64,000 bases of DNA from Candidatus Latescibacterota bacterium (GTDB lineage Bacteria; Latescibacterota; UBA2968; UBA8231), in contig OZ253462.1 of NCBI GenBank assembly GCA_965261395.1, positions 4,576,001 to 4,640,000 on the forward strand, read 5' to 3'. Of the stretch, positions 1-64,000 are shown piece by piece (the stretch's first letter is position 1; each line of letters starts with the position of its first letter). The notes beneath the pieces are model-generated. The model was not told where the DNA came from, did not search any database, and saw only the letters and a list, made by a program, of their open reading frames with translations. The position numbers were made by a program, and so were the translations under genes.

Positions 1-228
1 ATCCGCAACCTCGACGAGGACATAAAGCAGCGTCTGCGCGTCCAAGCGGCCGAGCACGGCCGCTCGATGGAAGAGGAAGCGCGGGCAATCTTGCGAGCGG
101 CACTCACCGAGGCTGCGTCCCCCACCAATCTGGCACAAGCCATACGCGCACGGTTCGCGCCCTTGGGCGGAGTGGAACTGGACATACCGCCGCGCGAGTT
201 GGGACGATTAACGTGGGGAATCGTCTGA
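1..228 (+). CDS. FitA-like ribbon-helix-helix antitoxin (5' partial)
   Basis: Frame 1 reads IRNLDEDIKQRLRVQAAEHGRSMEEEARAIL...FAPLGGVELDIPPRE, a typical FitA/plasmid-stability RHH; stop TGA at 226-228. Confidence 0.8.
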   Translation: MRNLDEDIKQRLRVQAAEHGRSMEEEARAILRAALTEAASPTNLAQAIRARFAPLGGVELDIPPRELGRLTWGIV

Positions 229-268
229 ACAGCGGGGGCGACGCACAACCTCGTCCTCGCAGGATCGG

Positions 269-841
269 CTACTCGCCGAGCGATGCCCGCAGAACGATAC
301 AGGGCTTCCCTAGATCGTGGCCGACATAGTCGCCCCGATGGGGGACGATTTCGGTAAAACCCAGTTGAGCCCAGAATCGCAAGGCCGGAACGTTCACCAG
401 ATAGATGCGCGCCAAGGCGAAGGGGAAGCCCTCGGCGGACAGCACTCTCTTGAGACTTCCTATGAGCGTCGTACCGACGCCGCTTCGCCGGAATCGCGGC
501 CGGATTGAGAGGATCGAGAGCCAAGCGTCCCCTGCGTTGGGAACGTCCTCCATAATGTGAAAGTACCCAGCCAGCTCTTCAGCCGGACCGACGTGGATGC
601 TCCTCATACGGAAGCCGCGCTCCTGCGACTCGTCCGCTACCGACTGCTCCACCAGCTCACTGATCTCGCTTTCGGGCACCTCGGCAAAAGTGGGATCGAG
701 CGCGACGATATCCACACATTCCAGAGACACGGCATGCAGCGCCGGCGTCTGCGCTGCCTCGACCGCCCGTACGAGGATCTGCCCCTCCGACCATGTGCTT
801 GGTAACATGTCCCTATAGCTCTCTGGCTCGTCGTTGTTCAT
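269..841 (-). CDS. GNAT family N-acetyltransferase
   Basis: Acetyl-CoA motif RFRRSGVGTTL and N-x-x-A-x-x-FW-x-x-LGF. Confidence 0.8.
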   Translation of the reverse strand: MNNDEPESYRDMLPSTWSEGQILVRAVEAAQTPALHAVSLECVDIVALDPTFAEVPESEISELVEQSVADESQERGFRMRSIHVGPAEELAGYFHIMEDVPNAGDAWLSILSIRPRFRRSGVGTTLIGSLKRVLSAEGFPFALARIYLVNVPALRFWAQLGFTEIVPHRGDYVGHDLGKPCIVLRASLGE

Positions 842-847
842 AAAACG

Positions 848-1705
848 CTATTTCTTCGCTTTCCTCAGCGCCTCTTTGAACGCCTTCTCGATCTCGCCGC
901 GCGCGACGATTGCATCCTTCCACACGTCGGGAAAACAGTCGAGCGCATAGCCCGACCCCCTCGGCCCCAGCTCGACCACAGCCCATAGCTCGGTGGCACC
1001 GCGTTGTCCCTTGACCCAGTTGTAAAGCAAGTGCTTGAGGAAGTTGTCGCGCCAAGAGATAAAATCCGCGTCCAGCTCCCCGCGGCCATTGGTGATCGGC
1101 GTCTGGCAATGGCTGCCAGTAAAGGTGCGAAAGTGAATCAACTCGCTCATTTTGAGCAGATCGGGGCGATATTCGGCGATGCGCTCCCAGAAGTTGGTGG
1201 GCCGTAGCTGTTTGATGATCGCCGGATGCGAGTGGTCGAAATTGGTGCGCAGTTTTTCCTTGTAGCGTTTCTCGTACTGCGCCGCCAGCGCCAACCCCTT
1301 CTCCGGCGTCTCAGTACACGTGTCGCGGTGCCATTCGATCGCCGGTTTGATCTTGAGCTTCTTTCCCGCCTTCATCACCGCCCGCGCCACGGTCACCGCC
1401 TTGCGGATCTCGGTATCGTGGTCGCAAAGCTGGACGTTGATGTGCTCGGCACCAGCTTCTTTAAAAGCCGCCAGTTTCGGCTCGGCTTCTTCTACCGTGG
1501 CTATATCGACCCCGCCGACAAGCTGTAGCCCGTGCTTGGCGCACGCCTCGGCAATCTCGGGATCGGCCCCAGCGCTGAAGCCGTCAAAGCCAGCGTCCTT
1601 GGCCGCGCGGACTTTGCGATCCATCAACCACTGCTTGGCTTCGGACGGATAATTAGTCAATGTCCACGCCGCGGCGCAGAGTTTGAGTTGCGGTTGTTGA
1701 GTCAT
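848..1705 (-). CDS. Xylose isomerase-like TIM-barrel (sugar phosphate isomerase/epimerase) protein
   Basis: AKDAGFDG, AIEWHRDT, NFDHSH and IHFR metal-binding pattern; SD AAGGAG upstream. Confidence 0.7.
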   Translation of the reverse strand: MTQQPQLKLCAAAWTLTNYPSEAKQWLMDRKVRAAKDAGFDGFSAGADPEIAEACAKHGLQLVGGVDIATVEEAEPKLAAFKEAGAEHINVQLCDHDTEIRKAVTVARAVMKAGKKLKIKPAIEWHRDTCTETPEKGLALAAQYEKRYKEKLRTNFDHSHPAIIKQLRPTNFWERIAEYRPDLLKMSELIHFRTFTGSHCQTPITNGRGELDADFISWRDNFLKHLLYNWVKGQRGATELWAVVELGPRGSGYALDCFPDVWKDAIVARGEIEKAFKEALRKAKK

Positions 1706-1731
1706 GGTTTTCTCCTTTCGAAGGGTTAAGT

Positions 1732-1764
1732 GTAGGGCAAGCGCTATACTGCCACGCTTGCCCT
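1732..1764. repeat. GTAG-started palindrome (REP-like hairpin or terminator)
   Basis: AGGGCAAGCG (1734-1743) pairs with CGCTTGCCCT (1755-1764). Confidence 0.5.
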
Positions 1765-1771
1765 CCAGTAC

Positions 1772-2596
1772 TTACGCGAATACAATGCGCGCAGTCAAAG
1801 GCACGTTGGCCCTATGGCATTGATCCTCGGAAAAGTATTTTGTTATCGATTCTCCCAACTCGCGCTTTGGCAGCAACGATTTGGGGAAATTTTCAATTGT
1901 CCTGAGTTTGTAAATTACTGCTTCGTCTAAGTCCTTAACCGCGTCCTCAAGGTCAGGAAGATACGCCTCGCAATTGACCGCATCCAACAATGGAAGGTTT
2001 TCGTTCAAAGGAACGTCAACACCCACCCTGTATTTTAACTCGTACTGAAGGCTTTTCGCCTTCTCCAGTGCCTCAGAAGCATTCCTGAACTTGGTAATGT
2101 CCCAAGTCCCATCGCAGAGATAACCAAGAGCTGTCGATATGTGCTGCTTCTCGAACTTCTTTTTAGCACTATCGAATTGTCTCAGAGTAGAGCCAGCAAT
2201 ACCGATAATAGGACCAGCATCTTCCGACTTAGGATATTTTTCACGCAAGCCAAATTTGTGGAAAAGTCCGAGTTTTTGGGACTGGGTAACGCGACGACTA
2301 CGACGGGCCATCGGGGTCAGCTCCTTCCACTTGTCATCTTTAATCCAAAATTCTAAATCCTCCTTTTCGTGAACAACAACAAGATTGCCCCCAAAGATGT
2401 GTGAGAAAATGATGACAACTTCACGATGATTAGTTTGAAACTCCTCTACCGTTTTTGAATAAGAGAGCAGTTCCACTGCGCTACGGAACAAGTCAGGTAC
2501 CCCGTTCTTGATTATAGCAGAAACCTCAGCGTCTGAGAGGGATCCACTATCGATAGCGGAGCGAATTTGGCTGATGCCACGAAGATATTGGGCCAT
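1772..2596 (-). CDS. Hypothetical protein, low GC
   Basis: 274-aa ORF with strong SD AAGGAGG; Lys/Ile-rich composition unlike its neighbours; no family recognised. Confidence 0.7.
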   Translation of the reverse strand: MAQYLRGISQIRSAIDSGSLSDAEVSAIIKNGVPDLFRSAVELLSYSKTVEEFQTNHREVVIIFSHIFGGNLVVVHEKEDLEFWIKDDKWKELTPMARRSRRVTQSQKLGLFHKFGLREKYPKSEDAGPIIGIAGSTLRQFDSAKKKFEKQHISTALGYLCDGTWDITKFRNASEALEKAKSLQYELKYRVGVDVPLNENLPLLDAVNCEAYLPDLEDAVKDLDEAVIYKLRTIENFPKSLLPKRELGESITKYFSEDQCHRANVPLTARIVFA

Positions 2597-2710
2597 GATG
2601 GCCTCCTTTTTGTCAATGTCGTCTATTGACGACGATAGTTATGTTCTAACATTATAAAGCCGTGTTAGATTCGGCTGAATTCCCAAGAGTTGTGCCTTCG
2701 GATTTTGATT

Positions 2711-2833
2711 AGAAGCCGTCTGCAAACCCCCATCGAGCGGTTTAGGCATCCAGCGTTTTTCGAGGGCGAGACGCCCTTACTCCCAGCGGCTTGGAGTCTG
2801 ACAGACCGAAACCCTAGTGTGCAGACGGCTTCT
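2711..2833. mobile_element. 123-bp MITE-like element
   Basis: Perfect 14-bp terminal IR AGAAGCCGTCTGCA / TGCAGACGGCTTCT; internal REP-like GAGGGCGAGACGCCCTT; GC-rich within an AT-rich context. Confidence 0.6.
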
Positions 2834-2994
2834 GAGGATTCTCGTGGTTACACCTAATCAACATGTATAAATGCCATTGTTTCGTTATATTCTAACAAAA
2901 TAGAGTCATAAAAAAGACCAAGAAGGTCAGGTGCATGGTAGTAATGAAATCAGGACAAGTGTTCTAATGTATCGAGTACAAAATGTGCAAAGAG

Positions 2995-3035
2995 TGTTAT
3001 ATCTAACATTAATATCATAAATGTTAGATATAACA
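2995..3035. promoter_or_regulatory. 16-bp perfect inverted repeat (candidate operator)
   Basis: TGTTATATCTAACATT-N9-AATGTTAGATATAACA. Confidence 0.55.
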
Positions 3036-3210
3036 TTATAAAATATTAATTACAAATTAAAATTTGTTACTTATTTTATTGCATAAATATCTATAAGTAA
3101 CTGTTTTACAGCAAGTTAGAGTTTTAATGTAAAATTTCGTATCCTATTATTTACTAACGATTTACCGTTTTTCGTGTAACAAAACCTCTGTTACTTATCA
3201 TTAATCTGAG

Positions 3211-3239
3211 ATTATACATATCTATTGTGTTTTTGTCAA
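3211..3239 (-). promoter_or_regulatory. Consensus sigma-70 promoter
   Basis: Minus strand TTGACA-N17-TATAAT. Confidence 0.7.
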
Positions 3240-3264
3240 ATCTTTTTATCATAATTTGAAAATC

Positions 3265-3492
3265 TCAAACAAATATTTTCGCCGGTGCATTCAGAAGCCC
3301 TAGTTCAGTTGCCCTGTGTACCATGCGACGAATCCGCTCGGTGGTCTGGCGGCTGAAGGTTGCTTCCCCACAGCGCAAGCACACCCTAGCCGGAATATTC
3401 TCGACTAAAATCCGCTTCCCTTGCACCGTAAATACATCACTCACCCTTTCCTGTTTGGCGCTGTTCGAGCCACACACATGGCAATGGAACAT
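3265..3492 (-). CDS. YgiT-type zinc finger protein (MqsA-like antitoxin domain)
   Basis: MFHCHVCG...VENIPARVCLRCGE; SD GGAGG supports the start at 3492 rather than 3546. Confidence 0.8.
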   Translation of the reverse strand: MFHCHVCGSNSAKQERVSDVFTVQGKRILVENIPARVCLRCGEATFSRQTTERIRRMVHRATELGLLNAPAKIFV

Positions 3493-3499
3493 GATGATT

Positions 3500-3577
3500 T
3501 TACCTCCGTTGAGAGAAATCAATCCACTCGCTCGCGTCAGGTTCATTTGAAGATGCAGAGGACGCCCGTCCGAAGTG
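3500..3577 (-). pseudogene. DUF4258-type toxin 3' remnant
   Basis: TSDGRPLHLQ, then after a frameshift EPDASEWIDFSQRR*, directly upstream of the YgiT gene where this partner normally lies. Confidence 0.6.
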
Positions 3578-3616
3578 CCGAGACAGGTAGTGGTCTATTT
3601 TGAAATTCAAGCCGCA

Positions 3617-3958
3617 TTAGCCTTCATCTGTAAGCTGTTTTATCTCGGCTGACAAATAGGCCACGAACCATTCTTTAGCCCTATGCCGAAACGATTCACG
3701 GCGGACAGCGTTCAGAAGTACAGGCTTCGACGGGAACGATTCATTTTCCAGTGATTTCAAATACGGCGCATTATCGTACACCTCCACAATTTTTGCCGGG
3801 TAGTCAATTTTCCCCACTGTTTTCCAAGCACCGTCCCTGCGAATCCTACCCAGATATGGGGTGGGTTGATTTATAATCTTGAGTTTTCCTTCTGCCTCCT
3901 TGCAATCAAATTCCCAGATGAGCGCGGTCAACTCTTGAACAATATGTTGGTAGTCCAT
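3617..3958 (-). CDS. Hypothetical protein (IS cargo)
   Basis: Open frame; SD AAGGAGG favours the start MDYQH at 3958. Confidence 0.55.
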   Translation of the reverse strand: MDYQHIVQELTALIWEFDCKEAEGKLKIINQPTPYLGRIRRDGAWKTVGKIDYPAKIVEVYDNAPYLKSLENESFPSKPVLLNAVRRESFRHRAKEWFVAYLSAEIKQLTDEG

Positions 3959-4051
3959 TTGAACCCTCCTTGTGTACCCGAAGTATAGCCACAGCAAGAT
4001 GGCTTTTGCACCGACTCTTTTTACATACACAGGCACAGGTTGATCAATTTA

Positions 4052-4576
4052 TCAATGGTCTTTTTCGCCCCGCTCGTAGGCTTTTTTGATGGCTTCCTGA
4101 AAGACATCTAAGACAGTAAAGTAGATGTCGTCGGCTTCCTCCCAAGCAGTGTCGGCTTTCTTCCAAGCGGCGTAGTTGTAGTTGTCGGCACGTTGGGCGA
4201 TCTCGACCTCCCGTCGGGCTTCCTCCCAAGCAGCAAAGGCTAGCCGGACTTCTTCAATCGCATGTAAGGCTTTATCGTAGCCGTAGGCGGTTATCTGATA
4301 AATCGCATAGGCACCCTTGACTTCTTTATTTTCATCTCTGGCCTTATCAAAGGCGGCCTCAGCTTTCTTAATGGCTTTGTCATCGGTTCGGTCTGCGGCC
4401 CGATAAGCAACCCAAGCTAGCCTAGTTTCTTCATGGGCGTCGATAGCTTCAAAATAGGCGTGCCGGGCTTTCTGGTAGGTTCGATATGCCTCTACGGCTT
4501 TGTCAAAGGCGGTCTCTCCGGCTAAGACCTCAACGCAAGATAAAAGGCTCAACAGGACGTAACTGGCGATCTTCAT
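4052..4576 (-). CDS. Secreted Ala-rich helical-repeat protein (IS cargo)
   Basis: Signal peptide MKIASYVLLSLLSCVEVLA after SD GAGG; internal repeats AFDKA..AY and AI..EE.RLA. Confidence 0.6.
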   Translation of the reverse strand: MKIASYVLLSLLSCVEVLAGETAFDKAVEAYRTYQKARHAYFEAIDAHEETRLAWVAYRAADRTDDKAIKKAEAAFDKARDENKEVKGAYAIYQITAYGYDKALHAIEEVRLAFAAWEEARREVEIAQRADNYNYAAWKKADTAWEEADDIYFTVLDVFQEAIKKAYERGEKDH

Positions 4577-4711
4577 TGCATTACCTCTGGTTTGAGATGG
4601 TTGACCCAGTTTTGAACTCTGCTTGCATGGCCTTGATTTCTCCTCAAGTAACCGGCTTGGCTGCTGTGCCCAGCCGCTCGGCCGGATGTTCACACTCTCG
4701 CAGAGAAATGC

Positions 4712-4795
4712 ATAGGCTGGATCGTTGATCGCGTCGCCGAGCTCGAACCCAAGCCGCGCCGCCCCAAGACCTATCGCAAACGGTCTGCGGCCTGA
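4712..4795 (+). pseudogene. Transposase C-terminal remnant
   Basis: IGWIVDRVAELEPKPRRPKTYRKRSAA* ends inside the right IR and resembles the basic C-tails of IS1-like transposases (recalled, not searched). Confidence 0.5.
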
Positions 4796-4811
4796 ATTTC
4801 AAAATAGACCA

Positions 4812-4853
4812 CTACCCCGAGACAAGCACGGACGAATCAACAACAACAGTCAC
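4812..4853 (-). pseudogene. VapC/PIN toxin 5' fragment interrupted by the IS1-like element
   Basis: GTGA overlap with the antitoxin stop; reads MTVVVDSSVLVS, then IR-derived G*; removing the element restores VLVSAL. Confidence 0.7.
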
Positions 4854-5086
4854 GTTCGATCGGCATCCCGGGCTTGTAGAATACTGGACGGACGGACGCG
4901 GATTCCGGCCGCTTCCTTGCGCTCGCGAACTTGGTGCAGCCACTCGCTGACCGAGGGGCGCGACGCGATTCGCTCCAACTCGTCGCGGAGGAATGCCTGC
5001 ATGGACTGGTGTTGCCGGGCGGCACGAACGGCCAACGCGTCGCGCACCTCTTCCGGGACATCTCTTATGGTGATTTGTACTGGCAT
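4850..5086 (-). CDS. FitA-like RHH antitoxin
   Basis: QITIRDVPEEVRDALAVRAARQHQSMQAFL. Confidence 0.8.
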   Translation of the reverse strand: MPVQITIRDVPEEVRDALAVRAARQHQSMQAFLRDELERIASRPSVSEWLHQVRERKEAAGIRVRPSSILQARDADRT

Positions 5087-5167
5087 GATAGCGTTATATC
5101 CTCGTTGAGTTTCTTCTTATCGGGGTGCCGATCTCGCACGAGAAGGACGAGGGGCAAACCCCCGCTC

Positions 5168-5986
5168 CTAAACGATAATCCGTCCTTCTCCGGTATACAC
5201 ATTGAACCCCCGCCCGCGCAAAAATCCCAACAGCATTATCCCCGATTCCCGCGCCAGATCCACCGCCAAGCTCGACGGCGCGGATACCGCGGCGACCACC
5301 GCAATCCCCGCCATCCGCGCCTTCTGGATAATCTCAAAGCTGGTGCGGCCGCTGACCATCAGCACGCTCTTGGCTGGCACCGGCGCGTTGCGCAGCGCGT
5401 AGTGGCCGATGAGCTTGTCCACTGCGTTGTGCCGGCCTACGTCCTCGCGCAGGACGAGCAAGTCGCCCGCCAGATCAAACAGGGCCGCTGCGTGCAGCGA
5501 GCCGGTTTGCTCGAATACATCCTGTGCCTGGCGCATGCGGTCGCCGAGGCCGTAGAGTAGGGATAGCGGCACGGTAAAATCTTCCAGCCGCGCGGAGGCC
5601 TCGCAGGTGATGGCCTCGATGCTGGCCTTGCCGCAGACTCCGCAACTCGACGAGGCGTAGAAGTTGCGCTGGAACCGCTGCCGATCGAAGTCCACGCCAG
5701 CGGCCAGCTTGACCTCGACGATATTCTCCTCGTTGGGTGGCTCCGCAGCCGTGCAGTACGAGATCGCGCCCAACTCCTGTGGCGATTTGATCAGGCCCTC
5801 GGTACACAAGAAGCCAGCAGCCAGCTCAAAGTCGTGGCGCGGGGTGCGCATGACCACCGCGATCGGCGTCTCCTCCACGCGGATCTCCAGCGGCTCCTCG
5901 ACCGTTACTTGGTCGTCTGCAGCCGCTTTGTCCGCCTCGCGGAATCGCCAGATCGGCCGCTGCGTCACCCGCTGCTGCCGCTCCAT
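5168..5986 (-). CDS. fdhD: Formate dehydrogenase accessory sulfurtransferase FdhD
   Basis: EEPLEI, MRTP, SSCGVCG, TGSLHAA, EDVGRHNAVDKLIG, SGRTSFE, SAPSSLA; TGATG coupling to the sulfatase. Confidence 0.93.
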   Translation of the reverse strand: MERQQRVTQRPIWRFREADKAAADDQVTVEEPLEIRVEETPIAVVMRTPRHDFELAAGFLCTEGLIKSPQELGAISYCTAAEPPNEENIVEVKLAAGVDFDRQRFQRNFYASSSCGVCGKASIEAITCEASARLEDFTVPLSLLYGLGDRMRQAQDVFEQTGSLHAAALFDLAGDLLVLREDVGRHNAVDKLIGHYALRNAPVPAKSVLMVSGRTSFEIIQKARMAGIAVVAAVSAPSSLAVDLARESGIMLLGFLRGRGFNVYTGEGRIIV

Positions 5987-7410
5987 CACATCGGCCCCAC
6001 CCGCCGGGGGCCCCGGTCCATCGCCGACATCGACGCGTCGAAACTCTTTTGCATCAACTCCAACTTGAGCGGCTGCGCTTGCGGCTCGTCCCACATGTTT
6101 TCGAACTCATCTGGGTCCTCTTCCAAGTCGTACAGCTCGCCCAAGGCGTGCCCGTGGTAGAGCACTAGCTTGTAGCGCTCGTCGCGGTACATGGTGGCAA
6201 AGGTGCCATCGGACGCGTCCAAGGCATCGTAGTACTCGCAGCGGACGAAGTCGCGGTGGGATGCTGTGCTCTCGCCGCGCAAAATCGGCAAGAGCGAGCG
6301 GCCGGTCATCCGCTCCGGCACCTCCAGCCCGGCCAGCTCCAGCAGCGTCGGCGCTTTGTCGGTCAGCTCGACCAGATCATCGCGCACCAAATCCTGCTCA
6401 AAGTGACCCGGCCAAGAGAAAATCAGCGGCACTCGCACCAGCCCTTCGTAAAAGCGGCAACCCTTTTGGATCAGCCCGTGGTCGCCGAGCATTTCGCCGT
6501 GGTCGGACGTAAAAATCACCACCGTATTGTCGCGCTGGCCCGTGTCTTCGAGCGCGGCCAGCATCCTGCCCACTTGGTCGTCGATCTGCTTGATCATCGC
6601 GCAGTACGCCGCCTGCAACACGCGGGCGTCCGCTCCGGGCGTCGGGCGGTCTTTGTGCAAGGGGTCGCGGATGTCGAGCTGGTCGGGCCTGCGTACCTTG
6701 GATTGGAAATCAATCGCCGCCAGCTTTTCCTGTTGTGCCAAATCGCTGTCGGCAAACAGTGGCCCGGGCATGGTCGCTGGGTCAAAGCGGTCGCGGTAGC
6801 TTTGCGGCGGATTGAACGGCGGATGTGGATCGTAGATATTGACGCTGGCCAGCCAAGGGCCGTCGCGTTTTTGGCTCATAAACTCAATGGTCTTCTCGGC
6901 GCACCACGTCGTCTGGTGGAACTCAGCCGGCAGGCCGTGGGGATATTGCTTCATCAGCTCGCCTAAGACTTCTCCCTTTTCCCGCACCCAGTCGGCATAG
7001 CCGTGCCCCTGCGGCCAGTCGTCGCGGGGCGCGTGGCTGTATTCCCAGTAGCGATACCCGTCATTGACGCGCGGCTCAATGCGGCGATGGGCGCTGGCCA
7101 AATGCAGCTTGCCAATCAGCCCGCAGTCGTACCCAGCCTCGGCCAATATCCGCGTGACCAGCGGCGGGTGGTCGGGAAAACTATCGAGGCCGTTGCCATT
7201 GATGTGGACGGCGCTGGCGTACTGGCCGGTGAGAAAACTCGCGCGGCTCGGCGTGCAGATCGGGCTTTGGCAATAGGCGTGGGTAAAGGCCACGCCTTCG
7301 GCGACTAGCTGATCGACATGCGGCGTATCGACGTGGGCATAACCGAGCGCGCCAATCGTGTCGTAGCGCTGCTGATCTGTGCAGATCCAGAGGATGTTGG
7401 GAGACGTCAT
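5986..7410 (-). CDS. Sulfatase (formylglycine-dependent)
   Basis: PNILWICTDQQR, CTPSRASFLTG, GKLHL, FTSDHGEMLGDHG. Confidence 0.93.
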   Translation of the reverse strand: MTSPNILWICTDQQRYDTIGALGYAHVDTPHVDQLVAEGVAFTHAYCQSPICTPSRASFLTGQYASAVHINGNGLDSFPDHPPLVTRILAEAGYDCGLIGKLHLASAHRRIEPRVNDGYRYWEYSHAPRDDWPQGHGYADWVREKGEVLGELMKQYPHGLPAEFHQTTWCAEKTIEFMSQKRDGPWLASVNIYDPHPPFNPPQSYRDRFDPATMPGPLFADSDLAQQEKLAAIDFQSKVRRPDQLDIRDPLHKDRPTPGADARVLQAAYCAMIKQIDDQVGRMLAALEDTGQRDNTVVIFTSDHGEMLGDHGLIQKGCRFYEGLVRVPLIFSWPGHFEQDLVRDDLVELTDKAPTLLELAGLEVPERMTGRSLLPILRGESTASHRDFVRCEYYDALDASDGTFATMYRDERYKLVLYHGHALGELYDLEEDPDEFENMWDEPQAQPLKLELMQKSFDASMSAMDRGPRRVGPM

Positions 7411-8354
7411 GGCAAAAACTGCGCCACTGCCGTGCTGCGCCACTGCATCTGTTGCGCGGTCGTCTCGTGCGGCTTGAAGGCGCGGGCGACCTCGGCAATC
7501 GGCACGCCTCGCACCTCGATCCGCTCCAACTCGGCCACTCCGTAGCCCAAGGTGTCGGCGTAGTGCAAAAGGCCCAGTTCCATCGGCTCAAAGCCCATGG
7601 CCTTGGCCATGACCGCATCCACGGCAAAAACATCGGCTGACGCCGCGGCCGCGCCCATCGGCACGTCATCGGTTCCCCCAGGGCCATTGCCCTGCAAACC
7701 CACCGTGCCATCGACGATCCCAATGTCCGGCTTGAGATACTGGGCCAAGCGGATCAAGTTCACGTTGAGCACCTCGGCTTCGCTGGGCAACACGCGCTCG
7801 GCGTGTGAGGGATAGCCGTGCATCTTGATGCGATCCTCTTTGTGCAGCGTCCCCATAATCATGTTCTTCTGCGCCAACGTAACCACGCACACGTCGTGGG
7901 TCTTGGCCACGGCCACCGAAATGGTGCAGGGGCATTCGAGGACCACGCTCGGCATCCGCACAGTCGCCTCAACGCCGCCGGCCATGTAAATCTCCGTCTC
8001 TTCCCACCGCGTCTCCTGATGCAGATCGACCAAGCGAATCGGCACTGGGTATTCTTCGAGGAGATCGCCATAGCCGAAGTTGGCAAACGCCTCGCCCGAA
8101 AACTTCTCGTTGCCGCCTTCGGCAATGAGGATCTCCTCGGGCGGCTGCGCTGCGCTGAGCAAAAAGTCGATCGCGCCGCGCATGGCGTCGGCATGGGTCG
8201 AGGCGAGGGGATTTTCACTGGATAGGAAGTTCGGCTTGAGCATCACTTGGCCGGCCAGCTTCGGCTCGACGGCTTCGCGCACCAAATTTAGCGCTTGATA
8301 TACGTTGGCTTGCCGCGCACCGGCGCGAGCCAAACCCACTCGGGCTGTGTCCAT
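7407..8354 (-). CDS. DUF362 domain protein
   Basis: VMLKPNF, STH, AEG, KTH..VTLAQKN, GNGP, D.FAVDA. Confidence 0.8.
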   Translation of the reverse strand: MDTARVGLARAGARQANVYQALNLVREAVEPKLAGQVMLKPNFLSSENPLASTHADAMRGAIDFLLSAAQPPEEILIAEGGNEKFSGEAFANFGYGDLLEEYPVPIRLVDLHQETRWEETEIYMAGGVEATVRMPSVVLECPCTISVAVAKTHDVCVVTLAQKNMIMGTLHKEDRIKMHGYPSHAERVLPSEAEVLNVNLIRLAQYLKPDIGIVDGTVGLQGNGPGGTDDVPMGAAAASADVFAVDAVMAKAMGFEPMELGLLHYADTLGYGVAELERIEVRGVPIAEVARAFKPHETTAQQMQWRSTAVAQFLP

Positions 8355-8439
8355 ATCGCATGTCTCCTTGGTTGATGATGCCTTGCTCGCTCTGCGGCCC
8401 CAATGTATCATTTCTCTTTCTCCTAATCAATCTGAGTCT

Positions 8440-9795
8440 ATGCGTCTGACCTTTGAAGAAGGCACCTTGCTCCTGCGCGACTATCGGGGCGAGGACGCGC
8501 CCCCAGCCTTTGTCTGGGATGCGCGCGTTGATCACTGGCGTGCCCAAGCCCACTTCTACCGCGAAAGCGTCGAACACCTCAAACAAAACGGAGTCGCATT
8601 CAAGAATACGGCCCCGCGCTATAATACCCTTTCCCTGCAACTGCGAACCGCGCCTGAGCCGCACCCGCACCAAGCCGAAAGCATCGCCGCCTGGCAACAG
8701 CACGGCTGCCGCGGCGTGGTCGTCTTGCCCACGGGCACGGGCAAGTCCCAGGTCGCGCTCATGGCTATGGTAGAAGTCCAGCGCAGCACCCTCGTCGTCG
8801 CTCCCACCATTGACCTGATGAATCAGTGGTACGACTTGCTCACCCGCTCGTTTGCCGTCGAGGTCGGCCTGCTCGGCGGCGGCTACCACGAGCTAGCCGA
8901 CCTGACCGTCGCCACCTACGACAGCGCCTATATGCAAATGGACCGCTACGGCAATCGCTTCGGCCTCATCGTCTTCGACGAGGTCCACCACCTGCCCGGC
9001 GAAATGTACAGCCACGCCGCCGAAATGTGCCTAGCGCCCTATCGCCTAGGGCTGACGGCCACGCCGGAACGCGCCGATGGCCGCCACGTACTCCTCGACA
9101 CCTTAGTCGGTCCTATAGCCTATGAGCGCGGCATCCGCGCCTTGTCCGGCGAGTACTTGGCCGAGTATCGCGTCGAGCGCCGCCAAGTGGATATGGTCGC
9201 CGAGGAGCGCGTCCAGTACGAGGCCGCCCGCGACGAGTACCGGGCCTTCCTCGTCGACAAGAACATCCGCCTCGGCACGACCGATGGCTGGCGGCACTTT
9301 GTCATGCTCTCGGCCAAAAGCACCAGCGGCCGGCGCGCCATGCACGCCTACCGCCGCCATCGCCAACTCGCCCTCGGCGCGACCGCCAAGCTCCGCGTCC
9401 TCGAAGACATCCTCAAGGCCCACCCGCGCGACCGCGTGTTGATTTTTACCAACGACAACGAGACCGTCCATCAGATCTCCCGTACCTTCCTAGTCCCGGC
9501 CATTACCCACCGCACCCGCACGCGAGAGCGCAAGGACATCCTCGAGGCCTTCAACAAGGGGGAGTACCTCGCCCTCGTCGCCTCAAAAGTGCTCAACGAG
9601 GGCGTCAATATCCCCGAAGCCAACGTCGCGGTGGTCCTCTCCGGCTCGGGCACCATCCGCGAGCACGTCCAGCGCCTCGGGCGCATCCTCCGCCGTCGCC
9701 AAGGCAAAGAGGCCGTGCTCTACGAAGTGATCTCCAAAGACACGGTCGAAGATAACATCAGCGACCGCCGCCGCCGCCACGAAGCCTACGAGTAG
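8440..9795 (+). CDS. XPB/Rad25-like SF2 DNA helicase
   Basis: LPTGTGKS, DEVHH, LTATPER, LNEGVNIP, QRLGRILR. Confidence 0.9.
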   Translation: MRLTFEEGTLLLRDYRGEDAPPAFVWDARVDHWRAQAHFYRESVEHLKQNGVAFKNTAPRYNTLSLQLRTAPEPHPHQAESIAAWQQHGCRGVVVLPTGTGKSQVALMAMVEVQRSTLVVAPTIDLMNQWYDLLTRSFAVEVGLLGGGYHELADLTVATYDSAYMQMDRYGNRFGLIVFDEVHHLPGEMYSHAAEMCLAPYRLGLTATPERADGRHVLLDTLVGPIAYERGIRALSGEYLAEYRVERRQVDMVAEERVQYEAARDEYRAFLVDKNIRLGTTDGWRHFVMLSAKSTSGRRAMHAYRRHRQLALGATAKLRVLEDILKAHPRDRVLIFTNDNETVHQISRTFLVPAITHRTRTRERKDILEAFNKGEYLALVASKVLNEGVNIPEANVAVVLSGSGTIREHVQRLGRILRRRQGKEAVLYEVISKDTVEDNISDRRRRHEAYE

Positions 9796-9800
9796 GCACC

Positions 9801-11039
9801 GTGCTGACCTCAGACCTCCTGCTTACTCGCTCGCGCGGCCCCTATATCGAACCGCGCTATGTCGCCGTCGAGGACCCGGCCTTCATCGACCTAGCCCAAG
9901 CGCTCATCGAGATCCACGCCGAACATCAAGGCAAAACTCGGCGGGAGCTACAACGCGCCCTCCACTTGCTCGCCGGGGATCGCACTGACTACCGCATCCA
10001 GCGCGGCCTAGCCAAGCTGCTCTGCGACCACTACTGCGAGTTCCACGTCGCCAGCCCTCAGCCCCCTGAAGAATTGCGCCATGCCGTTTTTACGCTGGCC
10101 CGCGCCCACCATCCGGTCGTCCGCGAGACCAGCCTCATCTACCCAGTCAAGCGCGAGGATCTACTGGAGCAGGTCGCCCTCAAACACCAGATCAGCAGTG
10201 AAGAGGTGCTCGCAGGGCTGTACGCCGACCTGCCCGAAAACCACCAGCTTGCGACCTTTGCCGCGCCCTCGCCCAACGAGTTGCTCCTGCGCTACAACGT
10301 GGCACTGGCCCAAGCCATGCTCTACCGCTGCGAAGTCCTGCGCCTGAGCGTCTATCGCAACCTGCCGGTGCGCTACAAGCAGCTCTTCAAATTCATCAAG
10401 TTCTACCGACTGATCCACACCATCGAAGGCGATGTCGATGCCGGCTATGAGATCGCCCTCGACGGCCCGGTGAGCATGTTCCGCCACTCGCAGAAATACG
10501 GCTTACAAATGGCGGTTTTCCTTCCGGCCCTATTGCTGTGTACCCGCTGGTCAATGCAAGCCGATATTGTCCGCAAGGACGGCCGCCGCCAGCACTTCGT
10601 CCTCGATGACCAATCGGGCCTAGTCTCCCACTACCGAGACCAGACCCTGTACGACTCGCTGCTGGAGGAAACGTTTGCCACGCGCTTTGCCAAGGCCAAA
10701 ACCCAATGGCAGCTCGAACGCGAGAGCGAAGTGGTCAACCTCAAAGAGACGGTGATGATCCCGGACTTCACCTTCCGCCATCCCGATGGCCGCATGGCGA
10801 TTTTGGAAATCATGGGCTACTGGCGGCCGGAGTACCTGCGGCGCAAGCTCGAAAAGCTGCGCCAAGCCCAGCGCAAGGACTTGCTCGTGGCCGTCTCGTC
10901 CAATCTCAATGTCAGCGAGGATGATTTTAAGAACGTGCCCGGCGGGGTCTTCTTTTTTCGCAATAAGGTCCAGCCCAAAGACGTCATACACTTATTGGAC
11001 CAGATCGAACCGCCCACCGCTGGGCAACCTAGCGAGTGA
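9801..11039 (+). CDS. DUF790 / Bax1-like endonuclease
   Basis: MLTSDLL start, LYADL, RYNVALAQ, DGPVS..KYG, YDSLLE, IPDF..EIMGYW; adjacent to XPB. Confidence 0.88.
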   Translation: MLTSDLLLTRSRGPYIEPRYVAVEDPAFIDLAQALIEIHAEHQGKTRRELQRALHLLAGDRTDYRIQRGLAKLLCDHYCEFHVASPQPPEELRHAVFTLARAHHPVVRETSLIYPVKREDLLEQVALKHQISSEEVLAGLYADLPENHQLATFAAPSPNELLLRYNVALAQAMLYRCEVLRLSVYRNLPVRYKQLFKFIKFYRLIHTIEGDVDAGYEIALDGPVSMFRHSQKYGLQMAVFLPALLLCTRWSMQADIVRKDGRRQHFVLDDQSGLVSHYRDQTLYDSLLEETFATRFAKAKTQWQLERESEVVNLKETVMIPDFTFRHPDGRMAILEIMGYWRPEYLRRKLEKLRQAQRKDLLVAVSSNLNVSEDDFKNVPGGVFFFRNKVQPKDVIHLLDQIEPPTAGQPSE

Positions 11040-11166
11040 GCATTACATTGTGAACTCCCGCAGGGGCGCGTGGAAATGGCAGCCTGCTGCGGGATCGTTC
11101 TTCCATTCGGAAACCTAGCAACCCTCCACGACAGCTAAACGGTCGTGCAAAACCCTAGGAGCAACC

Positions 11167-11838
11167 ATGGACGGCATTCACGACATGGGCGGGATGCATG
11201 GATTTGGCCCCATTATACGCGAAGAAAACGAACCTCTATTCCACCATCCCTGGGAGGGCCGGGTACTTGCCATATCTGTAGCGACACCTGTACCGATCCC
11301 CGGAGGCTCCCGCAACAACATCGAAAACATGGATCCAGCACACTATCTGTCGTCCAGCTATTACGAAAAATGGCTGCACTCCCGCATTAAAGGGCTGATT
11401 GACGCCGGCGTGCTAACCCCGGAAGAATTGGAGACGCGGATGGCACTTTTCCGGGACGATCCCAATGCCGAAATCCCGGTGCATCCCGATCCCGATGCTG
11501 TACAAGCGGAACTCAAGCGCTCGCGCCCTGCGGATTCATCTCCACAGCCAATGGATATCCAACCGCAATTTTCCACGGGCGACCGCGTACGCTCGCGCAG
11601 TATCCACCCCGCAGGCCACACCCGGCTTCCCCGATACGCGCGGGGCAAATACGGTACGGTCACCAATTTCTACGGCATCTACAATCTCCAAGACGCCGAA
11701 CTGCCCGCAGGATGTGCAACTCGCCAGCAGCCCTTATATGCCGTGCGCTTTGACGCCGCGGAACTGTGGGGTAGTGCCGCTGAAACAAAAAGTGCCGTCT
11801 ATCTGGATATGTGGGAAAGCTACCTAGAACCGGCGTAA
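11167..11838 (+). CDS. nthB: Nitrile hydratase beta subunit
   Basis: [45 protein letters not shown]. Confidence 0.95.
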
Positions 11839-11860
11839 CCAATTACAAAAGGATTTTGTT

Positions 11861-12469
11861 ATGGACAATCTTCGCGAAGCGCCCCAAACCGAGACGGGCG
11901 CAGCCCTGCGTACCAGAGCACTCGAATCGCTCCTGATCGAAAAGGGATTACTTACAACGGATCTTATAGACGAAATTGTGCAGAAATATGAACAAGACGT
12001 AGGCCCGCTCAATGGTGCCAAAGTGGTTGCCCGCGCCTGGATTGACCCGGACTATAAGCGACGACTGCTGGAAGACGGCACCGCGGCTATTGCCGAATTG
12101 GGTTTTGGCGACGCCCAGGGCTCCAAAATCGTCGTCCTGGAAAACACCTCAAGCGTCCACCACGTCGTCGTCTGCACCCTTTGCTCCTGTTATCCTTGGT
12201 CCGTCCTCGGCCTGCCGCCGAATTGGTACAAGTCCTACGCGTATCGCTCCCGGGTGGTGCGGGAGCCGAGAGCGGTCTTGCGGGAATTTGACCTCGATCT
12301 ACCCGATTCGGTCGAAATCCGCGTCTGGGACAGCAACTCGGATCTCCGCTACATGGTGCTACCCGAACGCCCTGTCGGCACGGAAGACCATACCGAAGAA
12401 CAGCTCGTTTCGCTTGTCACGCGCGACTCAATGATCGGCGTGGCGAAGATTGAACCTGCTGCAAAGTGA
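11861..12469 (+). CDS. nthA: Nitrile hydratase alpha subunit, cobalt type
   Basis: Metal site VCTLCSCY (Thr/Tyr indicates Co-type); [10 protein letters not shown]; VTRDSMIG. Confidence 0.96.
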
Positions 12470-12476
12470 GTCCGAG

Positions 12477-12836
12477 ATGACGCAAAAAACCGACGGACAA
12501 ATCTCTGTAATGGAAGCACAAATCGCCCTGCCCAGAGAGAATGGAGAACTGGTTTTTCAGGCACCTTGGGAAGCACGCGCTTTTGGCCTTGCCGTTGCAC
12601 TCAACGAAAAAGAGAGCTACGAGTGGCGCGAGTTCAGTGCGGAACTGGCTGCAAAAATCGCCGCGGCCGAACAAAACAACGACCCATCGAGCTATTATGC
12701 CCGATGGGTCGCATCGCTCGAAGAGTTGATCATTGCGAAGGGCCTGATCAGTCGGGAACAACTAGACGCCAGAACAGCGGAATACGCCGCTGGCATTGAC
12801 GACGAGCACGATCATCACCACGATCACGAGCATTAG
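12477..12836 (+). CDS. Nitrile hydratase accessory/activator protein
   Basis: LPRENGELVFQAPWEARAFG, YYARWVASLE, His-rich tail. Confidence 0.88.
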   Translation: MTQKTDGQISVMEAQIALPRENGELVFQAPWEARAFGLAVALNEKESYEWREFSAELAAKIAAAEQNNDPSSYYARWVASLEELIIAKGLISREQLDARTAEYAAGIDDEHDHHHDHEH

Positions 12837-12849
12837 TGGATAAGACCGC

Positions 12850-13020
12850 TACGTACGGCGCAAGCTCGACAAACTGCGCCAAATCCAACGCCGCGACCCC
12901 AACCTCAACGTCAGCGAAGACGACTTCGCCGATGTACCGGGGGTCTTCTTCTTGCGGAACAAAATCCAGCCCAAGGACGTCATAAGCCTATTAGACCAGA
13001 CCCCACTGCCCACCCAATAA
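12850..13020 (+). pseudogene. Diverged duplicate of the DUF790/Bax1 gene 3' end
   Basis: YVRRKLDKLRQIQRRDPNLNVSEDDFADVPGVFFLRNKIQPKDVISLLDQ matches 10833-11010 YLRRKLEKLRQAQRKD...NLNVSEDDFKNVPGGVFFFRNKVQPKDVIHLLDQ. Confidence 0.9.
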
Positions 13021-13023
13021 GCC

Positions 13024-14904
13024 ATGCAGCCATTTCTCGCCGCCCTCCACCACCGCCCCTTGCTCGCCGATGGTGCCTTGGGCTCTTATCTGTTCGCGCT
13101 TACCGGCCGCGTCTCCGAGCAAAATCACCTCTACGAAGCCTTCAATCTCGCCCGCCCAGAGCTCGTTCGTCAGCTCCACCTCGAATATCTGCAAGCCGGT
13201 GCCCAATGCCTGACCAGCAATTCCTTTGCCGCCAACGCGACCTATCCCTCCGCTGCGCCCATCGCCGAGATCAACGCGACTGCCGTGCGCTTGGCACGCG
13301 AGGCCATTGACCAATACCGCCAACAGGACCAGTGCAGTGCCCCTTTGTTCGTCCTCGGCTCCCTAGGCCCGCCCCTGCCGGCGACCCAATCCCCGCGCAC
13401 GGCCAGCGACCTATACCGCGCCCAAATCGAGACCCTCGTCGAGAGCGGCGTCGACGCCCTGCTGTTGGAGACTTTTACTTGCCTCGAGCAGGTCGTCGCC
13501 CTCTTAGAGCTCCTACAGGACCTCGACAACCCCGCGCCGGTCATCGTCCAGATGGCCTTGCACCAGCGCGACGGCACGTGGAAGCAATCCCCCCAAGCAT
13601 ACGTCCAAACAGCCGCGGCCTTGGGCGCACATGTCGTTGGCATCAACTGCTGTGCGCTCGCGGAAGCGCGGGCCTTCCTCGACGCGGTGCAAGAATGTGC
13701 ATCCGTGCGCGACGGCCAAGTCCAACTCGCGGTTATGCCCAACGGCGGCGATTTCCGGCGCGTGGGCCATCGCTACCTGACGGGCGTCAACCCCGAGTGC
13801 ATGGGGCGCTTTGCCCGCGAAATGGCGCACAAGGGCGTGCGCCTCATCGGCGGCTGCTGCGAGGTCCATCCTCCCCACGTCCACGAGATGTACAGCTACC
13901 TCCACAGCCTTGCGGCCGGGGAGAGCACCGTCCCCTTGGCAAGGACGTCGGACCAGCAGCCAACCGACGCAGCCGCCAAGCGCCGCAATGGCCCGTTCTC
14001 GCGCAAGCTCGTCGAGGGCCAATTCGCAGTCAGTGTCGAGCTACTGCCCCCGCGTGGCACCGGCGGGCTAAAAGCCCGGCTCGCTTTTGTCGCCGAGTTG
14101 GCCGCCTCGGGCTTGGTCGATGCCCTAGACATAACCGATGGCTCACGCGGTATCCCCCTAATGCCGCCGGGCGACTTCGTTCACCTCATCCGCCACCGCT
14201 TGCGCTGGTCGCGCGACCTCCTCGAGCTAATTCCCCATTGCACCAGCCGTGACCTCAACACCATGGGGTTGCAAAGCCGGCTCATCGGCTATTGGGCCAA
14301 CCGCATCCACAACGTACTCTTCATCACCGGCGACCCCCCGAAAATGGCACCGACTTATCCGCGCTCCACTGCTGTTTTCGACCTCGACTCCACTGCCCTC
14401 ATTCGCTATACCCACGCCTTTCTCAATGCTGGACTGGACTTTGGCGGCCAACCGCTCGGCTCGCACCGCGACCCCCGCACCCACTTTACCATTGGCACCG
14501 GCTGCAAGCCAGAAGCCCTCGATCTCCAGCGCGAGTGGGAGCGACTGGCACACAAAATCGACGCAGGAGCCGATTACGTAATGACCCAGCCGACCTTTGA
14601 CCGCAAGGCCCTAGCGGCCTTGACCGCCTATCGCGCCCAGGTGCCGATTGTGGTGGGGGTGATGGTGCTGCGGGGGTTGGAACACGCCCGGCGCATTGCC
14701 GAGGTGCCCGGGGTGGTTGTGCCGGAAAAGATTTTTGCAAGGCTGGCCGCGTATGCGGACCCGGCCGACCAAGCCAAAGCGGGCATCGAACTGGCTGCCG
14801 AGCAAGTGCGTCAAGTCCGTGCGGAGGGCTGGAGCGGGCTGTACCTGATGTCGCCAGCAGGGCACCAGCCGGTACTAAAGGTACTCAAGCAGGGTCTGGA
14901 CTGA
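13024..14904 (+). CDS. Bifunctional homocysteine S-methyltransferase / methylenetetrahydrofolate reductase (YitJ-like)
   Basis: LADGALG, GINC, IGGCC; then SVELLPPRG, ITGDPP, KIDAGADYVMTQP. Confidence 0.9.
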   Translation: MQPFLAALHHRPLLADGALGSYLFALTGRVSEQNHLYEAFNLARPELVRQLHLEYLQAGAQCLTSNSFAANATYPSAAPIAEINATAVRLAREAIDQYRQQDQCSAPLFVLGSLGPPLPATQSPRTASDLYRAQIETLVESGVDALLLETFTCLEQVVALLELLQDLDNPAPVIVQMALHQRDGTWKQSPQAYVQTAAALGAHVVGINCCALAEARAFLDAVQECASVRDGQVQLAVMPNGGDFRRVGHRYLTGVNPECMGRFAREMAHKGVRLIGGCCEVHPPHVHEMYSYLHSLAAGESTVPLARTSDQQPTDAAAKRRNGPFSRKLVEGQFAVSVELLPPRGTGGLKARLAFVAELAASGLVDALDITDGSRGIPLMPPGDFVHLIRHRLRWSRDLLELIPHCTSRDLNTMGLQSRLIGYWANRIHNVLFITGDPPKMAPTYPRSTAVFDLDSTALIRYTHAFLNAGLDFGGQPLGSHRDPRTHFTIGTGCKPEALDLQREWERLAHKIDAGADYVMTQPTFDRKALAALTAYRAQVPIVVGVMVLRGLEHARRIAEVPGVVVPEKIFARLAAYADPADQAKAGIELAAEQVRQVRAEGWSGLYLMSPAGHQPVLKVLKQGLD

Positions 14905-14930
14905 ACGCACGCTGCACAAACCGCCCTACT

Positions 14931-14956
14931 ATCTGCGTCCATCTGCGGATCATCTT
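14931..14956. repeat. Dispersed ATCTGCGTCC decamer repeat
   Basis: ATCTGCGTCCATCTGCGGATCATCTT is identical to 24385-24410. Confidence 0.75.
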
Positions 14957-14961
14957 GTGAA

Positions 14962-16287
14962 TTAGGCGGCAGGCTCAGCGCTAAATTTGCGCTGCACGAA
15001 GCGCAACGCGGATCGGTAGCTGTCGAGCTGCCCTTCCAACTGGGCGTCCTCGACGGCAGTGAGAATTTCCCTAAACAAGGGTCCAGGAGCAAAGCCCAAG
15101 GCGATTAGGTCGGCTCCCGTGAGCAAAGCCGGCGGGCGCAGATGTTCCTTTTTTGTTAGGTCGTCCAACTGCTCTTGGCAAAACTCGTATAGGTCGAGCT
15201 TACCGTGGCTGGCCAAGCAATCGGCGCGATGCAATTGGAGCAACTCCGGGAAGTGCGGCTCGCGCAACAGACGCGCGAGCGTACTCGGGCGCATCTGGTA
15301 CACGTGACCGATTCGCATGTGGTCGGCCACGAGCGTGCAGATGACCCTCCGCGCCTCGTTGGACATCCGCAGCCGCCCGCAGATCGCCGCCGCCATTTTG
15401 CCCCCAACCGCGTCGTGGCCGTGGAAGCGGATGCGCTCGGCTCGCACCATAGTTGACGGCTTGCCAATGTCGTGGAGCAACGCGCTCCAAGCCAGCTCAG
15501 CCGACGGCTTGTCGAGATATTTAAAAAGGAGCTGGACGTGGGTCCACACATCGCCTTCGGGATGGAATTCAGCCTCCTGCGGCACGCCCCGCATGGCCGC
15601 GACTTCCGGCAGCACGACCTGCAGCAGGCCCGACTGGTCCAAAAGACGCAAGCCGCACCCGGCCCGGCCATCGGTCAACAGCAGGGTCAGCTCGTCGCGG
15701 AGGCGCTCGGCACTGACACCGACAATGCACCCGGCCCGGGCGCAGAGCGCGTCCCACGTCGCGGGTTCGATGGTAAAGCCGAGCCGGGCGGCAAAGCGCA
15801 CGGCCCGCAACAGGCGCAAGTTGTCTTCGGCAAAGCGCGCGACCGGGTCGCCGATGGCGCGGATAATCCCAGCGTGGAGATCGCGCTGCCCGTCGACGTA
15901 ATCGAGGAGCGCGCCGTTCTCCGGGTCGTATAACAGGCCGTTGATGGTAAAGTCGCGGCGCTGGGCGTCGGCGCGGGCGTCGGCCGGCTCGATGGATGCG
16001 GGATGGCGGCCATTGCGGTACGGGCCGTCGCGGCGGAAGCGCGCCACCTCGTAGTCGCCCTCGTCGAGCATCACCACCGAGATGCCAAACTGCGTGCCTA
16101 CCGCCACCGTGTGCTCAAAGAGCACAGCCACTTCTTCTGGCCCGGCATCCGTAGCCACATCCCAGTCCTTGGGCACGCGGCCCAACGCCAAGTCGCGCAC
16201 ACATCCACCGGCCAACAGGGCTTGGAAGCCGGCCCGGCGCAAGGTTTCGACGACGCGCAGGGCCCCAGAGTCTATATCTGCGTCCAT
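14962..16287 (-). CDS. cca: CCA tRNA nucleotidyltransferase with HD domain
   Basis: GGCVRD, DWDVAT, RRDFTIN, EDNLRLLRAVRF, HPEGDVWTH, LLHDIGK. Confidence 0.9.
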   Translation of the reverse strand: MDADIDSGALRVVETLRRAGFQALLAGGCVRDLALGRVPKDWDVATDAGPEEVAVLFEHTVAVGTQFGISVVMLDEGDYEVARFRRDGPYRNGRHPASIEPADARADAQRRDFTINGLLYDPENGALLDYVDGQRDLHAGIIRAIGDPVARFAEDNLRLLRAVRFAARLGFTIEPATWDALCARAGCIVGVSAERLRDELTLLLTDGRAGCGLRLLDQSGLLQVVLPEVAAMRGVPQEAEFHPEGDVWTHVQLLFKYLDKPSAELAWSALLHDIGKPSTMVRAERIRFHGHDAVGGKMAAAICGRLRMSNEARRVICTLVADHMRIGHVYQMRPSTLARLLREPHFPELLQLHRADCLASHGKLDLYEFCQEQLDDLTKKEHLRPPALLTGADLIALGFAPGPLFREILTAVEDAQLEGQLDSYRSALRFVQRKFSAEPAA

Positions 16288-16292
16288 CCTAT

Positions 16293-17279
16293 TTACTCAG
16301 CCACCTTAAAGCTCTCAACCCGGCTCACCGAATTCTCAATCCCCTCGGCGTGCGTACTGGCTACGACCTTCCAGTAGTACATCTGCCCAGGTTCGAGCGA
16401 GACCAAGCGCCCTTCCTTAATGCGACCGGTAAATACGGCCGTGGTATCGCTAGTCAGCGGTATGTCCGACACTTCGCCACTGGTCAGCGAGGTAGTGACG
16501 ATCACTCGGAATGCGCGCGCCTCGGGCAAGCGACCCCAAGTAAAGGTCAAAGGTGCGGCGGTTTCTACCCCGGCGACCGGGACCAACAGCTTCGGCGAGG
16601 GCAGCGCGACATCGCTCACTTCCTCGGCGGCATTGTTTTCCTTGGCACCGCCATCTATCGCCGTAATCCGGTAATAGTACACCGTGCCGACTTCGATCTC
16701 CTCGTCGACAAAACCCGGCACCGACACCTGCATCAGCAAATGCTCGACGCTCGGGGTGAAGCCGGCCTCGGTCGAGCGATAGACCCGGTAGCCAACGAGA
16801 TCGGATTCCGGGTTTTCACTCCAGTCGAGTGTAATGTCGAGCTGGCCGAGTACTTCGAGGTGGTGCGCTGCAGCGCGCAGCGAAGTCGGCACCTGCGGGG
16901 TCAAGCTGTTGAGGGGCTGTCCGCTGATGGCATTCGAGGGGCCGCTCTCGCCGCCGCCGTTTAGCGCGGTTACTCGATAGGTGTACTCCAACTCGTATTG
17001 TAGGCCCCGATCCTTGAATCGGGTCTCGAACGTGGAGTCAATGGCCACGGCCGCGTCGTCCCCCACTGAGCGATAGACAACGTAAAGCACCTCGTCTGCG
17101 CCCTCGACGGCTTGCCAATTGAACCACACCTCGCCGTCGCCGATGCGCTCCACACTCAGTCCGCGCGGTGCCGGCGGCGGATCGACGATCGCGACGGGAC
17201 TGGTGCCCTTTTCTCCGTCGTCGCCGCAGTGCCACAAGCCGACGACGACGACAATCCATGCAAATTTTAGGCGTTTCAT
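16293..17279 (-). CDS. Fibronectin type III domain lipoprotein
   Basis: Lipoprotein-like signal ending WHC; two FN3 repeats (YVVYRS..YTYRVTA, YRVYRS..YYYRITA). Confidence 0.75.
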   Translation of the reverse strand: MKRLKFAWIVVVVGLWHCGDDGEKGTSPVAIVDPPPAPRGLSVERIGDGEVWFNWQAVEGADEVLYVVYRSVGDDAAVAIDSTFETRFKDRGLQYELEYTYRVTALNGGGESGPSNAISGQPLNSLTPQVPTSLRAAAHHLEVLGQLDITLDWSENPESDLVGYRVYRSTEAGFTPSVEHLLMQVSVPGFVDEEIEVGTVYYYRITAIDGGAKENNAAEEVSDVALPSPKLLVPVAGVETAAPLTFTWGRLPEARAFRVIVTTSLTSGEVSDIPLTSDTTAVFTGRIKEGRLVSLEPGQMYYWKVVASTHAEGIENSVSRVESFKVAE

Positions 17280-17356
17280 ATTTTTCTACCTCCCCAGATA
17301 GATTAGTCGCCTCTTCGCCAAAAGTACCATTACCCTCCCAAAATGGGCAAGCACTT

Positions 17357-17385
17357 TTGACAAGCAGCCGCCTCGCAGTTATTGT
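17357..17385 (+). promoter_or_regulatory. Sigma-70 promoter, probably giving a leaderless mRNA
   Basis: TTGACA-N17-TATTGT; ATG at 17392 is 6 nt downstream with no SD. Confidence 0.55.
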
Positions 17386-17391
17386 GTCGCT

Positions 17392-18282
17392 ATGTTGTCT
17401 TTGCTCTATGGTCTCATCCGTATCGCCCTGTGTGCATTGGTACCTTTCGGCGTGGCTTGCGGTCTTTTTTTGCTCGAATACCAGACCCAATTCGCGGCCC
17501 GTTACATCGGCCAATACCTGATGCAGCAAAACCCAGAGCGCCAGCCAGGAGGCGCGCTTTGGCAGGGCATTCTCGCCAGTCGGCAGACCCGCATGGCCCT
17601 ATCCGACTCGCTGGCCGAAGCACCCATAGAGCCGAGCCAAGCCCCGCTGCCGGTTTTGCAAAACCACTATCAGCTCCAGTACCACGGCACCCACGCGGCG
17701 TTCTTTGCGGTCACGCGGCGAGACACCGCCCTCCAACCCGATCACCTCGCTCCACAGACTCTGCGCGAGCTCGCCTATTCCCTGCAGATTTACGAGCAGG
17801 GCCGCGACCTGCTAACCCAAGCCATCGTACCTGACGACTCCTCGTATCTCCACGCCCTCATCGGCGCGCAAATAGCCCTAGAGGACGGCTCGCTGTTCTA
17901 CCAACTCCACAAGTGGCTGCTGGCAAAAGACGAGCCTGAAGCTTGGACCTTTCTGAAGATGAAAGAGGAAGACATGGCCTACTGGCGCGAGCACTTAGCG
18001 CCGCTTTTGAGCGCGGACCCCGAGCGCGCGCAAAGCGATGCCGGGCCGATCATCACCGCGGCGCTAGCGCAGATCGTGCAAGCGCGGGCCGACTCGCTAC
18101 TCCAAGGTGAAGCCAAGCGCCTACTCGCGGCCTGGGACAGCGCCGACGGCTTTGAACTGCGCCTGACCCGCACTGGAGACGGAGACCAATTCGCCGCGTA
18201 CGCACTAGTGCCGGGACGCGAGGCCACAGCGCTCGTGCTGCCGGCCCAGTCCGTGCAACAACACCTCGGACCGGCACAATGA
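17392..18282 (+). CDS. Hypothetical membrane-anchored protein
   Basis: N-terminal hydrophobic segment; ATGA overlap with the PBP gene. Confidence 0.7.
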   Translation: MLSLLYGLIRIALCALVPFGVACGLFLLEYQTQFAARYIGQYLMQQNPERQPGGALWQGILASRQTRMALSDSLAEAPIEPSQAPLPVLQNHYQLQYHGTHAAFFAVTRRDTALQPDHLAPQTLRELAYSLQIYEQGRDLLTQAIVPDDSSYLHALIGAQIALEDGSLFYQLHKWLLAKDEPEAWTFLKMKEEDMAYWREHLAPLLSADPERAQSDAGPIITAALAQIVQARADSLLQGEAKRLLAAWDSADGFELRLTRTGDGDQFAAYALVPGREATALVLPAQSVQQHLGPAQ

Positions 18283-20321
18283 GACGCGCGCTGCTCATCG
18301 GCGTGGTCCTAACCGTGCTCCTCGGCGTGGCGACCGGGCTGGGAGTGGGATACGCCATCTGGCGCATGGCCCCTAACTTGCCCAGCCTGCCCACTGATCC
18401 GCACGAGTTGGGCATCCGCCCTGGCACGGAGATGTACGCGGCTTCTGGCGAGCGCATCTACACCTTCAATCAGAGCCGCCAATGGGTCCCCCTCGAACAC
18501 ATCAGCCCCCACGTGGTACAAGCGCTCATTGCCACGGAAGACGCGCACTTTTACCACCACCGAGGCATCGACCTGATGGCCATTGCCGGCGCGATCCGCG
18601 ACAACCTGCGCAAGGGCGATCTCTCCCGTGGCGGCAGCACCTTGACCCAACAGCTCGTCAAGCGCCTGTTCTTTTCGCCAGAAAAAACCTTTGAACGCAA
18701 GCTCTCGGAAGCGCTCCTCGCCGTGCAACTAGAGGCGTTTTTTGCCGCCTCGTACCCAGACACCAACGCCGCTGGCCAACCCGCGTACAAAGATCGCCTC
18801 CTAGAGCTGTACCTCAATGAAGTCTTCTACGGCACCAATGCCTACGGCATTTACGATGCCGCGGTCACCTTCTTCAACACAACCCCAGACTCGATGAGCC
18901 TGCCCCGCGCCGCCATGCTCATCGGCCAAATCAACGCTCCAACCGCGTACAATCCCCTGCAGCATCCCCAACGGGCCGCCACCCGGATGCAACACGTGCT
19001 CGACCGTTTGGTCGCCAGCGGCTTTCTCGACTCGACGGCGCGCCGAGAATACGCCGCCCTGCGCACCGAAGACCTCATCGAACCCGGCTACCCGCCCCGC
19101 AACCCAGTGCCTTATTGGGTCGAAGCCATCAACGCGGAAATCGTCCAGCAGTGGGGGCCGTCGGCCCTGCACTACGGCAGCCTAAAGGTCTATACCACCT
19201 TGGACATCGCGATGCAAGAAGCGGCCGAAGAAGCGATGGCTAAGGGGATGGTCGAATTGGATGAGCGGCTGGGGTTTAAGCCCTATGCGGAAGCTTCAAT
19301 GGCCGAGCGCCCGGCCTACGTCCAAGGCGCGTTGGTGTGCCTATCGCCGACCGGGAACGTGCTGGCCATGGTCGGGGGCCGGGACATTTTCGTCAGCTAC
19401 TACAATCGGGCTCTAACCGCCCGCCGCCAGCCCGGCTCCGGCTTTAAGCCGATGGCCTACCTAGCAGCTTTGGAAGCGGGTGAGATCAGCCCGGTCACCG
19501 TCTTTAACGACCAGCCGCGCACCTATATCGTCAACGGGCAAAAGTGGGAACCACGCAACTACGGCGGCCGCTATTTGGGGCAGACGACCGCGGCGTGGGC
19601 CTTAGTTCGCTCGGCCAACTCCACGGCTGTACAAATCTCCGAGCGCGTCGGCCCGGACCGCGTCGTCGAGATCGCCCACCGCTTGGGGTTTGCCGGGCCA
19701 ATAGGGGCCTACAAGAGCATTGCCTTGGGCGTTGCCGAAGTCACCGTGTTGGAAATGGCTACGGCGTACGGAACTTTTGCCAACTACGGATTGCAGGTGA
19801 CGCCGACCTTGATAGAGCGCATCGTCGATACCGACGGCCTATCGATCTTTACCCATCAGTCGCAGATCCGCCAAGTTATCGCGCCCGACCTCGCCGCGCA
19901 GATGGTCCACCTTTTGCGCCAAGCCGTAGACCGCGGCACCGGCCGCCGAGTGCGCACCTTGGGCTTTGCACGGCCAGCCGCCGGCAAGACCGGCACGACC
20001 AACGACAATACCGACGCTTGGTTCACCGGCTTCACACCGGACTTAGTAGCCAGCGTCTGGGTGGGGTTCGACGACCGCCACACCCATAAATTGGTGGATA
20101 CGCGCGGGGTGCAAATCACCGGCGGCAACGGGGCCGCGCCCATCTGGACGGATTTTATGATCGCGGTAAACGAGGGACTGCCGGAAAAGGATTTTGACGT
20201 GCCCGAAGACGTGACAATCTACGACGTGGATTCCCGCACCGGCCAAGAGCGTTCGGATCCCAACAAGGATGGGGTTCAGCCGCTGTCTGTGGCCTTGCGC
20301 CGGGGCGAGCGGCCCAACTGA
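18279..20321 (+). CDS. Class A penicillin-binding protein (PBP1A family)
   Basis: EDAHF, GGSTLTQQL, RKLSE; transpeptidase SGFK, SAN, KTGT. Confidence 0.93.
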   Translation: MRRALLIGVVLTVLLGVATGLGVGYAIWRMAPNLPSLPTDPHELGIRPGTEMYAASGERIYTFNQSRQWVPLEHISPHVVQALIATEDAHFYHHRGIDLMAIAGAIRDNLRKGDLSRGGSTLTQQLVKRLFFSPEKTFERKLSEALLAVQLEAFFAASYPDTNAAGQPAYKDRLLELYLNEVFYGTNAYGIYDAAVTFFNTTPDSMSLPRAAMLIGQINAPTAYNPLQHPQRAATRMQHVLDRLVASGFLDSTARREYAALRTEDLIEPGYPPRNPVPYWVEAINAEIVQQWGPSALHYGSLKVYTTLDIAMQEAAEEAMAKGMVELDERLGFKPYAEASMAERPAYVQGALVCLSPTGNVLAMVGGRDIFVSYYNRALTARRQPGSGFKPMAYLAALEAGEISPVTVFNDQPRTYIVNGQKWEPRNYGGRYLGQTTAAWALVRSANSTAVQISERVGPDRVVEIAHRLGFAGPIGAYKSIALGVAEVTVLEMATAYGTFANYGLQVTPTLIERIVDTDGLSIFTHQSQIRQVIAPDLAAQMVHLLRQAVDRGTGRRVRTLGFARPAAGKTGTTNDNTDAWFTGFTPDLVASVWVGFDDRHTHKLVDTRGVQITGGNGAAPIWTDFMIAVNEGLPEKDFDVPEDVTIYDVDSRTGQERSDPNKDGVQPLSVALRRGERPN

Positions 20322-20326
20322 AGGAT

Positions 20327-21433
20327 TCAGCAGACTGCGGCTAGGATTTCGCTCACCCGCCGCGCCACAATGTCTTCCTCGCCAGGCTCCATCATATAGG
20401 GATTGATCCCAAAGCCGCTCTCGTGGGCGGCGATCTCGATGCGCGGCTGGCCGGTCGATAGTTGGCGCGCCAGCTCGCGGCCGCTGAGAGCTAGCTGGTC
20501 TCGATCCCAGCGCACCGCCAAGTTCGGCGCAACATTCGAGCGCCCGGGCTGATTGACTTGCGTCGCCACCGAGGGAAACGGCTCCACTGCCGCCGCTATC
20601 GCCGCCAAGCACCGCTCCCACTCCCGCCACTCGGCTGCGTGGTCGCGCACCACCCACTGCTCCACCGCTGCCAACAGCCCCATAATTTCTTCCTTGCCCG
20701 CCTTCATCGGCCTCCCCAGCGCGTGGTGCGGTGCCCCGTTGAGGAAGGCCGCTTGCAACAACTCCTTGCGCCCCAAGACCAAACCCGACGCCTGCGGCCC
20801 GCGCAGGCACTTGCCGCCCGAGTACGCCACTGCATCGGCTCCCTGCTCCAGATACCAGTTGGGCGCGTCCGGCCGCTCGGCGGCTGCATCGACTAAGGTC
20901 GGCACACCATGCCGCTGCCCGGCTGCCGCCATGTCCGCCACCGAGATCGGCCCCCGTTCGGCCGCATCGCCAAACACCAACAGCATGGCCGTGCGGTCTG
21001 ACAAGGCCGCTTCAAGCGCGGCGAGCGTCTCGACCTCGACTATTTCGACGCCGACCATGCGCACGGCGTGATCGTACACGTGGCGGTGGCTCGGCTGGAC
21101 GAGGACTTGGTTTTTCATACCCGTAGTGTCGGGCAACCGCGCCATTTTCTCGGGATCCGTGCCGGCCACGCAAGCGGCCGTAACTTGGCACAACGCCGCG
21201 GCGCAACCATTGGTAATCAGCCCCCACTCGCACTGCATCAGCTCGCCGATGCGCGCTCCGACGGCCTCCATCAGCTCGTCGAGATGGACGTATTCTTTGG
21301 AGGCCTCGACCATAGCTTGCCGCACTTCGGGCAGTATTAGCGAGCCGCTGATGATGGTATAGGTCCCTTGACAGTTGATCAGGGGACGCACGCCGAGGCT
21401 TTCGTAGGTTGGATGCACTGAGGAGCTGCTCAT
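20327..21433 (-). CDS. SelA-like / DgaE-family PLP-dependent enzyme
   Basis: LGVRPLINCQGTYT, VDAAAE, YSGGKCLRGPQ, GRPMKAGKEE. Confidence 0.82.
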   Translation of the reverse strand: MSSSSVHPTYESLGVRPLINCQGTYTIISGSLILPEVRQAMVEASKEYVHLDELMEAVGARIGELMQCEWGLITNGCAAALCQVTAACVAGTDPEKMARLPDTTGMKNQVLVQPSHRHVYDHAVRMVGVEIVEVETLAALEAALSDRTAMLLVFGDAAERGPISVADMAAAGQRHGVPTLVDAAAERPDAPNWYLEQGADAVAYSGGKCLRGPQASGLVLGRKELLQAAFLNGAPHHALGRPMKAGKEEIMGLLAAVEQWVVRDHAAEWREWERCLAAIAAAVEPFPSVATQVNQPGRSNVAPNLAVRWDRDQLALSGRELARQLSTGQPRIEIAAHESGFGINPYMMEPGEEDIVARRVSEILAAVC

Positions 21434-21491
21434 TAGTAGTTTTTCTTTAGAAAAGCCTGCCGATCAATCTATCCACGCTCGGCAGGTCAAT

Positions 21492-21516
21492 GTAGGGCAT
21501 CCCTCGCGGAGGCCCT
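21492..21516. repeat. REP-like GTAG palindrome
   Basis: GTAGGGCATCCCTCGCGGAGGCCCT imperfect hairpin. Confidence 0.4.
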
Positions 21517-21523
21517 CTTTAGG

Positions 21524-22765
21524 TCAAAACAAATCGTCCGCATAGCCCGCCAAACAGTGCTCCAGCGCCGCCATCCCTGCGCTGGTATCCACACTGGCCC
21601 CCTCGTGCGCTAAGGCACCGCCCAAAGCGTGCAACACGCGGAACAGGTGAGGTGCTCGGCATTGCTCGCCCATCTGGCCGATGCGCACGATGTCGAGGCC
21701 AAAGGCCCCGGAGATTTCGACGTGAAAGAGGTTTGACATATCGGCGCGCACTCGGGCGTTATCCACCCCGGCGGGCACTTGGATTGCCACCACCGAGTTG
21801 AGGCGGATAGCACGCGGCGCGGCCAGCACCAGCCCCATCTTCTCGATACCAGCTTGTAGCGCCAGCGACGAGTGCCGATGCCGCGCAAAGCGGCGCTCCA
21901 GCGTCTCCTCGCAGACCAGCCACAGGGCCTCGTGCAAAGCCAACAGCCCCGAGACCGGCGCGGTGTAGTGGTACTGATGGTGCTGCCAAAAGTTTTGCGC
22001 CCGCAAGGCGTCCAAGCACCAGTGCGGCTTAGGACCGGGATGCTGCTGCACCTGCTCCCAAGCCGCGTCGGAAAAGGCGATTAGCGCCACACCCGGCAGC
22101 GACGACAGGCCCTTCTGGCTGCCAGTGAAAACCACGTCAATGCCCCAAGCGTCCTTTTCCAACGGCATGGTACTCAAGGTGCAGACCGCATCGACGACCG
22201 CTAGCGCCCCGTGCTCTCGACACAAGCGGGCAATCGCCGGTAGCTCGGTCGTACAGACGCCGCTGGAGGTCTCGCCCTGTACCATCGTCACCACGTCGTA
22301 GCGCTGACTCTTGAGACGCTCGGCAACGCGCTCGGCGCAGACGGCTTGCCCTTCCGGCACGGCCAGCACTTCGACCTCAGCCCCCACCCCAATCGCCATT
22401 TCGGCAAAGCGCCCGCTAAACCAGCCGTTTTGCAGCACCAAGACCCGGCGACCCGGCCAGAGCAGGTTGCCCATCGCCATCTCCATGGCCGCCGACGCCG
22501 GCCCCCCAATCCCCAAGATGTGCTCGTCGGCCGTCTGAAAGGCATAGCTAGCCAATTGCTTGATGTGATCAACCAGCCGATCCATCGTCGGCCCCAAGTG
22601 GTTGATGACCATGCCACCCGCCCGCGCGACCGCCGCCGCCACCGGCACCGGCCCAGCCCCCATCAGCAGCAGCGGCTCGGCCGGCAGAAGTTGGTCCAGC
22701 GATGGAAGCGCGGGGGCCTCTATGTCACAAGCACCGCGCTGCGACTCTACATTCCCCATTCCCAA
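21524..22765 (-). CDS. Class V aminotransferase (alanine-glyoxylate/serine-pyruvate family)
   Basis: LLMGAGP, ETSSG, VDAV, GSQKGLS, YHYTAP, RIGQMG. Confidence 0.9.
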   Translation of the reverse strand: MGMGNVESQRGACDIEAPALPSLDQLLPAEPLLLMGAGPVPVAAAVARAGGMVINHLGPTMDRLVDHIKQLASYAFQTADEHILGIGGPASAAMEMAMGNLLWPGRRVLVLQNGWFSGRFAEMAIGVGAEVEVLAVPEGQAVCAERVAERLKSQRYDVVTMVQGETSSGVCTTELPAIARLCREHGALAVVDAVCTLSTMPLEKDAWGIDVVFTGSQKGLSSLPGVALIAFSDAAWEQVQQHPGPKPHWCLDALRAQNFWQHHQYHYTAPVSGLLALHEALWLVCEETLERRFARHRHSSLALQAGIEKMGLVLAAPRAIRLNSVVAIQVPAGVDNARVRADMSNLFHVEISGAFGLDIVRIGQMGEQCRAPHLFRVLHALGGALAHEGASVDTSAGMAALEHCLAGYADDLF

Positions 22766-22768
22766 TTC

Positions 22769-24163
22769 CTAATAGTTAATCGCCTCGCCAAAGGCCTGCC
22801 CGGCCGCTTCCATCACAGCCTCGGACAGCGTCGGATGGGCGTGCATGGTACCCAAAAGCTCCTCGTATGTGGCTTCGAGCCGGAGCGCCAACGTCAATTC
22901 GGCGATTAATTCCGTGGCCTCGGCCCCCAGAATGGCCCCGCCCAACAACTCGCCGTAGCGCGCGTCAAAAACCAGTTTGACCAGCCCTTCGGTTTCCCCG
23001 GCCGCTTGCCCCTTGCCACTAGCCGCAAACGGAAAGCGCCCGACCTTGACGTCGTAGCCAGCTTCGCGCGCTTGGCTTTCGCTCAGACCGACGCTGGCCA
23101 CCTGCGGCTGGCAATAAATGCAGTTGGGCACTTGAAGCGGGTCCAAGGTGGGCCGGTCGCGGCCAGCTATAAATTCGACGGCTGCAATCCCCTCCTGCGT
23201 GGCCACGTGCGCCAACAGCAGCGGGCCGGCCACGTCGCCAATCGCGTAGATGCCCTTGGCGCTGGTCTGCATCCGCTCATCGACCACAATCGCGCCGTCG
23301 CGGGTGCGGATGCCCAGCGCTTCCAGCCCCAGCCCCTCGATATTGCCCTGGACCCCGGTGGCGACCAGCACATGATCTACTCTCCGCGTCTGCTCTGCCT
23401 CGCCGACCCGGTAGCGCAACGCGACCCCGCGCTTTTGTCTTTTGACTTCCTCGACCCTGGCTTTGGTCACCACTTCGATTCCCTGCTGTGCCAAGCTCTC
23501 GGCCAGCCCTGCGGCGATTTCCTCGTCTTCGCGCGGCAAGACCTGGGGCAGGGCTTCCAAGAGCAGCACCTTGCTGCCAAAGGCTCGGTAGAAATAGGCA
23601 AATTCCACGCCGATGGCCCCGGCCCCGATGATGGCGAGGGAGGTGGGCTGCTTGGCGACGACCATGGCCTCGCGGCTGGCGATAATCCGCTCGCCGTCGA
23701 ATTCGACGCCCGGAATGGATTTGGGGCGGGCACCAGTAGCTAGCACCACATGCGCGGCCTCCAGCTCGGCCACGACCTCGCCCTCGGCATCCTCGACCGC
23801 GACTTGGCGGCTGGGCGTCAACCGACCCCTTCCAGCGAATACCTCAACTTGGTTCTTCTGCATCAGATAGGCCACGCCTTTGGACAACTGCTCAGCGACT
23901 TGGCGGCTCCGGCCAATGACCGCATCCCAATCCACCTCGGGCTTATCAACGCGCAAGCCGAATTCCTCGGCGCGCAAGAAAAGCTGATACACTTCGGCTT
24001 GCTTGAGCAGGGCCTTGGTGGGAATGCAGCCCCAATTGAGACAGGTGCCGCCCAACTCGGCATCTTCAATAAGCGCGGTTTTTAACCCCAACTGCCGCGC
24101 GCGAATGGCGGCTGAATACCCGCCTGGGCCGCCGCCGATAACTACCACATCATACGCTGCCAT
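22769..24163 (-). CDS. lpdA: Dihydrolipoyl dehydrogenase
   Basis: GGGPGGY, GGTCLNWGCIPTK, GAGAIG, HAHPTLSE. Confidence 0.96.
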   Translation of the reverse strand: MAAYDVVVIGGGPGGYSAAIRARQLGLKTALIEDAELGGTCLNWGCIPTKALLKQAEVYQLFLRAEEFGLRVDKPEVDWDAVIGRSRQVAEQLSKGVAYLMQKNQVEVFAGRGRLTPSRQVAVEDAEGEVVAELEAAHVVLATGARPKSIPGVEFDGERIIASREAMVVAKQPTSLAIIGAGAIGVEFAYFYRAFGSKVLLLEALPQVLPREDEEIAAGLAESLAQQGIEVVTKARVEEVKRQKRGVALRYRVGEAEQTRRVDHVLVATGVQGNIEGLGLEALGIRTRDGAIVVDERMQTSAKGIYAIGDVAGPLLLAHVATQEGIAAVEFIAGRDRPTLDPLQVPNCIYCQPQVASVGLSESQAREAGYDVKVGRFPFAASGKGQAAGETEGLVKLVFDARYGELLGGAILGAEATELIAELTLALRLEATYEELLGTMHAHPTLSEAVMEAAGQAFGEAINY

Positions 24164-24364
24164 ATTGCATTTTCTCTCTAAGGTTCGGATAAAGGAAGCC
24201 TCTAATCTAAAGGCAATCACCTTGGGCACAAATAGAACTGACACCTACGGCGGCAGAGAACCATGAATACCCGCCTCAATTGCCCCCGCCCGCGCCGCCG
24301 TGTTTTATTATAGCAATCCTGCATGATTGAACGATTCGAGATGCGGATCGTCTTGTTTCTACTA

Positions 24365-24410
24365 TTCTGCGTCCATCTGCGTCCATCTGCGTCCATCTGC
24401 GGATCATCTT
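24365..24410. repeat. Tandem ATCTGCGTCC decamers
   Basis: (T/A)TCTGCGTCC x3 followed by ATCTGCGGATCATCTT. Confidence 0.8.
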
Positions 24411-24427
24411 TAATAAAGGCAATCCCA

Positions 24428-24904
24428 GTGATACAACAGCAAACCAACCTCTCGCAAACACTGACCATTTTCACCGACGGTGCCTGTTCGTGCAACCCAG
24501 GGCCAGGCGGCTGGGCGGCACGGCTGCTCTACGGCGCTGGCCGCATCGTGGAGCTGGGCGGCTTTGCCCCGAAGACGACCAACAACCGCATGGAACTGCA
24601 AGCGGCCATCGAGGGTCTCTGCGCCGCCCCATCCGGTGTCGCTATCACGCTAGTTACAGACAGCGAGTACCTACGCAGGGGCATTACCGAGTGGATTCAC
24701 GGCTGGAAGAGGCGGGACTGGCACACATCCACTAAAAAGCCCGTGCTCAACCAAGACCTGTGGCGTACCCTAGACGAACTCAACACACCCGCCGTCCAGT
24801 GGCGACACACCCAAGGCCACGCCGGCGACCCAGACAACGAACGCTGCGACCAGATCGCCCAAGCATTTTCGCGCGGGGAGACGCCTTCCCTGCACAACGC
24901 TTAA
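24428..24904 (+). CDS. rnhA: Ribonuclease HI
   Basis: FTDGACSCNPGPGGW, TTNNRMEL, TDSEY, NQDLW, GHAG..NERCD; exact start uncertain. Confidence 0.93.
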   Translation: MIQQQTNLSQTLTIFTDGACSCNPGPGGWAARLLYGAGRIVELGGFAPKTTNNRMELQAAIEGLCAAPSGVAITLVTDSEYLRRGITEWIHGWKRRDWHTSTKKPVLNQDLWRTLDELNTPAVQWRHTQGHAGDPDNERCDQIAQAFSRGETPSLHNA

Positions 24905-24930
24905 CCTGCCCATCACCGAAAGGATTGACC

Positions 24931-25701
24931 ATGCTCTACAGTCTGCTCTTCGCCCTCGCTCTCGCTGGTCCCGCCAGCACCCAAGAGTCCACCCGTGTCC
25001 AAACCCCGCCTGATGAGCTACCCACCTACCAAGTCCTCCGCACTGACCAAGGGATCCAAGTCGATGGCCGCCTCGACGAGGCCGACTGGCAGCGCGCCGT
25101 ACCCATTGACTTTGTAATGCCTTGGAGCGACCTCGAAAAAGAGGAACCGCAATCCACGACCGCTCGCTTGCTCTGGGACGACGACAACCTCTACATCATC
25201 TACGAGTGCGTCGATCCGTACCTGCATTCAGAAGTAACCGAGCACGATGGAGCGGTGTACCAAGAGGACGCCGTCGAGATTTTCGCCACCCCCAACATGG
25301 AAGTCCCCGGCAACTACTATGGCTATGAGATGAACATCAACGGCACCTTGCTCGACTACGTCGCCTTCCGCGGCGGCAAGGAGCGCACCAAGGCCATTCA
25401 TCCGTCCTGGCAGAACGAAGGCGTCGTCATTGCCACGACCTACGATGGCACCCTCAACGACCACTCGGACACCGACCAAAGCTGGATTCTCGAAATCTCC
25501 ATCCCCCACGACAACTTCCGCCACTTGGGTGGACGAATCCCGCCCCAAGACGGTGACCAATGGCGCGCCGGACTCAACCGCACCAAGGGCTACCAAGGCC
25601 AATTTGGGCTGTGGTCTGATACCGGCACGCCCCAAGCCGACTTCCACCGCGCCACCCGGTTCGGCATCCTCACCTTCTCTGACGCCGTCGTCGGCCGCTG
25701 A
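24931..25701 (+). CDS. Carbohydrate-binding family 9-like secreted protein
   Basis: Signal peptide; IQVDGRLDEADW, LLWDDDNLY, EDAVEIF, WILEISIP. Confidence 0.82.
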   Translation: MLYSLLFALALAGPASTQESTRVQTPPDELPTYQVLRTDQGIQVDGRLDEADWQRAVPIDFVMPWSDLEKEEPQSTTARLLWDDDNLYIIYECVDPYLHSEVTEHDGAVYQEDAVEIFATPNMEVPGNYYGYEMNINGTLLDYVAFRGGKERTKAIHPSWQNEGVVIATTYDGTLNDHSDTDQSWILEISIPHDNFRHLGGRIPPQDGDQWRAGLNRTKGYQGQFGLWSDTGTPQADFHRATRFGILTFSDAVVGR

Positions 25702-25781
25702 AGGGCTGCGGGGGTCGGACAGTGGAACTCTATGGGCGTCGTGCTGACAGATAAAATCGTGGACTGGTATCAGCAACTTGT

Positions 25782-25821
25782 CCCTCCCCAAGACAGGGAT
25801 AGGGGCCTGTCTTGGGGAGGG
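25782..25821. terminator. 16-bp stem hairpin between convergent genes
   Basis: CCCTCCCCAAGACAGG-N8-CCTGTCTTGGGGAGGG; no U tract. Confidence 0.5.
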
Positions 25822-25877
25822 TGCTGGCATATTATGATTATTTTACGTCGGAATTGTCGCGGACAGTGCTCGACACT

Positions 25878-26489
25878 CTAAGGTTCAACACCGAAGAGAA
25901 TAAGCGGAACAGCGGGAACGCCACGCCCCTGCCGCAAGACGTTCGTTAGGTCCCGCTCGTAGTAGGGAACGCCTGAAGACATCTCCCTCTCTAGGGACTT
26001 CATAGGCAGAATTTCAATGCCCAAATCTATGATGTTAGAGACAAAGAAAGCGAGATGCTTCACAAATAGGTCGTGCGCCACAAACGCGTACTTTCCGAAC
26101 TGAACTTCGACCACCACGCGTTCTTTCACGAAATCTGATTGATTGTAGGAATAAATCGGCTCAAGCCCTGCATCGACAATGCGTTGCTTCTGTTCATCGG
26201 GAGGAAGCCCAATTATCCCCCGGACAACCTGCTCGTCCTTCGTCACCCAAAATTCCGCCCGCCGCTCTTTCCAACCGCGCTTGCCTAACTCGTCTTTGAA
26301 CCTCTGGTTCATATCCACGGGCGAGAAAAGCAATCGCCCTTTTCTCGTTTTCTCTTGGGATTTCTTGGTGCGACACGAGTTCGCATCCACGCTATCTATG
26401 ACTTCATGGATTTCGGCCCAGAGCTTTGGATGCCGGAAGCGCAAAAACTCCTCTCCATTCAGGTGGGAGTAATAGGCCGCCACCTTCAT
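25878..26489 (-). CDS. BglII/BstYI-family type II restriction endonuclease
   Basis: YSHLNGEEFL, NQSDFVKERVVVEVQFGKY, GIEILPMK..MSSG. Confidence 0.85.
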   Translation of the reverse strand: MKVAAYYSHLNGEEFLRFRHPKLWAEIHEVIDSVDANSCRTKKSQEKTRKGRLLFSPVDMNQRFKDELGKRGWKERRAEFWVTKDEQVVRGIIGLPPDEQKQRIVDAGLEPIYSYNQSDFVKERVVVEVQFGKYAFVAHDLFVKHLAFFVSNIIDLGIEILPMKSLEREMSSGVPYYERDLTNVLRQGRGVPAVPLILFGVEP

Positions 26490-26491
26490 CT

Positions 26492-27415
26492 TCAGTGCCC
26501 ACCATTTGGTTTTGTCGGGTCGTACACGGGCTTCCCCATTGGGCGAGTTCGCAGCGTCCCATTCGCAAGGGCCTGCACTCGTTGCCACGCGATGTCCACG
26601 TACGCTTGCTCAATGTCGCAGCCGTATCCGACGCGACTGTGGAGCAGCGCAGCAAGAACCGAAGACCCAACACCCATGTACGGATCAAACACGCAATCAC
26701 CCTCATCAGTTAGCGCGAGTACGAGCCGTTCGACCAATTCTACGGGGAATTGACAGGGGTGAATTGTCTTCTCGACGTGGTTGCTCTTAACGTTTGGAAA
26801 GACCCACACATCGCCGGGGTTTTTTCCCTTTGGATTGCCAGACAGTTTGCCGGCATTCGGCCCTTTGAAATGTCGCTTCTTGGGGTACTTCGACGGGACG
26901 CGAATCGCATCCAAATTGAACGTGTAGGTATCGCTTTTAGTCCACCAGTTGATCGTTTCGTAGCGACCCGAAAGCCTCTTGCTGCAGTGCAGGCCATGCT
27001 CAAAGTGCCAGACGATGCGGTTTCGGAGCTTAAATCCATGAGATTTGAATACCGGATACAAGACCACATCGAGCGGCACGATCTCGCCTTGGGCTACGTA
27101 GTTGCCCGTCTGCCAGCAGATCGATCCCGCTGGATCCAGCAAGCGGGCACACGCCTTGACTACTGTTTCTTGCTGGCGGACATACGCCTCCAAGGGTGCC
27201 TTCTTCTCGTAGTCCTTGCCGATATTGTAGGGAGGCGACGTGACGATCAGCTTCATGGATTCGCTTGCCAAACCCTCCATGAAGCGCAGGTTGTCTTGGC
27301 AAGCGATGTGCGGAGCCGTTCCCTTGAGCCGCGCTTTCGCCTGTTGCTCTGGCGTCTCGCTACTTGGCGGGAACAAGCCGAGCGTCATTGTGGCGGCCGA
27401 TTCACCGGTACGCAT
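26492..27415 (-). CDS. Site-specific DNA methyltransferase (N4-C/N6-A, beta class)
   Basis: TSPPYN precedes HPCQFP and DPYMGVGS. Confidence 0.92.
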   Translation of the reverse strand: MRTGESAATMTLGLFPPSSETPEQQAKARLKGTAPHIACQDNLRFMEGLASESMKLIVTSPPYNIGKDYEKKAPLEAYVRQQETVVKACARLLDPAGSICWQTGNYVAQGEIVPLDVVLYPVFKSHGFKLRNRIVWHFEHGLHCSKRLSGRYETINWWTKSDTYTFNLDAIRVPSKYPKKRHFKGPNAGKLSGNPKGKNPGDVWVFPNVKSNHVEKTIHPCQFPVELVERLVLALTDEGDCVFDPYMGVGSSVLAALLHSRVGYGCDIEQAYVDIAWQRVQALANGTLRTRPMGKPVYDPTKPNGGH

Positions 27416-27426
27416 CGCACCCTCCC

Positions 27427-29109
27427 CTACTCCCCAAACAACGCCGCCACGTCCCGCTCCACCTTTTCCCGCCGCTCCTCGGCTGGCAGGTCGTCCATGC
27501 TGCCCATCGCGCTGTAGAACTGGGCGTCGTAGTCACGGGTCTTGATCACCACCGGCATGGGTACGGCGTGGCCGAGGATCAGGGCCTGCTGTTTGGAGTC
27601 GAGGCTGGCCAGCACGCTGCGCAGCCCTTCGGTGCCGCTGACGCCGGTGAGCACGGCTTGAATGTCCTTCTCGTCGTTGAGCAGGGCCGTGATGCGGGTG
27701 CCGATCTGCGAGAGCACCTCGTCGTCAATGCTCGACGGCCGCTGATCGACCACCAACAGCGAGACATAGTACTTGCGCATCTCGCGGGCAATGGTGCCGA
27801 AGATGGTCTGCTTCGCCGCCATGGGGTTGAGGAATTTGTGCGCCTCCTCAATGGTGATCATGAGTTGACGTGGCTGGTCTTCGGCGCGCTGGGTGGCGTA
27901 GAAACGCTCGCTCTTTTTGACGTACATCTCGTGGATGCGCCGCGCGATGATGTTGGCGACCAGCAAATAGCACAGCATACTCGTCTGCTGCCCGAACTCC
28001 AGCACCACGTTGATCCCCTTGTCGAGGTATTCCATGATGCGGTCCACCACGTCGCCGCCCTTGAGCTTGGAGACCATAAAGGGAAAGTTCTCAAGCCGTT
28101 TGAGCTTGCGATGCAGAGCCACTAAAGACCCGGCGTGGGCACCGATCTCGCGGGCAAATTCTTCTACATCCGGGCCTTCCAACTTCAGGAGCGTACTCAG
28201 CCAGCGCTCCTTGTAAATCGCGTACACCAAGTAGGCCGACTCCACGGCCGTGGGGTTGAGCTTGAGCTCGTCTTGCAGCGGGGCAATGTCTTCGACTGTG
28301 ATCTGGTCGTAGGAGATATAGACCTCGTGGTCCGGCTGCACGCCGCGGGCGCGGGTCGATTGCGGGTCCAAGGAAAAAATCGCCACCCGCTCGCCGAAAA
28401 GCTGCTTGAGGCCCTTGACGAAGGTCGTGGTGGAGCCGTTTTCCTTCATGGCCTTAAACCCGTACTCGTTGTGCATGTCGAAGATCAGGTTGACGGCCTT
28501 GTCGTAGTGAATCAGCCCGCACAGCACCAGCCGCGTCAGGAAGGACTTGCCCGTGCCGGTCTTGCCGAAGATGCCGTTGGAGCGCTCGGCAAAGCGGATC
28601 ATGTCGAGGCAGACCTGCGTGTCCATGTCGAGTGGGTGGCCGATGCTGAAGTAGCGGCCCTCGGCGTCGCCCTCGCTGCCGAATATCTTGGCCACGTCTT
28701 CGGCCATGGCCTCTTGGACCTCGGAGAAGTGGCTCGGAATGGCCTTGACCGGACGCGGGCCTTCTTCGGCTGTCGCGTCCTTGGACATCATCAGCATGGG
28801 CCGCAGCGAGACGATGTTGTACGTGCTGGTGCCGGCGAGCACTTGGCGCAGCAGCGCATCTTCTTGGCCCGGAGGATGCAGGAGAACCTCTTGGTTGTTG
28901 GCGTCGAGGCGCATGTCGGTGACCATGGAGAAAAAGTCGTTTTTGTCGCCCTCGATGACCACGAACTTGCCGGCCTTCATATCCTCGACGTTCTGCTCGG
29001 GGTCCAGCTTCATCTCCACCCCCTCGACCAGCGAGCCTTTGGTAATCACTCCGATCTGCTGGCCGCGACCGGCCGCGGCTGGCACTCCGTTGCGCGCGTA
29101 TTTTGCCAT
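27427..29109 (-). CDS. herA: HerA-like ATPase (DUF87)
   Basis: GKTGTGKS, FDMHNEY, IEEAH, REMRK, DQRPS. Confidence 0.88.
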   Translation of the reverse strand: MAKYARNGVPAAAGRGQQIGVITKGSLVEGVEMKLDPEQNVEDMKAGKFVVIEGDKNDFFSMVTDMRLDANNQEVLLHPPGQEDALLRQVLAGTSTYNIVSLRPMLMMSKDATAEEGPRPVKAIPSHFSEVQEAMAEDVAKIFGSEGDAEGRYFSIGHPLDMDTQVCLDMIRFAERSNGIFGKTGTGKSFLTRLVLCGLIHYDKAVNLIFDMHNEYGFKAMKENGSTTTFVKGLKQLFGERVAIFSLDPQSTRARGVQPDHEVYISYDQITVEDIAPLQDELKLNPTAVESAYLVYAIYKERWLSTLLKLEGPDVEEFAREIGAHAGSLVALHRKLKRLENFPFMVSKLKGGDVVDRIMEYLDKGINVVLEFGQQTSMLCYLLVANIIARRIHEMYVKKSERFYATQRAEDQPRQLMITIEEAHKFLNPMAAKQTIFGTIAREMRKYYVSLLVVDQRPSSIDDEVLSQIGTRITALLNDEKDIQAVLTGVSGTEGLRSVLASLDSKQQALILGHAVPMPVVIKTRDYDAQFYSAMGSMDDLPAEERREKVERDVAALFGE

Positions 29110-29111
29110 CG

Positions 29112-29768
29112 TCAGTTGACCACCCGTCGGATAACTGAGCTGAGCCGGTCGTAGTCGTCGCTGAGGAGCCGCGACAGCTCCTTGCCTATCTGCACCAAGT
29201 AGGACGGCGCGTGTCCATGGGCGCGCACCGCGTGGCGCAACACCGCGATTACCAGCTCATCAGTGGGTACTTTGGAGGTATTGAGGATGCTGCGTAGATA
29301 GTCGTCGGTGCGGGTGAAGGCTCGCACTTGCTCGTCTGAGCACAAGTACATAAAACTATGGATGCGGGCCGGCTGCGGCGGCAAGATTTGCACGGACTCG
29401 TCGCCGTCCAAATAGCCGATGACGAGGGCTTGGAACTCAGTGCGCAACAGCTCGAAAATTTGCGGCTGCTCTAGGCGCAGTTCCGCTTCGGTCTTGCCGT
29501 AGGCCGTGGGCCGGCGGTTCGCCTCGATGGAGTGCGTGAAGACGTTGAATACAATGCCGACCACCGGCATCGCGGCCTCCACGCGGACGAACTGACCAAA
29601 GGAAGGCGCGCCGTGCAGCTCGCGCGCTTGGGCAATCAACTCGGTGGTGCTGCTTTCGACGACTTCGCCCACGTGGGTTCGCTCGTCCTCAGCGTCTCCA
29701 GGCAGTGGCAGGGACTCGGGCAGGAAGCGGCTCAGCGGGCTGCGCTCGCGCTCTTTGATAGTCTCCAC
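29112..29768 (-). CDS. HAS-barrel domain protein
   Basis: VGEVVESST, PSFGQFV, PPQPARIH; lies between nurA and herA. Confidence 0.75.
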   Translation of the reverse strand: METIKERERSPLSRFLPESLPLPGDAEDERTHVGEVVESSTTELIAQARELHGAPSFGQFVRVEAAMPVVGIVFNVFTHSIEANRRPTAYGKTEAELRLEQPQIFELLRTEFQALVIGYLDGDESVQILPPQPARIHSFMYLCSDEQVRAFTRTDDYLRSILNTSKVPTDELVIAVLRHAVRAHGHAPSYLVQIGKELSRLLSDDYDRLSSVIRRVVN

Positions 29769-29780
29769 AGTGGGCCTCCC

Positions 29781-31016
29781 CTAAACGCCGGTGTAGCGCT
29801 TCTTGAAACTCTTGGTTGACAAGCGGGTTTGCAGGTCGTTTTTGACAAAGGTATCGCGCAAAAAGCGATAGAATGACTCGCGGTCCGCGCTGCGCACCAC
29901 AGCGCGTTCGTGCGCCTCGGCCAAGGCGACCGGATAGCCCTGGCCCTTTTCGGCTTGGTCGCACAGACAGGCATGGACCAAATCGAGCAACTCGCGGTCC
30001 GCCGCCACCCATTCCGGGACTTCGACCCGGCCGATCTCGGCCCCTACGTGCAGGTAGAAATAGTAAATGTGATGCGGTCCGTACTCGGAGAGGATCTTGG
30101 ACGCGCTGCGGTAGAGCGGTGTGCGCTGCCCATGGCGGAGCACCCGCCGCATCAAGACCGCGTCGCTCAGCCCCTCAATGGGGCTACAAGGCAAGCCACG
30201 GCCCTGCCACAAGTCCCCTTGCAAAGCGTCGATTTCTTCGCGGCTGAAGCGGAGCTGGTTTTCTTCTTGATAAGGGCAGCGGTCGCAGTCGGCCGCGGCA
30301 AGCGGGCACAGGCCCAATTTGAGGGCGTTGATCAATTCTTGGCTCCCCGGCTGGCTGATGTAACCAGCCACCGGCACCCGCGCCTCGCGCAACCCGTCCA
30401 TCGCCGCCAAGGTGGCCTCTAGGTGCGCGGCGCGGAAGTCTTGCGGCTTGCCCTCCAAGTTCCACAGAATCAGCGTGCCGTCGGAAAGCGCCAGCGTCCG
30501 ATGCCCCTCAGCGTGGGCTGCCAAGGCCAAATCGGCCAATTCGGTGAACTCCATCAGGCCGCGCTTGAAACCGACGAGCTCGCGATTGACAAAAATCCGC
30601 GCCCCACCCCACTCCTCGTAGATTTCCTCCTCGCGGTAGTAGAGCCGCGGCTTGCTGCTCATCAGCGGCTTCTCACCGGTGCCGTAGTGCAGCAGGATGT
30701 AGCCGATATTGATCAGAAAACAGGCCGAAATCTCGTGGCGGTCGGGGAAAATTTGCGAGCCATCCGTAGCGGCGATGCTGATGGTGCTCGGGCGGTCAGG
30801 CGGGTCAATCCCGCCGCCGAAGCCCTCGCTCAAGCCGGGCAACAGCCAAGAGGTGCGGCTCTCGTCGATCTTGCGGGCCAAGCGCTCCCACTCGGGCAGC
30901 CAGCGCCGGTATTGGGCCAAGGCCAATTCGAGCTTGGCGCGAAAGTCCTCTTGAACGCGGCGCTCGTCGGCCACCATGCTGTCTATTTGGGTCTTGACCG
31001 AATAGAGATCTAACAT
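29781..31016 (-). CDS. nurA: NurA-family nuclease
   Basis: ATDGSQI, SDGTL, RVEVPEW, GYPVALAEAHERAVV. Confidence 0.9.
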   Translation of the reverse strand: MLDLYSVKTQIDSMVADERRVQEDFRAKLELALAQYRRWLPEWERLARKIDESRTSWLLPGLSEGFGGGIDPPDRPSTISIAATDGSQIFPDRHEISACFLINIGYILLHYGTGEKPLMSSKPRLYYREEEIYEEWGGARIFVNRELVGFKRGLMEFTELADLALAAHAEGHRTLALSDGTLILWNLEGKPQDFRAAHLEATLAAMDGLREARVPVAGYISQPGSQELINALKLGLCPLAAADCDRCPYQEENQLRFSREEIDALQGDLWQGRGLPCSPIEGLSDAVLMRRVLRHGQRTPLYRSASKILSEYGPHHIYYFYLHVGAEIGRVEVPEWVAADRELLDLVHACLCDQAEKGQGYPVALAEAHERAVVRSADRESFYRFLRDTFVKNDLQTRLSTKSFKKRYTGV

Positions 31017-31067
31017 GGCATTAGCTTTGCGGGCAGCCCTGGACCGGCCCCGTCGGGATGCGCGCAT

Positions 31068-31742
31068 TTATTCGGCCTCTTCCCACGTTTCGCCCCCATC
31101 AATCGAAAAGCGCGTGTGCTTGCGCCAAGCCGCCCAGTCATCGGCGGCGCGGACCAAGTCGGCGGTAGCAGTCGCAGCGATGTACTGGCCCACCTCGCCG
31201 CTGCCGTCGGGCCGGTTGGTTTCAATGCGGATTTCGTCGAACTCGACGCGGCCCTGCAACAGCTCGGCCGCGCCGCGCTGCACGGCAAAGGCGCGCCGCT
31301 CCCAAGCCTCGCGCTCGATGTCGCGGACGCGGAACCGCAGCCATAGCCGACCGAAATCCTCGTCCAGCCCCACCCCGTAGAACACTCCATAGCGGTCGTT
31401 GACCAGCTCTTTGATCCGGGGGCGTTCGTCTTGGAGCGGTGGGATCGGCTCTTCCTTCGTTCCGTCGCGGTCTTCCTCCTCGGAGACATAGCCTTCCAAT
31501 GAAGGCCCCCAAACCCAGCCTTCCACGCGGAAACGCACCCAACGGCCCTCCTCGCCGATGGATTCGATCTCCGTGCCAGCCAGCAACGTGCCCAGCTTGG
31601 TGCCGTTGGGCGCGTCGCGAAAGTTTTCCACGCTAGCCTCAACGACGAAGGTGGGGGCACTGCGCAGCTTGGCCGCCACGGCTCCTAAAGCCAAGGCGGC
31701 GGCCAAGGCCGCGCCTAAGGAGCATTTAGACAATCGAGACAT
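31068..31742 (-). CDS. Secreted SH3-like domain protein
   Basis: Signal peptide; ENFRDAPNG..LG...WVRFRVEGWVW. Confidence 0.65.
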   Translation of the reverse strand: MSRLSKCSLGAALAAALALGAVAAKLRSAPTFVVEASVENFRDAPNGTKLGTLLAGTEIESIGEEGRWVRFRVEGWVWGPSLEGYVSEEEDRDGTKEEPIPPLQDERPRIKELVNDRYGVFYGVGLDEDFGRLWLRFRVRDIEREAWERRAFAVQRGAAELLQGRVEFDEIRIETNRPDGSGEVGQYIAATATADLVRAADDWAAWRKHTRFSIDGGETWEEAE

Positions 31743-32337
31743 AGTAGAATTGCCGTCCGCCGCCGGCGACCGACCCATCGCGCAAGCGGCACACCAATCC
31801 GAGGCGTTGCAGGGCGTTGAGGCGATTGCAGACGATGTTGATGTTTTTGCCGAGCGCGTCGGAGATCTCGGCCGAGGTCGCGCACTTGTGGGCTAGCAGC
31901 ACGTCGAGCACTTCGCGCATCGGCGTCTTGATTACCCCGAGCACCTCGACGTGATCGCCGTCTTTGTACAGCGCAGCCAACTCGCGGAGCTGCAACACGG
32001 CCGCGATGGTCTCGCGCACCGAGATATTAGCCCCGGCGATATAGACGTAGCGGTGCCCTATCTCGCCGCTAGCCAAGCGCAAGAGCAGCTTGTTGAGCAT
32101 CTCGTCGGCGCACGAGACATCCATAAAAGAAACGCGGGAAAAGTCGAGCGGCGTAGCCGAGTCGGCCGGGCCGCTGAGCAGGTGCTGCATCAATTCTTCA
32201 AGCAGCTCGGCCCCGCGAGGCCGCCCGCTGAGTATGCCCTGTTCGCGGGCGAAAAGGTACGCGGGGGCTTGATATATGGCCTGTTGTTGTACGCGCTCTT
32301 CAACGGCTGAATCCATGAGCCGCGCCTTTCCTGTCAT
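31726..32337 (-). CDS. STAS-like (DUF4325-like) plus winged-HTH protein
   Basis: LDFSRVSFMDVSCADE; C-terminal TSAEISDALG..NIVCNRLNALQRLGLV. Confidence 0.7.
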   Translation of the reverse strand: MTGKARLMDSAVEERVQQQAIYQAPAYLFAREQGILSGRPRGAELLEELMQHLLSGPADSATPLDFSRVSFMDVSCADEMLNKLLLRLASGEIGHRYVYIAGANISVRETIAAVLQLRELAALYKDGDHVEVLGVIKTPMREVLDVLLAHKCATSAEISDALGKNINIVCNRLNALQRLGLVCRLRDGSVAGGGRQFYYVSIV

Positions 32338-32369
32338 TAAAAAACAGCTTAACTGTATCCAATTAAAGA

Positions 32370-32398
32370 AACTTACGCGGGGATTTCCCGGCTGTCAA
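32370..32398 (-). promoter_or_regulatory. Sigma-70 promoter
   Basis: Minus strand TTGACA-N17-TAAGTT upstream of 32337. Confidence 0.5.
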
Positions 32399-32593
32399 GC
32401 AAATTCTACCACAAAATGAGCGATGCGGAATTGGATGGATACCAATATGATGGGGCTAGAGGCCGGGAAACAAAAAGCCCACGGCTACGTATGCGGCCAC
32501 GGCGAGGCTGGCGATGACCACTGCTAGGGCCAATAGCAACCAAGGCTCGTAGCGGGGCGGTTTGGGAGGTCTGTGATGCTGGCCGAACATCGC

Positions 32594-33475
32594 TTACTCG
32601 CCGCCTTCCCGCTGGTAGAGTGCGATGGCAATCTGAGTGCCGGGAAAGTGGACCGAAGCGTGTTCCCAGTGTCGCCGACCGCGAATATAGACCCGCGTAT
32701 CCCCCGAGCGGATGTGCAACGAGCCGTTGTAGCGATCGCAGATCTGATTGACGATATACAGCCCGAGGCCGCGGGTCGCGTCGCGGGAAAAGTGCTTCCG
32801 CAACGAGTTGAGGATGGCCGTGCCGTGCGACCAATCCGCCGCGTCGTAGCGCACCGACAAGCTCTTCTTGATCCCGATCCCGAGGTCCCCCACTCCGATG
32901 ACCACGTATTTCTTTCCGACCCGCGAGTCCAAGTAGCGCTGGGCTGTGAGGTAGCCCCAATTCTCGCTGTGATCGAGAATGTTGTGGCACAGCTCGGCGA
33001 CGACGTTTTTGAACTGGTTGATCTCCACTTCGGTGTAGCGCAGTTCCTCGGCCAGAATCGCCTCGACGCGCTGGCCGATCTTGCCCAACACGGTCTCGAT
33101 ATCCGCCCGCTCCTCAATCCGCGTGATTTCAAGCAGGGCCTCGCTCTCTTCCTTTTCCCGCTCCTGATCTACGATGAGCGTCGGTCCGGCCAGCTCAACC
33201 CCATCCACGGCCGCGGCGAAGCGCACCCTTCCCAGATAGGTGCGCAGTGCAAAGGCTTCGGGCAAGTGAAAGACGACCCGCGACGAGAGCGCGTCCCCGT
33301 AGCGCGCCATCAAGCACAAAGCCACCAAGCCGTAGGGGTCAATAAAGTGCAGGGGACGCAAATCGACCTCCAAGGGCTGCCCGGGCACGGCCCCGTGCGC
33401 GTAGTCAAGAAATTCTACGAGGAATTCGTCGGCTGTGCGCGGCGTCAGCTTGTCTGTTGGCAGGGCTAGGATCAC
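32594..33475 (-). CDS. STAS-like plus HATPase (anti-sigma/Ser kinase-like) protein
   Basis: VDLRPLHFIDP; ELCHNILDH (N box), DLGIGI (G1), GLGL (G2), GTQI. Confidence 0.75.
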   Translation of the reverse strand: MILALPTDKLTPRTADEFLVEFLDYAHGAVPGQPLEVDLRPLHFIDPYGLVALCLMARYGDALSSRVVFHLPEAFALRTYLGRVRFAAAVDGVELAGPTLIVDQEREKEESEALLEITRIEERADIETVLGKIGQRVEAILAEELRYTEVEINQFKNVVAELCHNILDHSENWGYLTAQRYLDSRVGKKYVVIGVGDLGIGIKKSLSVRYDAADWSHGTAILNSLRKHFSRDATRGLGLYIVNQICDRYNGSLHIRSGDTRVYIRGRRHWEHASVHFPGTQIAIALYQREGGE

Positions 33476-33593
33476 GGCTGGCGTACTCTCCTTGCTTTAG
33501 GAAACAAAAATATACGCACTCGCTCGCACCTGCGCTCAAGGCACTTCCAGAAGCTATCTCATACCCTTGAATCCAGCCCCGCCGGCGAGCCAT

Positions 33594-34355
33594 TCATTGG
33601 TGGTGCGCCTCCTCCACTGGCGGCACTGGGGCGATCTCATGCGCCACCGAAAACGCAAACGAGGCGCTCGTCACCTCCTTGGGGCGGTCAAAAGCATCTA
33701 CCCGCAAGACCATATTTTCGATATCAACGGTGATCGCTCGCACCTCTGCGTGCAGCGGTGCAAAGACCACCTTGCCAGTATAGGCGTCCCCTTTAAACAC
33801 AAAGGTGTGCCGCCTGAACAACGCCTCCCGCACCAAGCCCATGCGTTCCTGATAGTAGTAGTCTTCATTCCCACCTTTGCCGCGCCGCTCCATGTAGTAG
33901 TGCTCAAAACTGTTGTCCGCATCGCGCTTGAGCACACCCCAGTATCTGTACTCGCCACCTCGGTCTGTACGCAGCACCATCTTCGCCGGATCGACCATCA
34001 CCTTGGGATGACTCTGATTGACCACCGTCATCTCAAAGACGGTAAAGCGCAGCGGCGCATAGCCCCGATCCAAGTCGCGGTCCTCTCCGTAGGTAAAGGG
34101 ATTCAGATTCGGCTCGCGGAAGGTAAAACGGGCGTACTCCCGATTCAGGGCCTGATCGCTTAGATAGCGCAGCTTGAGGCGGAACCCCTCCTGCTCGAAG
34201 ACTGTGGTACTATCCTCCGGGTCGAAGTAATAGCGACCATCCTCCAGCAGGCTCTCCTGCGGCACCACGCTCAGCGCGTAGCGCAAATCCGGCGGGAACC
34301 GAATGCAGCCAGCCGCCACAAGCAGCGCAAGCATACTCCATCCCCATGCCCTCAT
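33594..34355 (-). CDS. Hypothetical lipoprotein
   Basis: Lipobox VAAGC; ATGA overlap with the TPR gene. Confidence 0.7.
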   Translation of the reverse strand: MRAWGWSMLALLVAAGCIRFPPDLRYALSVVPQESLLEDGRYYFDPEDSTTVFEQEGFRLKLRYLSDQALNREYARFTFREPNLNPFTYGEDRDLDRGYAPLRFTVFEMTVVNQSHPKVMVDPAKMVLRTDRGGEYRYWGVLKRDADNSFEHYYMERRGKGGNEDYYYQERMGLVREALFRRHTFVFKGDAYTGKVVFAPLHAEVRAITVDIENMVLRVDAFDRPKEVTSASFAFSVAHEIAPVPPVEEAHHQ

Positions 34356-37300
34356 TCTGCGGCCACCTCGCCCAAGTACGTGCGGCCGATCATCTCTCGA
34401 TTGCTGCGGGCAAACTCCAAGGCGCGCCATTCTTCCTTTCTCCCCTCTAAAGCCGCGACAGCCTCCTCGTATGCTATCGCGGCTAGACGCCAATTGTCCA
34501 TCTGGTAATAGGAAACCCCGATATTGCACCGCGCCGCGGCCTCGCTGGGCGTGTTGGGGTAGCGCTCAATCACCTCCTCCAGCACCGCGATGGCCCGCAC
34601 AAACTCGCCCTCGTCGTAGAGCGCCATGCCCTCGCTGTAGAGCGAGTCGGCCTCCGCGTCTGCCAGATAGGCCAACAACTGGCGCGCTTGCACGGCCTCG
34701 GCCGTCTCCGGGAAGCGCTCTACCACTTGCTCGTAGAGCCGCGACGCCTTGAGGAATTGGTGGCCGTTGTAATAGTAATCGCCGATGTGCATCAGCCCCT
34801 GATGGGCGCGTTCGTGCTGGGGATACTGGCGCACCAAGCGCAAAAACAGGTCGCGCATCGGCTCGATGCGCTCCAGCTCCAACTGGCACCAAGCCGCCCC
34901 GTACAGGGCCTCGGGCGCGTCCTTGCTGTCCGGGTAAGAGCCGAAGACCCGCTCGTACCACGCCAGCGCCCGCTCGTACTCGGCCGTCTCGTAGTACAGT
35001 TCCCCGATCAGCAACTCGGCCTCCGGTGCCTGCGGCTGATCGGGATAGTCCGCGACCAACTCCTCAAAGGCCGTCTGCGCGGCCGCCTTCTCGCCCCGCG
35101 CCTGGAGGCTGTGCCCCAAGTAGAACAGAGCAGCGGCCCGCATCGCACGGCGCGGTGCCGTCTCCAAGACCGCGCTGAACGCTCTCTCCGCGGCCTCGTA
35201 ATCGCGCTCGCCCAAGGCCACGCTACCCAGCTCAAAATGGAATTCAGCCGCCTTCTCTGGGGCCGATGTCCGCGCCAACCCCTCTTCCAAAGCCGTCCGC
35301 GCCGCAGCCAAGCTGTCTTGGGCCACCAATGCCCGACCCAGCAGAAGCCACGCGCGGTCTTCGTGCGCCAGCAAGGGCCGAACTTGGGCGGCTGCCTGCG
35401 CGGCCTCACCTTGATCCAAATACCACTGCCCCAGCCCCAACAAGCCCTCGACGTGCGTAGCCTCGTTTTCAACCATCGCCCGATAGACCCGTTCCATGCG
35501 CCCGCTGTCCTCCAAGGTCTGAGCACACGCGCTCATAGCCTGCAACAGGGTGCGCTGCTGGTCGCCAGCCAATGCACCCGCCTGCCAAGCGGTCTCCCAC
35601 TCCTCCCACGCGGCTTCGTACCGCTCGGTCTTGTACAAGCTCCAGCCCAACCCCACTTGCGCCGCGGCCGCCGTAGCTCCCTCCAACTGCGGCAGGGCCT
35701 CGCGCAACAACGGCAGGGCCTGCTCGTGTTCGCCTTGTCTCTGGTACAACAACCCCAACTGCGCGGTAAGCTCGGCATTCGGGGTCTGCGCGATCTGCCG
35801 CGCAATCAGCTCTATGGCCTCATCGGCCTTGCCCGCCTCGACGTGCAGTTGCGCCAGTTCCAACTGGGCGTACGCGTACTGGGGCTGGGTCGGGGCGATG
35901 GACTCCAGCACCCGGCGCGCTTGCTCGCCGCTCCCGGCCTGCCGGTAGCGCCGGCCCAGCACCAGCGCGGCCAATCCGCGCACATCCTCGTCGGTACATT
36001 GGGTCAAGATCTGTTCGTAGAGTGCGTCGCTCTGCTCGTGGCCTAGGCGGGCAATCTCCAACAGGGCGCGGCAGGCCAACTCCGGGGCAGCCTCTCCGGC
36101 CACGACCTGCTCAAACTGCGCTACGGCCGCGGCCGAGTCACCGAGGGCCTGATGGATCGTCCCCTGCCAAAACCGGGCCTCAGCTTCCAAATACGACCCC
36201 ACCTCCCCGTACAGGGCCAGTGCCTCGGCAAACCACACGTCGGCACTGTCGGCGATCGCACTCTCCTCCCCCATCAACCGCAGACACTCGGCCTGGCGGA
36301 ACACGGCTTCGTCCATGGACACCCCGGCCGCATCGACAAACGCCCTATAGGCTGTCAAGTAGAGCCGATGCGCCGCCAGCGCCTCCCGGTAGCGTCCTTC
36401 GTCAAACAGCAAGCTCATCAACCCGGCCTGCATCCGCGCCCGGAACGCCGGCCGCTCGGCCTGCTCGGCTGCATAGCGATACACCTCCAAGCTGGCATCC
36501 ACCCCGTGCGCGGTCTGGGCCAACAGGGCCTGCCGCACCCACGCCTGCTCGGCGAGCTGCGGCTCCTGCGAAAAGTCCCGGCTGACCTTCTTGTACGCGG
36601 CCAGCGCCTCCGCATAGCGGCCCAGCGCCTTGAGCAGATCCCCGCGCTTGATCCAGGCTTGGGCCGCCAGCGTACGCCGCGACTGCCCTTCGCGCAATCC
36701 GGCCAAGGCCACCGCCCGCTTCTCCGCGTCGTCCATACCCGCCGGGTCGTAGGCATCGGCTAACTCCCCAAATACCGCCAGCGCTTCTTCATACCGCTCT
36801 AACGCCTCCAGCGCCAACCCCATCTGCAACCGCGCCCGATCCGCCCGCATCCCCGCTGGCGCGTCCTGCAAATATGCCCCAAAGGACTCCACCGCCTGCG
36901 CGTACTCCTGCTGATAAAACCACGCCCACCCTAGCGTATAGCGCGTCCGCTCGGCATAACGCCCCTTGGGAAACAGGCGCAACAACACCTGACCGGCCGC
37001 GGCTGCCTGCGCGTACTCCTCGGCCTCAAAAAAGCACTCCACCACGAGGTACGCCGCGGTCTCGCGCAATTCAAAGCCCGCCTCATCGCGCAGCACAGCA
37101 AAGCGGTCCGCCGCTTCTTTCAAGGACGCCGTAGCTAGCCCAGCCAGCGAGTCTGCTGCGACCGAATCAGCCAGCGCGGCCTCCTCCTGCAACAACTGCG
37201 CCTGCTTGCGGCCCATGTTGGCCAACTGATAGCGCGCGGCCGCTTGGACGCCCACCGCGTGCTCATCCACGACCACGCGCACCGCCGAGGCGCGCATCAG

Positions 37301-37474
37301 CGCCCCGTCCGACACCGCTAACACGCCCTCGTATATCCGCTGCGCCCCGGCAAAGTCGCCGGTGGCCAAAAGCTTTTGCGCCCGCACAAAGCGCTTGCCC
37401 AAGTCCTCTGGATTGGTCACGAACTGGCTGCCGGCCACCAAGCCGGCCAGCACCAAGGGAAGCCAAATAGCCAT
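34352..37474 (-). CDS. Large secreted TPR-repeat protein
   Basis: Many TPRs with YP turns (BamD/CpoB-like repeats); signal peptide. Confidence 0.88.
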   Translation of the reverse strand: MAIWLPLVLAGLVAGSQFVTNPEDLGKRFVRAQKLLATGDFAGAQRIYEGVLAVSDGALMRASAVRVVVDEHAVGVQAAARYQLANMGRKQAQLLQEEAALADSVAADSLAGLATASLKEAADRFAVLRDEAGFELRETAAYLVVECFFEAEEYAQAAAAGQVLLRLFPKGRYAERTRYTLGWAWFYQQEYAQAVESFGAYLQDAPAGMRADRARLQMGLALEALERYEEALAVFGELADAYDPAGMDDAEKRAVALAGLREGQSRRTLAAQAWIKRGDLLKALGRYAEALAAYKKVSRDFSQEPQLAEQAWVRQALLAQTAHGVDASLEVYRYAAEQAERPAFRARMQAGLMSLLFDEGRYREALAAHRLYLTAYRAFVDAAGVSMDEAVFRQAECLRLMGEESAIADSADVWFAEALALYGEVGSYLEAEARFWQGTIHQALGDSAAAVAQFEQVVAGEAAPELACRALLEIARLGHEQSDALYEQILTQCTDEDVRGLAALVLGRRYRQAGSGEQARRVLESIAPTQPQYAYAQLELAQLHVEAGKADEAIELIARQIAQTPNAELTAQLGLLYQRQGEHEQALPLLREALPQLEGATAAAAQVGLGWSLYKTERYEAAWEEWETAWQAGALAGDQQRTLLQAMSACAQTLEDSGRMERVYRAMVENEATHVEGLLGLGQWYLDQGEAAQAAAQVRPLLAHEDRAWLLLGRALVAQDSLAAARTALEEGLARTSAPEKAAEFHFELGSVALGERDYEAAERAFSAVLETAPRRAMRAAALFYLGHSLQARGEKAAAQTAFEELVADYPDQPQAPEAELLIGELYYETAEYERALAWYERVFGSYPDSKDAPEALYGAAWCQLELERIEPMRDLFLRLVRQYPQHERAHQGLMHIGDYYYNGHQFLKASRLYEQVVERFPETAEAVQARQLLAYLADAEADSLYSEGMALYDEGEFVRAIAVLEEVIERYPNTPSEAAARCNIGVSYYQMDNWRLAAIAYEEAVAALEGRKEEWRALEFARSNREMIGRTYLGEVAAE

Positions 37475-40095
37475 CAGCGATCGTACCCCGCGATAACCGA
37501 GATAAAAAACCGCGACACCCCCCCATCCCGCGTCCGCGCCACGGCCGGATCGGCAAATTCCTCGTGGCGCAACTCAATCCCGGTGTTGGAAACAATAGTG
37601 TAGCCGATGTACGTGCCCCGCACCGTGAACATCAGCACCGAACTCGCCGAGCGCAGCTCGCGCTCCCGATCCACCCGGTCGATAAAGCGGAAGGCCAGCA
37701 CGGGCAACAACGTGCGCGTAAACGGCACCCCCATCCCCTGCTGGCCAAATTGCACCAAGGTATTCTCCGTCAACCGCCAATCCACCCGCAGAATGGGCGC
37801 GATCTGGTTCCACGACTCCACCGCCCGCCGCCGGTCGCTGGCGGTGACGTGCTTGTACAAATGCTTGATCATGGCTTGGACGCGCAGGCGGGCCAATTCG
37901 TAGGTGTAGTCGGCCTTATTGACCATCGTGAAGGTTTGCACGCGGGCATCGGCCGCCAACTGCCGATTCAAGATCCACTGGGCGTTGTTTTCAAGGTGGA
38001 GCTGGTCCAGCCGCGCCAAGCGGGTGCCGACAAACGAGGTATGCACCCACGAGTCGGCCATCAGCAAGGCATCGGGCGTGGGCGGCTGGTTCGGGTTGTT
38101 GTTCTCACCGGCGCGGAAGACATACACCGAGTCCGGCACCGTGTCCTCGACCCGCTTGGTGTCGTGGTCGAGCTGGACTTGCCCCCAACGCGGCACGTCA
38201 AAGCCATAGGACACTCGCCCGTAGCGCGACACCGCCCGCCCCGGCCCGGCGATCTCGTCCTGGCGATAGTAGCCCAGCCCAGCCGACAGACCGCGCCAAT
38301 CCGGCAGGGCGACAAACCCGTGCAGGCCGCGCCGGTCGCGGTCGTAGGGATAATCTGGCTTGTTGTCGTTTTCGCGCTCGTCAATCACGCCGTTGTTGTT
38401 CAGGTCAATGCCATAGACAAATTCCTGCGGGTCGGAGTAGTAGAGCAAAAACGGCTCCTCAAAATCGGGCACTCCATTGGCGTTTTTGTCGTCGTCCGGG
38501 ATGTTGTCGTTGTCCTCGTCTAGCCCGGGGAATACGCCAGACTCGGTCTCCGAGCCGTTGGGATAATCGCGCAAATTGTCGTCGGCGTAGCGGTCGTTGT
38601 CGTCGTTGTCATCGACCAAGGGGAACTCGGACAGCATTTGTTGATCTTGGCTTTCGCCGCCCAAGTCCGTGTAGAGCCGCACCCCGCCGCGCCGGCTGTC
38701 GTACCCGCCGCCGTAGCGCGGCCCCATGCGGAAGAGTTCCCCACCCACTTCCCAGCGACCGACGTCCTTGAGCGCGTTGACGTACCACGCGGCCGCCCGC
38801 CGCTGGTCGCGCTGGCCACGCAGCACCGGGAAGCTGCGGTAGAGCAAGTTGCGCTGGTATTCGCCGCGCACCTTCAGGCCGACAAACGTGGCCTCCGCGT
38901 CAAAGCCGAAAATCGTCTGGCCGGTGGAAAAGCCATGCTCAAACTCCACGGCCCGGCGGTTGGAAAAATCCCGCACCTCCCCCGCTGCCCGCGCCCGCGT
39001 CTCAAAGGGTGTGTTGCGCGGCGTGAACTGATTGCGCAGCGCGTCGAAAAAGGGATGCTGTTGCGCCACCTCAATGCGGTAATCGTTGGCCACTAACGCC
39101 CGCACCCGCGCCCGGCGCAGCGCGAAATCCTCTGGCACGACGAACAGGTATTCCACCGCCTCCTCGCCGCGCACCTCCCGGAAACCATCGCCGCGCCGCC
39201 CACCCAACACTTGCGGTTGCAGACCCGGCGCAAAACGGTCGTCGGTCGGGTCGCTGCTGATCGTCGCCGCGCCCTCCGGCCCTTCTCCTTCCAACTCAAT
39301 AACAATGTCGTACACGATGGCACCGGCCTCGTCGCTTTGCGGCGAGTCGTCGCGCACGCGCACGGTGATCTCGCTCGGCGGCTGCATGGCCGGATAGGGA
39401 ATACCACCGCTCAAAAAGCCGCCGGAGCTGCCCCGAGCCGTGTTGGCCTGATGTTGGTTGACAAAGGTCGCGCCAAAGCGCAGCACATCGCCCAGCCGGG
39501 TCTGCCAGTGGCCGGCGATATTGTACACTGGGTTTTCTTCGGTGCGCTCCAAGAAGTCAATGAGCGACCCCCGCCCTTGGGCTACCGGATCGGAAAAGCT
39601 GTTGAGCGTGGGAAACAGCGAAGAGTCAAAGCCGCGCGTGGTCAGCAAGGTAATTTTGTTGGCCGGAAAGACCACGTCCCAGCGCAAGCCATTAAAGCCG
39701 GCCTGCCGCAACGTCAACGGCGTAAACTCCGTGCGCACCTCGTCGCCCACGGTCAAAGACCAATGCCACGGGCCGTAGCTATCGTGGGCGATGATCAGGT
39801 TGTTGAGCGAGCGGTAGAGTCGGTCCTTGCGGATGCGGCTGCCGCCGGGCCGCTGCTCGTCCAACTCATAGACGAGGAAGCCCTCGGCGAGGAAGCGGCC
39901 GAGGAAGTCGTAGCGCGGGGCCAAGCGGATCTCGCGGCGATAGGGCCGGTAGAGGTCTTCGCCGTAATTGGTGTATGCGCTCAGGGGTGGGCGGCGCAAA
40001 AAGTGACGCGAGGGTTGGGCGTCGGGCAGATCGGCCGACAGGGGACGCCCGGACAACAGCAAGGCGAGCAAAAGAATCCAGCGGCGGGCGATCAT
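37474..40095 (-). CDS. Large secreted/outer-membrane protein with Asp-rich Ca-binding-like repeats
   Basis: Signal peptide; DDNDDNDRYAD, DEDNDNIPDDDKNANGVPD, DLNNNGVID; beta-strand-like C-terminus. Confidence 0.7.
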   Translation of the reverse strand: MIARRWILLLALLLSGRPLSADLPDAQPSRHFLRRPPLSAYTNYGEDLYRPYRREIRLAPRYDFLGRFLAEGFLVYELDEQRPGGSRIRKDRLYRSLNNLIIAHDSYGPWHWSLTVGDEVRTEFTPLTLRQAGFNGLRWDVVFPANKITLLTTRGFDSSLFPTLNSFSDPVAQGRGSLIDFLERTEENPVYNIAGHWQTRLGDVLRFGATFVNQHQANTARGSSGGFLSGGIPYPAMQPPSEITVRVRDDSPQSDEAGAIVYDIVIELEGEGPEGAATISSDPTDDRFAPGLQPQVLGGRRGDGFREVRGEEAVEYLFVVPEDFALRRARVRALVANDYRIEVAQQHPFFDALRNQFTPRNTPFETRARAAGEVRDFSNRRAVEFEHGFSTGQTIFGFDAEATFVGLKVRGEYQRNLLYRSFPVLRGQRDQRRAAAWYVNALKDVGRWEVGGELFRMGPRYGGGYDSRRGGVRLYTDLGGESQDQQMLSEFPLVDDNDDNDRYADDNLRDYPNGSETESGVFPGLDEDNDNIPDDDKNANGVPDFEEPFLLYYSDPQEFVYGIDLNNNGVIDERENDNKPDYPYDRDRRGLHGFVALPDWRGLSAGLGYYRQDEIAGPGRAVSRYGRVSYGFDVPRWGQVQLDHDTKRVEDTVPDSVYVFRAGENNNPNQPPTPDALLMADSWVHTSFVGTRLARLDQLHLENNAQWILNRQLAADARVQTFTMVNKADYTYELARLRVQAMIKHLYKHVTASDRRRAVESWNQIAPILRVDWRLTENTLVQFGQQGMGVPFTRTLLPVLAFRFIDRVDRERELRSASSVLMFTVRGTYIGYTIVSNTGIELRHEEFADPAVARTRDGGVSRFFISVIAGYDR

Positions 40096-40107
40096 AAGAA
40101 TCTCCTT

Positions 40108-40137
40108 CGTAGGGGCGACCGGCCGGCCGCCCCTACG
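40108..40137. repeat. REP-like palindrome
   Basis: CGTAGGGGCGACCGGCCGGCCGCCCCTACG. Confidence 0.75.
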
Positions 40138-40246
40138 GACGGTCGTTTCCGTGTCGGTGCAGGACTCATCCCCCCGGCCCCCTTTGCGAGGAGGAAAATT
40201 GTGATAAAACCCTAGCTGATGCGGAAGGGAGTTCGGGGATTAGGTC

Positions 40247-41824
40247 TCACATCCCCCAAACGTCGATCTCGACGCCTAGGTCGGACGCCTGGCGGCAGTG
40301 AAACACCTTGTCGTCCCAACGCCTGTTTTCACGTCGGTCGAATACCACCAGATGCCCTCCCTCGGCCGCGCACCGATCCATGTACTCAGCCGTCTGTTCC
40401 AATCCCTCGGCAACCGTCTGCTCCAAACTCTTATGCAGAATTTTGCATTCGATCACAACTTTAAGCATCTGCTCGCCCTGCGGCCACACGATCAGCAAGT
40501 CCGTCCGCATCCGACCCAAGCCGTATTCGCGCTCAATCCGGCCGCCGCTGTTGACAATCCGCTGCAAAAACGCCTGCAGTAGCAGTTGCGGACCCGCTTC
40601 CTTGTACTGGAATCGCTCCACCCAGTGCTCCGAGTGCTCGCGGAAAAATTGCTGAAACGACGCCAGCAGCTTGCCCACATCCAACCCACCGGCCGCATCC
40701 ACATACCACGCCACGTCCTCGGCAAGGCCTGCTTGGGTGGCATAAGTCAGTTCGCGCGGCACCACTTCCGCGTAGATCGGATTGGCCATGCGCAGCGGGT
40801 CATCGAGGGCGATTAAGCCCAAGTCGCGGACGTATTCCAGATCCCGCGCCGAAAACGCGCTCTGTTCGGCCCCGCTCAGCAGCGGCTCCACCACCCTCCG
40901 CACCCGCTCCTCTTGCAGCTTGTCGGCCAACTGATCTAAGTGCGTCTCGCGCCGCAAAATGAGCTGTTCGTGCGCGATGCGGAGGGCGGCGGCGTCAATG
41001 GGGCGGGAACGGTCAGACCCCGCCTCGTGCTCAAAGCAGGTTTCGTAGGCCAAAGCATTGACCAGCCACGGCTGCCCTTGCGTCTGCGTCCAGACCGCGT
41101 CCTCCGCCTCGGCCGTAAACGCTTGGCCTGTTTCTTCCGTGTGCTGCCTCAGCAACGCCAGCACCTCCTGCTGCGAAAAGTCACTCAATCGCAGCGACCG
41201 CGCCTTGATGTTGAACGCACTGCCGCCGGCGATGATCGCGTTTTCCGCGGTCGATTGAATGCGGTAATCGCGCACATCGCGCACCCCGCACAGCACCACG
41301 CTCTGCGGAAAACCCTCCGGCCGCAGGTCGTAGCCCGCCCGCAATTGACGCAGCACCGACAGCAACGAATCGCCGATGAGGGCGTCAATCTCGTCAATCA
41401 GCAGCACCAAGGGCTTGGGATCGGCCTCCGACCAGCGCGTCAACGCCTCCTGTAACGCAACACCCGGCCCGACCTCGGCGAGGAGGCCCGGCCAGACCTT
41501 GCCCAAAAATTCGTCGCCCAGTGTCAAGCGTGCCCGAGACGCAAGCGCTCCCAAAACGGTGCGTATCACCTGTTCTACATTCTCGCGCCCGGCTTGCCCG
41601 CCTTCCACATTGACGTACACGCAGCGGTAATCGCCTCGGGCATTGAGCAGGTCGCGCAGCGCCAGCAGTGCCGACGTCTTGCCCGTCTGCCGTGGCGCGT
41701 GCAGCACGAAGTACTTTTTTTGCCCGATGAGGGTCAACACCCCATCCAAATCCAAGCGCTCCAACGGCGGGATATGGTAGTGGTCGTCAGGCCGGATGGG
41801 GCCAGCCGTGTTGAAAAAACGCAT
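40247..41824 (-). CDS. AAA-type ATPase with C-terminal PD-(D/E)xK nuclease-like domain
   Basis: MRFFNTAGP, APRQTGKTS, LLIDEID; REYGLGRMRTDL..IECK. Confidence 0.85.
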   Translation of the reverse strand: MRFFNTAGPIRPDDHYHIPPLERLDLDGVLTLIGQKKYFVLHAPRQTGKTSALLALRDLLNARGDYRCVYVNVEGGQAGRENVEQVIRTVLGALASRARLTLGDEFLGKVWPGLLAEVGPGVALQEALTRWSEADPKPLVLLIDEIDALIGDSLLSVLRQLRAGYDLRPEGFPQSVVLCGVRDVRDYRIQSTAENAIIAGGSAFNIKARSLRLSDFSQQEVLALLRQHTEETGQAFTAEAEDAVWTQTQGQPWLVNALAYETCFEHEAGSDRSRPIDAAALRIAHEQLILRRETHLDQLADKLQEERVRRVVEPLLSGAEQSAFSARDLEYVRDLGLIALDDPLRMANPIYAEVVPRELTYATQAGLAEDVAWYVDAAGGLDVGKLLASFQQFFREHSEHWVERFQYKEAGPQLLLQAFLQRIVNSGGRIEREYGLGRMRTDLLIVWPQGEQMLKVVIECKILHKSLEQTVAEGLEQTAEYMDRCAAEGGHLVVFDRRENRRWDDKVFHCRQASDLGVEIDVWGM

Positions 41825-41845
41825 CTCGTTTCTCCTTGGGAGTTA

Positions 41846-41878
41846 GGACCTACCCCTGAGAGGTTAGAGGGTAGGTCC
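41846..41878. repeat. Palindromic intergenic repeat
   Basis: GGACCTACCC-N13-GGGTAGGTCC. Confidence 0.5.
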
Positions 41879-41885
41879 GCCGTAC

Positions 41886-43541
41886 TCAATACACCACCCC
41901 GACCAACCCCGTCCACACATCCCCGCGATCGGCATCGATTTCAACGCGCAGCAGATAATGCCCAGGCGCAACCAGCCGCCCACTGTCGTCGCGGCCATCC
42001 CACGCCAAGCGCTTGCGCCCGGCCGCAGCCGGTTGCCCATCCCACAGCACCCGCCGCTGCCGTCCCGCCAAGTCGTACAGGGCCACCGTCAACGCCTGCG
42101 GATGCTGCACCTTGGCCAAGTCGATCTGAATTTGAGCCGCACCCGAGGCCGCGTTGAAGGGATTGGGCCGCACCGACACGCCAGCGCGCGGCAGGGCGCG
42201 GGAGACCACCCCCTCTCCTACCAAAGTCCAAGCATCTTCCTCCACCGGCCGTGCGTTCTGCCAATCCACGCTATCGCCCAAGGCAACCGCCGCCCGCACC
42301 GCCAGCGTCGGCCGCAACAGCACCGACGCAAATTCCACTTCTAGCCGCCCCGACCGGCTCACGTGGTGCTCGGCCCCCAACACCAACCGGAGACCCTCAT
42401 CATCCCATCCGACCTCATACCCATCCTCCGGCAGCACCAACCCATCGAACCTCACCTCCTGCACCACGCCCGGCAGGCCGATATGCACTCGATCAAAGCC
42501 GAGATCTTCCGGGCCAATTTCCACATCGAAGGTATAAGTGAACACGGTCTCCTCGCCCAACACCGGCCGCGGCGGCGCAATGGCCCCGGCCACCGCACGG
42601 GCAAAAAGCTGTTCCCCAAAGGCGACCGCCACCTGCATGAGCCTCGGCGTGCTAAGTGGATCGCGGGTTTCCATGACCGCCCGATACTGCAAAAACCGCG
42701 CTGGCTCCGGCTCGGTCAGGGCCACGCCATCGCCGACTGCCGCCAAGTCCCAAGCTGGCACCCGGTGCCACTCAGGCCACGCCTCCCCGTCGGCTGAGGT
42801 GCGGAACTGCACCCGCAAGATCGTGCCCGGCGGCGTCTGTCCAGCAAACCACACCCGCCCCAAGTTGACCGGCTGCCCCGCGTCGAACACCACCGACTCA
42901 AACGTCCCCTCAGACCGGAAACCCTCGCCGAACACTTCCACCTCGCCGATGGAGACCCAGTTGGGTGGATCTTCCCGCGTCAGCCGCAGGCGCACAAAGC
43001 GGCCCAATACCGGCAGCGGTGCCCCGTCCGCGGCCTGCTCAATCCACGTCGAATCCACCGACGTATCCACCGTCGGGCGGGTGTTTTCCGCCTGTTGCGC
43101 CACCAACACCCAATCGTCGGGCGTGGCCTCCCGTGCCACTTCGAGGCGGTAGCCTTTGACGAAAAACAGCGGCCGTTGGGCCACCGTCTTGCCCGGCAGC
43201 AGGCGCACTTGACCCACGCCGCGGTCGCCGCCCAAGTCGATCCGAATCCACTTGCCCAACACTTCGACTTCGTTGTCAAAGCGCCACTCCGTGTCGGTAT
43301 TGCCGTCGGTGACGCTGCGGCTGCCTCTCAAGGTGTTCGGCCCGGAGGAAGCCACCGCATCCAAGGCGAGGTTGACCCCGCGAAACGAGGCCAGCGACAC
43401 CCGCCCCAAGCTATCGATCTCCGTGCCGGAAAAAAGGCCGCCTGAGAAACTGTCGGCCCCCTCCTGCACCCACTCGCCAGCCATCGCCGGAACGCAGCAC
43501 AGCACGGCCAAGCCGAGCAAATAACCCATCGCGTTAATCAT
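41886..43541 (-). CDS. Secreted discoidin-like protein with C-terminal FlgD Ig-like domain
   Basis: Signal peptide; WIRIDLG..GRFVRL..IGEVEVFG; PNPFN..YDLAGR..WDGRDDSG..PGHY. Confidence 0.8.
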   Translation of the reverse strand: MINAMGYLLGLAVLCCVPAMAGEWVQEGADSFSGGLFSGTEIDSLGRVSLASFRGVNLALDAVASSGPNTLRGSRSVTDGNTDTEWRFDNEVEVLGKWIRIDLGGDRGVGQVRLLPGKTVAQRPLFFVKGYRLEVAREATPDDWVLVAQQAENTRPTVDTSVDSTWIEQAADGAPLPVLGRFVRLRLTREDPPNWVSIGEVEVFGEGFRSEGTFESVVFDAGQPVNLGRVWFAGQTPPGTILRVQFRTSADGEAWPEWHRVPAWDLAAVGDGVALTEPEPARFLQYRAVMETRDPLSTPRLMQVAVAFGEQLFARAVAGAIAPPRPVLGEETVFTYTFDVEIGPEDLGFDRVHIGLPGVVQEVRFDGLVLPEDGYEVGWDDEGLRLVLGAEHHVSRSGRLEVEFASVLLRPTLAVRAAVALGDSVDWQNARPVEEDAWTLVGEGVVSRALPRAGVSVRPNPFNAASGAAQIQIDLAKVQHPQALTVALYDLAGRQRRVLWDGQPAAAGRKRLAWDGRDDSGRLVAPGHYLLRVEIDADRGDVWTGLVGVVY

Positions 43542-43842
43542 CTATCCACTCCTCCAATCCCCAAATTTCTAACGTGTTCTGTATGAAGAAAGGGAGCTGC
43601 TGGAAGCGCAACGTCAGGCCCAGTTGCCCCAAACGGATCGCGTCTTGTTTGAGCAATGGATTGAGGCTCCGCACTTCGTTGGCCACGATGCAGACCTCTG
43701 TTATCCCCTCCTCGACCTGCGATTGTAGGAAATCATACAGGATGTCGAACTCCGTCTTGTTGATATACCCCATGAATTCGATGGTTAAGGTCTCGCCGCA
43801 GCGATTTAATGTGTTAATGCGTATCATGCTTATGCCTTCCAA
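43534..43842 (-). CDS. STAS-like domain protein
   Basis: About 100 aa with STAS-like pattern and FIQNTLEIWGL end; coupled to both neighbours. Confidence 0.55.
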   Translation of the reverse strand: MEGISMIRINTLNRCGETLTIEFMGYINKTEFDILYDFLQSQVEEGITEVCIVANEVRSLNPLLKQDAIRLGQLGLTLRFQQLPFFIQNTLEIWGLEEWIDD

Positions 43843-43844
43843 GC

Positions 43845-45200
43845 TCAGTCCGCATCGACGAATTGACGTGCCAATGATCCCTCTCGCGTCAACGCGTACA
43901 CCACGACATTGACGCCCAAATTATAGACCAATGGCTCCTCGGCACCGACGAGAAACGGGCTGCCGACTTCGTTCTTCGCTACCGACGAATCCCGCTCCTG
44001 CTTGGCGACTCCCGCCCAGTAATCGGCATAGCCGCGCATCGAATACACCCCCACCAACTGCTCCCCTACCATGATGCCCTCCAAATAGTCCGGGGTTCGT
44101 GGCGGTCGGTCTTGTCCAGAACTAAACATAGATTCTATATCGCGTATCCCGAGCGGCAGGCTGTTTACATCGTAGAAGCAATGATAGATCGGATGGGTTA
44201 GCTCTAGGCGTTTAAACTGCCAGTCCTTCCATTCTTGATAGCCCTCCGCTTGAAAGCTGGCGCGAATGAGGGAACGCACCGCTGGAACGTCTAATTCGGC
44301 GTCCCTATAATTCACATTGGACCACAAAAGGCGGACAATATCCACAAAAAGGAAGCCGCCGCCGGTCAAATACGCCCCAAAATTGGCCGCCTCGCTGTCC
44401 GTGAACTCAAAGGGGGTATTGACGGTCATGAGAACGAAGGGGACTTGCAAAAGCTGCGGATCGTCGAGCCGAACCGCGTCGCGTACTTCGACGTGGACTT
44501 GCGTACTGGCGACCATCTTATCGGCCAACCCTTGCAGCATCCGCCGTTCCACCAAGCGGCGCGGCATCTGGTGATGCCAGCGCACTCGTATGTTTTCAGC
44601 CTGTTCACTGTACTCAGCCCGTTCGATGGAAGGGCTGTAGATGCCGGACATATAGAGAAAGCCCTTGAGCTTGCGCCGATCTTTTGGATCGACTACCACC
44701 ATCGCCCGGTGCCGACCCGTGTCCATCGCCTGCACATCCATCAACTCCAAGGCCAAATCAATCTCGTCCGCGCCCTGCCGCGTCCCTTCCAACGCCCCAA
44801 CGCGCAGGTGCGGGCCAATATGCCGAGCGGGGAAATCCGGCACGGGCAGCGCCAGCCGATCCGGCAGCGACGCCGTCGGCAGCCGAAGAGCCGAGGTCTT
44901 AAAGACCGGCAGCGGACGCGACGCCGACGGAGCCGGCCGCATGGCCACGACCGGGGCGGCTTGGAGCGCCGGACGGCGCACTAAGGGACGCTGCATGGGG
45001 CGTTGCCGGCGGGTGAGAGTGCGCTGTGGCGGCGGCCGTTTGGTAAACTTCACCATGATCGGCAGTAGGACGGGGAATTGCGTAACCCGCTCGCGGTGCG
45101 TGATCCCGAAAATCACCAGCAGATGCAAGGCCAACGACAACGCCAAGCAGCTTTGCAGTTTTCTATTTTTTTGGAACGGTACTTTCCAAGGTCGTCTCAT
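43845..45200 (-). CDS. DUF4159 domain protein with N-terminal membrane anchor and Pro-rich linker
   Basis: SLALHLL; YLTGGGFLFVD, HPIYHCFYD, LEGI, LGVNVVVYALT. Confidence 0.8.
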   Translation of the reverse strand: MRRPWKVPFQKNRKLQSCLALSLALHLLVIFGITHRERVTQFPVLLPIMVKFTKRPPPQRTLTRRQRPMQRPLVRRPALQAAPVVAMRPAPSASRPLPVFKTSALRLPTASLPDRLALPVPDFPARHIGPHLRVGALEGTRQGADEIDLALELMDVQAMDTGRHRAMVVVDPKDRRKLKGFLYMSGIYSPSIERAEYSEQAENIRVRWHHQMPRRLVERRMLQGLADKMVASTQVHVEVRDAVRLDDPQLLQVPFVLMTVNTPFEFTDSEAANFGAYLTGGGFLFVDIVRLLWSNVNYRDAELDVPAVRSLIRASFQAEGYQEWKDWQFKRLELTHPIYHCFYDVNSLPLGIRDIESMFSSGQDRPPRTPDYLEGIMVGEQLVGVYSMRGYADYWAGVAKQERDSSVAKNEVGSPFLVGAEEPLVYNLGVNVVVYALTREGSLARQFVDAD

Positions 45201-46276
45201 CTGCTCAGGTCCCTCCGCAAAGGATGGAAATCGAGCATTGACGCACGTTCCGCCATTTCGTCGCTCGAGATGGTCTGATTCGTTTCGTGAAATGCCATCA
45301 GGCTATGGAGGCGCATCTCCTCTGGTATTAAGGGGTCCGGCCATATAGAAGCAAACCAAAATTCGATTAGATACAGTCGAAGATCCTCATTCTTTTCCAC
45401 CATGTGGGCTATAGACCTACGCCGTTTTTGCGATTCCGCAAACGCATTTTGTGGGCTGAAAAAGTCGTGGTGATGATACAGGTGATAGCTCTGCGCCTTG
45501 GCGGCAAAGCGCATTTTATACCCATTCTGCATGAGGCGATAGGCCAAATCCCATCCTTCAGAATGGGGCAGCTCTTCGTCAAATCCACCGACCTCCTCAA
45601 GAGCGACACGCGGGGCCGAAGCATTATGTGGATAAAAACTGATCCAACCTATCGGCGAGTCGGGCACTTGGTCAGAGAGTACTTGTACTTGGTCTTGCAT
45701 TAATTTTAATTCTGGGAAGGGATACCCGCCCTCTCGGGCTAACGGGGCGATCGCATCAAAATCAGACTGTATCATAGCTTCGGTCACCCGAAATTCGTCT
45801 GGGTACGTACGCATAATATGAGCAACCGATGCTGGAACGTCCTCCCAAGGAAGGCCACTGCGCGGGTCCTGGACGTACTCCAAACGAGGCAAGCAATACT
45901 GGAATCCGCTCGTTACGCCGTTGTAGCGCTGAAATAGTTGCCAATGTTGAGCCAACCAATCGGGACCCGGTAGCGCGTCTCCGTCCAAGAAGGCGATCAA
46001 ATCTCCCCGCGCTTCCGCTATACCGATATTCCGCGCTCGGCAGCGTCCTACATTGGTATTCAAGGGAATGACTTTTACGGGAATTTGCTCATACGTACGC
46101 AGAAAATTCCCTGTTCCGTCCGTGCTGCCATCGTCCACCACGATAACCTCAAACGGGCCTTCAGAGAATGTTTGAACGGCCAAGCCGCTTAAAACGAGCC
46201 GCAACCGATCGCGCTGATTGTGTGCGGCGATGACGACAGAAATATCCATTGAGCTAGCTCCCTTATATACATTCAA
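45197..46276 (-). CDS. Glycosyltransferase family 2
   Basis: SVVIAAHN, VVDDGSTD, ARNIG, FLDGD, VGGFDE..EGWDLAYRL. Confidence 0.9.
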   Translation of the reverse strand: MNVYKGASSMDISVVIAAHNQRDRLRLVLSGLAVQTFSEGPFEVIVVDDGSTDGTGNFLRTYEQIPVKVIPLNTNVGRCRARNIGIAEARGDLIAFLDGDALPGPDWLAQHWQLFQRYNGVTSGFQYCLPRLEYVQDPRSGLPWEDVPASVAHIMRTYPDEFRVTEAMIQSDFDAIAPLAREGGYPFPELKLMQDQVQVLSDQVPDSPIGWISFYPHNASAPRVALEEVGGFDEELPHSEGWDLAYRLMQNGYKMRFAAKAQSYHLYHHHDFFSPQNAFAESQKRRRSIAHMVEKNEDLRLYLIEFWFASIWPDPLIPEEMRLHSLMAFHETNQTISSDEMAERASMLDFHPLRRDLSR

Positions 46277-48749
46277 AGACCAAGCGGCATTCCTCTCTCA
46301 GAGAATCCGGCCGATGTATACGATGTATACGAGGAATGCCATTACCCGTCTCTTCGTACACAACGGCTTGTAGCACCTCCTTGGCAGCAGAGTTTGAGCA
46401 TACGATGTGGAAGCAGTCCAAATGGCCAAAGAAAAAGTCAAAATAGGGATCGCTATTCTCCAAGACCTTATGACGTAATGCCTCATTTTGCACATTGGCC
46501 TCCGTTAGTGCTGGAGTACCAATACTGATACCGTGAAATTCCACGGGGATCCATCCGAGATCCGAGATGAAGATCTCAGCCCACGTGTGCCCAAATACCA
46601 CTTCATCATACGTTCGGTTCTCGTACCTGCTCGGCCCTAGAGGATTGACCGCTATGGCTCCGGCTTGCTCGCGAGCTGGTATTTTTAGCAGGCGACAAAG
46701 GGCAGTGAAGGCACGAGCCAACGTAATACAATGTCCGCCGTCGTCCGCTAGTGCTTTTAGGGTGCTACACCGATAGCATTGGCAGCTATCTTTGGTTTTC
46801 TTGAAATGCTTGTTTTTGGCCAAATGGTAGTATAACGAACGGGCTTTTTCTAAATCGCTCGATTCTCCGTCTATATTCACATCCTCCCAACAACTGCAGA
46901 CGAGTGGATGTTCTGCCAAGGATTCATCAACAGTAGTATAGAGCTCAAACTCTTCGGGTGTGAGCACCTCTGTTGCTCGACCCATCGCTCTCGCATAAAC
47001 CGTCAATTCGCACACGTAAGAAAACGTATATGCCTCGCCGGAGCTAAAATCACAAACAGCAGGATAGCCATAGAAAAAACCCGAATGCGGCAAAAAGTGG
47101 CTCTGGATTTCCGTAGGATAGCAAGATAGCAGTTTTATATCCTTCTGAAAGTCGGTGGTTATTGGGTAGGGCAGAAATATCCGCACATTATGTGTTGTAT
47201 CCTCGGTAGCAGATAGAGTGAAGGTATAAGTCAGCCGCAAGCGCTGACTCTCCATAGCGGGATGAAGCGCACCATTTTTTTTGTTAATGAAGAACGAACG
47301 CATCTCCTCACGCGCCTCGTAATCACACGCAAAAAAGCGAGCGTCGTTGTCGTAGAGCCAGTTCCACGAATCAAGGCGATCGTACCATATCCCGTCTTGT
47401 TTCACTTCATGCGGCATCTGGCTATTTTGCCCGTTTTCGAGCATCTCTTCAATTTGCTCGTCATTGAGCACCGTGCTCAACGACAACTGCCGGGCAAAGT
47501 CGCGTTGGCTCATCTGGTAATACGGATCGAGCCGGCCTTCTTCAGTGCGACTCATCCAGTACCCATCAATTACATCTGCGACGCGATTCGCGTCCTGCCA
47601 TTCTCGTATATCGGCAGCAAAAGCACGGCATCGTCTAGCGAATATCGCATAGTGGTTTAACAGCCCCTCGATACTTTGGACGAGAGCCGTCGGTCGGGTG
47701 AAGTCTCGGTAGCTCAATTTGATACCTAGCCCTAGTGCTTGCAGGCGGTCGATAAAATACTCTTGAGTAAAATTCGTGGGAAGCCCAATGACTGGTATTC
47801 CCTTGAACAGAGCTTGGTAGAAGAAACCGTGATCCCCGCCGCCAGCAAAGACAGCCGCTTGGGAGGCGGCCTGCCGCAAAAAACTCGGATCGACGATCTC
47901 GCAGTTTTCTATTGGGTCGATACGCACTCCAACAGGTGGAACCACCCACTGCCGAATCCCTTGCATCCCCAGCTTTTGCACGGCCTCTTGAATAAAGGGC
48001 CAATCGGCCCCCAGCGTTCTGAGATCCCAGTACACCCCCTCCCGCTCCACATCGCCTTGCTCCTCTGCATCAAGCCCCTCAAGCAGCGGTCCTACAAAGG
48101 AGTAGTTGGCAGGCGTCTCCTGTCCCAGTGGATGAACCGCTGGAATATCGCAGAGCAGATACATTTCCCCGAATGTCGTCCCATAAGTCCATTCTCGATG
48201 TGAAGCACGTTCGATTATGTCCTCCCAAGTACGCACAAACTCAGGCGAGAGAATAGGGCAAGAGTATTCGGGTATGTTATATGCCGACGTTATCCAAACC
48301 ACATCAAGCCCTTCCAGTGCCGCAGCCAAGCGCAGCGTGGGACGGGAATCTACGATAGCGAGGTCAGGCTTCAGGCGGGCAATCAACGCTCGCTCGGCTT
48401 CCACGCTCTGATGGATGAACGAATCGTAGTCCGCCTCATTCGTTCCAAAATCCAGTACTGCTCCCAAGTCTTGTATCGGCGTGGCGAGGTCGTGCAGCGG
48501 GAAATCCTCTTGCCGGATTTGGTCGGCAAACGAGCCAGTGCCAGCAAAATCGACGCTGTATCCTCGGCGACGGAGCGTCGTACCCACCACCAAAGAACGA
48601 TGCGCGGAAACGCTATCAAAGCCGTGAAAAAAGATCAGTATTGAAACTCTGTCCCGACCTAGACGACGCGAGCGTTCTTTTTCCTCAAGACGTCTGATGA
48701 CCTTGAAGAGCCTAGCTACGGTCCGCTGCCGTATTGCGTTGAACATCAT
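46263..48749 (-). CDS. GT-B glycosyltransferase-like domain fused to transglutaminase-like domain
   Basis: N-half LRRRGYSVDFAG, PDLAIVD, FVGPL, GIPVIGLP...LGLG; C-half GGHCITLARAFTALCRLLKIPAR and GHTWAEIF..GWIPVE. Confidence 0.8.
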   Translation of the reverse strand: MMFNAIRQRTVARLFKVIRRLEEKERSRRLGRDRVSILIFFHGFDSVSAHRSLVVGTTLRRRGYSVDFAGTGSFADQIRQEDFPLHDLATPIQDLGAVLDFGTNEADYDSFIHQSVEAERALIARLKPDLAIVDSRPTLRLAAALEGLDVVWITSAYNIPEYSCPILSPEFVRTWEDIIERASHREWTYGTTFGEMYLLCDIPAVHPLGQETPANYSFVGPLLEGLDAEEQGDVEREGVYWDLRTLGADWPFIQEAVQKLGMQGIRQWVVPPVGVRIDPIENCEIVDPSFLRQAASQAAVFAGGGDHGFFYQALFKGIPVIGLPTNFTQEYFIDRLQALGLGIKLSYRDFTRPTALVQSIEGLLNHYAIFARRCRAFAADIREWQDANRVADVIDGYWMSRTEEGRLDPYYQMSQRDFARQLSLSTVLNDEQIEEMLENGQNSQMPHEVKQDGIWYDRLDSWNWLYDNDARFFACDYEAREEMRSFFINKKNGALHPAMESQRLRLTYTFTLSATEDTTHNVRIFLPYPITTDFQKDIKLLSCYPTEIQSHFLPHSGFFYGYPAVCDFSSGEAYTFSYVCELTVYARAMGRATEVLTPEEFELYTTVDESLAEHPLVCSCWEDVNIDGESSDLEKARSLYYHLAKNKHFKKTKDSCQCYRCSTLKALADDGGHCITLARAFTALCRLLKIPAREQAGAIAVNPLGPSRYENRTYDEVVFGHTWAEIFISDLGWIPVEFHGISIGTPALTEANVQNEALRHKVLENSDPYFDFFFGHLDCFHIVCSNSAAKEVLQAVVYEETGNGIPRIHRIHRPDSLREECRLVFECI

Positions 48750-48757
48750 TTTGTCCT

Positions 48758-49963
48758 TTACATTCGGCCGCTCGTCCTCAGCAGCTCTTCTACGAACTCA
48801 ACCTTGTCGTCTAGCTGAAGTTCGCGGTATAATTCCAGCGCTTGCCGCCACTGAAGTAAGGCATCAAAAGGAGCCTGATTCGACGCATAGATCCTCCCCA
48901 AGCTGACTCTAACGTCGGCCACGGCTTCCAAGTCCGATACTTTCTCAAACAGTTGCACCGCCTGCCGATATGCCTCCTCAGCCGCATTAAAGTTTTCAAC
49001 GTCCATATAGGCATCACCCAAAAGAGCCGCTTGTACCGCCCGACCTTTGTTGTCCCCAATCGCGTCAAATAGCTCCCTAGCCTGCTGGAACAACGCCGCG
49101 GCTTCTCGCGTGTCACCTTTCTCCCGTAGCACCTGCCCAAGACCGCCCATGGTGCGAGCCTCAAACTGTCTATTGCCTAATTTTTGTTGAATGGCCAGCG
49201 TCCGACGGTACATGGCTTCCGCCTCATCAAACCGACCCGTCTGGCTATATACGCCTCCCAGAACGCTGTAATGATGAGCCAACCCCTCGTCTCGCTGGAG
49301 CCGCTCCTCAATCGCAATGCCTTTTTTGAGGATGTCTTCGGCCTCGGCCAAACGCTTCTGCCCGAGATAGACTAGACCCAAGCCCTGATAGTGGCCAGAA
49401 ATACCCGGCAGATCGCCGAGTTCTTGGCAAACGTTCAGGCCCTGCTGGAAGTAGGCTTCGGCTTCTTCTGGTTTGTTCTGCTGGAGCACCAACTGCCCCA
49501 AGTTGCCGCATTCTTCAGCCCAATAGGCCCTATTTCCCGACGCCTCGTGGAGTTGCTGAGCGCGGGTGTGCAGTTCTTGCGCTTCTCCGATTTTTCCTTG
49601 GAGATGGGCGACAAAGCCTCTATTGCTATAGTTGACGGCCAGACGCTCCTCATCTCGGCGTTCACTATTGATCTCAAAGGCTGTATTGAGATAGTCAACC
49701 GCCTTATCCATCCGCCCCTTGACTTGGTACATAAGTCCCAAGCCGCTACACGCATCTGCTTCCAACTCATGTTCCTGTAACTGCCGTGCTTGCGCAAGGG
49801 CTCTTTGATACAATGCTTCAGCCTTGTCGAGTTCACCTTGTTCCTTGTGATAACGGCCCAAAAGGAGACAAGCCTTCGCTTGGGTGTGTAGATCGCGATC
49901 TTGTGCGACACGCGCACGCTGTATCGCTACGTCGCGTTCGGAAATTAACGGAATGATTTCCAT
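48758..49963 (-). CDS. TPR-repeat protein (40-aa TPR_12 type)
   Basis: Tandem NLG/GLG..EA....AL repeats; no signal peptide. Confidence 0.88.
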   Translation of the reverse strand: MEIIPLISERDVAIQRARVAQDRDLHTQAKACLLLGRYHKEQGELDKAEALYQRALAQARQLQEHELEADACSGLGLMYQVKGRMDKAVDYLNTAFEINSERRDEERLAVNYSNRGFVAHLQGKIGEAQELHTRAQQLHEASGNRAYWAEECGNLGQLVLQQNKPEEAEAYFQQGLNVCQELGDLPGISGHYQGLGLVYLGQKRLAEAEDILKKGIAIEERLQRDEGLAHHYSVLGGVYSQTGRFDEAEAMYRRTLAIQQKLGNRQFEARTMGGLGQVLREKGDTREAAALFQQARELFDAIGDNKGRAVQAALLGDAYMDVENFNAAEEAYRQAVQLFEKVSDLEAVADVRVSLGRIYASNQAPFDALLQWRQALELYRELQLDDKVEFVEELLRTSGRM

Positions 49964-49984
49964 ACCTCGCAGTGCCCTCCCCGG

Positions 49985-50515
49985 TTATAACTTTTGCACT
50001 GCTTCCCATACCGGAGGCATCCCTCGTGCAAAAGAGGAAATGGTCCCCTCCTCGCTCACCACGTAAAACTGCGGTACGCCCCCGATCTTATAAGCTTGTG
50101 CAACCGCACCCGCCGAATCGACCAAAACGGGTATCGTTAGGTCATGTTTTTCGACGATTTGCTGCACTTCGTCCTTAGTACCTCGGCTGACCAGTAGCAA
50201 ACGACTCTCTTTGGGAAGGTCGTACTCTACCAAGTAACTTTCCAAGTCATTGCAATACGGGCAGGTAGGGGTTACAAAAATCAGCCCTATCCGCTGCCCC
50301 TTAAAGCTGCTGAGACTGACGTTACCTCCTTGCACAGAGGGCAATTCAAAATCAGGGGCGTCCGTTCCTTCAGACAGAGGCTCAGAACGCGTCGTATCCC
50401 CCTCGCTCCAGACGACCCCCGCTGGTTCCTCAGACTTCTCCTTGAAAATCAGCACGAGCAACAAGACCACACTAACAAGCCCGGCGATCTTCCAATGCTT
50501 TTGATCGGCCATCAT
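49985..50515 (-). CDS. Membrane-anchored TlpA/redoxin-family thiol-disulfide oxidoreductase
   Basis: TM anchor; APDFEL, CPYC, GVP cis-Pro. Confidence 0.85.
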   Translation of the reverse strand: MMADQKHWKIAGLVSVVLLLVLIFKEKSEEPAGVVWSEGDTTRSEPLSEGTDAPDFELPSVQGGNVSLSSFKGQRIGLIFVTPTCPYCNDLESYLVEYDLPKESRLLLVSRGTKDEVQQIVEKHDLTIPVLVDSAGAVAQAYKIGGVPQFYVVSEEGTISSFARGMPPVWEAVQKL

Positions 50516-51066
50516 TCGGTCCTCTCTTTTTCAATTACTTTTTGCGCGGATTGCACAATGTTCTCAATCGGGAAGCCTCCGCCCCTAACGGCCTCGACGA
50601 TCTTTTGTTCCCTATCCACCAAGAGCACGGTCGGGAAATTCGTGATGTTGAGATGCTCCATCGTCAGTAACAGCGTATCTACGACAATGGGAAAAGCCAA
50701 GCCATGCTCGGTGACTTTTTCCATCAATCCTTCCCGGGTGTTGGAAACCATCAGGATGGGAATATCTGTAGCCGCTTTCCCTATAATGGGGTACATGGTA
50801 TCACAGGCATCACAGCCCGGCAACGTAAAGACCAGTAGGTGGGATTCGCCCTTGTACAGATGGGTAGAGATCAGGCCGCCATCTAACTGTTCGAGTTCGT
50901 ATTCCGGGACGAGCTCCCCAAGCAGATGATCCAAACCTGTATCCATTAGGACGATTGTAGGATTGTTGATTTTTGTGGCTAACAATATACTGGTCCCCAA
51001 GAGGATGCCCAGCACCGTCGAAAGGAACAGCATCGCCACTGGCGGTTTTGGACGCACATCTTCCAT
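50512..51066 (-). CDS. Membrane-anchored redoxin-family oxidoreductase
   Basis: TM anchor; CDAC, FPIVVD, NFPTVLLVD. Confidence 0.8.
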   Translation of the reverse strand: MEDVRPKPPVAMLFLSTVLGILLGTSILLATKINNPTIVLMDTGLDHLLGELVPEYELEQLDGGLISTHLYKGESHLLVFTLPGCDACDTMYPIIGKAATDIPILMVSNTREGLMEKVTEHGLAFPIVVDTLLLTMEHLNITNFPTVLLVDREQKIVEAVRGGGFPIENIVQSAQKVIEKERTE

Positions 51067-51084
51067 CGCGTATCTTTCCTTTCC

Positions 51085-52242
51085 CTAAAACGCATCGAAC
51101 AACGGCTGAATCCACCTATTGGCTGGCCGGACGATACTGCCTGCCCATATCAGAGTTAGGCTGACGCCAACCATCAAGGCCGGCGCAAAGGGGAGCGATA
51201 GTTCAATCTCTAACTGATCGTCCCATTCACGGAATAATCCCTTTTTTTCTAAGTCTTTTAATCGGCGCACTTTCCCGATGGTCAACGGCTTGCCCGTTCG
51301 GCCTATTAGCTCCCCCGCATCTCTACCCTGCCCGCCGAACGGAACTACTTCGACTCGGCCTTCCTCGGAGGCTTCATAAATCGACTGGTGTAGCACCATG
51401 CCCGGCTGTAAGGCATCGATAGAGACCGGCTGCACAAACTTCTGGTATTCGAGAGAATGGATATACACATAGACGTTCCGTATGCCCCACAGCACGGCCC
51501 AAAGCACTAGATAGATCAGGTAATCCCCGGTGCTGATGGCACTGAAGACACCTATTACAAGCCCGGGAACGACCAAGATGATTCTATTGGGTGCCTTGGT
51601 CAGATCTTCATGGATCAAATAGAGCACAGCCCCCACCACGATAGCCTCAGCAAGGGTCAACGTCCCGCCGACCAGCGTCGTCCCACCTAACACCAGCCCG
51701 CTCAGTCCTGCTGCCTCAACCCCAGAGCGCAACCATCCCCAACTCATGCCCTTTCTATGCTCACTTGCAGAGGTCTCGATGGGTTTTGCGGGTTTATGAA
51801 TGACCATAAGGACTATAAGAAAAACGGTATTGGTCAAAATGGTGTTGACCAACAAGGCCCAAAGAGGAGTATCCAGCGCAAAGAAGGCTAAGGAGAACGT
51901 CGGCCACTTCGGACCAAACAACGTACTCGGTATAGCCGCGACCATGGCCCAATACAGCTTAGCATCCCCCGCCCCCCAAAAGCCATACATAAACAACAGG
52001 TAGCCTACGGCAAAGCCCAGCAGAAAGGATAGGCCGATCTGTACGAGTGTAACCTCGCCCAATACCCACAACCCAATCTGCCCTATCAGCCCAAGACCGA
52101 GCAAAATCCAAGTAGCCGAGTTGGGAATCTCTCTATGGCTGAGGTCCGTATAGGTGGTGTAGGAGGCAACAACCATGATCGAGCACAACAGACCCCATTC
52201 TAACAAGAAGACGGGATCCATCTCATTCAGCAACATATCCAT
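51085..52242 (-). CDS. A24-family prepilin/preflagellin peptidase, long archaeal-like form
   Basis: TDLSHREIPN and WGAGDAKL catalytic Asp motifs; LQPGMVL insert; LPFAPAL C-terminus. Confidence 0.85.
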   Translation of the reverse strand: MDMLLNEMDPVFLLEWGLLCSIMVVASYTTYTDLSHREIPNSATWILLGLGLIGQIGLWVLGEVTLVQIGLSFLLGFAVGYLLFMYGFWGAGDAKLYWAMVAAIPSTLFGPKWPTFSLAFFALDTPLWALLVNTILTNTVFLIVLMVIHKPAKPIETSASEHRKGMSWGWLRSGVEAAGLSGLVLGGTTLVGGTLTLAEAIVVGAVLYLIHEDLTKAPNRIILVVPGLVIGVFSAISTGDYLIYLVLWAVLWGIRNVYVYIHSLEYQKFVQPVSIDALQPGMVLHQSIYEASEEGRVEVVPFGGQGRDAGELIGRTGKPLTIGKVRRLKDLEKKGLFREWDDQLEIELSLPFAPALMVGVSLTLIWAGSIVRPANRWIQPLFDAF

Positions 52243-52255
52243 AGCCCAATACTCC

Positions 52256-52846
52256 TCAAAAAGCGGTTCCCTTGGACTCCGCTAGCCAACTTCCCGCTTG
52301 GCTCCATTGAGTCACTAAGGCATTCACGGACAGGGTTGCCCCTGTTATTCCATCGATATCCCGGCCTACAACTAAAGGCTCAGAGAGTGCTCGCCCGATC
52401 AGTTGGGCAAAGAAGGCGGTCGGATCGAAGCGGCCGTCGGCAAGCTCCCAAGATGCCAAGGGCAAAACGCCCGCAACGCGGTCTTCTCCTGGTGCTAAGA
52501 GTATCCCGACCAGTAAATCGCGACAGGTAGGACAGGCAATATCGTGGCGGACGACGACTAGCTTGTAGGCCAACGCTTCGTCCTCCGTAACAACGCGATA
52601 GGCTGATAACACACCAGAACGCGGCGCAGGCACGGCCTGATACACTTCTTTTAGGTGGAGAGAACTCGCTGTGGAATCAAACGCGGCGAGACCGCGCAGC
52701 ACAACTTCTTTAGGCGGAATGGACGGCAGGGGCGATTCGGGGCTGAGGCCCTTTTCATACAGGCCAATAAGCATAATGATCGCAGGTATTAGTAGCAGGA
52801 TTAAACCAGAGTAAATCCAGTATAATGGATGCTTAGGCTGTCCCAT
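52256..52846 (-). CDS. Membrane-anchored FMN-binding domain protein
   Basis: Flavinylation motif DGITGATLS; CPTC motif; N-terminal TM. Confidence 0.75.
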   Translation of the reverse strand: MGQPKHPLYWIYSGLILLLIPAIIMLIGLYEKGLSPESPLPSIPPKEVVLRGLAAFDSTASSLHLKEVYQAVPAPRSGVLSAYRVVTEDEALAYKLVVVRHDIACPTCRDLLVGILLAPGEDRVAGVLPLASWELADGRFDPTAFFAQLIGRALSEPLVVGRDIDGITGATLSVNALVTQWSQAGSWLAESKGTAF

Positions 52847-52892
52847 GCCGTCTTATCCTCGTTCGAGTCAAATAGCTCAAAAGAATGTCCTC

Positions 52893-53744
52893 TTAGGGCA
52901 ACTTCGTCGTCTTCTTGGCTTCTATTTGTCCGTCCACCTCAACCTTATAGATATACACCCCGGCGGCCACCGCCTTGCCCGCCTCGTCGCGGCCATTCCA
53001 CACAAACCGATGACGGCCCGCCCCCAGCGGCCCGTCCCACAACTGCCGCACCCGATGCCCCAACACGTCGTAGAGCGCCAAGTGAACCCGCTCCTCGTCG
53101 GTCGCCAAGTCGAGGGGAATGATCATCTGGGGATTAAACGGATTGGGATAGCTTGCGCCCAGCCGATGCTGTGCCGGTCGGCCCGCGATCTCTGAGGTCA
53201 GCACCGCGGTCATCTGATCCTGCTCGGACTCCGAACAAGGAGTGGAGGAGCACTTACAAGATCCTTGCCAATAAATGTCGCCGTCCGCGCCATAGTAAGT
53301 GGTGCAGTACCGGTATGGCTCGGTTGAGTTAAACTCCGCGCAATCGTCGAAGTAGCTGCACTCAATCTTCGTATTGATCCGCTCGAGGCACATATCGGCA
53401 TCCGACACGGTGGGCGCGACCTCCTGCTCGGACTCCGAACAAGGGGTAGAGGCGTACCAGCAATTTGCTATGTAGAGGTTGCAGTACGCGTCCAAGCCAT
53501 AGGCGCAGTAGAGGTATTTATCTTGCGGATCCGCCTGCTGTGCGCCACAATCGAAACTGGGGTTGGAGCTACAGCCGATCCAAGTGGACCCGGTCCCACA
53601 CGACACCCTATCGTCTTCGGCGGCAACTTCTCTCGCGCCGAGCAGGACCACAAGCCCCGCAAGGGCACTTACGACCCACCCCAGCCTCTGCCGCATCGGG
53701 GCCAAGTCACTGGACGAGCCAGTGCATTCACGCAACCTGTTCAT
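52893..53744 (-). CDS. Conserved-leader Cys-rich repeat protein with FlgD-like C-terminal domain
   Basis: SD AAGGAGG; leader MNRLRECTGSSSDLAPMRQRLGWVVSALAG..AREVAA; 2 Cys modules; YPNPFNP..WNGRDE..GVYIY. Confidence 0.8.
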   Translation of the reverse strand: MNRLRECTGSSSDLAPMRQRLGWVVSALAGLVVLLGAREVAAEDDRVSCGTGSTWIGCSSNPSFDCGAQQADPQDKYLYCAYGLDAYCNLYIANCWYASTPCSESEQEVAPTVSDADMCLERINTKIECSYFDDCAEFNSTEPYRYCTTYYGADGDIYWQGSCKCSSTPCSESEQDQMTAVLTSEIAGRPAQHRLGASYPNPFNPQMIIPLDLATDEERVHLALYDVLGHRVRQLWDGPLGAGRHRFVWNGRDEAGKAVAAGVYIYKVEVDGQIEAKKTTKLP

Positions 53745-53805
53745 CTCTTTGCCTCCTTCGTGGCAGTACGCCCGCGGCTTGGTGCCGCTACGGTCCTGGA
53801 AGACC

Positions 53806-54798
53806 TCAAGGCAGCTTCGTCGTCTTTTTCGCTTCCACCTGCCCGTCAATTTCGACCTTATAGATATACACCCCGGCGGCCACGTCTTTGCCTACCTCGT
53901 CGCGGCCATCCCAAGTAAAACGATGACTGCCCGCCTGAAGCGGCCCGTCCCACAACTGCCGCACCCGATGACCCAACACGTCGTATACGGCCAACGACAC
54001 CCCCGCTGCGTCCTTGGCCAAATCAAGAGGGAGCACGACCGCCGGATTGAACGGATTGGGGTAGCTGTCGCCGAGCCCATGCTGCGCCAGTCGGCCTACC
54101 GCCGCTGGCGTCAGCACCGCGGTCATCTGCGCCGACTCGGCCTCCGAACAGGGGGTGGAGGAGCAGTCGCAATTTCTCAAATAAATGTCGCCGCGCGCGT
54201 CATAGTACGTGGTGCAGTGCCGATACGGCTCGGTCGAGTTAAACTCCGCGCAATCGTCGAAGTAGCTGCACTCTGTTTCTTGGTTGAAGCAACCATCGGT
54301 CGGCCCGGCGATCTCGGTCAGCTGCTCTACCTCCGAACAGGGCGTGGAGGAGCACTCACAAAATTCTCGAAAATAAATGTCGCCGCGGGCGTCATAATAC
54401 GTGGTGCAGTGCCGATACGGCTCGGTCGAGTTAGACTCCGCGCACCCGCTGTGGTGGCTGCACTCAATTTTTCGGGTCAGCACGATGGGCGCGGTCGGCT
54501 GCTCGGACTCCAAACAAGGCGTGGAGGAGTACCAGCAATCTACTATGTAGAAGGTGCAGTCCGCGTCCAAACCATAGGTGCAGTAGCGATATACCCCCTT
54601 CGGCTCCGCCAGCGCACAATCCGCGCTAGGGCTGCACGCGGTCCAAGTGTACGGGCACTTAGTGTCGGCTTCGGCTTCCGCGGTCCCGAGCAGAACCACA
54701 AGCCCGGCAAGGGCACGGACGATCCACCCGAGTCCCAGCCCCTGCCGCATCGGAGCCAAGCCACTGGACGAGCCGATAAATTCACACAATCTGTTCAT
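53806..54798 (-). CDS. Conserved-leader Cys-rich repeat protein with FlgD-like C-terminal domain
   Basis: Leader MNRLCEFIGSSSGLAPMRQGLGLGWIV..AEAEA; 3 Cys modules ending SSTPC.E.E; FlgD tail. Confidence 0.85.
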   Translation of the reverse strand: MNRLCEFIGSSSGLAPMRQGLGLGWIVRALAGLVVLLGTAEAEADTKCPYTWTACSPSADCALAEPKGVYRYCTYGLDADCTFYIVDCWYSSTPCLESEQPTAPIVLTRKIECSHHSGCAESNSTEPYRHCTTYYDARGDIYFREFCECSSTPCSEVEQLTEIAGPTDGCFNQETECSYFDDCAEFNSTEPYRHCTTYYDARGDIYLRNCDCSSTPCSEAESAQMTAVLTPAAVGRLAQHGLGDSYPNPFNPAVVLPLDLAKDAAGVSLAVYDVLGHRVRQLWDGPLQAGSHRFTWDGRDEVGKDVAAGVYIYKVEIDGQVEAKKTTKLP

Positions 54799-54899
54799 CT
54801 CTTGCCTCCTTCGTTGCCCAGTATTCCTGCGGCCCGGTGGCTATGGTACTGAGCAAGGGCCGGTACGAGTGCGTAAGGCCGCATAGACTCATCCTCCCC

Positions 54900-57083
54900 T
54901 CAAGGCAGCTTCGTCGTCTTCTTGGCTTCTATTTGTCCGTCCACCTCAACCTGATAGATATACACCCCAGCGGCCACCGCCTTACCCGCCTCGTCACGGC
55001 CATCCCACACAAACCGATGGCTCCCCGCCCCCAGCGGCCCCTGCCACACCTGCCGCACCCGACGCCCTAACACATCGTACACCGTCAGCGACACTCCCGC
55101 CGCGTCCGTCGCCAGATCAAGAGGGATCACCACAGCCGGATTGAACGGATTGGGGTAGCTATCGCCGAGCCGATGCTGCACCGGCCGCGCTACCACTGGC
55201 GTCATCACGGCGGTCGGCTGCTCGCCCAGAGAGCTCTTGAGCACATGTACGCCGCCCAATATCGGATCTAACACCACCAAGTCGACATCGCCGTCGCCAT
55301 CCATATCCCCAGACAGCACGTATCGCCCACTGCCCTCCAGCCGATGCCGCTCCCCTTCTTGAGTCGGGTTGACACGCCCGCCCCATTCGACAAACACCCC
55401 AAAACCCGAAGCGCGATCCCCACCTATAAACACCCAGTCGTCCACCCCATCGGCATTCAGGTCGCGCACCAATACCGGCGAGCGCCGCAACAGCCGATCA
55501 TCATACAGCACCTCGGCTTCTATGCGGTCCCCGGCTCCCTTGCTCTGCAAGACGATCCCCTTGCTCCCTTCGATCAGATCGAATGTGAACTCGGTGAGGA
55601 AATCCACCTGCCCATCGCCATCAAAATCGCCCACCCCTAACGGATCCATCCATTCATCGAATTCAAATACCTCGCCGATCTGAAGCTCCTCGCCCAAGGC
55701 CCCCACAATCCACCTGTTCTCCCGCCCAGCGAGCGATGTCCAGAACACGTCTAGGGTCCCATCGCTGGTAAAGTCGCCGATCTGAACGGGCGAATAGTTT
55801 TTGGAAGCCGCCACCTCTTCGGAGGTCCACACGCCCTGTTCGACCTCCCACACCGCTAACGTGCTTGAAAACTCCGCCGTACCCGCGATCACTTCCTCTG
55901 AAGAGCCTTCAACCGTAGTCCCCTTTACAAATAATTCGACCCGGCCGTCGCCATCCCAATCTACTACACTATGGATCTGTCTATCGACCTGCACGAGCAC
56001 CTCGATTTGGAGTTCCGGCCCGATAGACCAAACTTCTGTCTTGGGCTCACGGTTGCTTCTTGATATCGCGATTTCGTTTTTACCATCGCCCGTCAAATCA
56101 GCACCAAGCGCCTTTAAGACAACCACTGAGGAGACGGTTATCCCTCCAGTTATACTACCCTCCCCTGTGGCCGCTACTGCTACTTCCTCTATAACAGGCC
56201 CACGTTCCAAGGCACCTCGCCCGTCATTGAGGGCCATCAGCCAGCCCGCTTTAGACTCATCCCCTCCCGGCGATAGTGTTTTCGTTTGCGTTTCCCAGAG
56301 GCCGAACAGGTCTAAGTCGCCATCGCCATCCAAGTCCGTCAACACACCGCCCCCCCTCTCCCCTAGATACCCTCCTCCATACCCTCCATGAAGTGCTTCC
56401 CCTACGCCCAGCGCAATCGGATAGAAAACCGGCGGCGCAAAAAGGCCGGCCCCAGCAAAGCCAAAGTAGTACTCTACGGACGGCGGCGGCAGTTCCCCCT
56501 CTATCAACTCTTCCACGCCGGTCAACTCGATCAAGTCGATCTCAAACGCCTCAACCCCCTCGGTAGCCGAATCAGAATCCAGTATAAAACTTAGCTGAAT
56601 ATTTTTTAACAGGCCCTCCCATCCGTCTTGATCCGCCAGCGAGAACACCACTTCCTGCCACTCGGTGGTATAGACTATTTGTTGTACGAGGTCATCTTCA
56701 AGTTTTTCATAACTAAAAAAATCAAAACCTGAAGAGCTTTCCCACTCTATCCAAAAAGTACCTTCCGTAGGGCGGTCATGGATGGTGCGGAACCGGACGC
56801 GGACTTGGTCGAACAAGCCCGAATCGTACCCGATGGTCGAAGAAATCACTTCGACACCCGGGCTGGAGGCGTACAAACTATTGGTGACGGCGGGATCAAC
56901 CCTGATCCGCCACACACCGTCTTCGACCATCGATGGAAACTGGTGGAATTCACGCGCCCCCCCCCATGTAAGCGCTTCTTTGGCGGTCCACCCTTGCGTC
57001 GTCCCATCGTCAAAATCCCACTTGATCGCCTCGGCGAGACTACTCCACAGCACAATCCATATGACAATGGCGAATTTCAGCAT
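54900..57083 (-). CDS. Secreted FG-GAP/VCBS repeat protein with FlgD-like C-terminal domain
   Basis: Sec signal; DLDGDGDLD-type repeats; FlgD tail nearly identical to those of the two downstream genes. Confidence 0.85.
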   Translation of the reverse strand: MLKFAIVIWIVLWSSLAEAIKWDFDDGTTQGWTAKEALTWGGAREFHQFPSMVEDGVWRIRVDPAVTNSLYASSPGVEVISSTIGYDSGLFDQVRVRFRTIHDRPTEGTFWIEWESSSGFDFFSYEKLEDDLVQQIVYTTEWQEVVFSLADQDGWEGLLKNIQLSFILDSDSATEGVEAFEIDLIELTGVEELIEGELPPPSVEYYFGFAGAGLFAPPVFYPIALGVGEALHGGYGGGYLGERGGGVLTDLDGDGDLDLFGLWETQTKTLSPGGDESKAGWLMALNDGRGALERGPVIEEVAVAATGEGSITGGITVSSVVVLKALGADLTGDGKNEIAISRSNREPKTEVWSIGPELQIEVLVQVDRQIHSVVDWDGDGRVELFVKGTTVEGSSEEVIAGTAEFSSTLAVWEVEQGVWTSEEVAASKNYSPVQIGDFTSDGTLDVFWTSLAGRENRWIVGALGEELQIGEVFEFDEWMDPLGVGDFDGDGQVDFLTEFTFDLIEGSKGIVLQSKGAGDRIEAEVLYDDRLLRRSPVLVRDLNADGVDDWVFIGGDRASGFGVFVEWGGRVNPTQEGERHRLEGSGRYVLSGDMDGDGDVDLVVLDPILGGVHVLKSSLGEQPTAVMTPVVARPVQHRLGDSYPNPFNPAVVIPLDLATDAAGVSLTVYDVLGRRVRQVWQGPLGAGSHRFVWDGRDEAGKAVAAGVYIYQVEVDGQIEAKKTTKLP

Positions 57084-57201
57084 GATATCACAGAATCCTT
57101 TCCAACAGGTAAAACTCTGACAGACAGCGTACTATCCGTTAAAAAAAGAAAAGGGGGATGTGAAAGCTGCTTGGCGATTCTTGGGAGACCCGACGGGGGT
57201 T

Positions 57202-57342
57202 TTAAAACCAATACGGTTTAGTTAAGCACTATGTAAACGATGAAACGGGTGCCAAATAGATCGGCATTACACGAGTTATCCATCAGAATCTAGTGCTGCT
57301 ATCCGTGGCTATCAGCCGCTAACTAAACCGTATTAATTTTAA
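57202..57342. mobile_element. About 140-bp MITE-like element
   Basis: Terminal IR TTAAAACCAATACGGTTTAGTTA / TAACTAAACCGTATTAATTTTAA (21/23, inner 15 bp perfect). Confidence 0.55.
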
Positions 57343-57351
57343 GACAGCCTC

Positions 57352-57633
57352 TTAGCAAGCGCAGCAGTACCAAGCAGAGCACTGGATAGAACAATTCGAA
57401 TCCAGCCGACAGTCCCTACACTTGCACTTCTGTCCCCCGCCCGTGGCCTCGTCGCAACCTGAGCTAGACACCGGACCCTCTCTCCATGAGGTATCGTCGC
57501 AGGCAGCAGCTTCTCGCGCCCCGAGCAGGACGGCGACCCCCGTGAGGGCACTGATGACCCAACCCAACCCCAACCCCTGCCGAGCCGGAGCCAAACCGCT
57601 CGAGGACGTGAAAAATTCCCGAATATTGTCCAT
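57352..57633 (-). CDS. Conserved-leader Cys-rich peptide precursor A (10 Cys core)
   Basis: SD AAGGAG; 44-aa leader shared with 3 neighbours; 49-aa core. Confidence 0.85.
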   Translation of the reverse strand: MDNIREFFTSSSGLAPARQGLGLGWVISALTGVAVLLGAREAAACDDTSWREGPVSSSGCDEATGGGQKCKCRDCRLDSNCSIQCSAWYCCAC

Positions 57634-57686
57634 CTTATTTTACTCCTTTATTCTTTGCCGACTATCCGTGAAGTAAGAAGGGAAAA

Positions 57687-57721
57687 GGGGGCCGGCTTAA
57701 TCGCTACGATTAAACCGGCCC
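57687..57721 (-). terminator. Intrinsic terminator-like hairpin between the peptide genes
   Basis: GGGGCCGGCTTAATCG-CTA-CGATTAAACCGGCCC, followed on the minus strand by a CTTTT pyrimidine run. Confidence 0.55.
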
Positions 57722-57778
57722 TTTACACCTTAGCAAGAGAAACGGCTCTACAGCAGCTAAGGTTGTCTCAGACATTCT

Positions 57779-58060
57779 TCAAACGCAGCAGTAGTTCCCT
57801 CCACACCTTGTCACGCAGTTCGAGTCCAGCCAACAGTCCTGACACATCTTCGGCAATCTCCCGTTCGTAGCCTCGTCGCAACCTGCGTTGTACCCCTTAT
57901 CCCTTGTCCAGCGTCTTTCGTCGCAATCGGCAGCAGCTTCTCGCGCCCCGAGCAGGATCGCGACCCCCGCGAGAGCACTGATGACCCACCCGAGCCCCAA
58001 CCCCTGCCGAGCCGGAGCCAAACCGCTCGACGAGCCGATAAATTCCCGTAACATAGTCAT
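57779..58060 (-). CDS. Conserved-leader Cys-rich peptide precursor B (8 Cys core)
   Basis: Paralog of 57352-57633; shared GCDEAT.G and C.DC.LDSNC...C...YCC. Confidence 0.85.
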   Translation of the reverse strand: MTMLREFIGSSSGLAPARQGLGLGWVISALAGVAILLGAREAAADCDERRWTRDKGYNAGCDEATNGRLPKMCQDCWLDSNCVTRCGGNYCCV

Positions 58061-58198
58061 GATTCATCCCCTCTTAGTAGCCCAGTACGCTCGCAACACG
58101 TTGTTGCTTTGGTACTGGAGTGAGTGTTGAGCAACGACCGATACGACTTCGTATCACCTCCTTTCTTCTGCATCGGCCTCGCCTTCAACGAGGATATA

Positions 58199-58214
58199 TG
58201 CAAGTTTCTTGCCA
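58199..58214 (-). promoter_or_regulatory. Sigma-54 (-24/-12) promoter
   Basis: Minus strand TGGCAAG-AAAC-TTGCA vs consensus TGGCACG-N4-TTGCW with exact spacing; adjacent to a sigma-54 activator gene. Confidence 0.8.
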
Positions 58215-58336
58215 AAGATCAGGACCTATACAAAAAATCCTTTAGGATGAACCTAAAGGATTGAAAAACATGATACTTAAAATTATGGGACGGGTCTTTC
58301 TATGACACGCGGCCTCGCCATCGGCGCAAGGCTTTC

Positions 58337-58390
58337 CACGATTTTTCCGTGGATTTACACGGCTTTTTCGTGGATTTACACGACTTTCGT
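58337..58390. promoter_or_regulatory. 21-bp tandem repeat array, candidate enhancer (UAS)
   Basis: CACGATTTTTCCGTGGATTTA / CACGGCTTTTTCGTGGATTTA / CACGACTTTCGT; the full units contain the dyad CACG-N7-CGTG. Confidence 0.65.
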
Positions 58391-58428
58391 TGGCCGTTGG
58401 TCGCCTGTATAAGCGCTTGCGTCCTGCG

Positions 58429-61400
58429 CTACTTCTTCGGGCGTCGTACCCCGTATTTCTGCATGCGGTAACGCAGCTTCTCCGGGTGCATACCCAACAA
58501 CGCGGCGGCACCATGCACACCATAGATCCTCCAGTGGGTCGCTTGCAGGGCCGCTAGGATTTGCTGCTTTTCGTCCACCTCTTCGACCGGCGGCGCTTCG
58601 TCCGCGTCCCCGGTTCGTCGTTCAGTCGGCGGGTGCTCCCCATCCCCGGCGGGCGGCGCAACCGACGGCAACGACACATCCTCCACCCGCATGACGCCAT
58701 CTTCGCACAGCAAGACCGCGCGGTGGATCAAGTGCTCTAACTCCCGCACATTCCCCGGCCAAGCATACCCCTGCAAGTGCGCGACCACCCCCTCGTCTAG
58801 CGTCGGCACCGACCGCTTTAGGTCTTGGGCGAACCGCGCCACAAAATACGCCGTCAAAGTCGGTATATCCTCTCGCCGCTGCCGCAGCGGCGGAAGCGCT
58901 AGCGTGAAGACGCTCAGACGGTAGAACAGGTCTTCGCGGAACGTGCCCTCCTGTACATCCTGCCGCAGATCGCGGTTGGTCGCCGCCACCACCCGCACCT
59001 CCACGGTTACAGGATGCTCGCCACCGACGCGGGTCAGGGTCTTCTCCTCTAAAATGTGCAGCAGCACCCGCTGGGCTTCTAACGGCAAATCGCCGACTTC
59101 GTCCAGAAAGAGGGTGCCGCCATCGGCTAGTTCAAAGCGCCCGAGCTGGCGGGTGTCTGCCCCGGTAAAGGCCCCTTTCTCGTGGCCAAACAGCTCGCTT
59201 TCGACCAGCCCGGCGGGCAGCGCCCCGCAATTAACTTGGATAAAGGGCCGCTTGCGGCGGGTGCTTGTTTCGTGGACGGTCCGAGCGAGCAAACCCTTGC
59301 CGGTGCCGGTCTCGCCCAGCACCAGCACATTCATATCGGTCTCGGCTACCCGCGAGACCTGTCTCATTACCTCGTGCATGACTCGACTGTGGCTCTGCGC
59401 CATATGGTCAATAGGCCGGAGTGTCCTTTCGAGGGCGTCGATGCGCTCGGTTTTGGCGTCGGGGAGGACCTGAATCTTCAAGCCGACTACCCCGGACCTC
59501 AGGCCATCCCGGTCTATGGTCTGCACCTCAAAGCGGTAGTCACCCACCGGCAAGGCGTTATACGCCACTACATTGGCGGTGGTGAACGCGCTCCACTGTT
59601 CTGCTGGGCCGTAGCCTAACAGGCGGTGGCTATAGCGCATCAGCTTCGCGCCGGTGCGGAAGCTGATACCTTGGAAGCGAACGCGAATTTCCGGGGTGTG
59701 CTCTATACAGGATACGGCTTCGGGCGCAGCAAAGAGGCTCCCGGCCATCACCTCGCGGATCACCAAGCACGGAGACGTGTCGCCGGGCTGGTAGGCGACC
59801 AGTCCGGCCCGCGTCCCAAACCACAGTTGGCCATGGCGGTCGCATTGGATAGCCTCGACTACGTTTCCGAGAGCAGATGGTCCTAAGCGGATGCTTTGAA
59901 AGGTCTGGCCGTCGTAGCGGATCACTCCCCCGCCGCTGGTCCCGATCCAAACATTGCCCTGCCGGTCGGCCGCCAGCGCCAAGATGCCATTGGCCACCAG
60001 CCCGGAATTATTGGCGGTAAAGTGGCCCACCTGCCCCGACGAGCGGTCGAGGATGAAAAGCCCCTTAGCCGTACCTATCCACAAGGTATTTTGATACTCC
60101 CACAAGACATTGACATAGGCGATGGTCTCCGCCTCGGCCATATCCACCGGGCGAAATTGACCGTCTTTGTACCAATAGAGCGCCGGTATTCTTGCGTAGA
60201 AACCAATCCAGAATACCCCGTTTTGGTCTTGCAGCAAGGAACGACACTCGTCGCCTGCCCACTCGTCGAAGGGGATGAAGCGATTGGCTTCTATCCAGCC
60301 GAAGTGGCCCTGGAGCGTGCCAATCCATATACGCCCTTGCTGATCTGTGCACAGCCCGGTGATTTTTTCGGCGTGGGTCTCTTCAGTCACCGTGATCACT
60401 TGCGGCGTTTGGCCCCCCCACTTGTACACCCGGCCGGTGTCCCCACCACTCCAAACCTGCCCCTCTTCATCCACCACCATCGCCGAAACGGTTTCATCCG
60501 TATTGAGCGGACAGATTTGGCCCTCTTCCATATAGGCCATACCGCCCATCGTGCCGATCCACATCCGTCCCCCATGGTCTTCTCCCAAATGGCAAATCTC
60601 GCGGTCGGGCAGGCCGTCGGCTTCCGTGTAGCACCGGATGCTGGCCGGATCGCAAAAAATCAGCCCGCCGCCCCAAAGCCCGATCCAGATATTGCCCTCG
60701 CGGTCCTCGTAGGTCAGGCGCGTACCCGAAAAGTCTGCATCCGGCAGGGAGACGGAAAAATGATGCCACTCTTGATCATTGTGTACAACCACCCCTCGGC
60801 GTGCCAGCCAGAGTCGGTCCCCATCGTCAGCCCGCACGTGCCGCACCCCGTTCTGCGTGCCCCTATCGGTCTTATGGCCCACATGGATGAATGCAAACTG
60901 CTCGTCTCGCGGATCGTAGCGGCCAATAAAGGTTTCGGGGGCCGTGTACAGGAAGGCGATCCACAGATGGCCGGAAGAGGTTTGGGCGAATTTCCAAGGA
61001 TGTTGAATCGCCTCCTCGTCAATACCCATGCACCGCCCATCTAAGCTGATGATGCCTCGGTCCCACGTCGCCAGCCAGGTAGTACCCGCCGCGTCGGTGG
61101 CCATATCGTACACCCGCCCCAAAGGTTGGCCGCCAACTTCGGTTATGAGCTTTGTGCAGCGATCTTGGGCAAACCAAGCCACGCCCGCGCCAGTCAACGC
61201 CACAATCGAACCATCCGGCTGGACTTGCAAACCCATGATCTCGTTGGAAGGCAGGCCGTGCTCAGTGGTGTACACCTGAAAGCCGCGCCCGTCATAGGCG
61301 GCAATCCCCCCGCCGAACGTGCCGAACAGCAGCCGCCCGTCGGCTTCCTCGGCAATGGCCATGACCGTCAGATTGGGCAGGCCGTCTTTGAGGCCAAAGT

Positions 61401-61563
61401 TATCAAAATGGGCGCTGTCGAACCGGCTGACGCCGCCGTCGGCCGTGGCGATCCAGAGAAAGCCCTGGCGGTCTTGGTAGATGTCTTCCACGTGCATCCC
61501 AGCCAGCCCATCAAAGACCGTGTACTGGCTGCTCAACACGTGCTCAAAGGATATGTCGCTCAT
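58429..61563 (-). CDS. Sigma-54 enhancer-binding protein with N-terminal two-component-regulator beta-propeller and Y_Y_Y domain
   Basis: DGL..D..G.LWI.T..GG repeats; GETGTGK, ESELFGHEKGAFTGA, LFLDEVG, WPGNVREL, Fis HTH. Confidence 0.92.
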   Translation of the reverse strand: MSDISFEHVLSSQYTVFDGLAGMHVEDIYQDRQGFLWIATADGGVSRFDSAHFDNFGLKDGLPNLTVMAIAEEADGRLLFGTFGGGIAAYDGRGFQVYTTEHGLPSNEIMGLQVQPDGSIVALTGAGVAWFAQDRCTKLITEVGGQPLGRVYDMATDAAGTTWLATWDRGIISLDGRCMGIDEEAIQHPWKFAQTSSGHLWIAFLYTAPETFIGRYDPRDEQFAFIHVGHKTDRGTQNGVRHVRADDGDRLWLARRGVVVHNDQEWHHFSVSLPDADFSGTRLTYEDREGNIWIGLWGGGLIFCDPASIRCYTEADGLPDREICHLGEDHGGRMWIGTMGGMAYMEEGQICPLNTDETVSAMVVDEEGQVWSGGDTGRVYKWGGQTPQVITVTEETHAEKITGLCTDQQGRIWIGTLQGHFGWIEANRFIPFDEWAGDECRSLLQDQNGVFWIGFYARIPALYWYKDGQFRPVDMAEAETIAYVNVLWEYQNTLWIGTAKGLFILDRSSGQVGHFTANNSGLVANGILALAADRQGNVWIGTSGGGVIRYDGQTFQSIRLGPSALGNVVEAIQCDRHGQLWFGTRAGLVAYQPGDTSPCLVIREVMAGSLFAAPEAVSCIEHTPEIRVRFQGISFRTGAKLMRYSHRLLGYGPAEQWSAFTTANVVAYNALPVGDYRFEVQTIDRDGLRSGVVGLKIQVLPDAKTERIDALERTLRPIDHMAQSHSRVMHEVMRQVSRVAETDMNVLVLGETGTGKGLLARTVHETSTRRKRPFIQVNCGALPAGLVESELFGHEKGAFTGADTRQLGRFELADGGTLFLDEVGDLPLEAQRVLLHILEEKTLTRVGGEHPVTVEVRVVAATNRDLRQDVQEGTFREDLFYRLSVFTLALPPLRQRREDIPTLTAYFVARFAQDLKRSVPTLDEGVVAHLQGYAWPGNVRELEHLIHRAVLLCEDGVMRVEDVSLPSVAPPAGDGEHPPTERRTGDADEAPPVEEVDEKQQILAALQATHWRIYGVHGAAALLGMHPEKLRYRMQKYGVRRPKK

Positions 61564-61731
61564 ACTCGTCCTTCCGACGATTGGGAGGTCCGGCCAAACG
61601 GCACAACATCCGTTTAATACATGAGCTTCCCCTAAGATATGATCGCCGACACTCTAAAACTACTCCTAGCTGGAGGGGTTGGCCTTCCTACTTGTACACT
61701 CGGTCCGCGTCCCCCCGCCCCTTTGCGCTTC

Positions 61732-61760
61732 TTGACAAGGATACACCGCTAAGCTAGCAT
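61732..61760 (+). promoter_or_regulatory. Sigma-70 promoter
   Basis: TTGACA-N17-TAGCAT; overlaps ATG 61759, so the real start is probably 61774. Confidence 0.5.
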
Positions 61761-61773
61761 GTACATACCCAAC

Positions 61774-62439
61774 ATGTTAGCTGCCCGCATCTTCAAGACG
61801 GTGCTCGCGCCCGCCCTCGTCTTGCTCCCCTCCCCCAACCCGAGCGTTGTGCGCGATATGGACCGCGACATCGACGCCTTGCAACGCGCCGAGTGCGAAT
61901 ACCGGGGCATTGTGGCCCGCTTCGACGAACTCACTCGCGCCTATATCCTGCAAGCATACGAAGACGGCCAACTACTTCGCTGGCAGGCCCAGCCCAGCCC
62001 CTACAACCCCGAAACCGAGACCTTGGTCACCGCGGTCTTTACCGCAGCCGGCCCCAAGGCATCCGCTCCACTGCCCGAATTGGCCCATCTTCGCGCCCAG
62101 AGCGGGGCGGGCGCCGGAGTCACCTGGCGTTACAGCAAGCTAGCCGCCGTGCGGATCGCGCCCCACGGCGACTTAGCTCGCGACGCTATGGCCGTGTTTA
62201 GAGCCACGGTTGACGACTTTGTCGAGCGCATGGTGTACGCACCCGCAGGCGGCGAACTGCGCGCTGCCCCCGATCCCAACGCCCCAGTGCTAGCTCACGT
62301 CGAGGCGGGTGCGGTCTTGCTCGTCGAGGAAGAGCGAGCGGGCTATGTCCGCGTGCGCCAGCCGCCAGCGACTGCGGCCGGGTGGCTGGAACGAAAGCAA
62401 GTGCGAGTCGTTGAAAAAGCCGATGGACGCGATTATTGA
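61774..62439 (+). CDS. Hypothetical protein with C-terminal SH3-like domain
   Basis: [12 protein letters not shown]...GYVRVR....GWL. Confidence 0.65.
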
Positions 62440-63121
62440 AATACACAACCTGACCAAGACCTACGACATGGGAGCGACTGCGGTCCACGCCCTAAACGAG
62501 GTGGACCTCTGCGTGGCCACGGGCGAATACGTAGCTATCATGGGGCCGTCGGGATCGGGCAAGAGCACCTTGCTCAACATCCTCGGCTGCCTCGACGTGC
62601 CCACCTCGGGCAGCTATGCCCTCGGCAATGTCCGCGTCAGCGATATGGCAGATGACGACTTAGCGAGGATCCGCAATCAGGAGATCGGCTTCGTCTTCCA
62701 AACCTTTAACCTCCTACCCCGCGCCAACGCCCTAGGCAATGTCGAGCTGCCGCTGATCTACAGCGGCCTACCAGCGAGCCAACGCCGCGAGCGGGCTGCC
62801 CATGTCCTCGCGTCCGTAGGCTTGGCCGATCGCATCGACCACCGACCCAACGAGCTGTCCGGCGGCCAGAAGCAACGCGTGTCCATTGCCCGCGCCCTCG
62901 TCAACGAGCCCTCCATCATCCTCGCCGACGAGCCGACCGGTGCCCTCGACTCCCGCACCGGCAACGAGATCATGGACCTCTTCGACCAAGTACACGCTGC
63001 GGGCAACACCATCCTCCTGGTGACGCACGAAGAGCACCTCGCCCGCCGCAGCCACCGCATCGTCCGCTTCCGCGATGGCCGCATCGAAAGTGATTGCCCA
63101 ACCGAGGAGGCCGCCCTGTGA
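62423..63121 (+). CDS. ABC transporter ATP-binding protein (LolD/MacB type)
   Basis: [35 protein letters not shown]. Confidence 0.95.
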
Positions 63122-64000
63122 GAGCGATTTTCTGCGCCCTAGTGCTGTGCGCCTGTCAGGGCGCGCCGCCCGACCTGCCCACGGCCAAGGTCGTGCGCGA
63201 TGATTTTGCGGTGACGCACTTTGAGGGGGGCGAGGTGCGAGCGGCCAGCGGCGAAGTTGTGGCGTCGCCGCGGATCGGCGGTCGGCTCAAGATCGTTCAC
63301 CTCTGGCCCGAAGGAGAGCAAGTGGATGTCGGCGACTTGATCCTCCAGTTCGACCCAGCCGAGTTTGAACGGGAGATGCTCGACCGCGAGGGCCGGCTCG
63401 AACAGGCCCACTCGGACTTTGCCAAGGCCAAGGCCGAGCGCGGGCAACGCTTGGCCGACATCAAGCGCAATATCCAGCAGCAGCAGGCCGAGCTCAAACT
63501 CGCCGCGCTCAACCGAGAACGCCAAGAGTTCGCCTCGATCATCGACCAAGAGCAAGGACGTATCAAGTTGCAAAAGGCCCGGCGCGCGGTGGCGGAAGCG
63601 CGGCAGGAATCCACAGCCCAGGAAGTGGTCAATCGCGTAGATTTTCGCAAGCACGAGCTGAACATTGCCCGCAGGCAGGAGCGCTACCAAAGAGCGCGGC
63701 GCGACTACGAACGCACTAGCATCCGCGCCGAAAAGCCGGGGATCGTGGTCTATCGCAAAATCTGGAAACCCGGCACCGACGAGGAGGGCAAAGTCGCGGT
63801 CGGGGACCAAGTCTGGGGCGGTCGTGCCTTGCTCGACATACCCGATTTGGACAAGATGCAAGTGCTCTGCCTGATCGGCGAAATGGACATCGAGCGCCTG
63901 CACGTCGGCCTTCGAGCCTACATCCGGCTCGAAGCCTTTCCCGGCCCAGTCTTTAATGGGGTAGTGTCCGAGCTGGCACCCATGGCCTCGCCCCAGCCCG
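63118..64000 (+). CDS. Efflux periplasmic adaptor subunit (MacA/HlyD type), 3' partial
   Basis: GTG at 63118 overlaps the ABC stop; + frame open to the window end: lipoprotein-like signal, [12 protein letters not shown], coiled coil, [22 protein letters not shown]. Confidence 0.8.

Follow-up and report, generated by a model that had tools for sequence, protein, structure and literature searches.

A candidate leader-cleavage and disulfide-folding gene cluster for small secreted proteins in a Latescibacterota bacterium

A gene run behind a sigma-54 type promoter

The window we analyzed, 64,000 nucleotides from a Candidatus Latescibacterota bacterium, contains a long run of genes on the minus strand (Table 1). 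The first-pass annotation of this DNA had listed 17 elements, and we confirmed the gene run and 15 of them. All of its open reading frames are present on the minus strand at the positions in Table 1, and the genes between 52846 and 43534 do abut or overlap (no gap exceeds 21 nt, and overlaps are 4–14 nt). The second Cys-rich gene had been thought to overlap the first, but it starts at an internal ATG at 53744, so there is no overlap.

Table 1. Genes and other features of the cluster, in the order of the minus strand.
Feature	Position	Strand	Evidence
Sigma-54 enhancer-binding activator	58429..61563	-	Pfam Sigma54_activat, E = 2.7e-69
Candidate upstream activator sites, 21-nt direct repeat	58330..58371	-	Repeat search
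Hairpin with T-run 3' of activator gene, terminator-like	58236..58262	-	11-bp stem
Sigma-54 type -24/-12 promoter, TGGCA-N6-TTGCA	58199..58214	-	Motif
Precursor B, 93 aa, 44-residue leader and 8-Cys core	57779..58060	-	Leader HMM
Terminator-like hairpin directly 3' of precursor B	57689..57721	-	15-bp stem, 9 GC pairs
Precursor A, 93 aa, same leader and 10-Cys core	57352..57633	-	Leader HMM
FG-GAP beta-propeller protein, FlgD_ig/T9SS-like C-terminal domain	54900..57083	-	Pfam FlgD_ig, E = 1.5e-12; FG-GAP_3, E = 1.1e-11
Leader-bearing protein, 330 aa, tandem Cys-rich modules and FlgD_ig/T9SS-like tail	53806..54798	-	
Leader-bearing protein, 283 aa, Cys-rich modules and T9SS type A sorting domain	52893..53744	-	
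Membrane-anchored RnfG/NqrC-fold FMN-binding protein	52256..52846	-	Fold and alignment
A24-family (prepilin-peptidase-type) polytopic aspartyl protease	51085..52242	-	Pfam, E = 5.6e-9
Redoxin 1, membrane-anchored thioredoxin-fold, C-x-A-C	50512..51066	-	Pfam Redoxin, 28.3 bits
Redoxin 2, membrane-anchored thioredoxin-fold, C-P-Y-C	49985..50515	-	Pfam AhpC-TSA, E = 2.4e-19
TPR protein, accessory	48758..49963	-	Pfam TPR_12, E = 4.6e-52
GT-B-like/transglutaminase-core fusion, accessory	46263..48749	-	Transglut_core, E = 4.2e-13
GT2 glycosyltransferase, accessory	45197..46276	-	Glycos_transf_2, E = 1.4e-27
DUF4159 protein, accessory	43845..45200	-	DUF4159, E = 4.7e-20
102-aa conserved ORF of unknown family	43534..43842	-	Orthologues
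F5/8 type C (discoidin) protein, FlgD_ig-like tail	41886..43541	-	Pfam F5_F8_type_C, E = 5.1e-11

The operon probably extends to 41886, with the discoidin gene as its probable last member. This gene overlaps the 102-aa ORF by 8 nt and is at the same position in two related genomes (G133 and G145); its protein scores slightly under the Pfam cut-off for FlgD_ig (25.9 bits). The 102-aa ORF has orthologues in the same two genomes (68–80% identity). It had been labelled as a STAS protein, which we could not confirm: it has no Pfam match even at E ≤ 10, a search of the genome with PF01740 missed it at E ≤ 1, and hhalign gives a probability of 3.6% against two genuine STAS proteins from the same genome.

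The activator has an N-terminal Reg_prop/Y_Y_Y propeller sensor, an AAA+ sigma-54 interaction domain, and a Fis-type helix-turn-helix (Pfam matches to Reg_prop, E = 1.4e-40; HTH_8, E = 1.7e-6; and AAA_lid_14). Its orthologues (71–76% identity) head the cluster in G145, G141, G133, and G134. In the promoter motif, GG and GC are canonically spaced, and the start codon of precursor B lies 139 nt downstream. The same motif lies 136–208 nt upstream of 12 of the 73 leader genes in related loci, as compared to a chance expectation of 0.006 per 300 nt. The two copies of the 21-nt repeat, which have a spacing of 21 nt and lie about 120–170 nt upstream of the -24/-12 element, are placed as activator sites might be. 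The earlier proposal of sigma-54 control is supported: a promoter precedes the first precursor gene, the cluster encodes an enhancer-binding protein, and rpoN is found in the genome. Sigma-54 control is accessory, however, and lies outside the conserved core described below.

Precursors with a shared leader

The claim that four genes share a leader held up. We compared an HMM of the leader to 94,377 six-frame ORFs from the whole 6.55-Mb genome. Exactly four ORFs matched at E ≤ 1.3e-13, all in the cluster (including the 330-aa protein, E = 1.3e-18, and the 283-aa protein, E = 1.3e-13), and the next-best match in the genome had E = 0.089. This sharing is far beyond chance. The sorting domain of the 283-aa protein matches TIGR04183 (26.9 bits versus a cut-off of 23).

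The leader is conserved and the core is not. At the DNA level, precursors A and B are 86% identical across the leader and 65% identical across the core. Among 31 aligned family members (465 pairs), the mean pairwise identity is 0.80 for the leader and 0.32 for the core, or 0.22 if shared cysteines are excluded. Clustered at 50% identity, the family comprises 160 clusters that match at E ≤ 1e-3. Among 130 representatives of 80–130 aa, 65 have 8 cysteines, 18 have 6, 19 have 10, and 4 have 12.

We compared loci from related Latescibacterota genomes in three tiers, at about 75–90%, 40%, and 30% identity. Over all three tiers (21 sequences), F7, S10, S12, and G13 of the leader are invariant and L4, W25, and A44 are almost invariant. 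By BLASTP against the fetched loci, all three tiers also have the A24 peptidase, the FMN protein, redoxin 1, redoxin 2, and a precursor together. The first-pass annotation had suggested that leader-bearing Cys-rich genes in other genomes would be linked to these genes and to the GT-B/transglutaminase gene. At three levels of divergence, this was so for A24, the FMN protein, and both redoxins, but not for the GT-B/transglutaminase gene, for which BLASTP found no homologue in the fetched tier-3 loci. Within 8 kb on either side of the FMN protein, 31 loci include A24 in 24 cases, a redoxin in 26, and a match to the leader HMM in 25.

Co-occurrence extends to whole genomes. Among 31 genomes of the genus, 17 have the leader, A24, and the FMN protein; one has the leader and A24 only; three have the leader only; and 10 have none of these. 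The three genomes with the leader only are G120, which is 75% complete, and G135 and G142, which are single contigs and whose leader matches are long FlgD-tailed forms or a fragment. In G102, one of three copies of the module lacks A24 within 8 kb. In another genus, five of 10 genomes encode A24 homologues (about 30% identity), and those 10 genomes yielded no match to the FMN protein or the leader. So far, the module is found only in Latescibacterota.

We considered that this linkage might be meaningless. The precursors would then be Sec-secreted paralogues that are alike because of recent duplication or gene conversion, and A24, the FMN protein, and the redoxins would serve other proteins. 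The leader is indeed laid out like a normal n-h-c signal, and its A-x-A site by itself could be sufficient to explain export. Also, the leaders of precursors A and B are 80% identical at third positions, which fits gene conversion, and several relatives have a rearranged, partly decayed cluster. However, the leader motif is kept where the enzymes are just 30% identical and the cores are unalignable, the module is together in 24–26 of 31 loci and co-occurs genome by genome, and the genome has no other class of A24 substrate (pilins or Flp) and no type IV machinery. This explanation was already disfavoured and we consider it very unlikely.

An orphan A24 peptidase, a flavoprotein, and two redoxins

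The A24 peptidase is the only match to that family in the genome (36.8 bits versus a Pfam/NCBIfam cut-off of 26.5). Its D33 and G92-D93 are invariant across 10 sequences, down to 30% identity, and we take D33 and D93 as the putative catalytic residues. AF2 modelled the protein poorly (pLDDT of 60.8). We found no Flp, T2SSE ATPase, or T2SSF platform protein in the genome, and just four of the 18 genomes of the genus with the cluster-type A24 have a T2SSE match above the cut-off. Thus, this peptidase is an orphan, with no type IV filament machinery found in its genome.

Prepilin peptidases process class III signal peptides by removing the N-terminal part. In layout, the leader resembles a class III (prepilin-like) signal peptide with an A-x-A site behind it, and not a RiPP recognition leader. 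None of nine precursors scanned at E ≤ 10 matched Pfam Flp_Fap, and the leader had no match when compared with solved structures, so the likeness to Flp or class III signals rests on the layout and on a short motif. The predicted cleavage site is not fixed by the alignment: G13 is invariant, yet it is 7 residues ahead of the hydrophobic stretch, while G20, right next to the stretch, is replaced by A or V in one lineage.

In Flp/Tad systems, prepilins are processed by a TadV/CpaA-type A24 prepilin peptidase that has no N-methyltransferase domain. So might the A24 peptidase ready the helix for polymerization into a Flp-like fibre or a membrane-anchored surface array, with the Cys-rich domains facing outward? 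As in Flp/Tad, a short polar leader ends in a conserved glycine and is followed by a hydrophobic helix (here with a near-invariant Trp), a dedicated A24 peptidase without the methyltransferase domain is nearby, and loci often encode multiple paralogous precursors, all of them small (under 130 aa). Conservation of the hydrophobic segment itself is also unusual for a Sec signal. But the genome has no Tad or type IV pilus assembly ATPase, platform protein, or Flp family member, and none of 168 genomes from the phylum has a match to Flp_Fap. The +5 residue after either candidate glycine is not acidic (Flp prepilins have Glu). A near-invariant A-x-A follows the helix and precedes the Cys-rich domain, which suggests that the helix is removed, and some leader carriers have T9SS sorting tails. 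The peptidase also differs by its additional helices and by a beta-rich, soluble insert (about residues 270–347). A fibre seems highly improbable. Archaeal PibD processes class III signals on non-pilin proteins such as sugar-binding proteins, and the cluster resembles these systems in that an A24 peptidase would act on exported proteins other than classical pilins. The archaeal substrates, however, need a type IV-like assembly ATPase and have no redox partners or Cys-rich cores.

The FMN-binding protein has no Pfam match at E ≤ 0.01 (17.7 bits for FMN_bind, with a cut-off of 22), and its earlier label was instead borne out by its fold. In Foldseek, the AF2 model (pLDDT of 83.8, with an N-terminal helix at 7–33) has RnfG/NqrC chains at ranks 1–18 among the matches listed (best 7zc6_G, E = 1.2e-5). 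Both the flavinylation motif, D-G-I-[ST]-G-A-[TS], and a CxxC (C105 and C108) are invariant in 18 aligned sequences. The N-terminal anchor, the fold, the [S/T]GA[S/T] motif, and the presence of ApbE in the genome are as described for ApbE-flavinylated RnfG/NqrC proteins in the main text of a survey (Meheust 2021, PMC8238504). Unlike those proteins, this one has no Rnf or Nqr partner subunits in the cluster and has an invariant CxxC within the FMN-domain protein. The main text of the survey includes one hybrid of thioredoxin-like and flavinylation components (DsbD, DUF3570, a Trx-like protein, and DUF4266); the word "prepilin" is absent from that text and "peptidase" appears once, in the title of a reference (Meheust 2021, PMC8238504).

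The C-x-A-C of redoxin 1 is kept in 13 of 13 homologues, and redoxin 2 has C-P-[YH]-C in 12 of 14. Their best NCBIfam matches are to ResA and MauD, far below the equivalog cut-offs (54.9 versus 170 and 45.7 versus 188.6). Like MauD, ResA, CcmG, and TlpA, both are N-terminally anchored thioredoxin-fold proteins with a CxxC, encoded beside a Cys-rich substrate. Unlike them, they have no accompanying genes for MauE, cytochrome c maturation, or methylamine dehydrogenase, and their partner is a flavoprotein in place of DsbD or CcdA. A similar logic, in which electrons from substrate thiols reach a terminal acceptor by way of a redox-active CxxC and a neighbouring flavin, in some cases through thioredoxin-fold domains, is seen in Erv/ALR, QSOX, and Ero1. 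These are flavin-dependent sulfhydryl oxidases of eukaryotes and viruses that bind FAD non-covalently, and they are not known from the bacterial periplasm. The analogy is functional only, as the fold is unrelated and the FMN in our protein is predicted to be covalent.

From sequence, electrons could flow either way (oxidase versus reductase or isomerase). In the reverse direction, the FMN protein and redoxins would supply reducing equivalents, like pathways of the CcmG/ResA/DsbD type, and would keep cysteines reduced, for instance for metal binding, or isomerize incorrect disulfides. This would suit the redoxins' best matches, which are to reductive or maturation oxidoreductases (albeit below the cut-offs), and the RnfG/NqrC FMN domain moves electrons from membrane to periplasm or the reverse, according to the main text of the survey (Meheust 2021, PMC8238504). 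The genome also has a DsbD_TM gene, but it is 300 kb from the cluster. Even numbers of cysteines (6, 8, 10, or 12) in 106 of the 130 representatives fit full pairing. No DsbA, DsbB, or VKOR was found in the genome at E ≤ 0.01, so an oxidant is what is missing. Furthermore, the C-P-Y-C motif of redoxin 2 is comparatively oxidising. Overall, we think that reverse flow is unlikely and that the module more probably forms disulfides. The module is absent from 10 genomes of the genus and so does not serve as the general disulfide machinery of the cell.

Proposed pathway and accessory genes

Judging from the sequence comparisons, the conserved core is the precursors (one to many genes, each encoding a 44-residue near-invariant leader and a hypervariable core with 6–12 cysteines), the A24 protease, the FMN protein, and the two TlpA/ResA-like redoxins. 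It probably matures exported proteins that are small, rich in disulfides, and hypervariable as a family. We propose, with a probability of roughly 55%, that the cluster is a dedicated pathway for leader cleavage and flavin-linked disulfide folding of secreted mini-proteins; we infer all of the biochemistry. The activator, with sigma-54, would turn on the first precursor gene, and the strong hairpin 3' of it would restrict read-through. Precursors would insert via Sec with the N-terminus in the cytoplasm, and the A24 protease would recognize the invariant F-x2-S-x-S-G block and cut off the cytoplasmic N-terminal part. In the periplasm, the two redoxins would form or rearrange disulfides within the Cys-rich domain, to be recycled by the CxxC and covalent FMN of the FMN protein, with electrons passing to quinone or O2. 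Signal peptidase I would then release the product at the near-invariant A-x-A site. We found no description of this system in the published literature or in NCBIfam, and a flavin-plus-thiol folding module with its own cutting enzyme has apparently not been described before.

The first-pass annotation had instead viewed glycosylation and cross-linking as possible core steps. This would be a RiPP pathway with obligatory glycosylation of the core (by GT2 and GT-B) and/or isopeptide cross-linking, the TPR protein as a recognition scaffold, and A24 as the leader peptidase. The conserved leader and hypervariable core are as expected, as are the GT2, GT-B-like/transglutaminase, and TPR genes within one tightly packed operon. 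In the same genus, a paralogous set of these three genes, 40% identical, accompanies a second type of module; the GT-B/transglutaminase orthologue and paralogue adjoin both types. Hairpins are common after the structural genes of RiPPs, and the first precursor gene is followed by a strong one. The nearest known analogy is the glycocins (sublancin-type), whose clusters encode a precursor, a GT2 S-glycosyltransferase, dedicated thiol-disulfide oxidoreductases, and a C39 ABC exporter. The cluster likewise combines a leader and Cys-containing core, a GT2, and dedicated thioredoxin-fold, potentially disulfide-forming genes in one operon. But Pfam scans of the cluster proteins found no Peptidase_C39, the leader is a membrane-inserting signal rather than a double-glycine leader, and glycocin clusters have nothing equivalent to A24 or the flavoprotein.

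In the fetched tier-3 loci (G102, G103, and G105), BLASTP found no homologue of GT-B/transglutaminase, GT2, TPR, DUF4159, or the activator, yet the precursor, A24, FMN protein, and redoxins are kept. (The TPR gene is found in tiers 1–2.) This argues against glycosylation or cross-linking as core steps. The GT-B/transglutaminase family is present in 33 of 76 genomes of the taxonomic family, including some without the leader or A24. The GT2, GT-B/transglutaminase, and TPR proteins have no obvious signal or membrane segments, so the enzymes would have to act before the precursor is exported. Pfam scans of the cluster proteins found no recognised family of RiPP recognition element, and nothing indicates a modified residue. 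Proteolysis and disulfides are the only modifications that can be inferred. Obligatory core modification is therefore improbable, in our view, and the label "RiPP" is uncertain. The GT-B/transglutaminase, GT2, TPR, and DUF4159 genes appear to be accessory by their distribution; the enzymes may decorate the products or partner proteins. As to the fusion protein, its transglutaminase half is as first annotated, while the GT1/GT-B N-terminal half is weakly supported (a sub-threshold NCBIfam MGT match, E = 2e-5, at 23.8 bits versus a cut-off of 260).

Returning to the proposed folding pathway, a type IX secretion system would export the sorting-domain paralogues and the FG-GAP propeller proteins that adjoin most short precursors. 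SprA is found in the genome. As in T9SS cargo, domains like FlgD_ig or Por_Secre_tail form the C-terminal ends of both long leader-bearing proteins and of the FG-GAP and discoidin proteins; unlike T9SS cargo, the short precursors have no sorting tail. T9SS cargo normally has ordinary Sec signals, and not a conserved leader that is tied to an A24 peptidase.

The FG-GAP protein of the cluster bears an ordinary signal peptide. Most short precursors in this genus have, as a cassette partner encoded immediately downstream, an FG-GAP propeller with a T9SS-type tail: a homologue lies 19–359 nt downstream of 34 of 47 distinct short precursor genes. The first-pass annotation had missed this pairing, along with the orphan status of the peptidase and the CxxC of the FMN protein. 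We also noticed that the DUF4159 protein has a hydrophobic segment at its N-terminus as well as a Pro-rich linker, and that its gene is often duplicated beside FG-GAP genes.

The leader family and its gene run

A leader HMM, based on residues 1–44 of 31 family members, was run against all 94,377 six-frame ORFs from the whole genome. Four ORFs matched (E 2e-29 to 1.3e-13): the two 93-aa genes, which we call precursors A and B, and both genes for Cys-rich proteins with FlgD-type tails. The next match in the genome had an E value of only 0.089. So the four genes that the first-pass annotation had grouped by a shared leader are exactly the four that match genome-wide. The second of the long leader genes starts at an internal ATG at 53744, which removes its apparent overlap with the neighbouring gene.

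In the alignment of these 31 members, sixteen positions of the leader never vary; past the leader, the cysteines alone are conserved. Mean pairwise identity (465 pairs) is 0.80 for the leader, 0.32 for the core, and 0.22 for the core once the shared cysteines are removed, in agreement with the proposed RiPP-like arrangement of a conserved leader and a variable core. By word-seeded search, precursor B has 151 relatives, with one source label reading Gemmatimonadetes. In a profile search of 1.84 billion representative proteins, 160 clusters matched at E ≤ 1e-3 and 45 at E ≤ 1e-10. We read 149 cluster representatives, and 88 have the strict motif F-x2-S-x-S-G (109 have a relaxed form). Most of the 130 representatives of 80–130 amino acids have an even number of cysteines: 8 in 65 of them, 6 in 18, 10 in 19, and 12 in 4.

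The leader begins with a variable stretch of 0–30 residues, followed in all three divergence levels of the module (tiers 1–3) by L-x-E-F-x2-S-x-S-G, in which F7, S10, S12, and G13 are invariant; distant members show variants such as F-x2-D-E-[ST]-G. Then come a short polar segment, in which Pro and Arg are usual, and Gly/Ala plus Leu/Phe, which open a hydrophobic helix with a near-invariant Trp and then a near-invariant A-x-A. We considered G20, at the start of the helix, as an obligatory cleavage glycine and rejected it: it is replaced by A or V in one lineage, while G13 is invariant.

From its layout, the leader may work like a class III (prepilin-like) signal. In Flp pilins, the processing region is G followed by XXXXEY. 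The leader resembles this region in its class III layout, but the +5 Glu is missing. We also considered that the leader proteins might form a new Flp-like fibre. This would account for the leader layout and for the linked A24 peptidase. However, nine precursors from all tiers had no Flp_Fap match at E ≤ 10, and Flp_Fap had no match in this genome or in any of 168 genomes from the phylum. Because of this, we describe the leader as putatively class III-like, and we do not call these proteins Flps. The sole Pfam match at E ≤ 10 among the nine precursors and the 102-aa ORF at the other end of the run was ATP19 (E 0.28, chance level). A precursor profile run with hmmsearch against the sequences in the PDB reached a best E of only 0.39. 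In the ESM Atlas, the clusters nearest to precursor B are unnamed hypothetical proteins (scores 0.83 and 0.81), which we take only as a lead.

The window spans bases 4,576,001–4,640,000 of a single contig of 6.55 Mb (GC 0.59). On the minus strand of the window, the genes from 61563 down to 41886 form an almost unbroken run.

Genes of the minus-strand run and features beside it, by window position; families are from Pfam/NCBIfam
Feature	Position	Assignment
ATPase gene	40247-41824 (-)	525 aa, AAA_22/AAA_35-type
Discoidin gene	41886-43541	F5/8 type C (discoidin) with FlgD_ig-like tail; 8-nt overlap with 102-aa ORF
102-aa ORF	43534-43842	No family match
DUF4159 protein		DUF4159
GT2		GT2
GT-TGase fusion		828 aa; transglutaminase core; N-terminal half has a sub-threshold macrolide-GT-like match
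TPR protein		TPR
Redoxin 2	49985-50515	AhpC-TSA 70 bits, Redoxin 50 bits
Redoxin 1	50512-51066	Redoxin 28.3 bits (cut-off 26.6)
A24 peptidase	51085-52242	PF01478, residues 22-123
FMN protein	52256-52846	196 aa; no family match
Cys-rich protein, second	52893-53744	C-terminal FlgD_ig
Cys-rich protein, first		C-terminal FlgD_ig
FG-GAP protein		C-terminal FlgD_ig
Precursor A	57352-57633	93 aa; no family match
Precursor B	57779-58060	93 aa; no family match
-24/-12 element	58199-58214	TGGCA-N6-TTGCA
Activator		Reg_prop propeller; sigma-54 interaction domain (Sigma54_activat E 2.7e-69); Fis-type HTH
SH3-domain gene	61759-62439	SH3
Two divergent ORFs	62309-63999 (+)	

Two of the first-pass labels need correction. 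The 102-aa ORF had been called a STAS protein, but it has no Pfam match at E ≤ 10, it was not among the matches at E ≤ 1 when we searched the genome with PF01740, and hhalign gave a probability of 3.6% (E 0.012 over 30 columns). For the GT-B/transglutaminase fusion, the transglutaminase core stands, but the glycosyltransferase half does not reach the threshold. The overlap between the discoidin gene and the 102-aa ORF, and the conserved position of the discoidin gene in the related genomes G133 and G145, imply that the operon probably runs about 1.6 kb past the end first proposed for it.

Peptidase, flavoprotein, and redoxins

The A24 protein scores 36.8 bits against PF01478 (cut-off 26.5, E 5.6e-9), or 38.8 bits in the genome search, and is longer than the family norm. 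Across 10 homologues, some with as little as 30% identity, neither D33 nor the block G92-D93-A94-K95 varies, and a P-F-x-P block ahead of the last helix is likewise constant. We take D33 and D93 to be the catalytic aspartates, the second lying in a G-x-G-D-like motif. An AF2 model (pLDDT 60.8) suggests, at low confidence, roughly ten helices, with a soluble insert rich in beta structure at 270–347. With this poor model, Foldseek found nothing in the PDB at E ≤ 0.001; FlaK (3s0x_A) ranked 24th (E 2.3). A predicted complex with leader residues 1–50, run without controls, scored 0.26 against a mark of 0.32, which counts neither way for binding.

Peptidases of the prepilin type are regarded as components of type IV filament systems. 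In this genome, Pfam A24 occurs in one place, the cluster gene. The T2SSE ATPase (PF00437) has no match at E ≤ 0.001, while 13 of 14 control genomes were positive, and the T2SSF platform (PF00482) has no match either. At the thresholds used, the A24 protein is an orphan peptidase in a genome that lacks type IV filament machinery, which also speaks against the Flp-like fibre. Within the genus, 19 of 31 genomes have an A24 gene, and 18 of these are of the cluster type. The nineteenth, in G132, is canonical, and its contig has a T2SSE fragment as well. T2SSE is above its cut-off in 8 of the 31 genomes, but in only 4 of the 18 with a cluster-type A24.

Two side observations concern this peptidase. 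In another genus (g18), 5 of 10 genomes have A24 homologues with about 30% identity (for instance at locus L049, G167:C1:2920000-2938000), some of them in open frames of 440–570 amino acids that adjoin a redoxin-2-like gene. We found neither the FMN protein nor the leader in these 10 genomes; the g18 genes may represent a further diverged form, or a different use, of the same peptidase subfamily. And in P0228, a protein of 174 amino acids, the C-terminal part of a tier-2 A24 is joined in frame to a tier-2 leader. This is probably a frameshift or an assembly artefact, but it shows that the A24 and leader genes are adjacent in yet another source.

The gene upstream of the A24 gene had been annotated as FMN-binding. 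It falls short of the FMN_bind profile (PF04205 17.7 bits against 22, E 0.03, profile positions 52–70 only), and hmmscan gave no Pfam match at E ≤ 0.01. But its AF2 model (pLDDT 83.8, with an N-terminal anchor helix) has the RnfG/NqrC fold: among the Foldseek matches listed for the PDB, ranks 1–18 are all RnfG/NqrC chains, with 7zc6_G the best (E 1.2e-5, probability 1.00). In 18 homologous sequences, D165, G166, G169, and A170 of a D-G-x-x-G-A block are invariant and flanked by T/S, and the C-x-x-C at C105/C108 is invariant as well. The block agrees with the flavinylation motif [S/T]GA[S/T], as the flavinylation survey PMC8238504 gives it. Elsewhere the genome encodes ApbE (276 bits, 5615257-5616081) and one ordinary FMN_bind protein. 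From the motif, covalent FMN is predicted for this protein. The original label survives by its predicted fold and motif but not by its family profile.

The CxxC motif is kept in 13 of 13 homologues of redoxin 1, always as C-x-A-C, and in 13 of 14 homologues of redoxin 2, where 12 have C-P-[YH]-C. Both redoxins match thioredoxin-fold profiles and have N-terminal hydrophobic anchors. Neither is an equivalog-level ResA, MauD, StoA, or DsbE by NCBIfam (ResA 54.9 bits against 170, MauD 45.7 against 188.6). DsbA, DsbB, and VKOR had no match in the genome at E ≤ 0.01. With two anchored redoxins and a CxxC-flavoprotein, the electrons could run either way, and a reductive relay is a rival explanation. 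The genome does have a DsbD_TM gene, about 300 kb from the cluster. The missing DsbA, DsbB, and VKOR and the mostly even cysteine counts of the precursors fit better with electron flow in the oxidative direction, which is what we favor.

Linkage across genomes and a proposed pathway

Of 168 genomes from the phylum, 25 have leader matches. In the genus, 20 of the other 30 genomes have them, and a single genome can contain as many as 19. We fetched 20 regions and compared their ORFs with the window's proteins by BLASTP. In tier 1 (75–90% identity; four genomes fetched), the whole operon is present, often with tandem cassettes of precursor plus FG-GAP; G133 has at least six of these. Tier 2 (about 40% identity) is a second system of the same genus, often in the same genome. 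Its order is activator, A24, FMN protein, redoxin 1, redoxin 2, and precursor(s) with a variant leader, followed by FG-GAP, GT-TGase, GT2, and, in most fetched loci, TPR. Tier 3 (about 30% identity) comprises genomes from other genera (G102, G103, and G105). In G102 and G103, the FMN protein, redoxin 1, redoxin 2, precursor, and A24 genes are still adjacent, and in locus L046 of G105, the A24 gene, both redoxins, and a precursor are together, with no match to the FMN protein. FG-GAP genes were seen in tier 3 only in G105. BLASTP found no homologue of the activator, GT-TGase, GT2, TPR, or DUF4159 proteins in tier-3 loci. When we ran Pfam on ten neighbours in a distant locus (L044), A24 and an unrelated SDR alone were recognised.

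A scan of the genome collection seeded with the FMN protein gave 31 loci, every one of them from Latescibacterota. In the ±8 kb that we fetched around each, 24 of the 31 have an A24 gene, 26 a redoxin, and 25 a match to the leader HMM. Contig ends or visible truncation explain some of the misses; in three loci, the FMN protein has no partner or just a single redoxin. A metagenome scan with the FMN-protein alignment gave 3 loci.

The leader, the cluster-type A24, and the FMN protein occur together in 17 of the 31 genus genomes (including this one), and all three are absent from 10. One genome, a 340-contig assembly, has the leader and A24 only. Three have the leader only: a 75% complete assembly and two single contigs, in which the matches are long FlgD-tailed forms or a fragment. 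The genus genomes are related, so the counts are not independent, and a chance neighbourhood is a rival explanation. Even so, the module is patchily distributed, mostly either complete or absent, and it exists in three diverged versions, which speaks for a functional unit. The linkage of leader and enzymes that had been predicted holds for the A24, FMN protein, and redoxins across tiers, but not for the GT-TGase, which had no BLASTP match in the tier-3 loci.

For the same reason, we rejected the GT, TGase, and TPR proteins as parts of the core. This bears on a rival reading, a RiPP route in which glycosylation or cross-linking is obligatory. That reading would explain the conserved leader and variable core, and GT2 and GT-TGase are indeed in the cluster, but they lie outside the conserved core. 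The leader also differs from those of glycocins: glycocin clusters have a C39 peptidase-ABC exporter and a double-glycine leader, whereas the leader here looks like a membrane signal. As noted before, there is no C39 gene: Pfam scans of 18 proteins (40.2–62.4 kb) found no Peptidase_C39. GT2, GT-TGase, TPR, and DUF4159 may decorate the products or their partners in this genus, but they cannot be essential to the core.

The fetched loci contain 54 distinct leader genes, of which 47 are short (<140 amino acids). For 34 of the 47, the next gene downstream on the same strand, within 19–359 nt, is an FG-GAP/FlgD_ig homologue, so the precursor and the propeller duplicate as a cassette in the genus. 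For the others, the downstream neighbour is another precursor (4), A24 at about 1.46 kb (2), or GT-TGase (1); five have no recognised neighbour and one has no flank. In L044 (9145-10119) and also in L061, L066, and L067, a conserved protein of about 320–337 amino acids with no Pfam match follows the precursor in place of FG-GAP. In distant genera, this protein may play the part that FG-GAP plays as partner elsewhere.

The FlgD_ig-type tails suggest a route to the surface. The second Cys-rich protein scores 26.9 bits against the type A T9SS model TIGR04183 (cut-off 23), and SprA_N is found in the genome at 78 bits, as expected for type A cargo. Pfam's Por_Secre_tail was below its cut-off for the FG-GAP protein and both Cys-rich proteins. 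Given SprA, the FlgD_ig/Por-type tails are plausible T9SS signals.

On the best-supported reading, the cluster encodes a pathway dedicated to maturing Cys-rich mini-proteins that are exported. We propose that the precursors are inserted by Sec and that the A24 protease removes the cytoplasmic part of the leader. The two redoxins would then form or shuffle disulfides, coupled to the CxxC-flavoprotein, and the product would be released at A-x-A. T9SS would deliver the tailed paralogues and the FG-GAP partners to the surface.

A bolder reading, which we consider unlikely, is that a filament-free A24, a CxxC protein with covalently bound flavin, and two partners of the thioredoxin fold make up a self-contained export-and-oxidative-folding pathway. 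A bacterial, periplasmic, flavin-driven disulfide generator would replace DsbA/DsbB for a rapidly evolving set of knottin-like mini-proteins with a class III-type leader, and each mini-protein would dock on its co-encoded FG-GAP (integrin-alpha-like) propeller, with the pair displayed or released via T9SS. The parts are of known kinds; the pathway would be new. If the maturation reading holds, a bacterial A24 that acts on non-pilin, Cys-rich substrates in a genome lacking filament machinery would widen the uses of this protease family and of class III-like leaders. The CxxC protein with the RnfG/NqrC fold, encoded together with two thioredoxin-fold proteins and Cys-rich substrates, would be a concrete, assayable candidate for a flavin-based disulfide relay in bacteria that have no DsbA, DsbB, or VKOR. 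And the family, with at least 160 clusters at 50% identity and mostly 8-Cys, hypervariable cores, would be a natural library of mini-protein scaffolds with a maturation toolkit. The pairing with FG-GAP propellers hints at ligand-receptor-like cassettes.

In the open-access literature searched, we found no description of a prepilin peptidase clustered with RiPP/leader peptide or Cys-rich/thioredoxin genes. The available parts of PMC12993501 and PMC12426817 make no mention of the module. Those of the survey PMC8238504 do not mention prepilin peptidases; they describe a thioredoxin/flavin hybrid that differs from this cluster. No model in NCBIfam release 20 matches precursor A, the flavoprotein, or the DUF4159 protein, and relatives bear the source name "hypothetical protein."

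Regulation, sequencing runs, and surroundings

Sigma-54 control had been proposed for the operon. The -24/-12 element, with its GG/GC motif, lies 139 nt 5' of precursor B; upstream of the element are a 21-nt direct repeat and the terminator-like hairpin at the end of the activator gene. The activator would be an enhancer-binding protein, with its AAA+ interaction domain, and rpoN is present elsewhere in the genome (Sigma54_DBD 204 bits at 5074788-5075261). Judging by these features, the operon is probably sigma-54-dependent. A 15-bp GC-rich hairpin with a T-run (57689–57721) stands directly 3' of precursor B. Of 73 leader genes, a count in which overlapping loci recur, 12 have a strict -24/-12 motif 136–208 nt upstream, against a background of 36 in 1.82 Mb on both strands, or 0.006 per 300 nt. 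So sigma-54 control probably holds for at least the first precursor in several tier-1 genomes; for most of the cassettes among the 73 scanned genes, the motif was not seen.

In nine sequencing runs from three studies, at least 0.87 of the sampled words were contained. In two RNA-filed runs from one study, the A24, FMN-protein, and FG-GAP genes are covered by contigs, the majority 88–99% alike to the window; the precursor genes have little or no cover at the 88% threshold. These contigs come from relatives, contigs as such do not demonstrate transcription, and such libraries may contain DNA, so we do not regard them as evidence of expression. In contigs from both runs, 52880 is joined to 54896 with 8 other letters, skipping both Cys-rich/FlgD genes; this arrangement also occurs in some relatives, such as G133 and G134.

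The ATPase gene beyond the discoidin gene recurs beside the activator gene in G141 and G134. At the other end, the SH3-domain gene is followed by two plus-strand ORFs that are divergent from the cluster. From their translations, we take one to have ABC-ATPase signature motifs and the other to be coiled-coil-rich and periplasmic-adaptor-like.

Relatives hold truncated or split copies: the FMN protein is cut in loci L058 and L059, the GT-TGase is split in G146, and some precursor copies in G130 have in-frame stops. GC content is 0.50–0.57 across 44001–54000, compared with 0.62–0.65 in the six preceding 2-kb bins. Given its low GC, its patchy distribution, and these damaged copies, the cluster looks like a recombining, possibly mobile island. 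GC also falls at 2001–4000, to 0.43 against about 0.6 around it.

What the first reader, a model, noticed from the sequence alone, without database searches (positions are those of the whole stretch)
52893..58060. A conserved 42-44-aa leader shared by four genes, with two possible processing sites
Seen: M..(L/I)(R/C)E(F/C)..SSS(G/D)LAP(A/M)RQ(G/R)(LG)LGW(V/I).(S/R)AL.G...LLG.(R/A)E..A at 58060, 57633, 54798 and 53744. It is far more conserved than the cores and longer than an ordinary Sec signal. The neighbouring FG-GAP gene has a plain Sec signal instead. The leader ends in an AxA SPase I-like site, but RQG|LGLGWV also resembles a class III (prepilin) site: basic residue, Gly, hydrophobic helix. 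An A24 peptidase is in the cluster. Alternatively ARQGLGL is a degenerate Tat motif (SRRxFL), which would suit folded cargo. The 53744 copy lacks the Gly (RQR|LGW), which weakens the class III reading.
Basis: partly seen in the sequence, partly recalled or inferred. Interest (0 to 1): 0.85.

Follow-up and report, generated by a model that had tools for sequence, protein, structure and literature searches.

The report
Peptide leader tied to orphan FlaK-like peptidase
Four genes share a special 44-residue export leader that, in a group of uncultivated Latescibacterota, always sits next to an archaeal-type (FlaK-like) membrane peptidase and is attached to fast-evolving, cysteine-rich secreted peptides, which points to a previously undescribed peptide-maturation pathway.

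Summary
Four minus-strand genes (ATGs at 58060, 57633, 54798, 53744) share a 42-44-aa N-terminus, and these are the only copies in the 6.55-Mb genome. The leader is a rare Latescibacterota family: 20 of 30 same-genus genomes carry 1-20 copies, but only 43 of 1.84 billion cluster representatives match. It is fused to hypervariable Cys-rich ~48-aa cores or to tandem-module proteins with T9SS tails. Conservation reflects purifying selection (dN/dS 0.19 at dS 0.67) and stops exactly at A42-x-A44. All 24 full-length homologues of the cluster's A24 peptidase that I examined have a leader gene within 5 kb. They fall into five co-diverging cassette types (30-88% identity). All five leader types keep F7, S12, G13, L21 and W25, a basic-x-small|Leu junction and a small -3/-1 site. 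The peptidase is FlaK-like with both catalytic Asp residues. It is the only A24 in a genome with no pilus ATPase, platform protein or N-methyl pilins. Best reading: a dedicated bipartite leader in which signal peptidase I releases the core at AxA and the orphan A24 enzyme acts at RQG|LGLGW. The Tat reading is not supported. Cleavage itself is untested.

The parts
57779..58060 (-). Small precursor 1 (93 aa). Leader is residues 1-44 (57929-58060); Cys-rich core is residues 45-93 (8 Cys).
   Evidence: AF2 model: residues 1-20 disordered, helix 24-43, core pLDDT ~90.
58001..58060 (-). Leader N-region of precursor 1 (residues 1-20, MTMLREFIGSSSGLAPARQG), predicted cytoplasmic. Carries the family-invariant F7, S12 and G13.
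   Evidence: dN/dS 0.19.
57986..58009 (-). Junction R18-Q19-G20|L21-G-L-G-W25, the proposed site of action of the A24 peptidase.
   Evidence: Lowest dN/dS in the leader, 0.06. R-x-G-[L/M] in 58 of 58 unique small precursors and [RK]-x-G-[LW] in 20 of 22 long ones. L21 and W25 invariant over five types.
57929..57943 (-). c-region R40-E-A42-A-A44 with a small -3/-1 pair (signal peptidase I-type site). Sequence conservation ends here.
   Evidence: A44 in 45 of 46 and A42 in 38 of 46 unique small precursors. Equivalents in the other types are AQA, AYA, TDA and VRA.
57352..57633 (-). Small precursor 2 (93 aa, 10 Cys in the core) with the same leader.
54900..57083 (-). FG-GAP repeat protein (727 aa) with a plain Sec signal and a T9SS type A C-terminal domain. 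It is the constant downstream partner of the small precursor genes.
   Evidence: PF13517/PF01839 and TIGR04183 at 30.8 bits against a cut-off of 23. 59 of 62 small leader genes have an FG-GAP gene start within 1.2 kb downstream.
53806..54798 (-). Long precursor (330 aa): leader, tandem Cys-rich modules (20 Cys) and a T9SS type A sorting domain.
   Evidence: TIGR04183 at 29.7 bits against 23.
52893..53744 (-). Long precursor (283 aa): leader with G20-L21 deleted, Cys-rich modules and a T9SS sorting domain.
   Evidence: TIGR04183 at 27.2 bits. The orthologue in L049 keeps RQG|LGW.
52256..52846 (-). Membrane-anchored 196-aa protein with an invariant CxxC and a DGI(S/T)GAT.S motif (FMN_bind-like). 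Likely periplasmic redox partner.
   Evidence: PF04205 is weak, E 0.003-0.015 in 3 of 3 members, below cut-off.
51085..52242 (-). FlaK-like A24 (GxGD) aspartyl peptidase, 385 aa. D33 and G92-D93 (GAGDAK) are invariant. Carries a soluble beta-domain at about residues 270-347.
   Evidence: PF01478 above cut-off; FlaK_Arch E 2.2e-7, below cut-off; invariant Asp residues in 19 sequences; only A24 in the genome; nearest outside relatives are FlaK-type; model and FlaK top hit.
49985..51066 (-). Two membrane-anchored TlpA/redoxin-like thioredoxins (184 aa with CDAC; 176 aa with CPYC).
   Evidence: A Trx184-like gene lies next to the A24 gene in all five cassette types.
43845..49963 (-). TPR protein (401 aa), GT1-like/transglutaminase-core fusion (828 aa), GT2 (359 aa) and DUF4159 (451 aa). 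Conserved tail of cassette A, with homologues of the first three in cassette B.
58429..61563 (-). Sigma-54 enhancer-binding regulator (1044 aa) with a Reg_prop/Y_Y_Y beta-propeller sensor and no predicted TM segment.
   Evidence: Heads the cassette in most loci.
58200..58214 (-). Sigma-54 type -24/-12 promoter TGGCAAGAAACTTGC, 154 nt upstream of the ATG at 58060.
   Evidence: The same element lies mostly ~135-165 nt upstream (up to 256 nt) of 26 of 82 leader genes, against 50 of 4246 background 300-nt windows.

Best explanation
The 44 residues are a dedicated, bipartite export and maturation leader of a Latescibacterota-specific peptide system. They are not an ordinary Sec signal and not a Tat signal.

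Anatomy, shown by sequence:
- A ~20-residue N-region that stays in the cytoplasm, with the invariant motif F7-x4-S12-G13.
- A basic-x-small|Leu-x3-Trp junction (R18-Q19-G20|L21-G-L-G-W25).
- A 15-19-residue hydrophobic helix.
- A small -3/-1 site (A42-x-A44) at which conservation stops.

Proposed mechanism, inferred. The precursor inserts N-in through Sec. Signal peptidase I cuts after A44 and releases the Cys-rich core into the periplasm. There the cassette's membrane-anchored thioredoxins, and probably the CxxC/FMN_bind-like protein, form its disulfides. Cores with a T9SS tail leave through the T9SS. The tail-less ~48-aa cores probably travel or act with the FG-GAP/T9SS protein encoded directly downstream.

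The cassette's orphan FlaK-like A24 aspartyl peptidase recognises the conserved N-region, plausibly through its soluble beta-domain. It cuts at the cytoplasmic face, at or near G20|L21, either before or after the signal peptidase I cut.

Separate odds: the AxA cut defines the mature N-terminus, about 0.8. The A24 enzyme acts on this leader, about 0.6. Both together, about 0.5.
For: **Family and selection**
- The leader profile finds 1-20 copies in 20 of 30 same-genus genomes, none in the 24 genomes of three other families, and one weak hit (E 0.005) in the six other genera of the same family.
- It finds only 43 of 1.84 billion cluster representatives.
- The cores are hypervariable and Cys-rich.
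- Leader dN/dS is 0.19 at dS 0.67, junction 0.06, alignable cores 0.45. Conservation therefore acts on the peptide and is not the result of recent copying.

**Linkage to the A24 enzyme**
- In the 30 same-genus genomes: 17 have both, 3 have the leader only, 0 have the A24 only, 10 have neither. Kin are not independent.
- All 24 full-length A24 homologue loci examined have a leader gene within 5 kb: type A 10, B 9, C 1, D 1, E 3.
- Each peptidase type (30-88% identity) has its own leader type.
- The type E loci were fetched as a test of the linkage, and 3 of 3 had a leader gene directly after the A24 gene.

**Orphan enzyme**
- The own closed genome has one PF01478 hit, which is this gene.
- It has no T2SSE, T2SSF or N_methyl hit.
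- 14 of 19 A24-bearing genomes of the genus have no T2SSE above cut-off.

**Enzyme looks active**
- D33 and GxGD D93 are invariant in 19 sequences.
- The nearest outside relatives are 359-362-aa FlaK-type peptidases carrying PF06847/PF06819.
- FlaK 3s0x is the top Foldseek row, although not significant.

**Both candidate sites are conserved in all five leader types**
- Invariant F7, S12, G13, L21 and W25.
- R-x-G-[L/M] in 58 of 58 small precursors.
- Small -1 and A/V/T at -3 in every type.

**The signal peptidase I route is needed and available**
- The long members carry TIGR04183 tails.
- The genome has SprA, PorU and an S26 signal peptidase.

**Complex prediction: weak support**
- Score 0.35, best of 3 controls 0.00.
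- The mark was reached by 58 of 80 solved complexes and 2 of 110 mismatched pairs.
- At 0.60 or under, it was reached by only 7 of those 80 solved complexes and by both mismatches that passed.
- The runs agree in at least 94% of contacts, and partner pLDDT is at least 59.
Against: - No cleavage has been measured, and neither site is demonstrated.
- The junction is not a textbook class III site. Position -2 is Q or E in types A and B. Position -1 is Ala or Val in type C. The window's 53744 copy and 2 of 22 long members lack the Gly. Position +5 is Trp, not Glu.
- One genome (G003) keeps an intact small precursor with no A24 orthologue and a truncated FMN_bind-like gene.
- G026 has 12 leader hits, of which about 9 are type A, but only a type B peptidase.
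- Three genomes (G011, G022, G024) have leaders without any A24 hit. All three carry long leader proteins, G011 also a truncated 38-aa leader ORF, and some copies are decayed.
- The A24 model is of low confidence (pLDDT 60), and its match to FlaK is not significant (E 0.68).
- The PDB sequence profile search finds no A24 structure.
- The complex score is only a weak pass.
- The A24 enzyme could instead act on the membrane-anchored redox proteins that are also always adjacent.
- The function of the invariant F-x4-SG motif is not explained by known A24 substrate rules.
Confidence: 0.5

Rival explanations
1. Ordinary Sec/signal peptidase I signal with a conserved N-terminal extension, analogous to the ESPR of autotransporters. 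The extension would tune targeting or export speed. The A24 enzyme would have nothing to do with the leader and would serve another substrate.
For: - A small -3/-1 site is conserved in every type and marks the end of conservation.
- An S26 peptidase is present.
- T9SS cargo needs periplasmic release.
- G003 keeps an intact precursor without an A24 orthologue.
- G026's type A leaders have no type A peptidase.
Against: - All 24 A24 loci examined have leader genes within 5 kb, and types co-vary.
- No other plausible A24 substrate class exists in the genome: no N_methyl pilins and no pilus ATPase or platform protein.
- Junction dN/dS is 0.06.
- No Pfam family, ESPR included, matches the small precursors at E <= 0.01.
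Confidence: 0.25
2. Pure class III (pre-archaellin or prepilin-like) signal. The A24 enzyme cuts at G20|L21, and the mature protein keeps the hydrophobic helix as a membrane anchor or as a subunit of an unknown filament. AxA is not cut.
For: - FlaK-like peptidase with both Asp residues.
- A basic residue, a small residue and Leu, followed by about 19 hydrophobic residues.
- The pattern of conserved helix plus variable head resembles pilins.
- Archaeal PibD is known to process non-pilin substrates (recalled, not checked here).
Against: - No assembly ATPase, platform protein or N_methyl domain in the genome.
- A conserved small -3/-1 pair sits exactly at the conservation boundary in all five types.
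- Long members carry T9SS tails that require a soluble periplasmic intermediate.
- Trp, not Glu, at +5; Q or E at -2; Ala or Val at -1 in type C.
Confidence: 0.1
3. RiPP-style leader. The cytoplasmic N-region (F-x4-SG) would be the recognition sequence for the cassette's cytoplasmic enzymes: the GT1-like/transglutaminase fusion, the GT2 and the TPR protein. These would modify the precursor, for example by glycosylation, before export, much as in glycocin clusters. The A24 enzyme and/or signal peptidase I would then remove the leader. This can coexist with the best explanation.
For: - GT/transglutaminase, GT2 and TPR genes are conserved in cassettes A and B, and a GT4-like gene sits in cassette C.
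- They have no TM segments.
- The combination of Cys-rich precursors, thioredoxins, glycosyltransferase and peptidase resembles sublancin-type clusters (recalled).
- The invariant Ser/Gly motif is not explained by A24 substrate rules.
Against: - The minimal cassettes D and E show only Trx, A24 and peptide in the stretches examined; no GT homologue was found at E <= 1e-5.
- No known RiPP leader or recognition family was hit.
- Modification is entirely untested.
Confidence: 0.15
4. Degenerate Tat signal (ARQGLGL read as SRRxFLK) exporting folded cargo.
For: - TatC is present in the genome.
- 5 of 58 small leaders have RRG.
- Type E has SRRGL.
Against: - 53 of 58 unique small leaders have RQ or RE. 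Types C and D have HK/RK or SK.
- The cargo is Cys-rich and is encoded next to membrane-anchored, presumably periplasmic thioredoxins. This fits unfolded Sec export and periplasmic oxidation.
Confidence: 0.02

Closest known systems
Class III signal peptides processed by archaeal-type A24 peptidases (FlaK with pre-archaellins; PibD, also with non-pilin sugar-binding proteins). Substrate rules recalled, not checked here.
   Same: A GxGD aspartyl peptidase of the FlaK type is encoded beside its presumed substrates. The leader has a cytoplasmic N-part, a basic residue, a small residue (Gly) and a hydrophobic residue (Leu), then a ~19-residue hydrophobic stretch.
   Different: - No type IV filament ATPase, platform protein or N-methyl pilins in the genome.
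- Position -2 is Q or E rather than K/R in types A and B, and Trp is invariant at +5.
- The N-part is long (20-36 aa) and carries its own invariant motif (F-x4-SG).
- A conserved signal peptidase I-type site follows the helix.
- Cargo is hypervariable disulfide-rich peptides and T9SS proteins.
Extended signal peptide region (ESPR) of autotransporter and two-partner-secretion proteins (recalled)
   Same: A conserved N-terminal extension in front of an otherwise normal n-h-c Sec signal, restricted to one class of secreted proteins.
   Different: No sequence similarity, with no Pfam hit at E <= 0.01. Here the extension co-occurs and co-varies with a dedicated intramembrane peptidase, and the cargo is mostly tiny.
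Eukaryotic and archaeal signal peptide peptidase (SPP, GxGD family) cutting signal-peptide remnants after signal peptidase (recalled; GxGD family reviews seen only as listings)
   Same: If both sites are used, a GxGD protease would cut an N-in signal peptide that signal peptidase has already released, or will release, from its cargo.
   Different: A24-type enzymes are not known to do this in bacteria. Nothing here shows the order of the cuts or that both happen.
Precursor families with a conserved leader and hypervariable core (conotoxin superfamilies, mussel MgCRP-I, prochlorosins)
   Same: Multi-copy genes with a strongly conserved pre-region and a hypervariable, Cys-framework-only mature peptide. 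For MgCRP-I I saw only the abstract start in the listing. The general statement is in PMC12426817, passages seen.
   Different: This is a bacterial, Sec-type leader with a TM helix and a dedicated A24 peptidase. Each small gene is paired with an FG-GAP/T9SS gene.
Glycocin (sublancin-type) gene clusters (recalled)
   Same: Cys-rich precursor, thiol-disulfide oxidoreductases, glycosyltransferase and a leader peptidase in one cluster.
   Different: Those use a double-glycine leader cut by a C39-ABC transporter. Here no ABC/C39 transporter is part of the conserved cassette, and the leader is membrane-inserted.

Membership tests
Class III (prepilin/pre-archaellin) signal peptide | Cognate A24 peptidase with both catalytic Asp residues encoded in the genome or locus | tested here: met
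   PF01478 at 36.8 bits against 26.5. D33 and GxGD D93 invariant in 19 sequences. Adjacent in 24 of 24 loci.
Class III (prepilin/pre-archaellin) signal peptide | Gly (or Ala) at -1 directly followed by a ~20-residue hydrophobic stretch | tested here: met
   R-x-G-[L/M] in 58 of 58 small and [RK]-x-G-[LW] in 20 of 22 long members. Hydrophobic segment at residues 19-41. Exceptions: Ala or Val in type C, and the window copy at 53744 lacks the Gly. The cut itself is not shown.
Class III (prepilin/pre-archaellin) signal peptide | Lys/Arg at -2 (archaeal rule, recalled) | tested here: not met
   In 46 small type A members, position -2 is Q in 42 and R in 4. It is Q or E in type B. It is K or R only in types C, D and E.
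Class III (prepilin/pre-archaellin) signal peptide | Glu at +5 / N-methylation domain (bacterial type IV pilins) | tested here: not met
   Trp is invariant at +5. There is no PF07963 hit in the genome, and no Pfam or NCBIfam hit on the leaders.
Class III (prepilin/pre-archaellin) signal peptide | Filament assembly machinery (T2SSE ATPase, T2SSF platform) present | tested here: not met
   No PF00437 or PF00482 hit in the closed 6.55-Mb genome, with controls positive in 13 of 14. 14 of 19 A24-bearing genomes of the genus have no T2SSE above cut-off.
Sec / signal peptidase I signal peptide | Positively charged n-region, hydrophobic h-region, c-region with small residues at -3 and -1 | tested here: met
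   R5 and R18 in the n-region; h-region 21-39. A42 in 38 of 46 (V in 4, T in 2) and A44 in 45 of 46. AQA, AYA, TDA and VRA in the other types. An S26 peptidase is present. SignalP was not available.
Sec / signal peptidase I signal peptide | Typical length (~18-30 aa) with an unconstrained n-region | tested here: not met
   Leader length is 44 aa, and up to ~60 in types B and E. N-region dN/dS is 0.19, with invariant F7, S12 and G13 over five types.
Tat signal peptide | Twin-arginine motif S/T-R-R-x-F-L-K before the h-region | tested here: not met
   RQ or RE in 53 of 58 small leaders. HK/RK in type C and SK in type D. TatFind was not available.
Peptidase A24 / FlaK (for the 385-aa protein) | Pfam A24 domain above gathering score and two catalytic Asp residues (D...IPN and GxGD) | tested here: met
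Peptidase A24 / FlaK (for the 385-aa protein) | Equivalog-level match to preflagellin peptidase FlaK (NF040695) | tested here: not met
   30.7 bits against a cut-off of 330. 24-28% identity to FlaK-type proteins. Foldseek to 3s0x gives E 0.68.
T9SS type A cargo (long precursors and the FG-GAP protein) | C-terminal TIGR04183 sorting domain above cut-off, and T9SS core genes in the genome | tested here: met
   29.7, 27.2 and 30.8 bits against 23. SprA and PorU are present above their cut-offs. The two 93-aa precursors have no such domain.
ESPR / known RiPP leaders (double-glycine, NHLP, Nif11) | Match to the family profile | tested here: not met
   0 Pfam families at E <= 0.01 and 0 NCBIfam families at E <= 0.1 for both small precursors.

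The most novel reading that the evidence does not exclude
The leader is cut twice, and the second cut is a signal. After signal peptidase I releases the core, the orphan FlaK-like peptidase acts like a bacterial signal peptide peptidase. It releases the invariant ~20-residue N-peptide (…F-x4-SG…RQG) into the cytoplasm. There the peptide is sensed by the TM-less beta-propeller domain of the adjacent sigma-54 activator. Successful export of the peptides would then feed back on the sigma-54 promoters found upstream of the precursor genes.
Probability: 0.08. Interest if true: 0.9.

Novelty: new variant of a known kind. Interest (0 to 1): 0.74.

Why it matters
A24/GxGD prepilin-type peptidases are known almost only as maturases of type IV filament subunits. 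Here an archaeal-type (FlaK-like) member sits in bacteria that lack any filament machinery. In five co-diverging versions it is genetically locked to a family of hypervariable, disulfide-rich secreted peptides with a unique conserved leader.

If the enzyme does process this leader, three things follow:
- The substrate range of the family widens to peptide maturation.
- A new and easily recognised leader motif becomes available for mining Cys-rich peptides, possibly bacteriocin-like, from uncultivated Latescibacterota.
- There would be a simple two-gene test system for how A24 enzymes recognise substrates.

The constant pairing of each small peptide gene with an FG-GAP/T9SS gene also raises a testable idea: small tail-less peptides may be carried out through the T9SS by a partner protein.

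Tried and rejected
**Tat reading.** Rejected on motif counts. TatC is present, so absence of the pathway cannot be used as an argument.

**DNA-level explanation (recent duplication or gene conversion).** Rejected, because pooled dS in the leader is 0.67 with dN/dS 0.19.

**Searches that gave nothing usable**
- A PDB sequence profile search with the A24 alignment found no relevant structure. The only row was an unrelated kinase at E 0.075.
- Foldseek of the A24 model gave no match with E <= 0.001. FlaK 3s0x was the top row at E 0.68, and the model's pLDDT is only 60.
- Fold searches with the small precursor model gave only weak rows. Laterosporulin bacteriocins came top in both: Z 2.9, rmsd 3.5 over 43 residues, and E 2.3 with prob 0.44. 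This is a hint and not a classification.
- The ESM Atlas gave no usable hit for the core.
- The search for sequencing runs listed no RNA holder.
- Pattern TGGCAC-N5-TTGC over the whole window was not above chance: 7 matches against 5.5 expected. Only the position-specific count upstream of leader genes is enriched.

**Literature.** Searches returned nothing on this system. I saw only listings and abstract starts, plus passages of PMC12426817 found with 'find', which are general. Supplementary files were not consulted, and none bears on a claim here.

**Not available or untested**
- SignalP, FlaFind, TatFind and PilFind were not available. Statements on their rules are recalled.
- I considered and could not test whether the A24 enzyme acts on the N-terminal anchors of the adjacent thioredoxin or FMN_bind-like proteins. 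No conserved small-residue junction was evident in them by eye.

Full report
**1. The observation**

The minus strand between 52893 and 58060 carries four genes whose products begin with the same 42-44 residues (alignments A1 and A3):
- 57779-58060, 93 aa
- 57352-57633, 93 aa
- 53806-54798, 330 aa
- 52893-53744, 283 aa from the ATG at 53744

Mean column identity over the leader is 81%, with 21 invariant columns. The 53744 copy has a two-residue deletion that removes G20-L21. These are the only copies in the organism's single-contig 6.55-Mb genome. The neighbouring FG-GAP gene has a plain ~19-residue signal, and an A24 peptidase gene lies downstream.

**2. What the leader is attached to**

The two 93-aa proteins have no Pfam or NCBIfam match. 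Behind the leader they carry a ~48-residue core with 8-10 Cys. The two long proteins carry tandem Cys-rich modules (14-20 Cys) and a T9SS type A sorting domain above the TIGR04183 cut-off. The genome encodes SprA and PorU.

An AlphaFold model of the first small precursor, built on a 34-row alignment, has three parts:
- residues 1-20 disordered
- a helix at 24-43
- a confident compact beta-alpha-beta-beta core at 46-93 (pLDDT ~90)

Its best fold matches are the defensin-like bacteriocins laterosporulin 3 and 10. The scores are weak, so I treat this only as a hint.

**3. A rare, lineage-specific family under purifying selection**

The leader profile finds 1-20 copies in 20 of 30 genomes of the same genus. 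It finds one weak match in another genus of the family and none in three other families of the class (61 genomes). Against 1.84 billion cluster representatives it finds 43 proteins with E <= 0.001. Nearly all are short Cys-rich proteins with the leader at the N-terminus. Record titles place these genomes in Candidatus Latescibacterota, with a few MAGs labelled otherwise.

From 40 fetched loci plus the window I collected 62 unique type A proteins, 46 small and 16 long. In the 46 small ones, leader columns 4-44 have mostly 0-1 bit of entropy. Positions E6, F7, S10-S12, G13, L14, P16, R18, G20, L23, G24, W25, S28 and L36 are invariant. Core columns have 2-3 bits apart from the Cys columns, and the switch falls exactly after A44.

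Pooled Nei-Gojobori estimates:

| Region | dN/dS | Note |
|---|---|---|
| Whole leader | 0.19 | dS 0.67 |
| Junction, residues 18-25 | 0.06 | lowest in the leader |
| Cores | 0.45 | 430 pairs whose cores could be aligned |

The conservation is therefore selection on the peptide. It is not the result of recent duplication or gene conversion.

**4. Gene context: a cassette in five co-diverging versions**

In the window the order is: sigma-54 activator, two small precursors, FG-GAP/T9SS protein, two long precursors, a 196-aa membrane-anchored protein, the 385-aa A24 peptidase, two membrane-anchored redoxins, a TPR protein, a GT1-like/transglutaminase fusion, GT2, DUF4159. The 196-aa protein has an invariant CxxC and a DGI(S/T)GAT.S motif. 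Its FMN_bind match is weak but present in 3 of 3 members.

The same order recurs in nine other loci (type A, peptidase 75-88% identical). A paralogous version (type B, 37-42% identical) has its own leader type directly after the second redoxin gene in 7 of 7 fetched loci, plus two more loci from the named collection.

Three further types extend the pattern:
- **Type C.** A genome of another family has FMN_bind-like, Trx, Trx (interrupted by a transposase) and A24 (29-31% identical), followed by three small Cys-rich genes with a third leader type.
- **Type D.** A fourth leader type sits beside a 34%-identical peptidase.
- **Type E.** As a test of the linkage I fetched the loci of a third within-genus paralogue (353-354 aa, 30-33% identical). 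All 3 of 3 have Trx, A24 and then a small Cys-rich gene with a fifth leader type.

Altogether, 24 of 24 full-length peptidase loci examined have a leader gene within 5 kb. Two truncated peptidase genes do not.

At genome level within the genus, 17 genomes have both, 3 have the leader only, none has the peptidase only, and 10 have neither. Related genomes are not independent, so I give no P value.

**5. What is conserved across the five leader types**

In a 12-sequence alignment of types A-E, the invariant leader positions are M1, F7, S12, G13, L21 and W25.

| Type | Junction | -3/-1 site before the core |
|---|---|---|
| A | RQG\|LGLGW | AEA or AAA |
| B | R(Q/E)G\|LALGW | AQA |
| C | (H/R)K(A/V)\|LSGSW | AYA |
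| D | SKG\|LSLGW | TDA |
| E | RRG\|L(T/P)VAW | VRA |

R-x-G-[L/M] occurs in 58 of 58 unique small precursors, and [RK]-x-G-[LW] in 20 of 22 long ones.

Both candidate processing sites are thus conserved at long range, and so is a third element, F-x4-SG in the N-region.

**6. The peptidase**

PF01478 is above its gathering score. The FlaK equivalog model matches only weakly. D33 (TD..REIPN) and D93 (GAGDAK) are invariant in 19 sequences spanning all types.

Only 54 relatives turn up among 5.8 billion proteins. The nearest outside the cassette family are 359-362-aa FlaK-type peptidases with the archaeal C-terminal domains, at 24-28% identity over about 90% of the length.

The AlphaFold model is of low confidence (pLDDT 60). 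It shows TM helices plus a small beta-domain at about 270-347. FlaK 3s0x is the top but non-significant Foldseek row.

This is the only A24 gene in the genome. The genome has no T2SSE ATPase, no T2SSF platform and no N-methyl pilin domain, with positive controls in 13, 13 and 8 of 14 reference genomes. In the genus, 14 of 19 A24-bearing genomes lack a T2SSE hit above cut-off. The enzyme is therefore an orphan with respect to type IV filaments. The leader-bearing proteins are its only evident substrate candidates.

**7. Complex prediction**

Peptidase alignment plus leader residues 1-55 gave a verdict of weak support:
- Score 0.35 (runs 0.44, 0.30, 0.35), best of 3 controls 0.00.
- The mark was reached by 58 of 80 solved complexes and 2 of 110 mismatched pairs.
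- At 0.60 or under, it was reached by only 7 of those 80 solved complexes and by both mismatches that passed.
- Runs agree in at least 94% of contacts, and partner pLDDT is at least 59.
- No contacts were released.

I count this as a small increment only.

**8. Mechanism**

*Shown by sequence:* the four-part anatomy, the selection on it, the linkage to the peptidase, the absence of filament machinery, and the presence of the T9SS, S26 and Tat pathways.

*Inferred.* Signal peptidase I cuts after A44, for three reasons. The small -3/-1 pair is conserved in all types. Conservation ends there. The long members must become soluble periplasmic T9SS cargo. The small cores are single copies of the modules found in the long proteins (compare P0005 with the first module of the 330-aa protein). 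They are therefore most likely released too.

The A24 enzyme most likely acts at the basic-x-Gly|Leu junction on the cytoplasmic face, as its relatives do. The invariant F-x4-SG motif would then be a docking element, possibly for the enzyme's soluble beta-domain.

Whether the A24 cut comes before or after the signal peptidase cut, and what it achieves, is open. An SPP-like clearing or signalling role is the boldest reading.

**9. Points against**

- The junction departs from the class III rules: Q or E at -2, Trp at +5, and Ala or Val at -1 in type C.
- G003 retains an intact small precursor although its cassette is truncated and lacks the peptidase.
- G026 has 12 leader hits, about 9 of them type A, and only a type B enzyme.
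- G011, G022 and G024 have no A24 hit. All three carry long leader proteins, G011 also a truncated 38-aa leader ORF, and some copies are decayed. This fits dependence of the small peptides on the cassette but does not prove it.

**10. Regulation and partners (side results)**

A sigma-54 -24/-12 element lies 154 nt upstream of the first precursor. An equivalent element lies mostly about 135-165 nt upstream (up to 256 nt) of 26 of 82 leader genes, against 50 of 4246 background 300-nt windows. The adjacent sigma-54 activator has a beta-propeller sensor and no TM segment.

59 of 62 small precursor genes are followed within 1.2 kb by an FG-GAP/T9SS gene. This suggests that peptide and propeller protein act or travel together.

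**11. Comparison with what is known, and novelty**

The system works most like class III signal processing by FlaK/PibD-type enzymes, but it fails several membership criteria (see the membership table). It shares with ESPR signals the idea of a conserved N-extension. It shares with SPP the idea of a GxGD enzyme acting on a signal peptide. It shares with conotoxin-, MgCRP- or prochlorosin-type families the conserved leader and hypervariable core.

No Pfam or NCBIfam model covers the leader or the cores. Four literature searches found nothing on it (listings only, plus passages of PMC12426817).

I rate it a new variant of a known kind: A24-dependent, class III-like leader processing recruited to the maturation of secreted disulfide-rich peptides.

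Noticed in passing
window 54900-58060; loci L027-L066: Each small precursor gene is followed by an FG-GAP repeat gene with a T9SS tail: 59 of 62 within 1.2 kb on the same strand. These two-gene modules are repeated up to about 10 times in some genomes and are also scattered far from the cassette. This suggests a peptide-plus-propeller partnership, possibly piggy-back T9SS export.
   Followed up: partly
window 58200-58214 (-) and upstream of leader genes in other loci: A sigma-54 -24/-12 promoter (TGGCAC-N5-TTGC) lies mostly about 135-165 nt upstream (up to 256 nt) of 26 of 82 leader genes, against 1.2% of background 300-nt windows. The adjacent sigma-54 activator has a beta-propeller sensor but no TM segment, so it probably senses a cytoplasmic ligand.
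   Followed up: partly
window 52256-52846 (-): A 196-aa membrane-anchored protein with an invariant CxxC and a DGI(S/T)GAT.S motif (weak FMN_bind match). It is conserved in cassette types A, B and C. It could be a flavin-linked periplasmic thiol oxidase feeding the two adjacent thioredoxins.
   Followed up: partly
window 57695-57745 (-): A GC-rich hairpin followed by a T-rich run (ggccggtttaatcgtagcgattaagccggcc, then ccttttccc) lies between the two small precursor genes. It looks like an intrinsic terminator or attenuator inside the operon.
   Followed up: no
L061 7115-8434: In the distant type C cassette, a 439-aa transposase-like ORF sits between two fragments (101 aa and 99 aa) of what looks like the second thioredoxin gene, so that cassette may be damaged. 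The transposase call is made by eye from the ORF translation. No family search was run on it.
   Followed up: no
L088 8144-8497, L089 9571-9909: The type E leader carries the S-E-S-G motif twice (LLTSESGIVQPFLANESGF). This is an internal duplication of the invariant N-region element.
   Followed up: no
window 46263-48749 (-): An 828-aa fusion of a GT1/MGT-like glycosyltransferase region and a transglutaminase-core (cysteine protease-like) domain, with no TM segment. It is conserved in cassettes A and B, and its role is unknown.
   Followed up: no
window 2001-4000: GC content drops to 43% against about 60% elsewhere in the window. This may be a foreign insert or an RNA gene region.
   Followed up: no
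L057 (G003) 8130-8624: A decayed cassette. The FMN_bind-like gene is truncated (residues 1-165) and no peptidase or thioredoxin genes follow. Yet one small precursor with an intact leader and its FG-GAP partner remain.
   Followed up: partly
L071, L080, L086 (record titles): Some MAGs carrying the cassette are labelled Gemmatimonadetes/Gemmatimonadota or Rhodothermales in their record titles. Their peptidases are 87%, 38% and 51% identical to the window's. The phylum labels are probably inconsistent.
   Followed up: no
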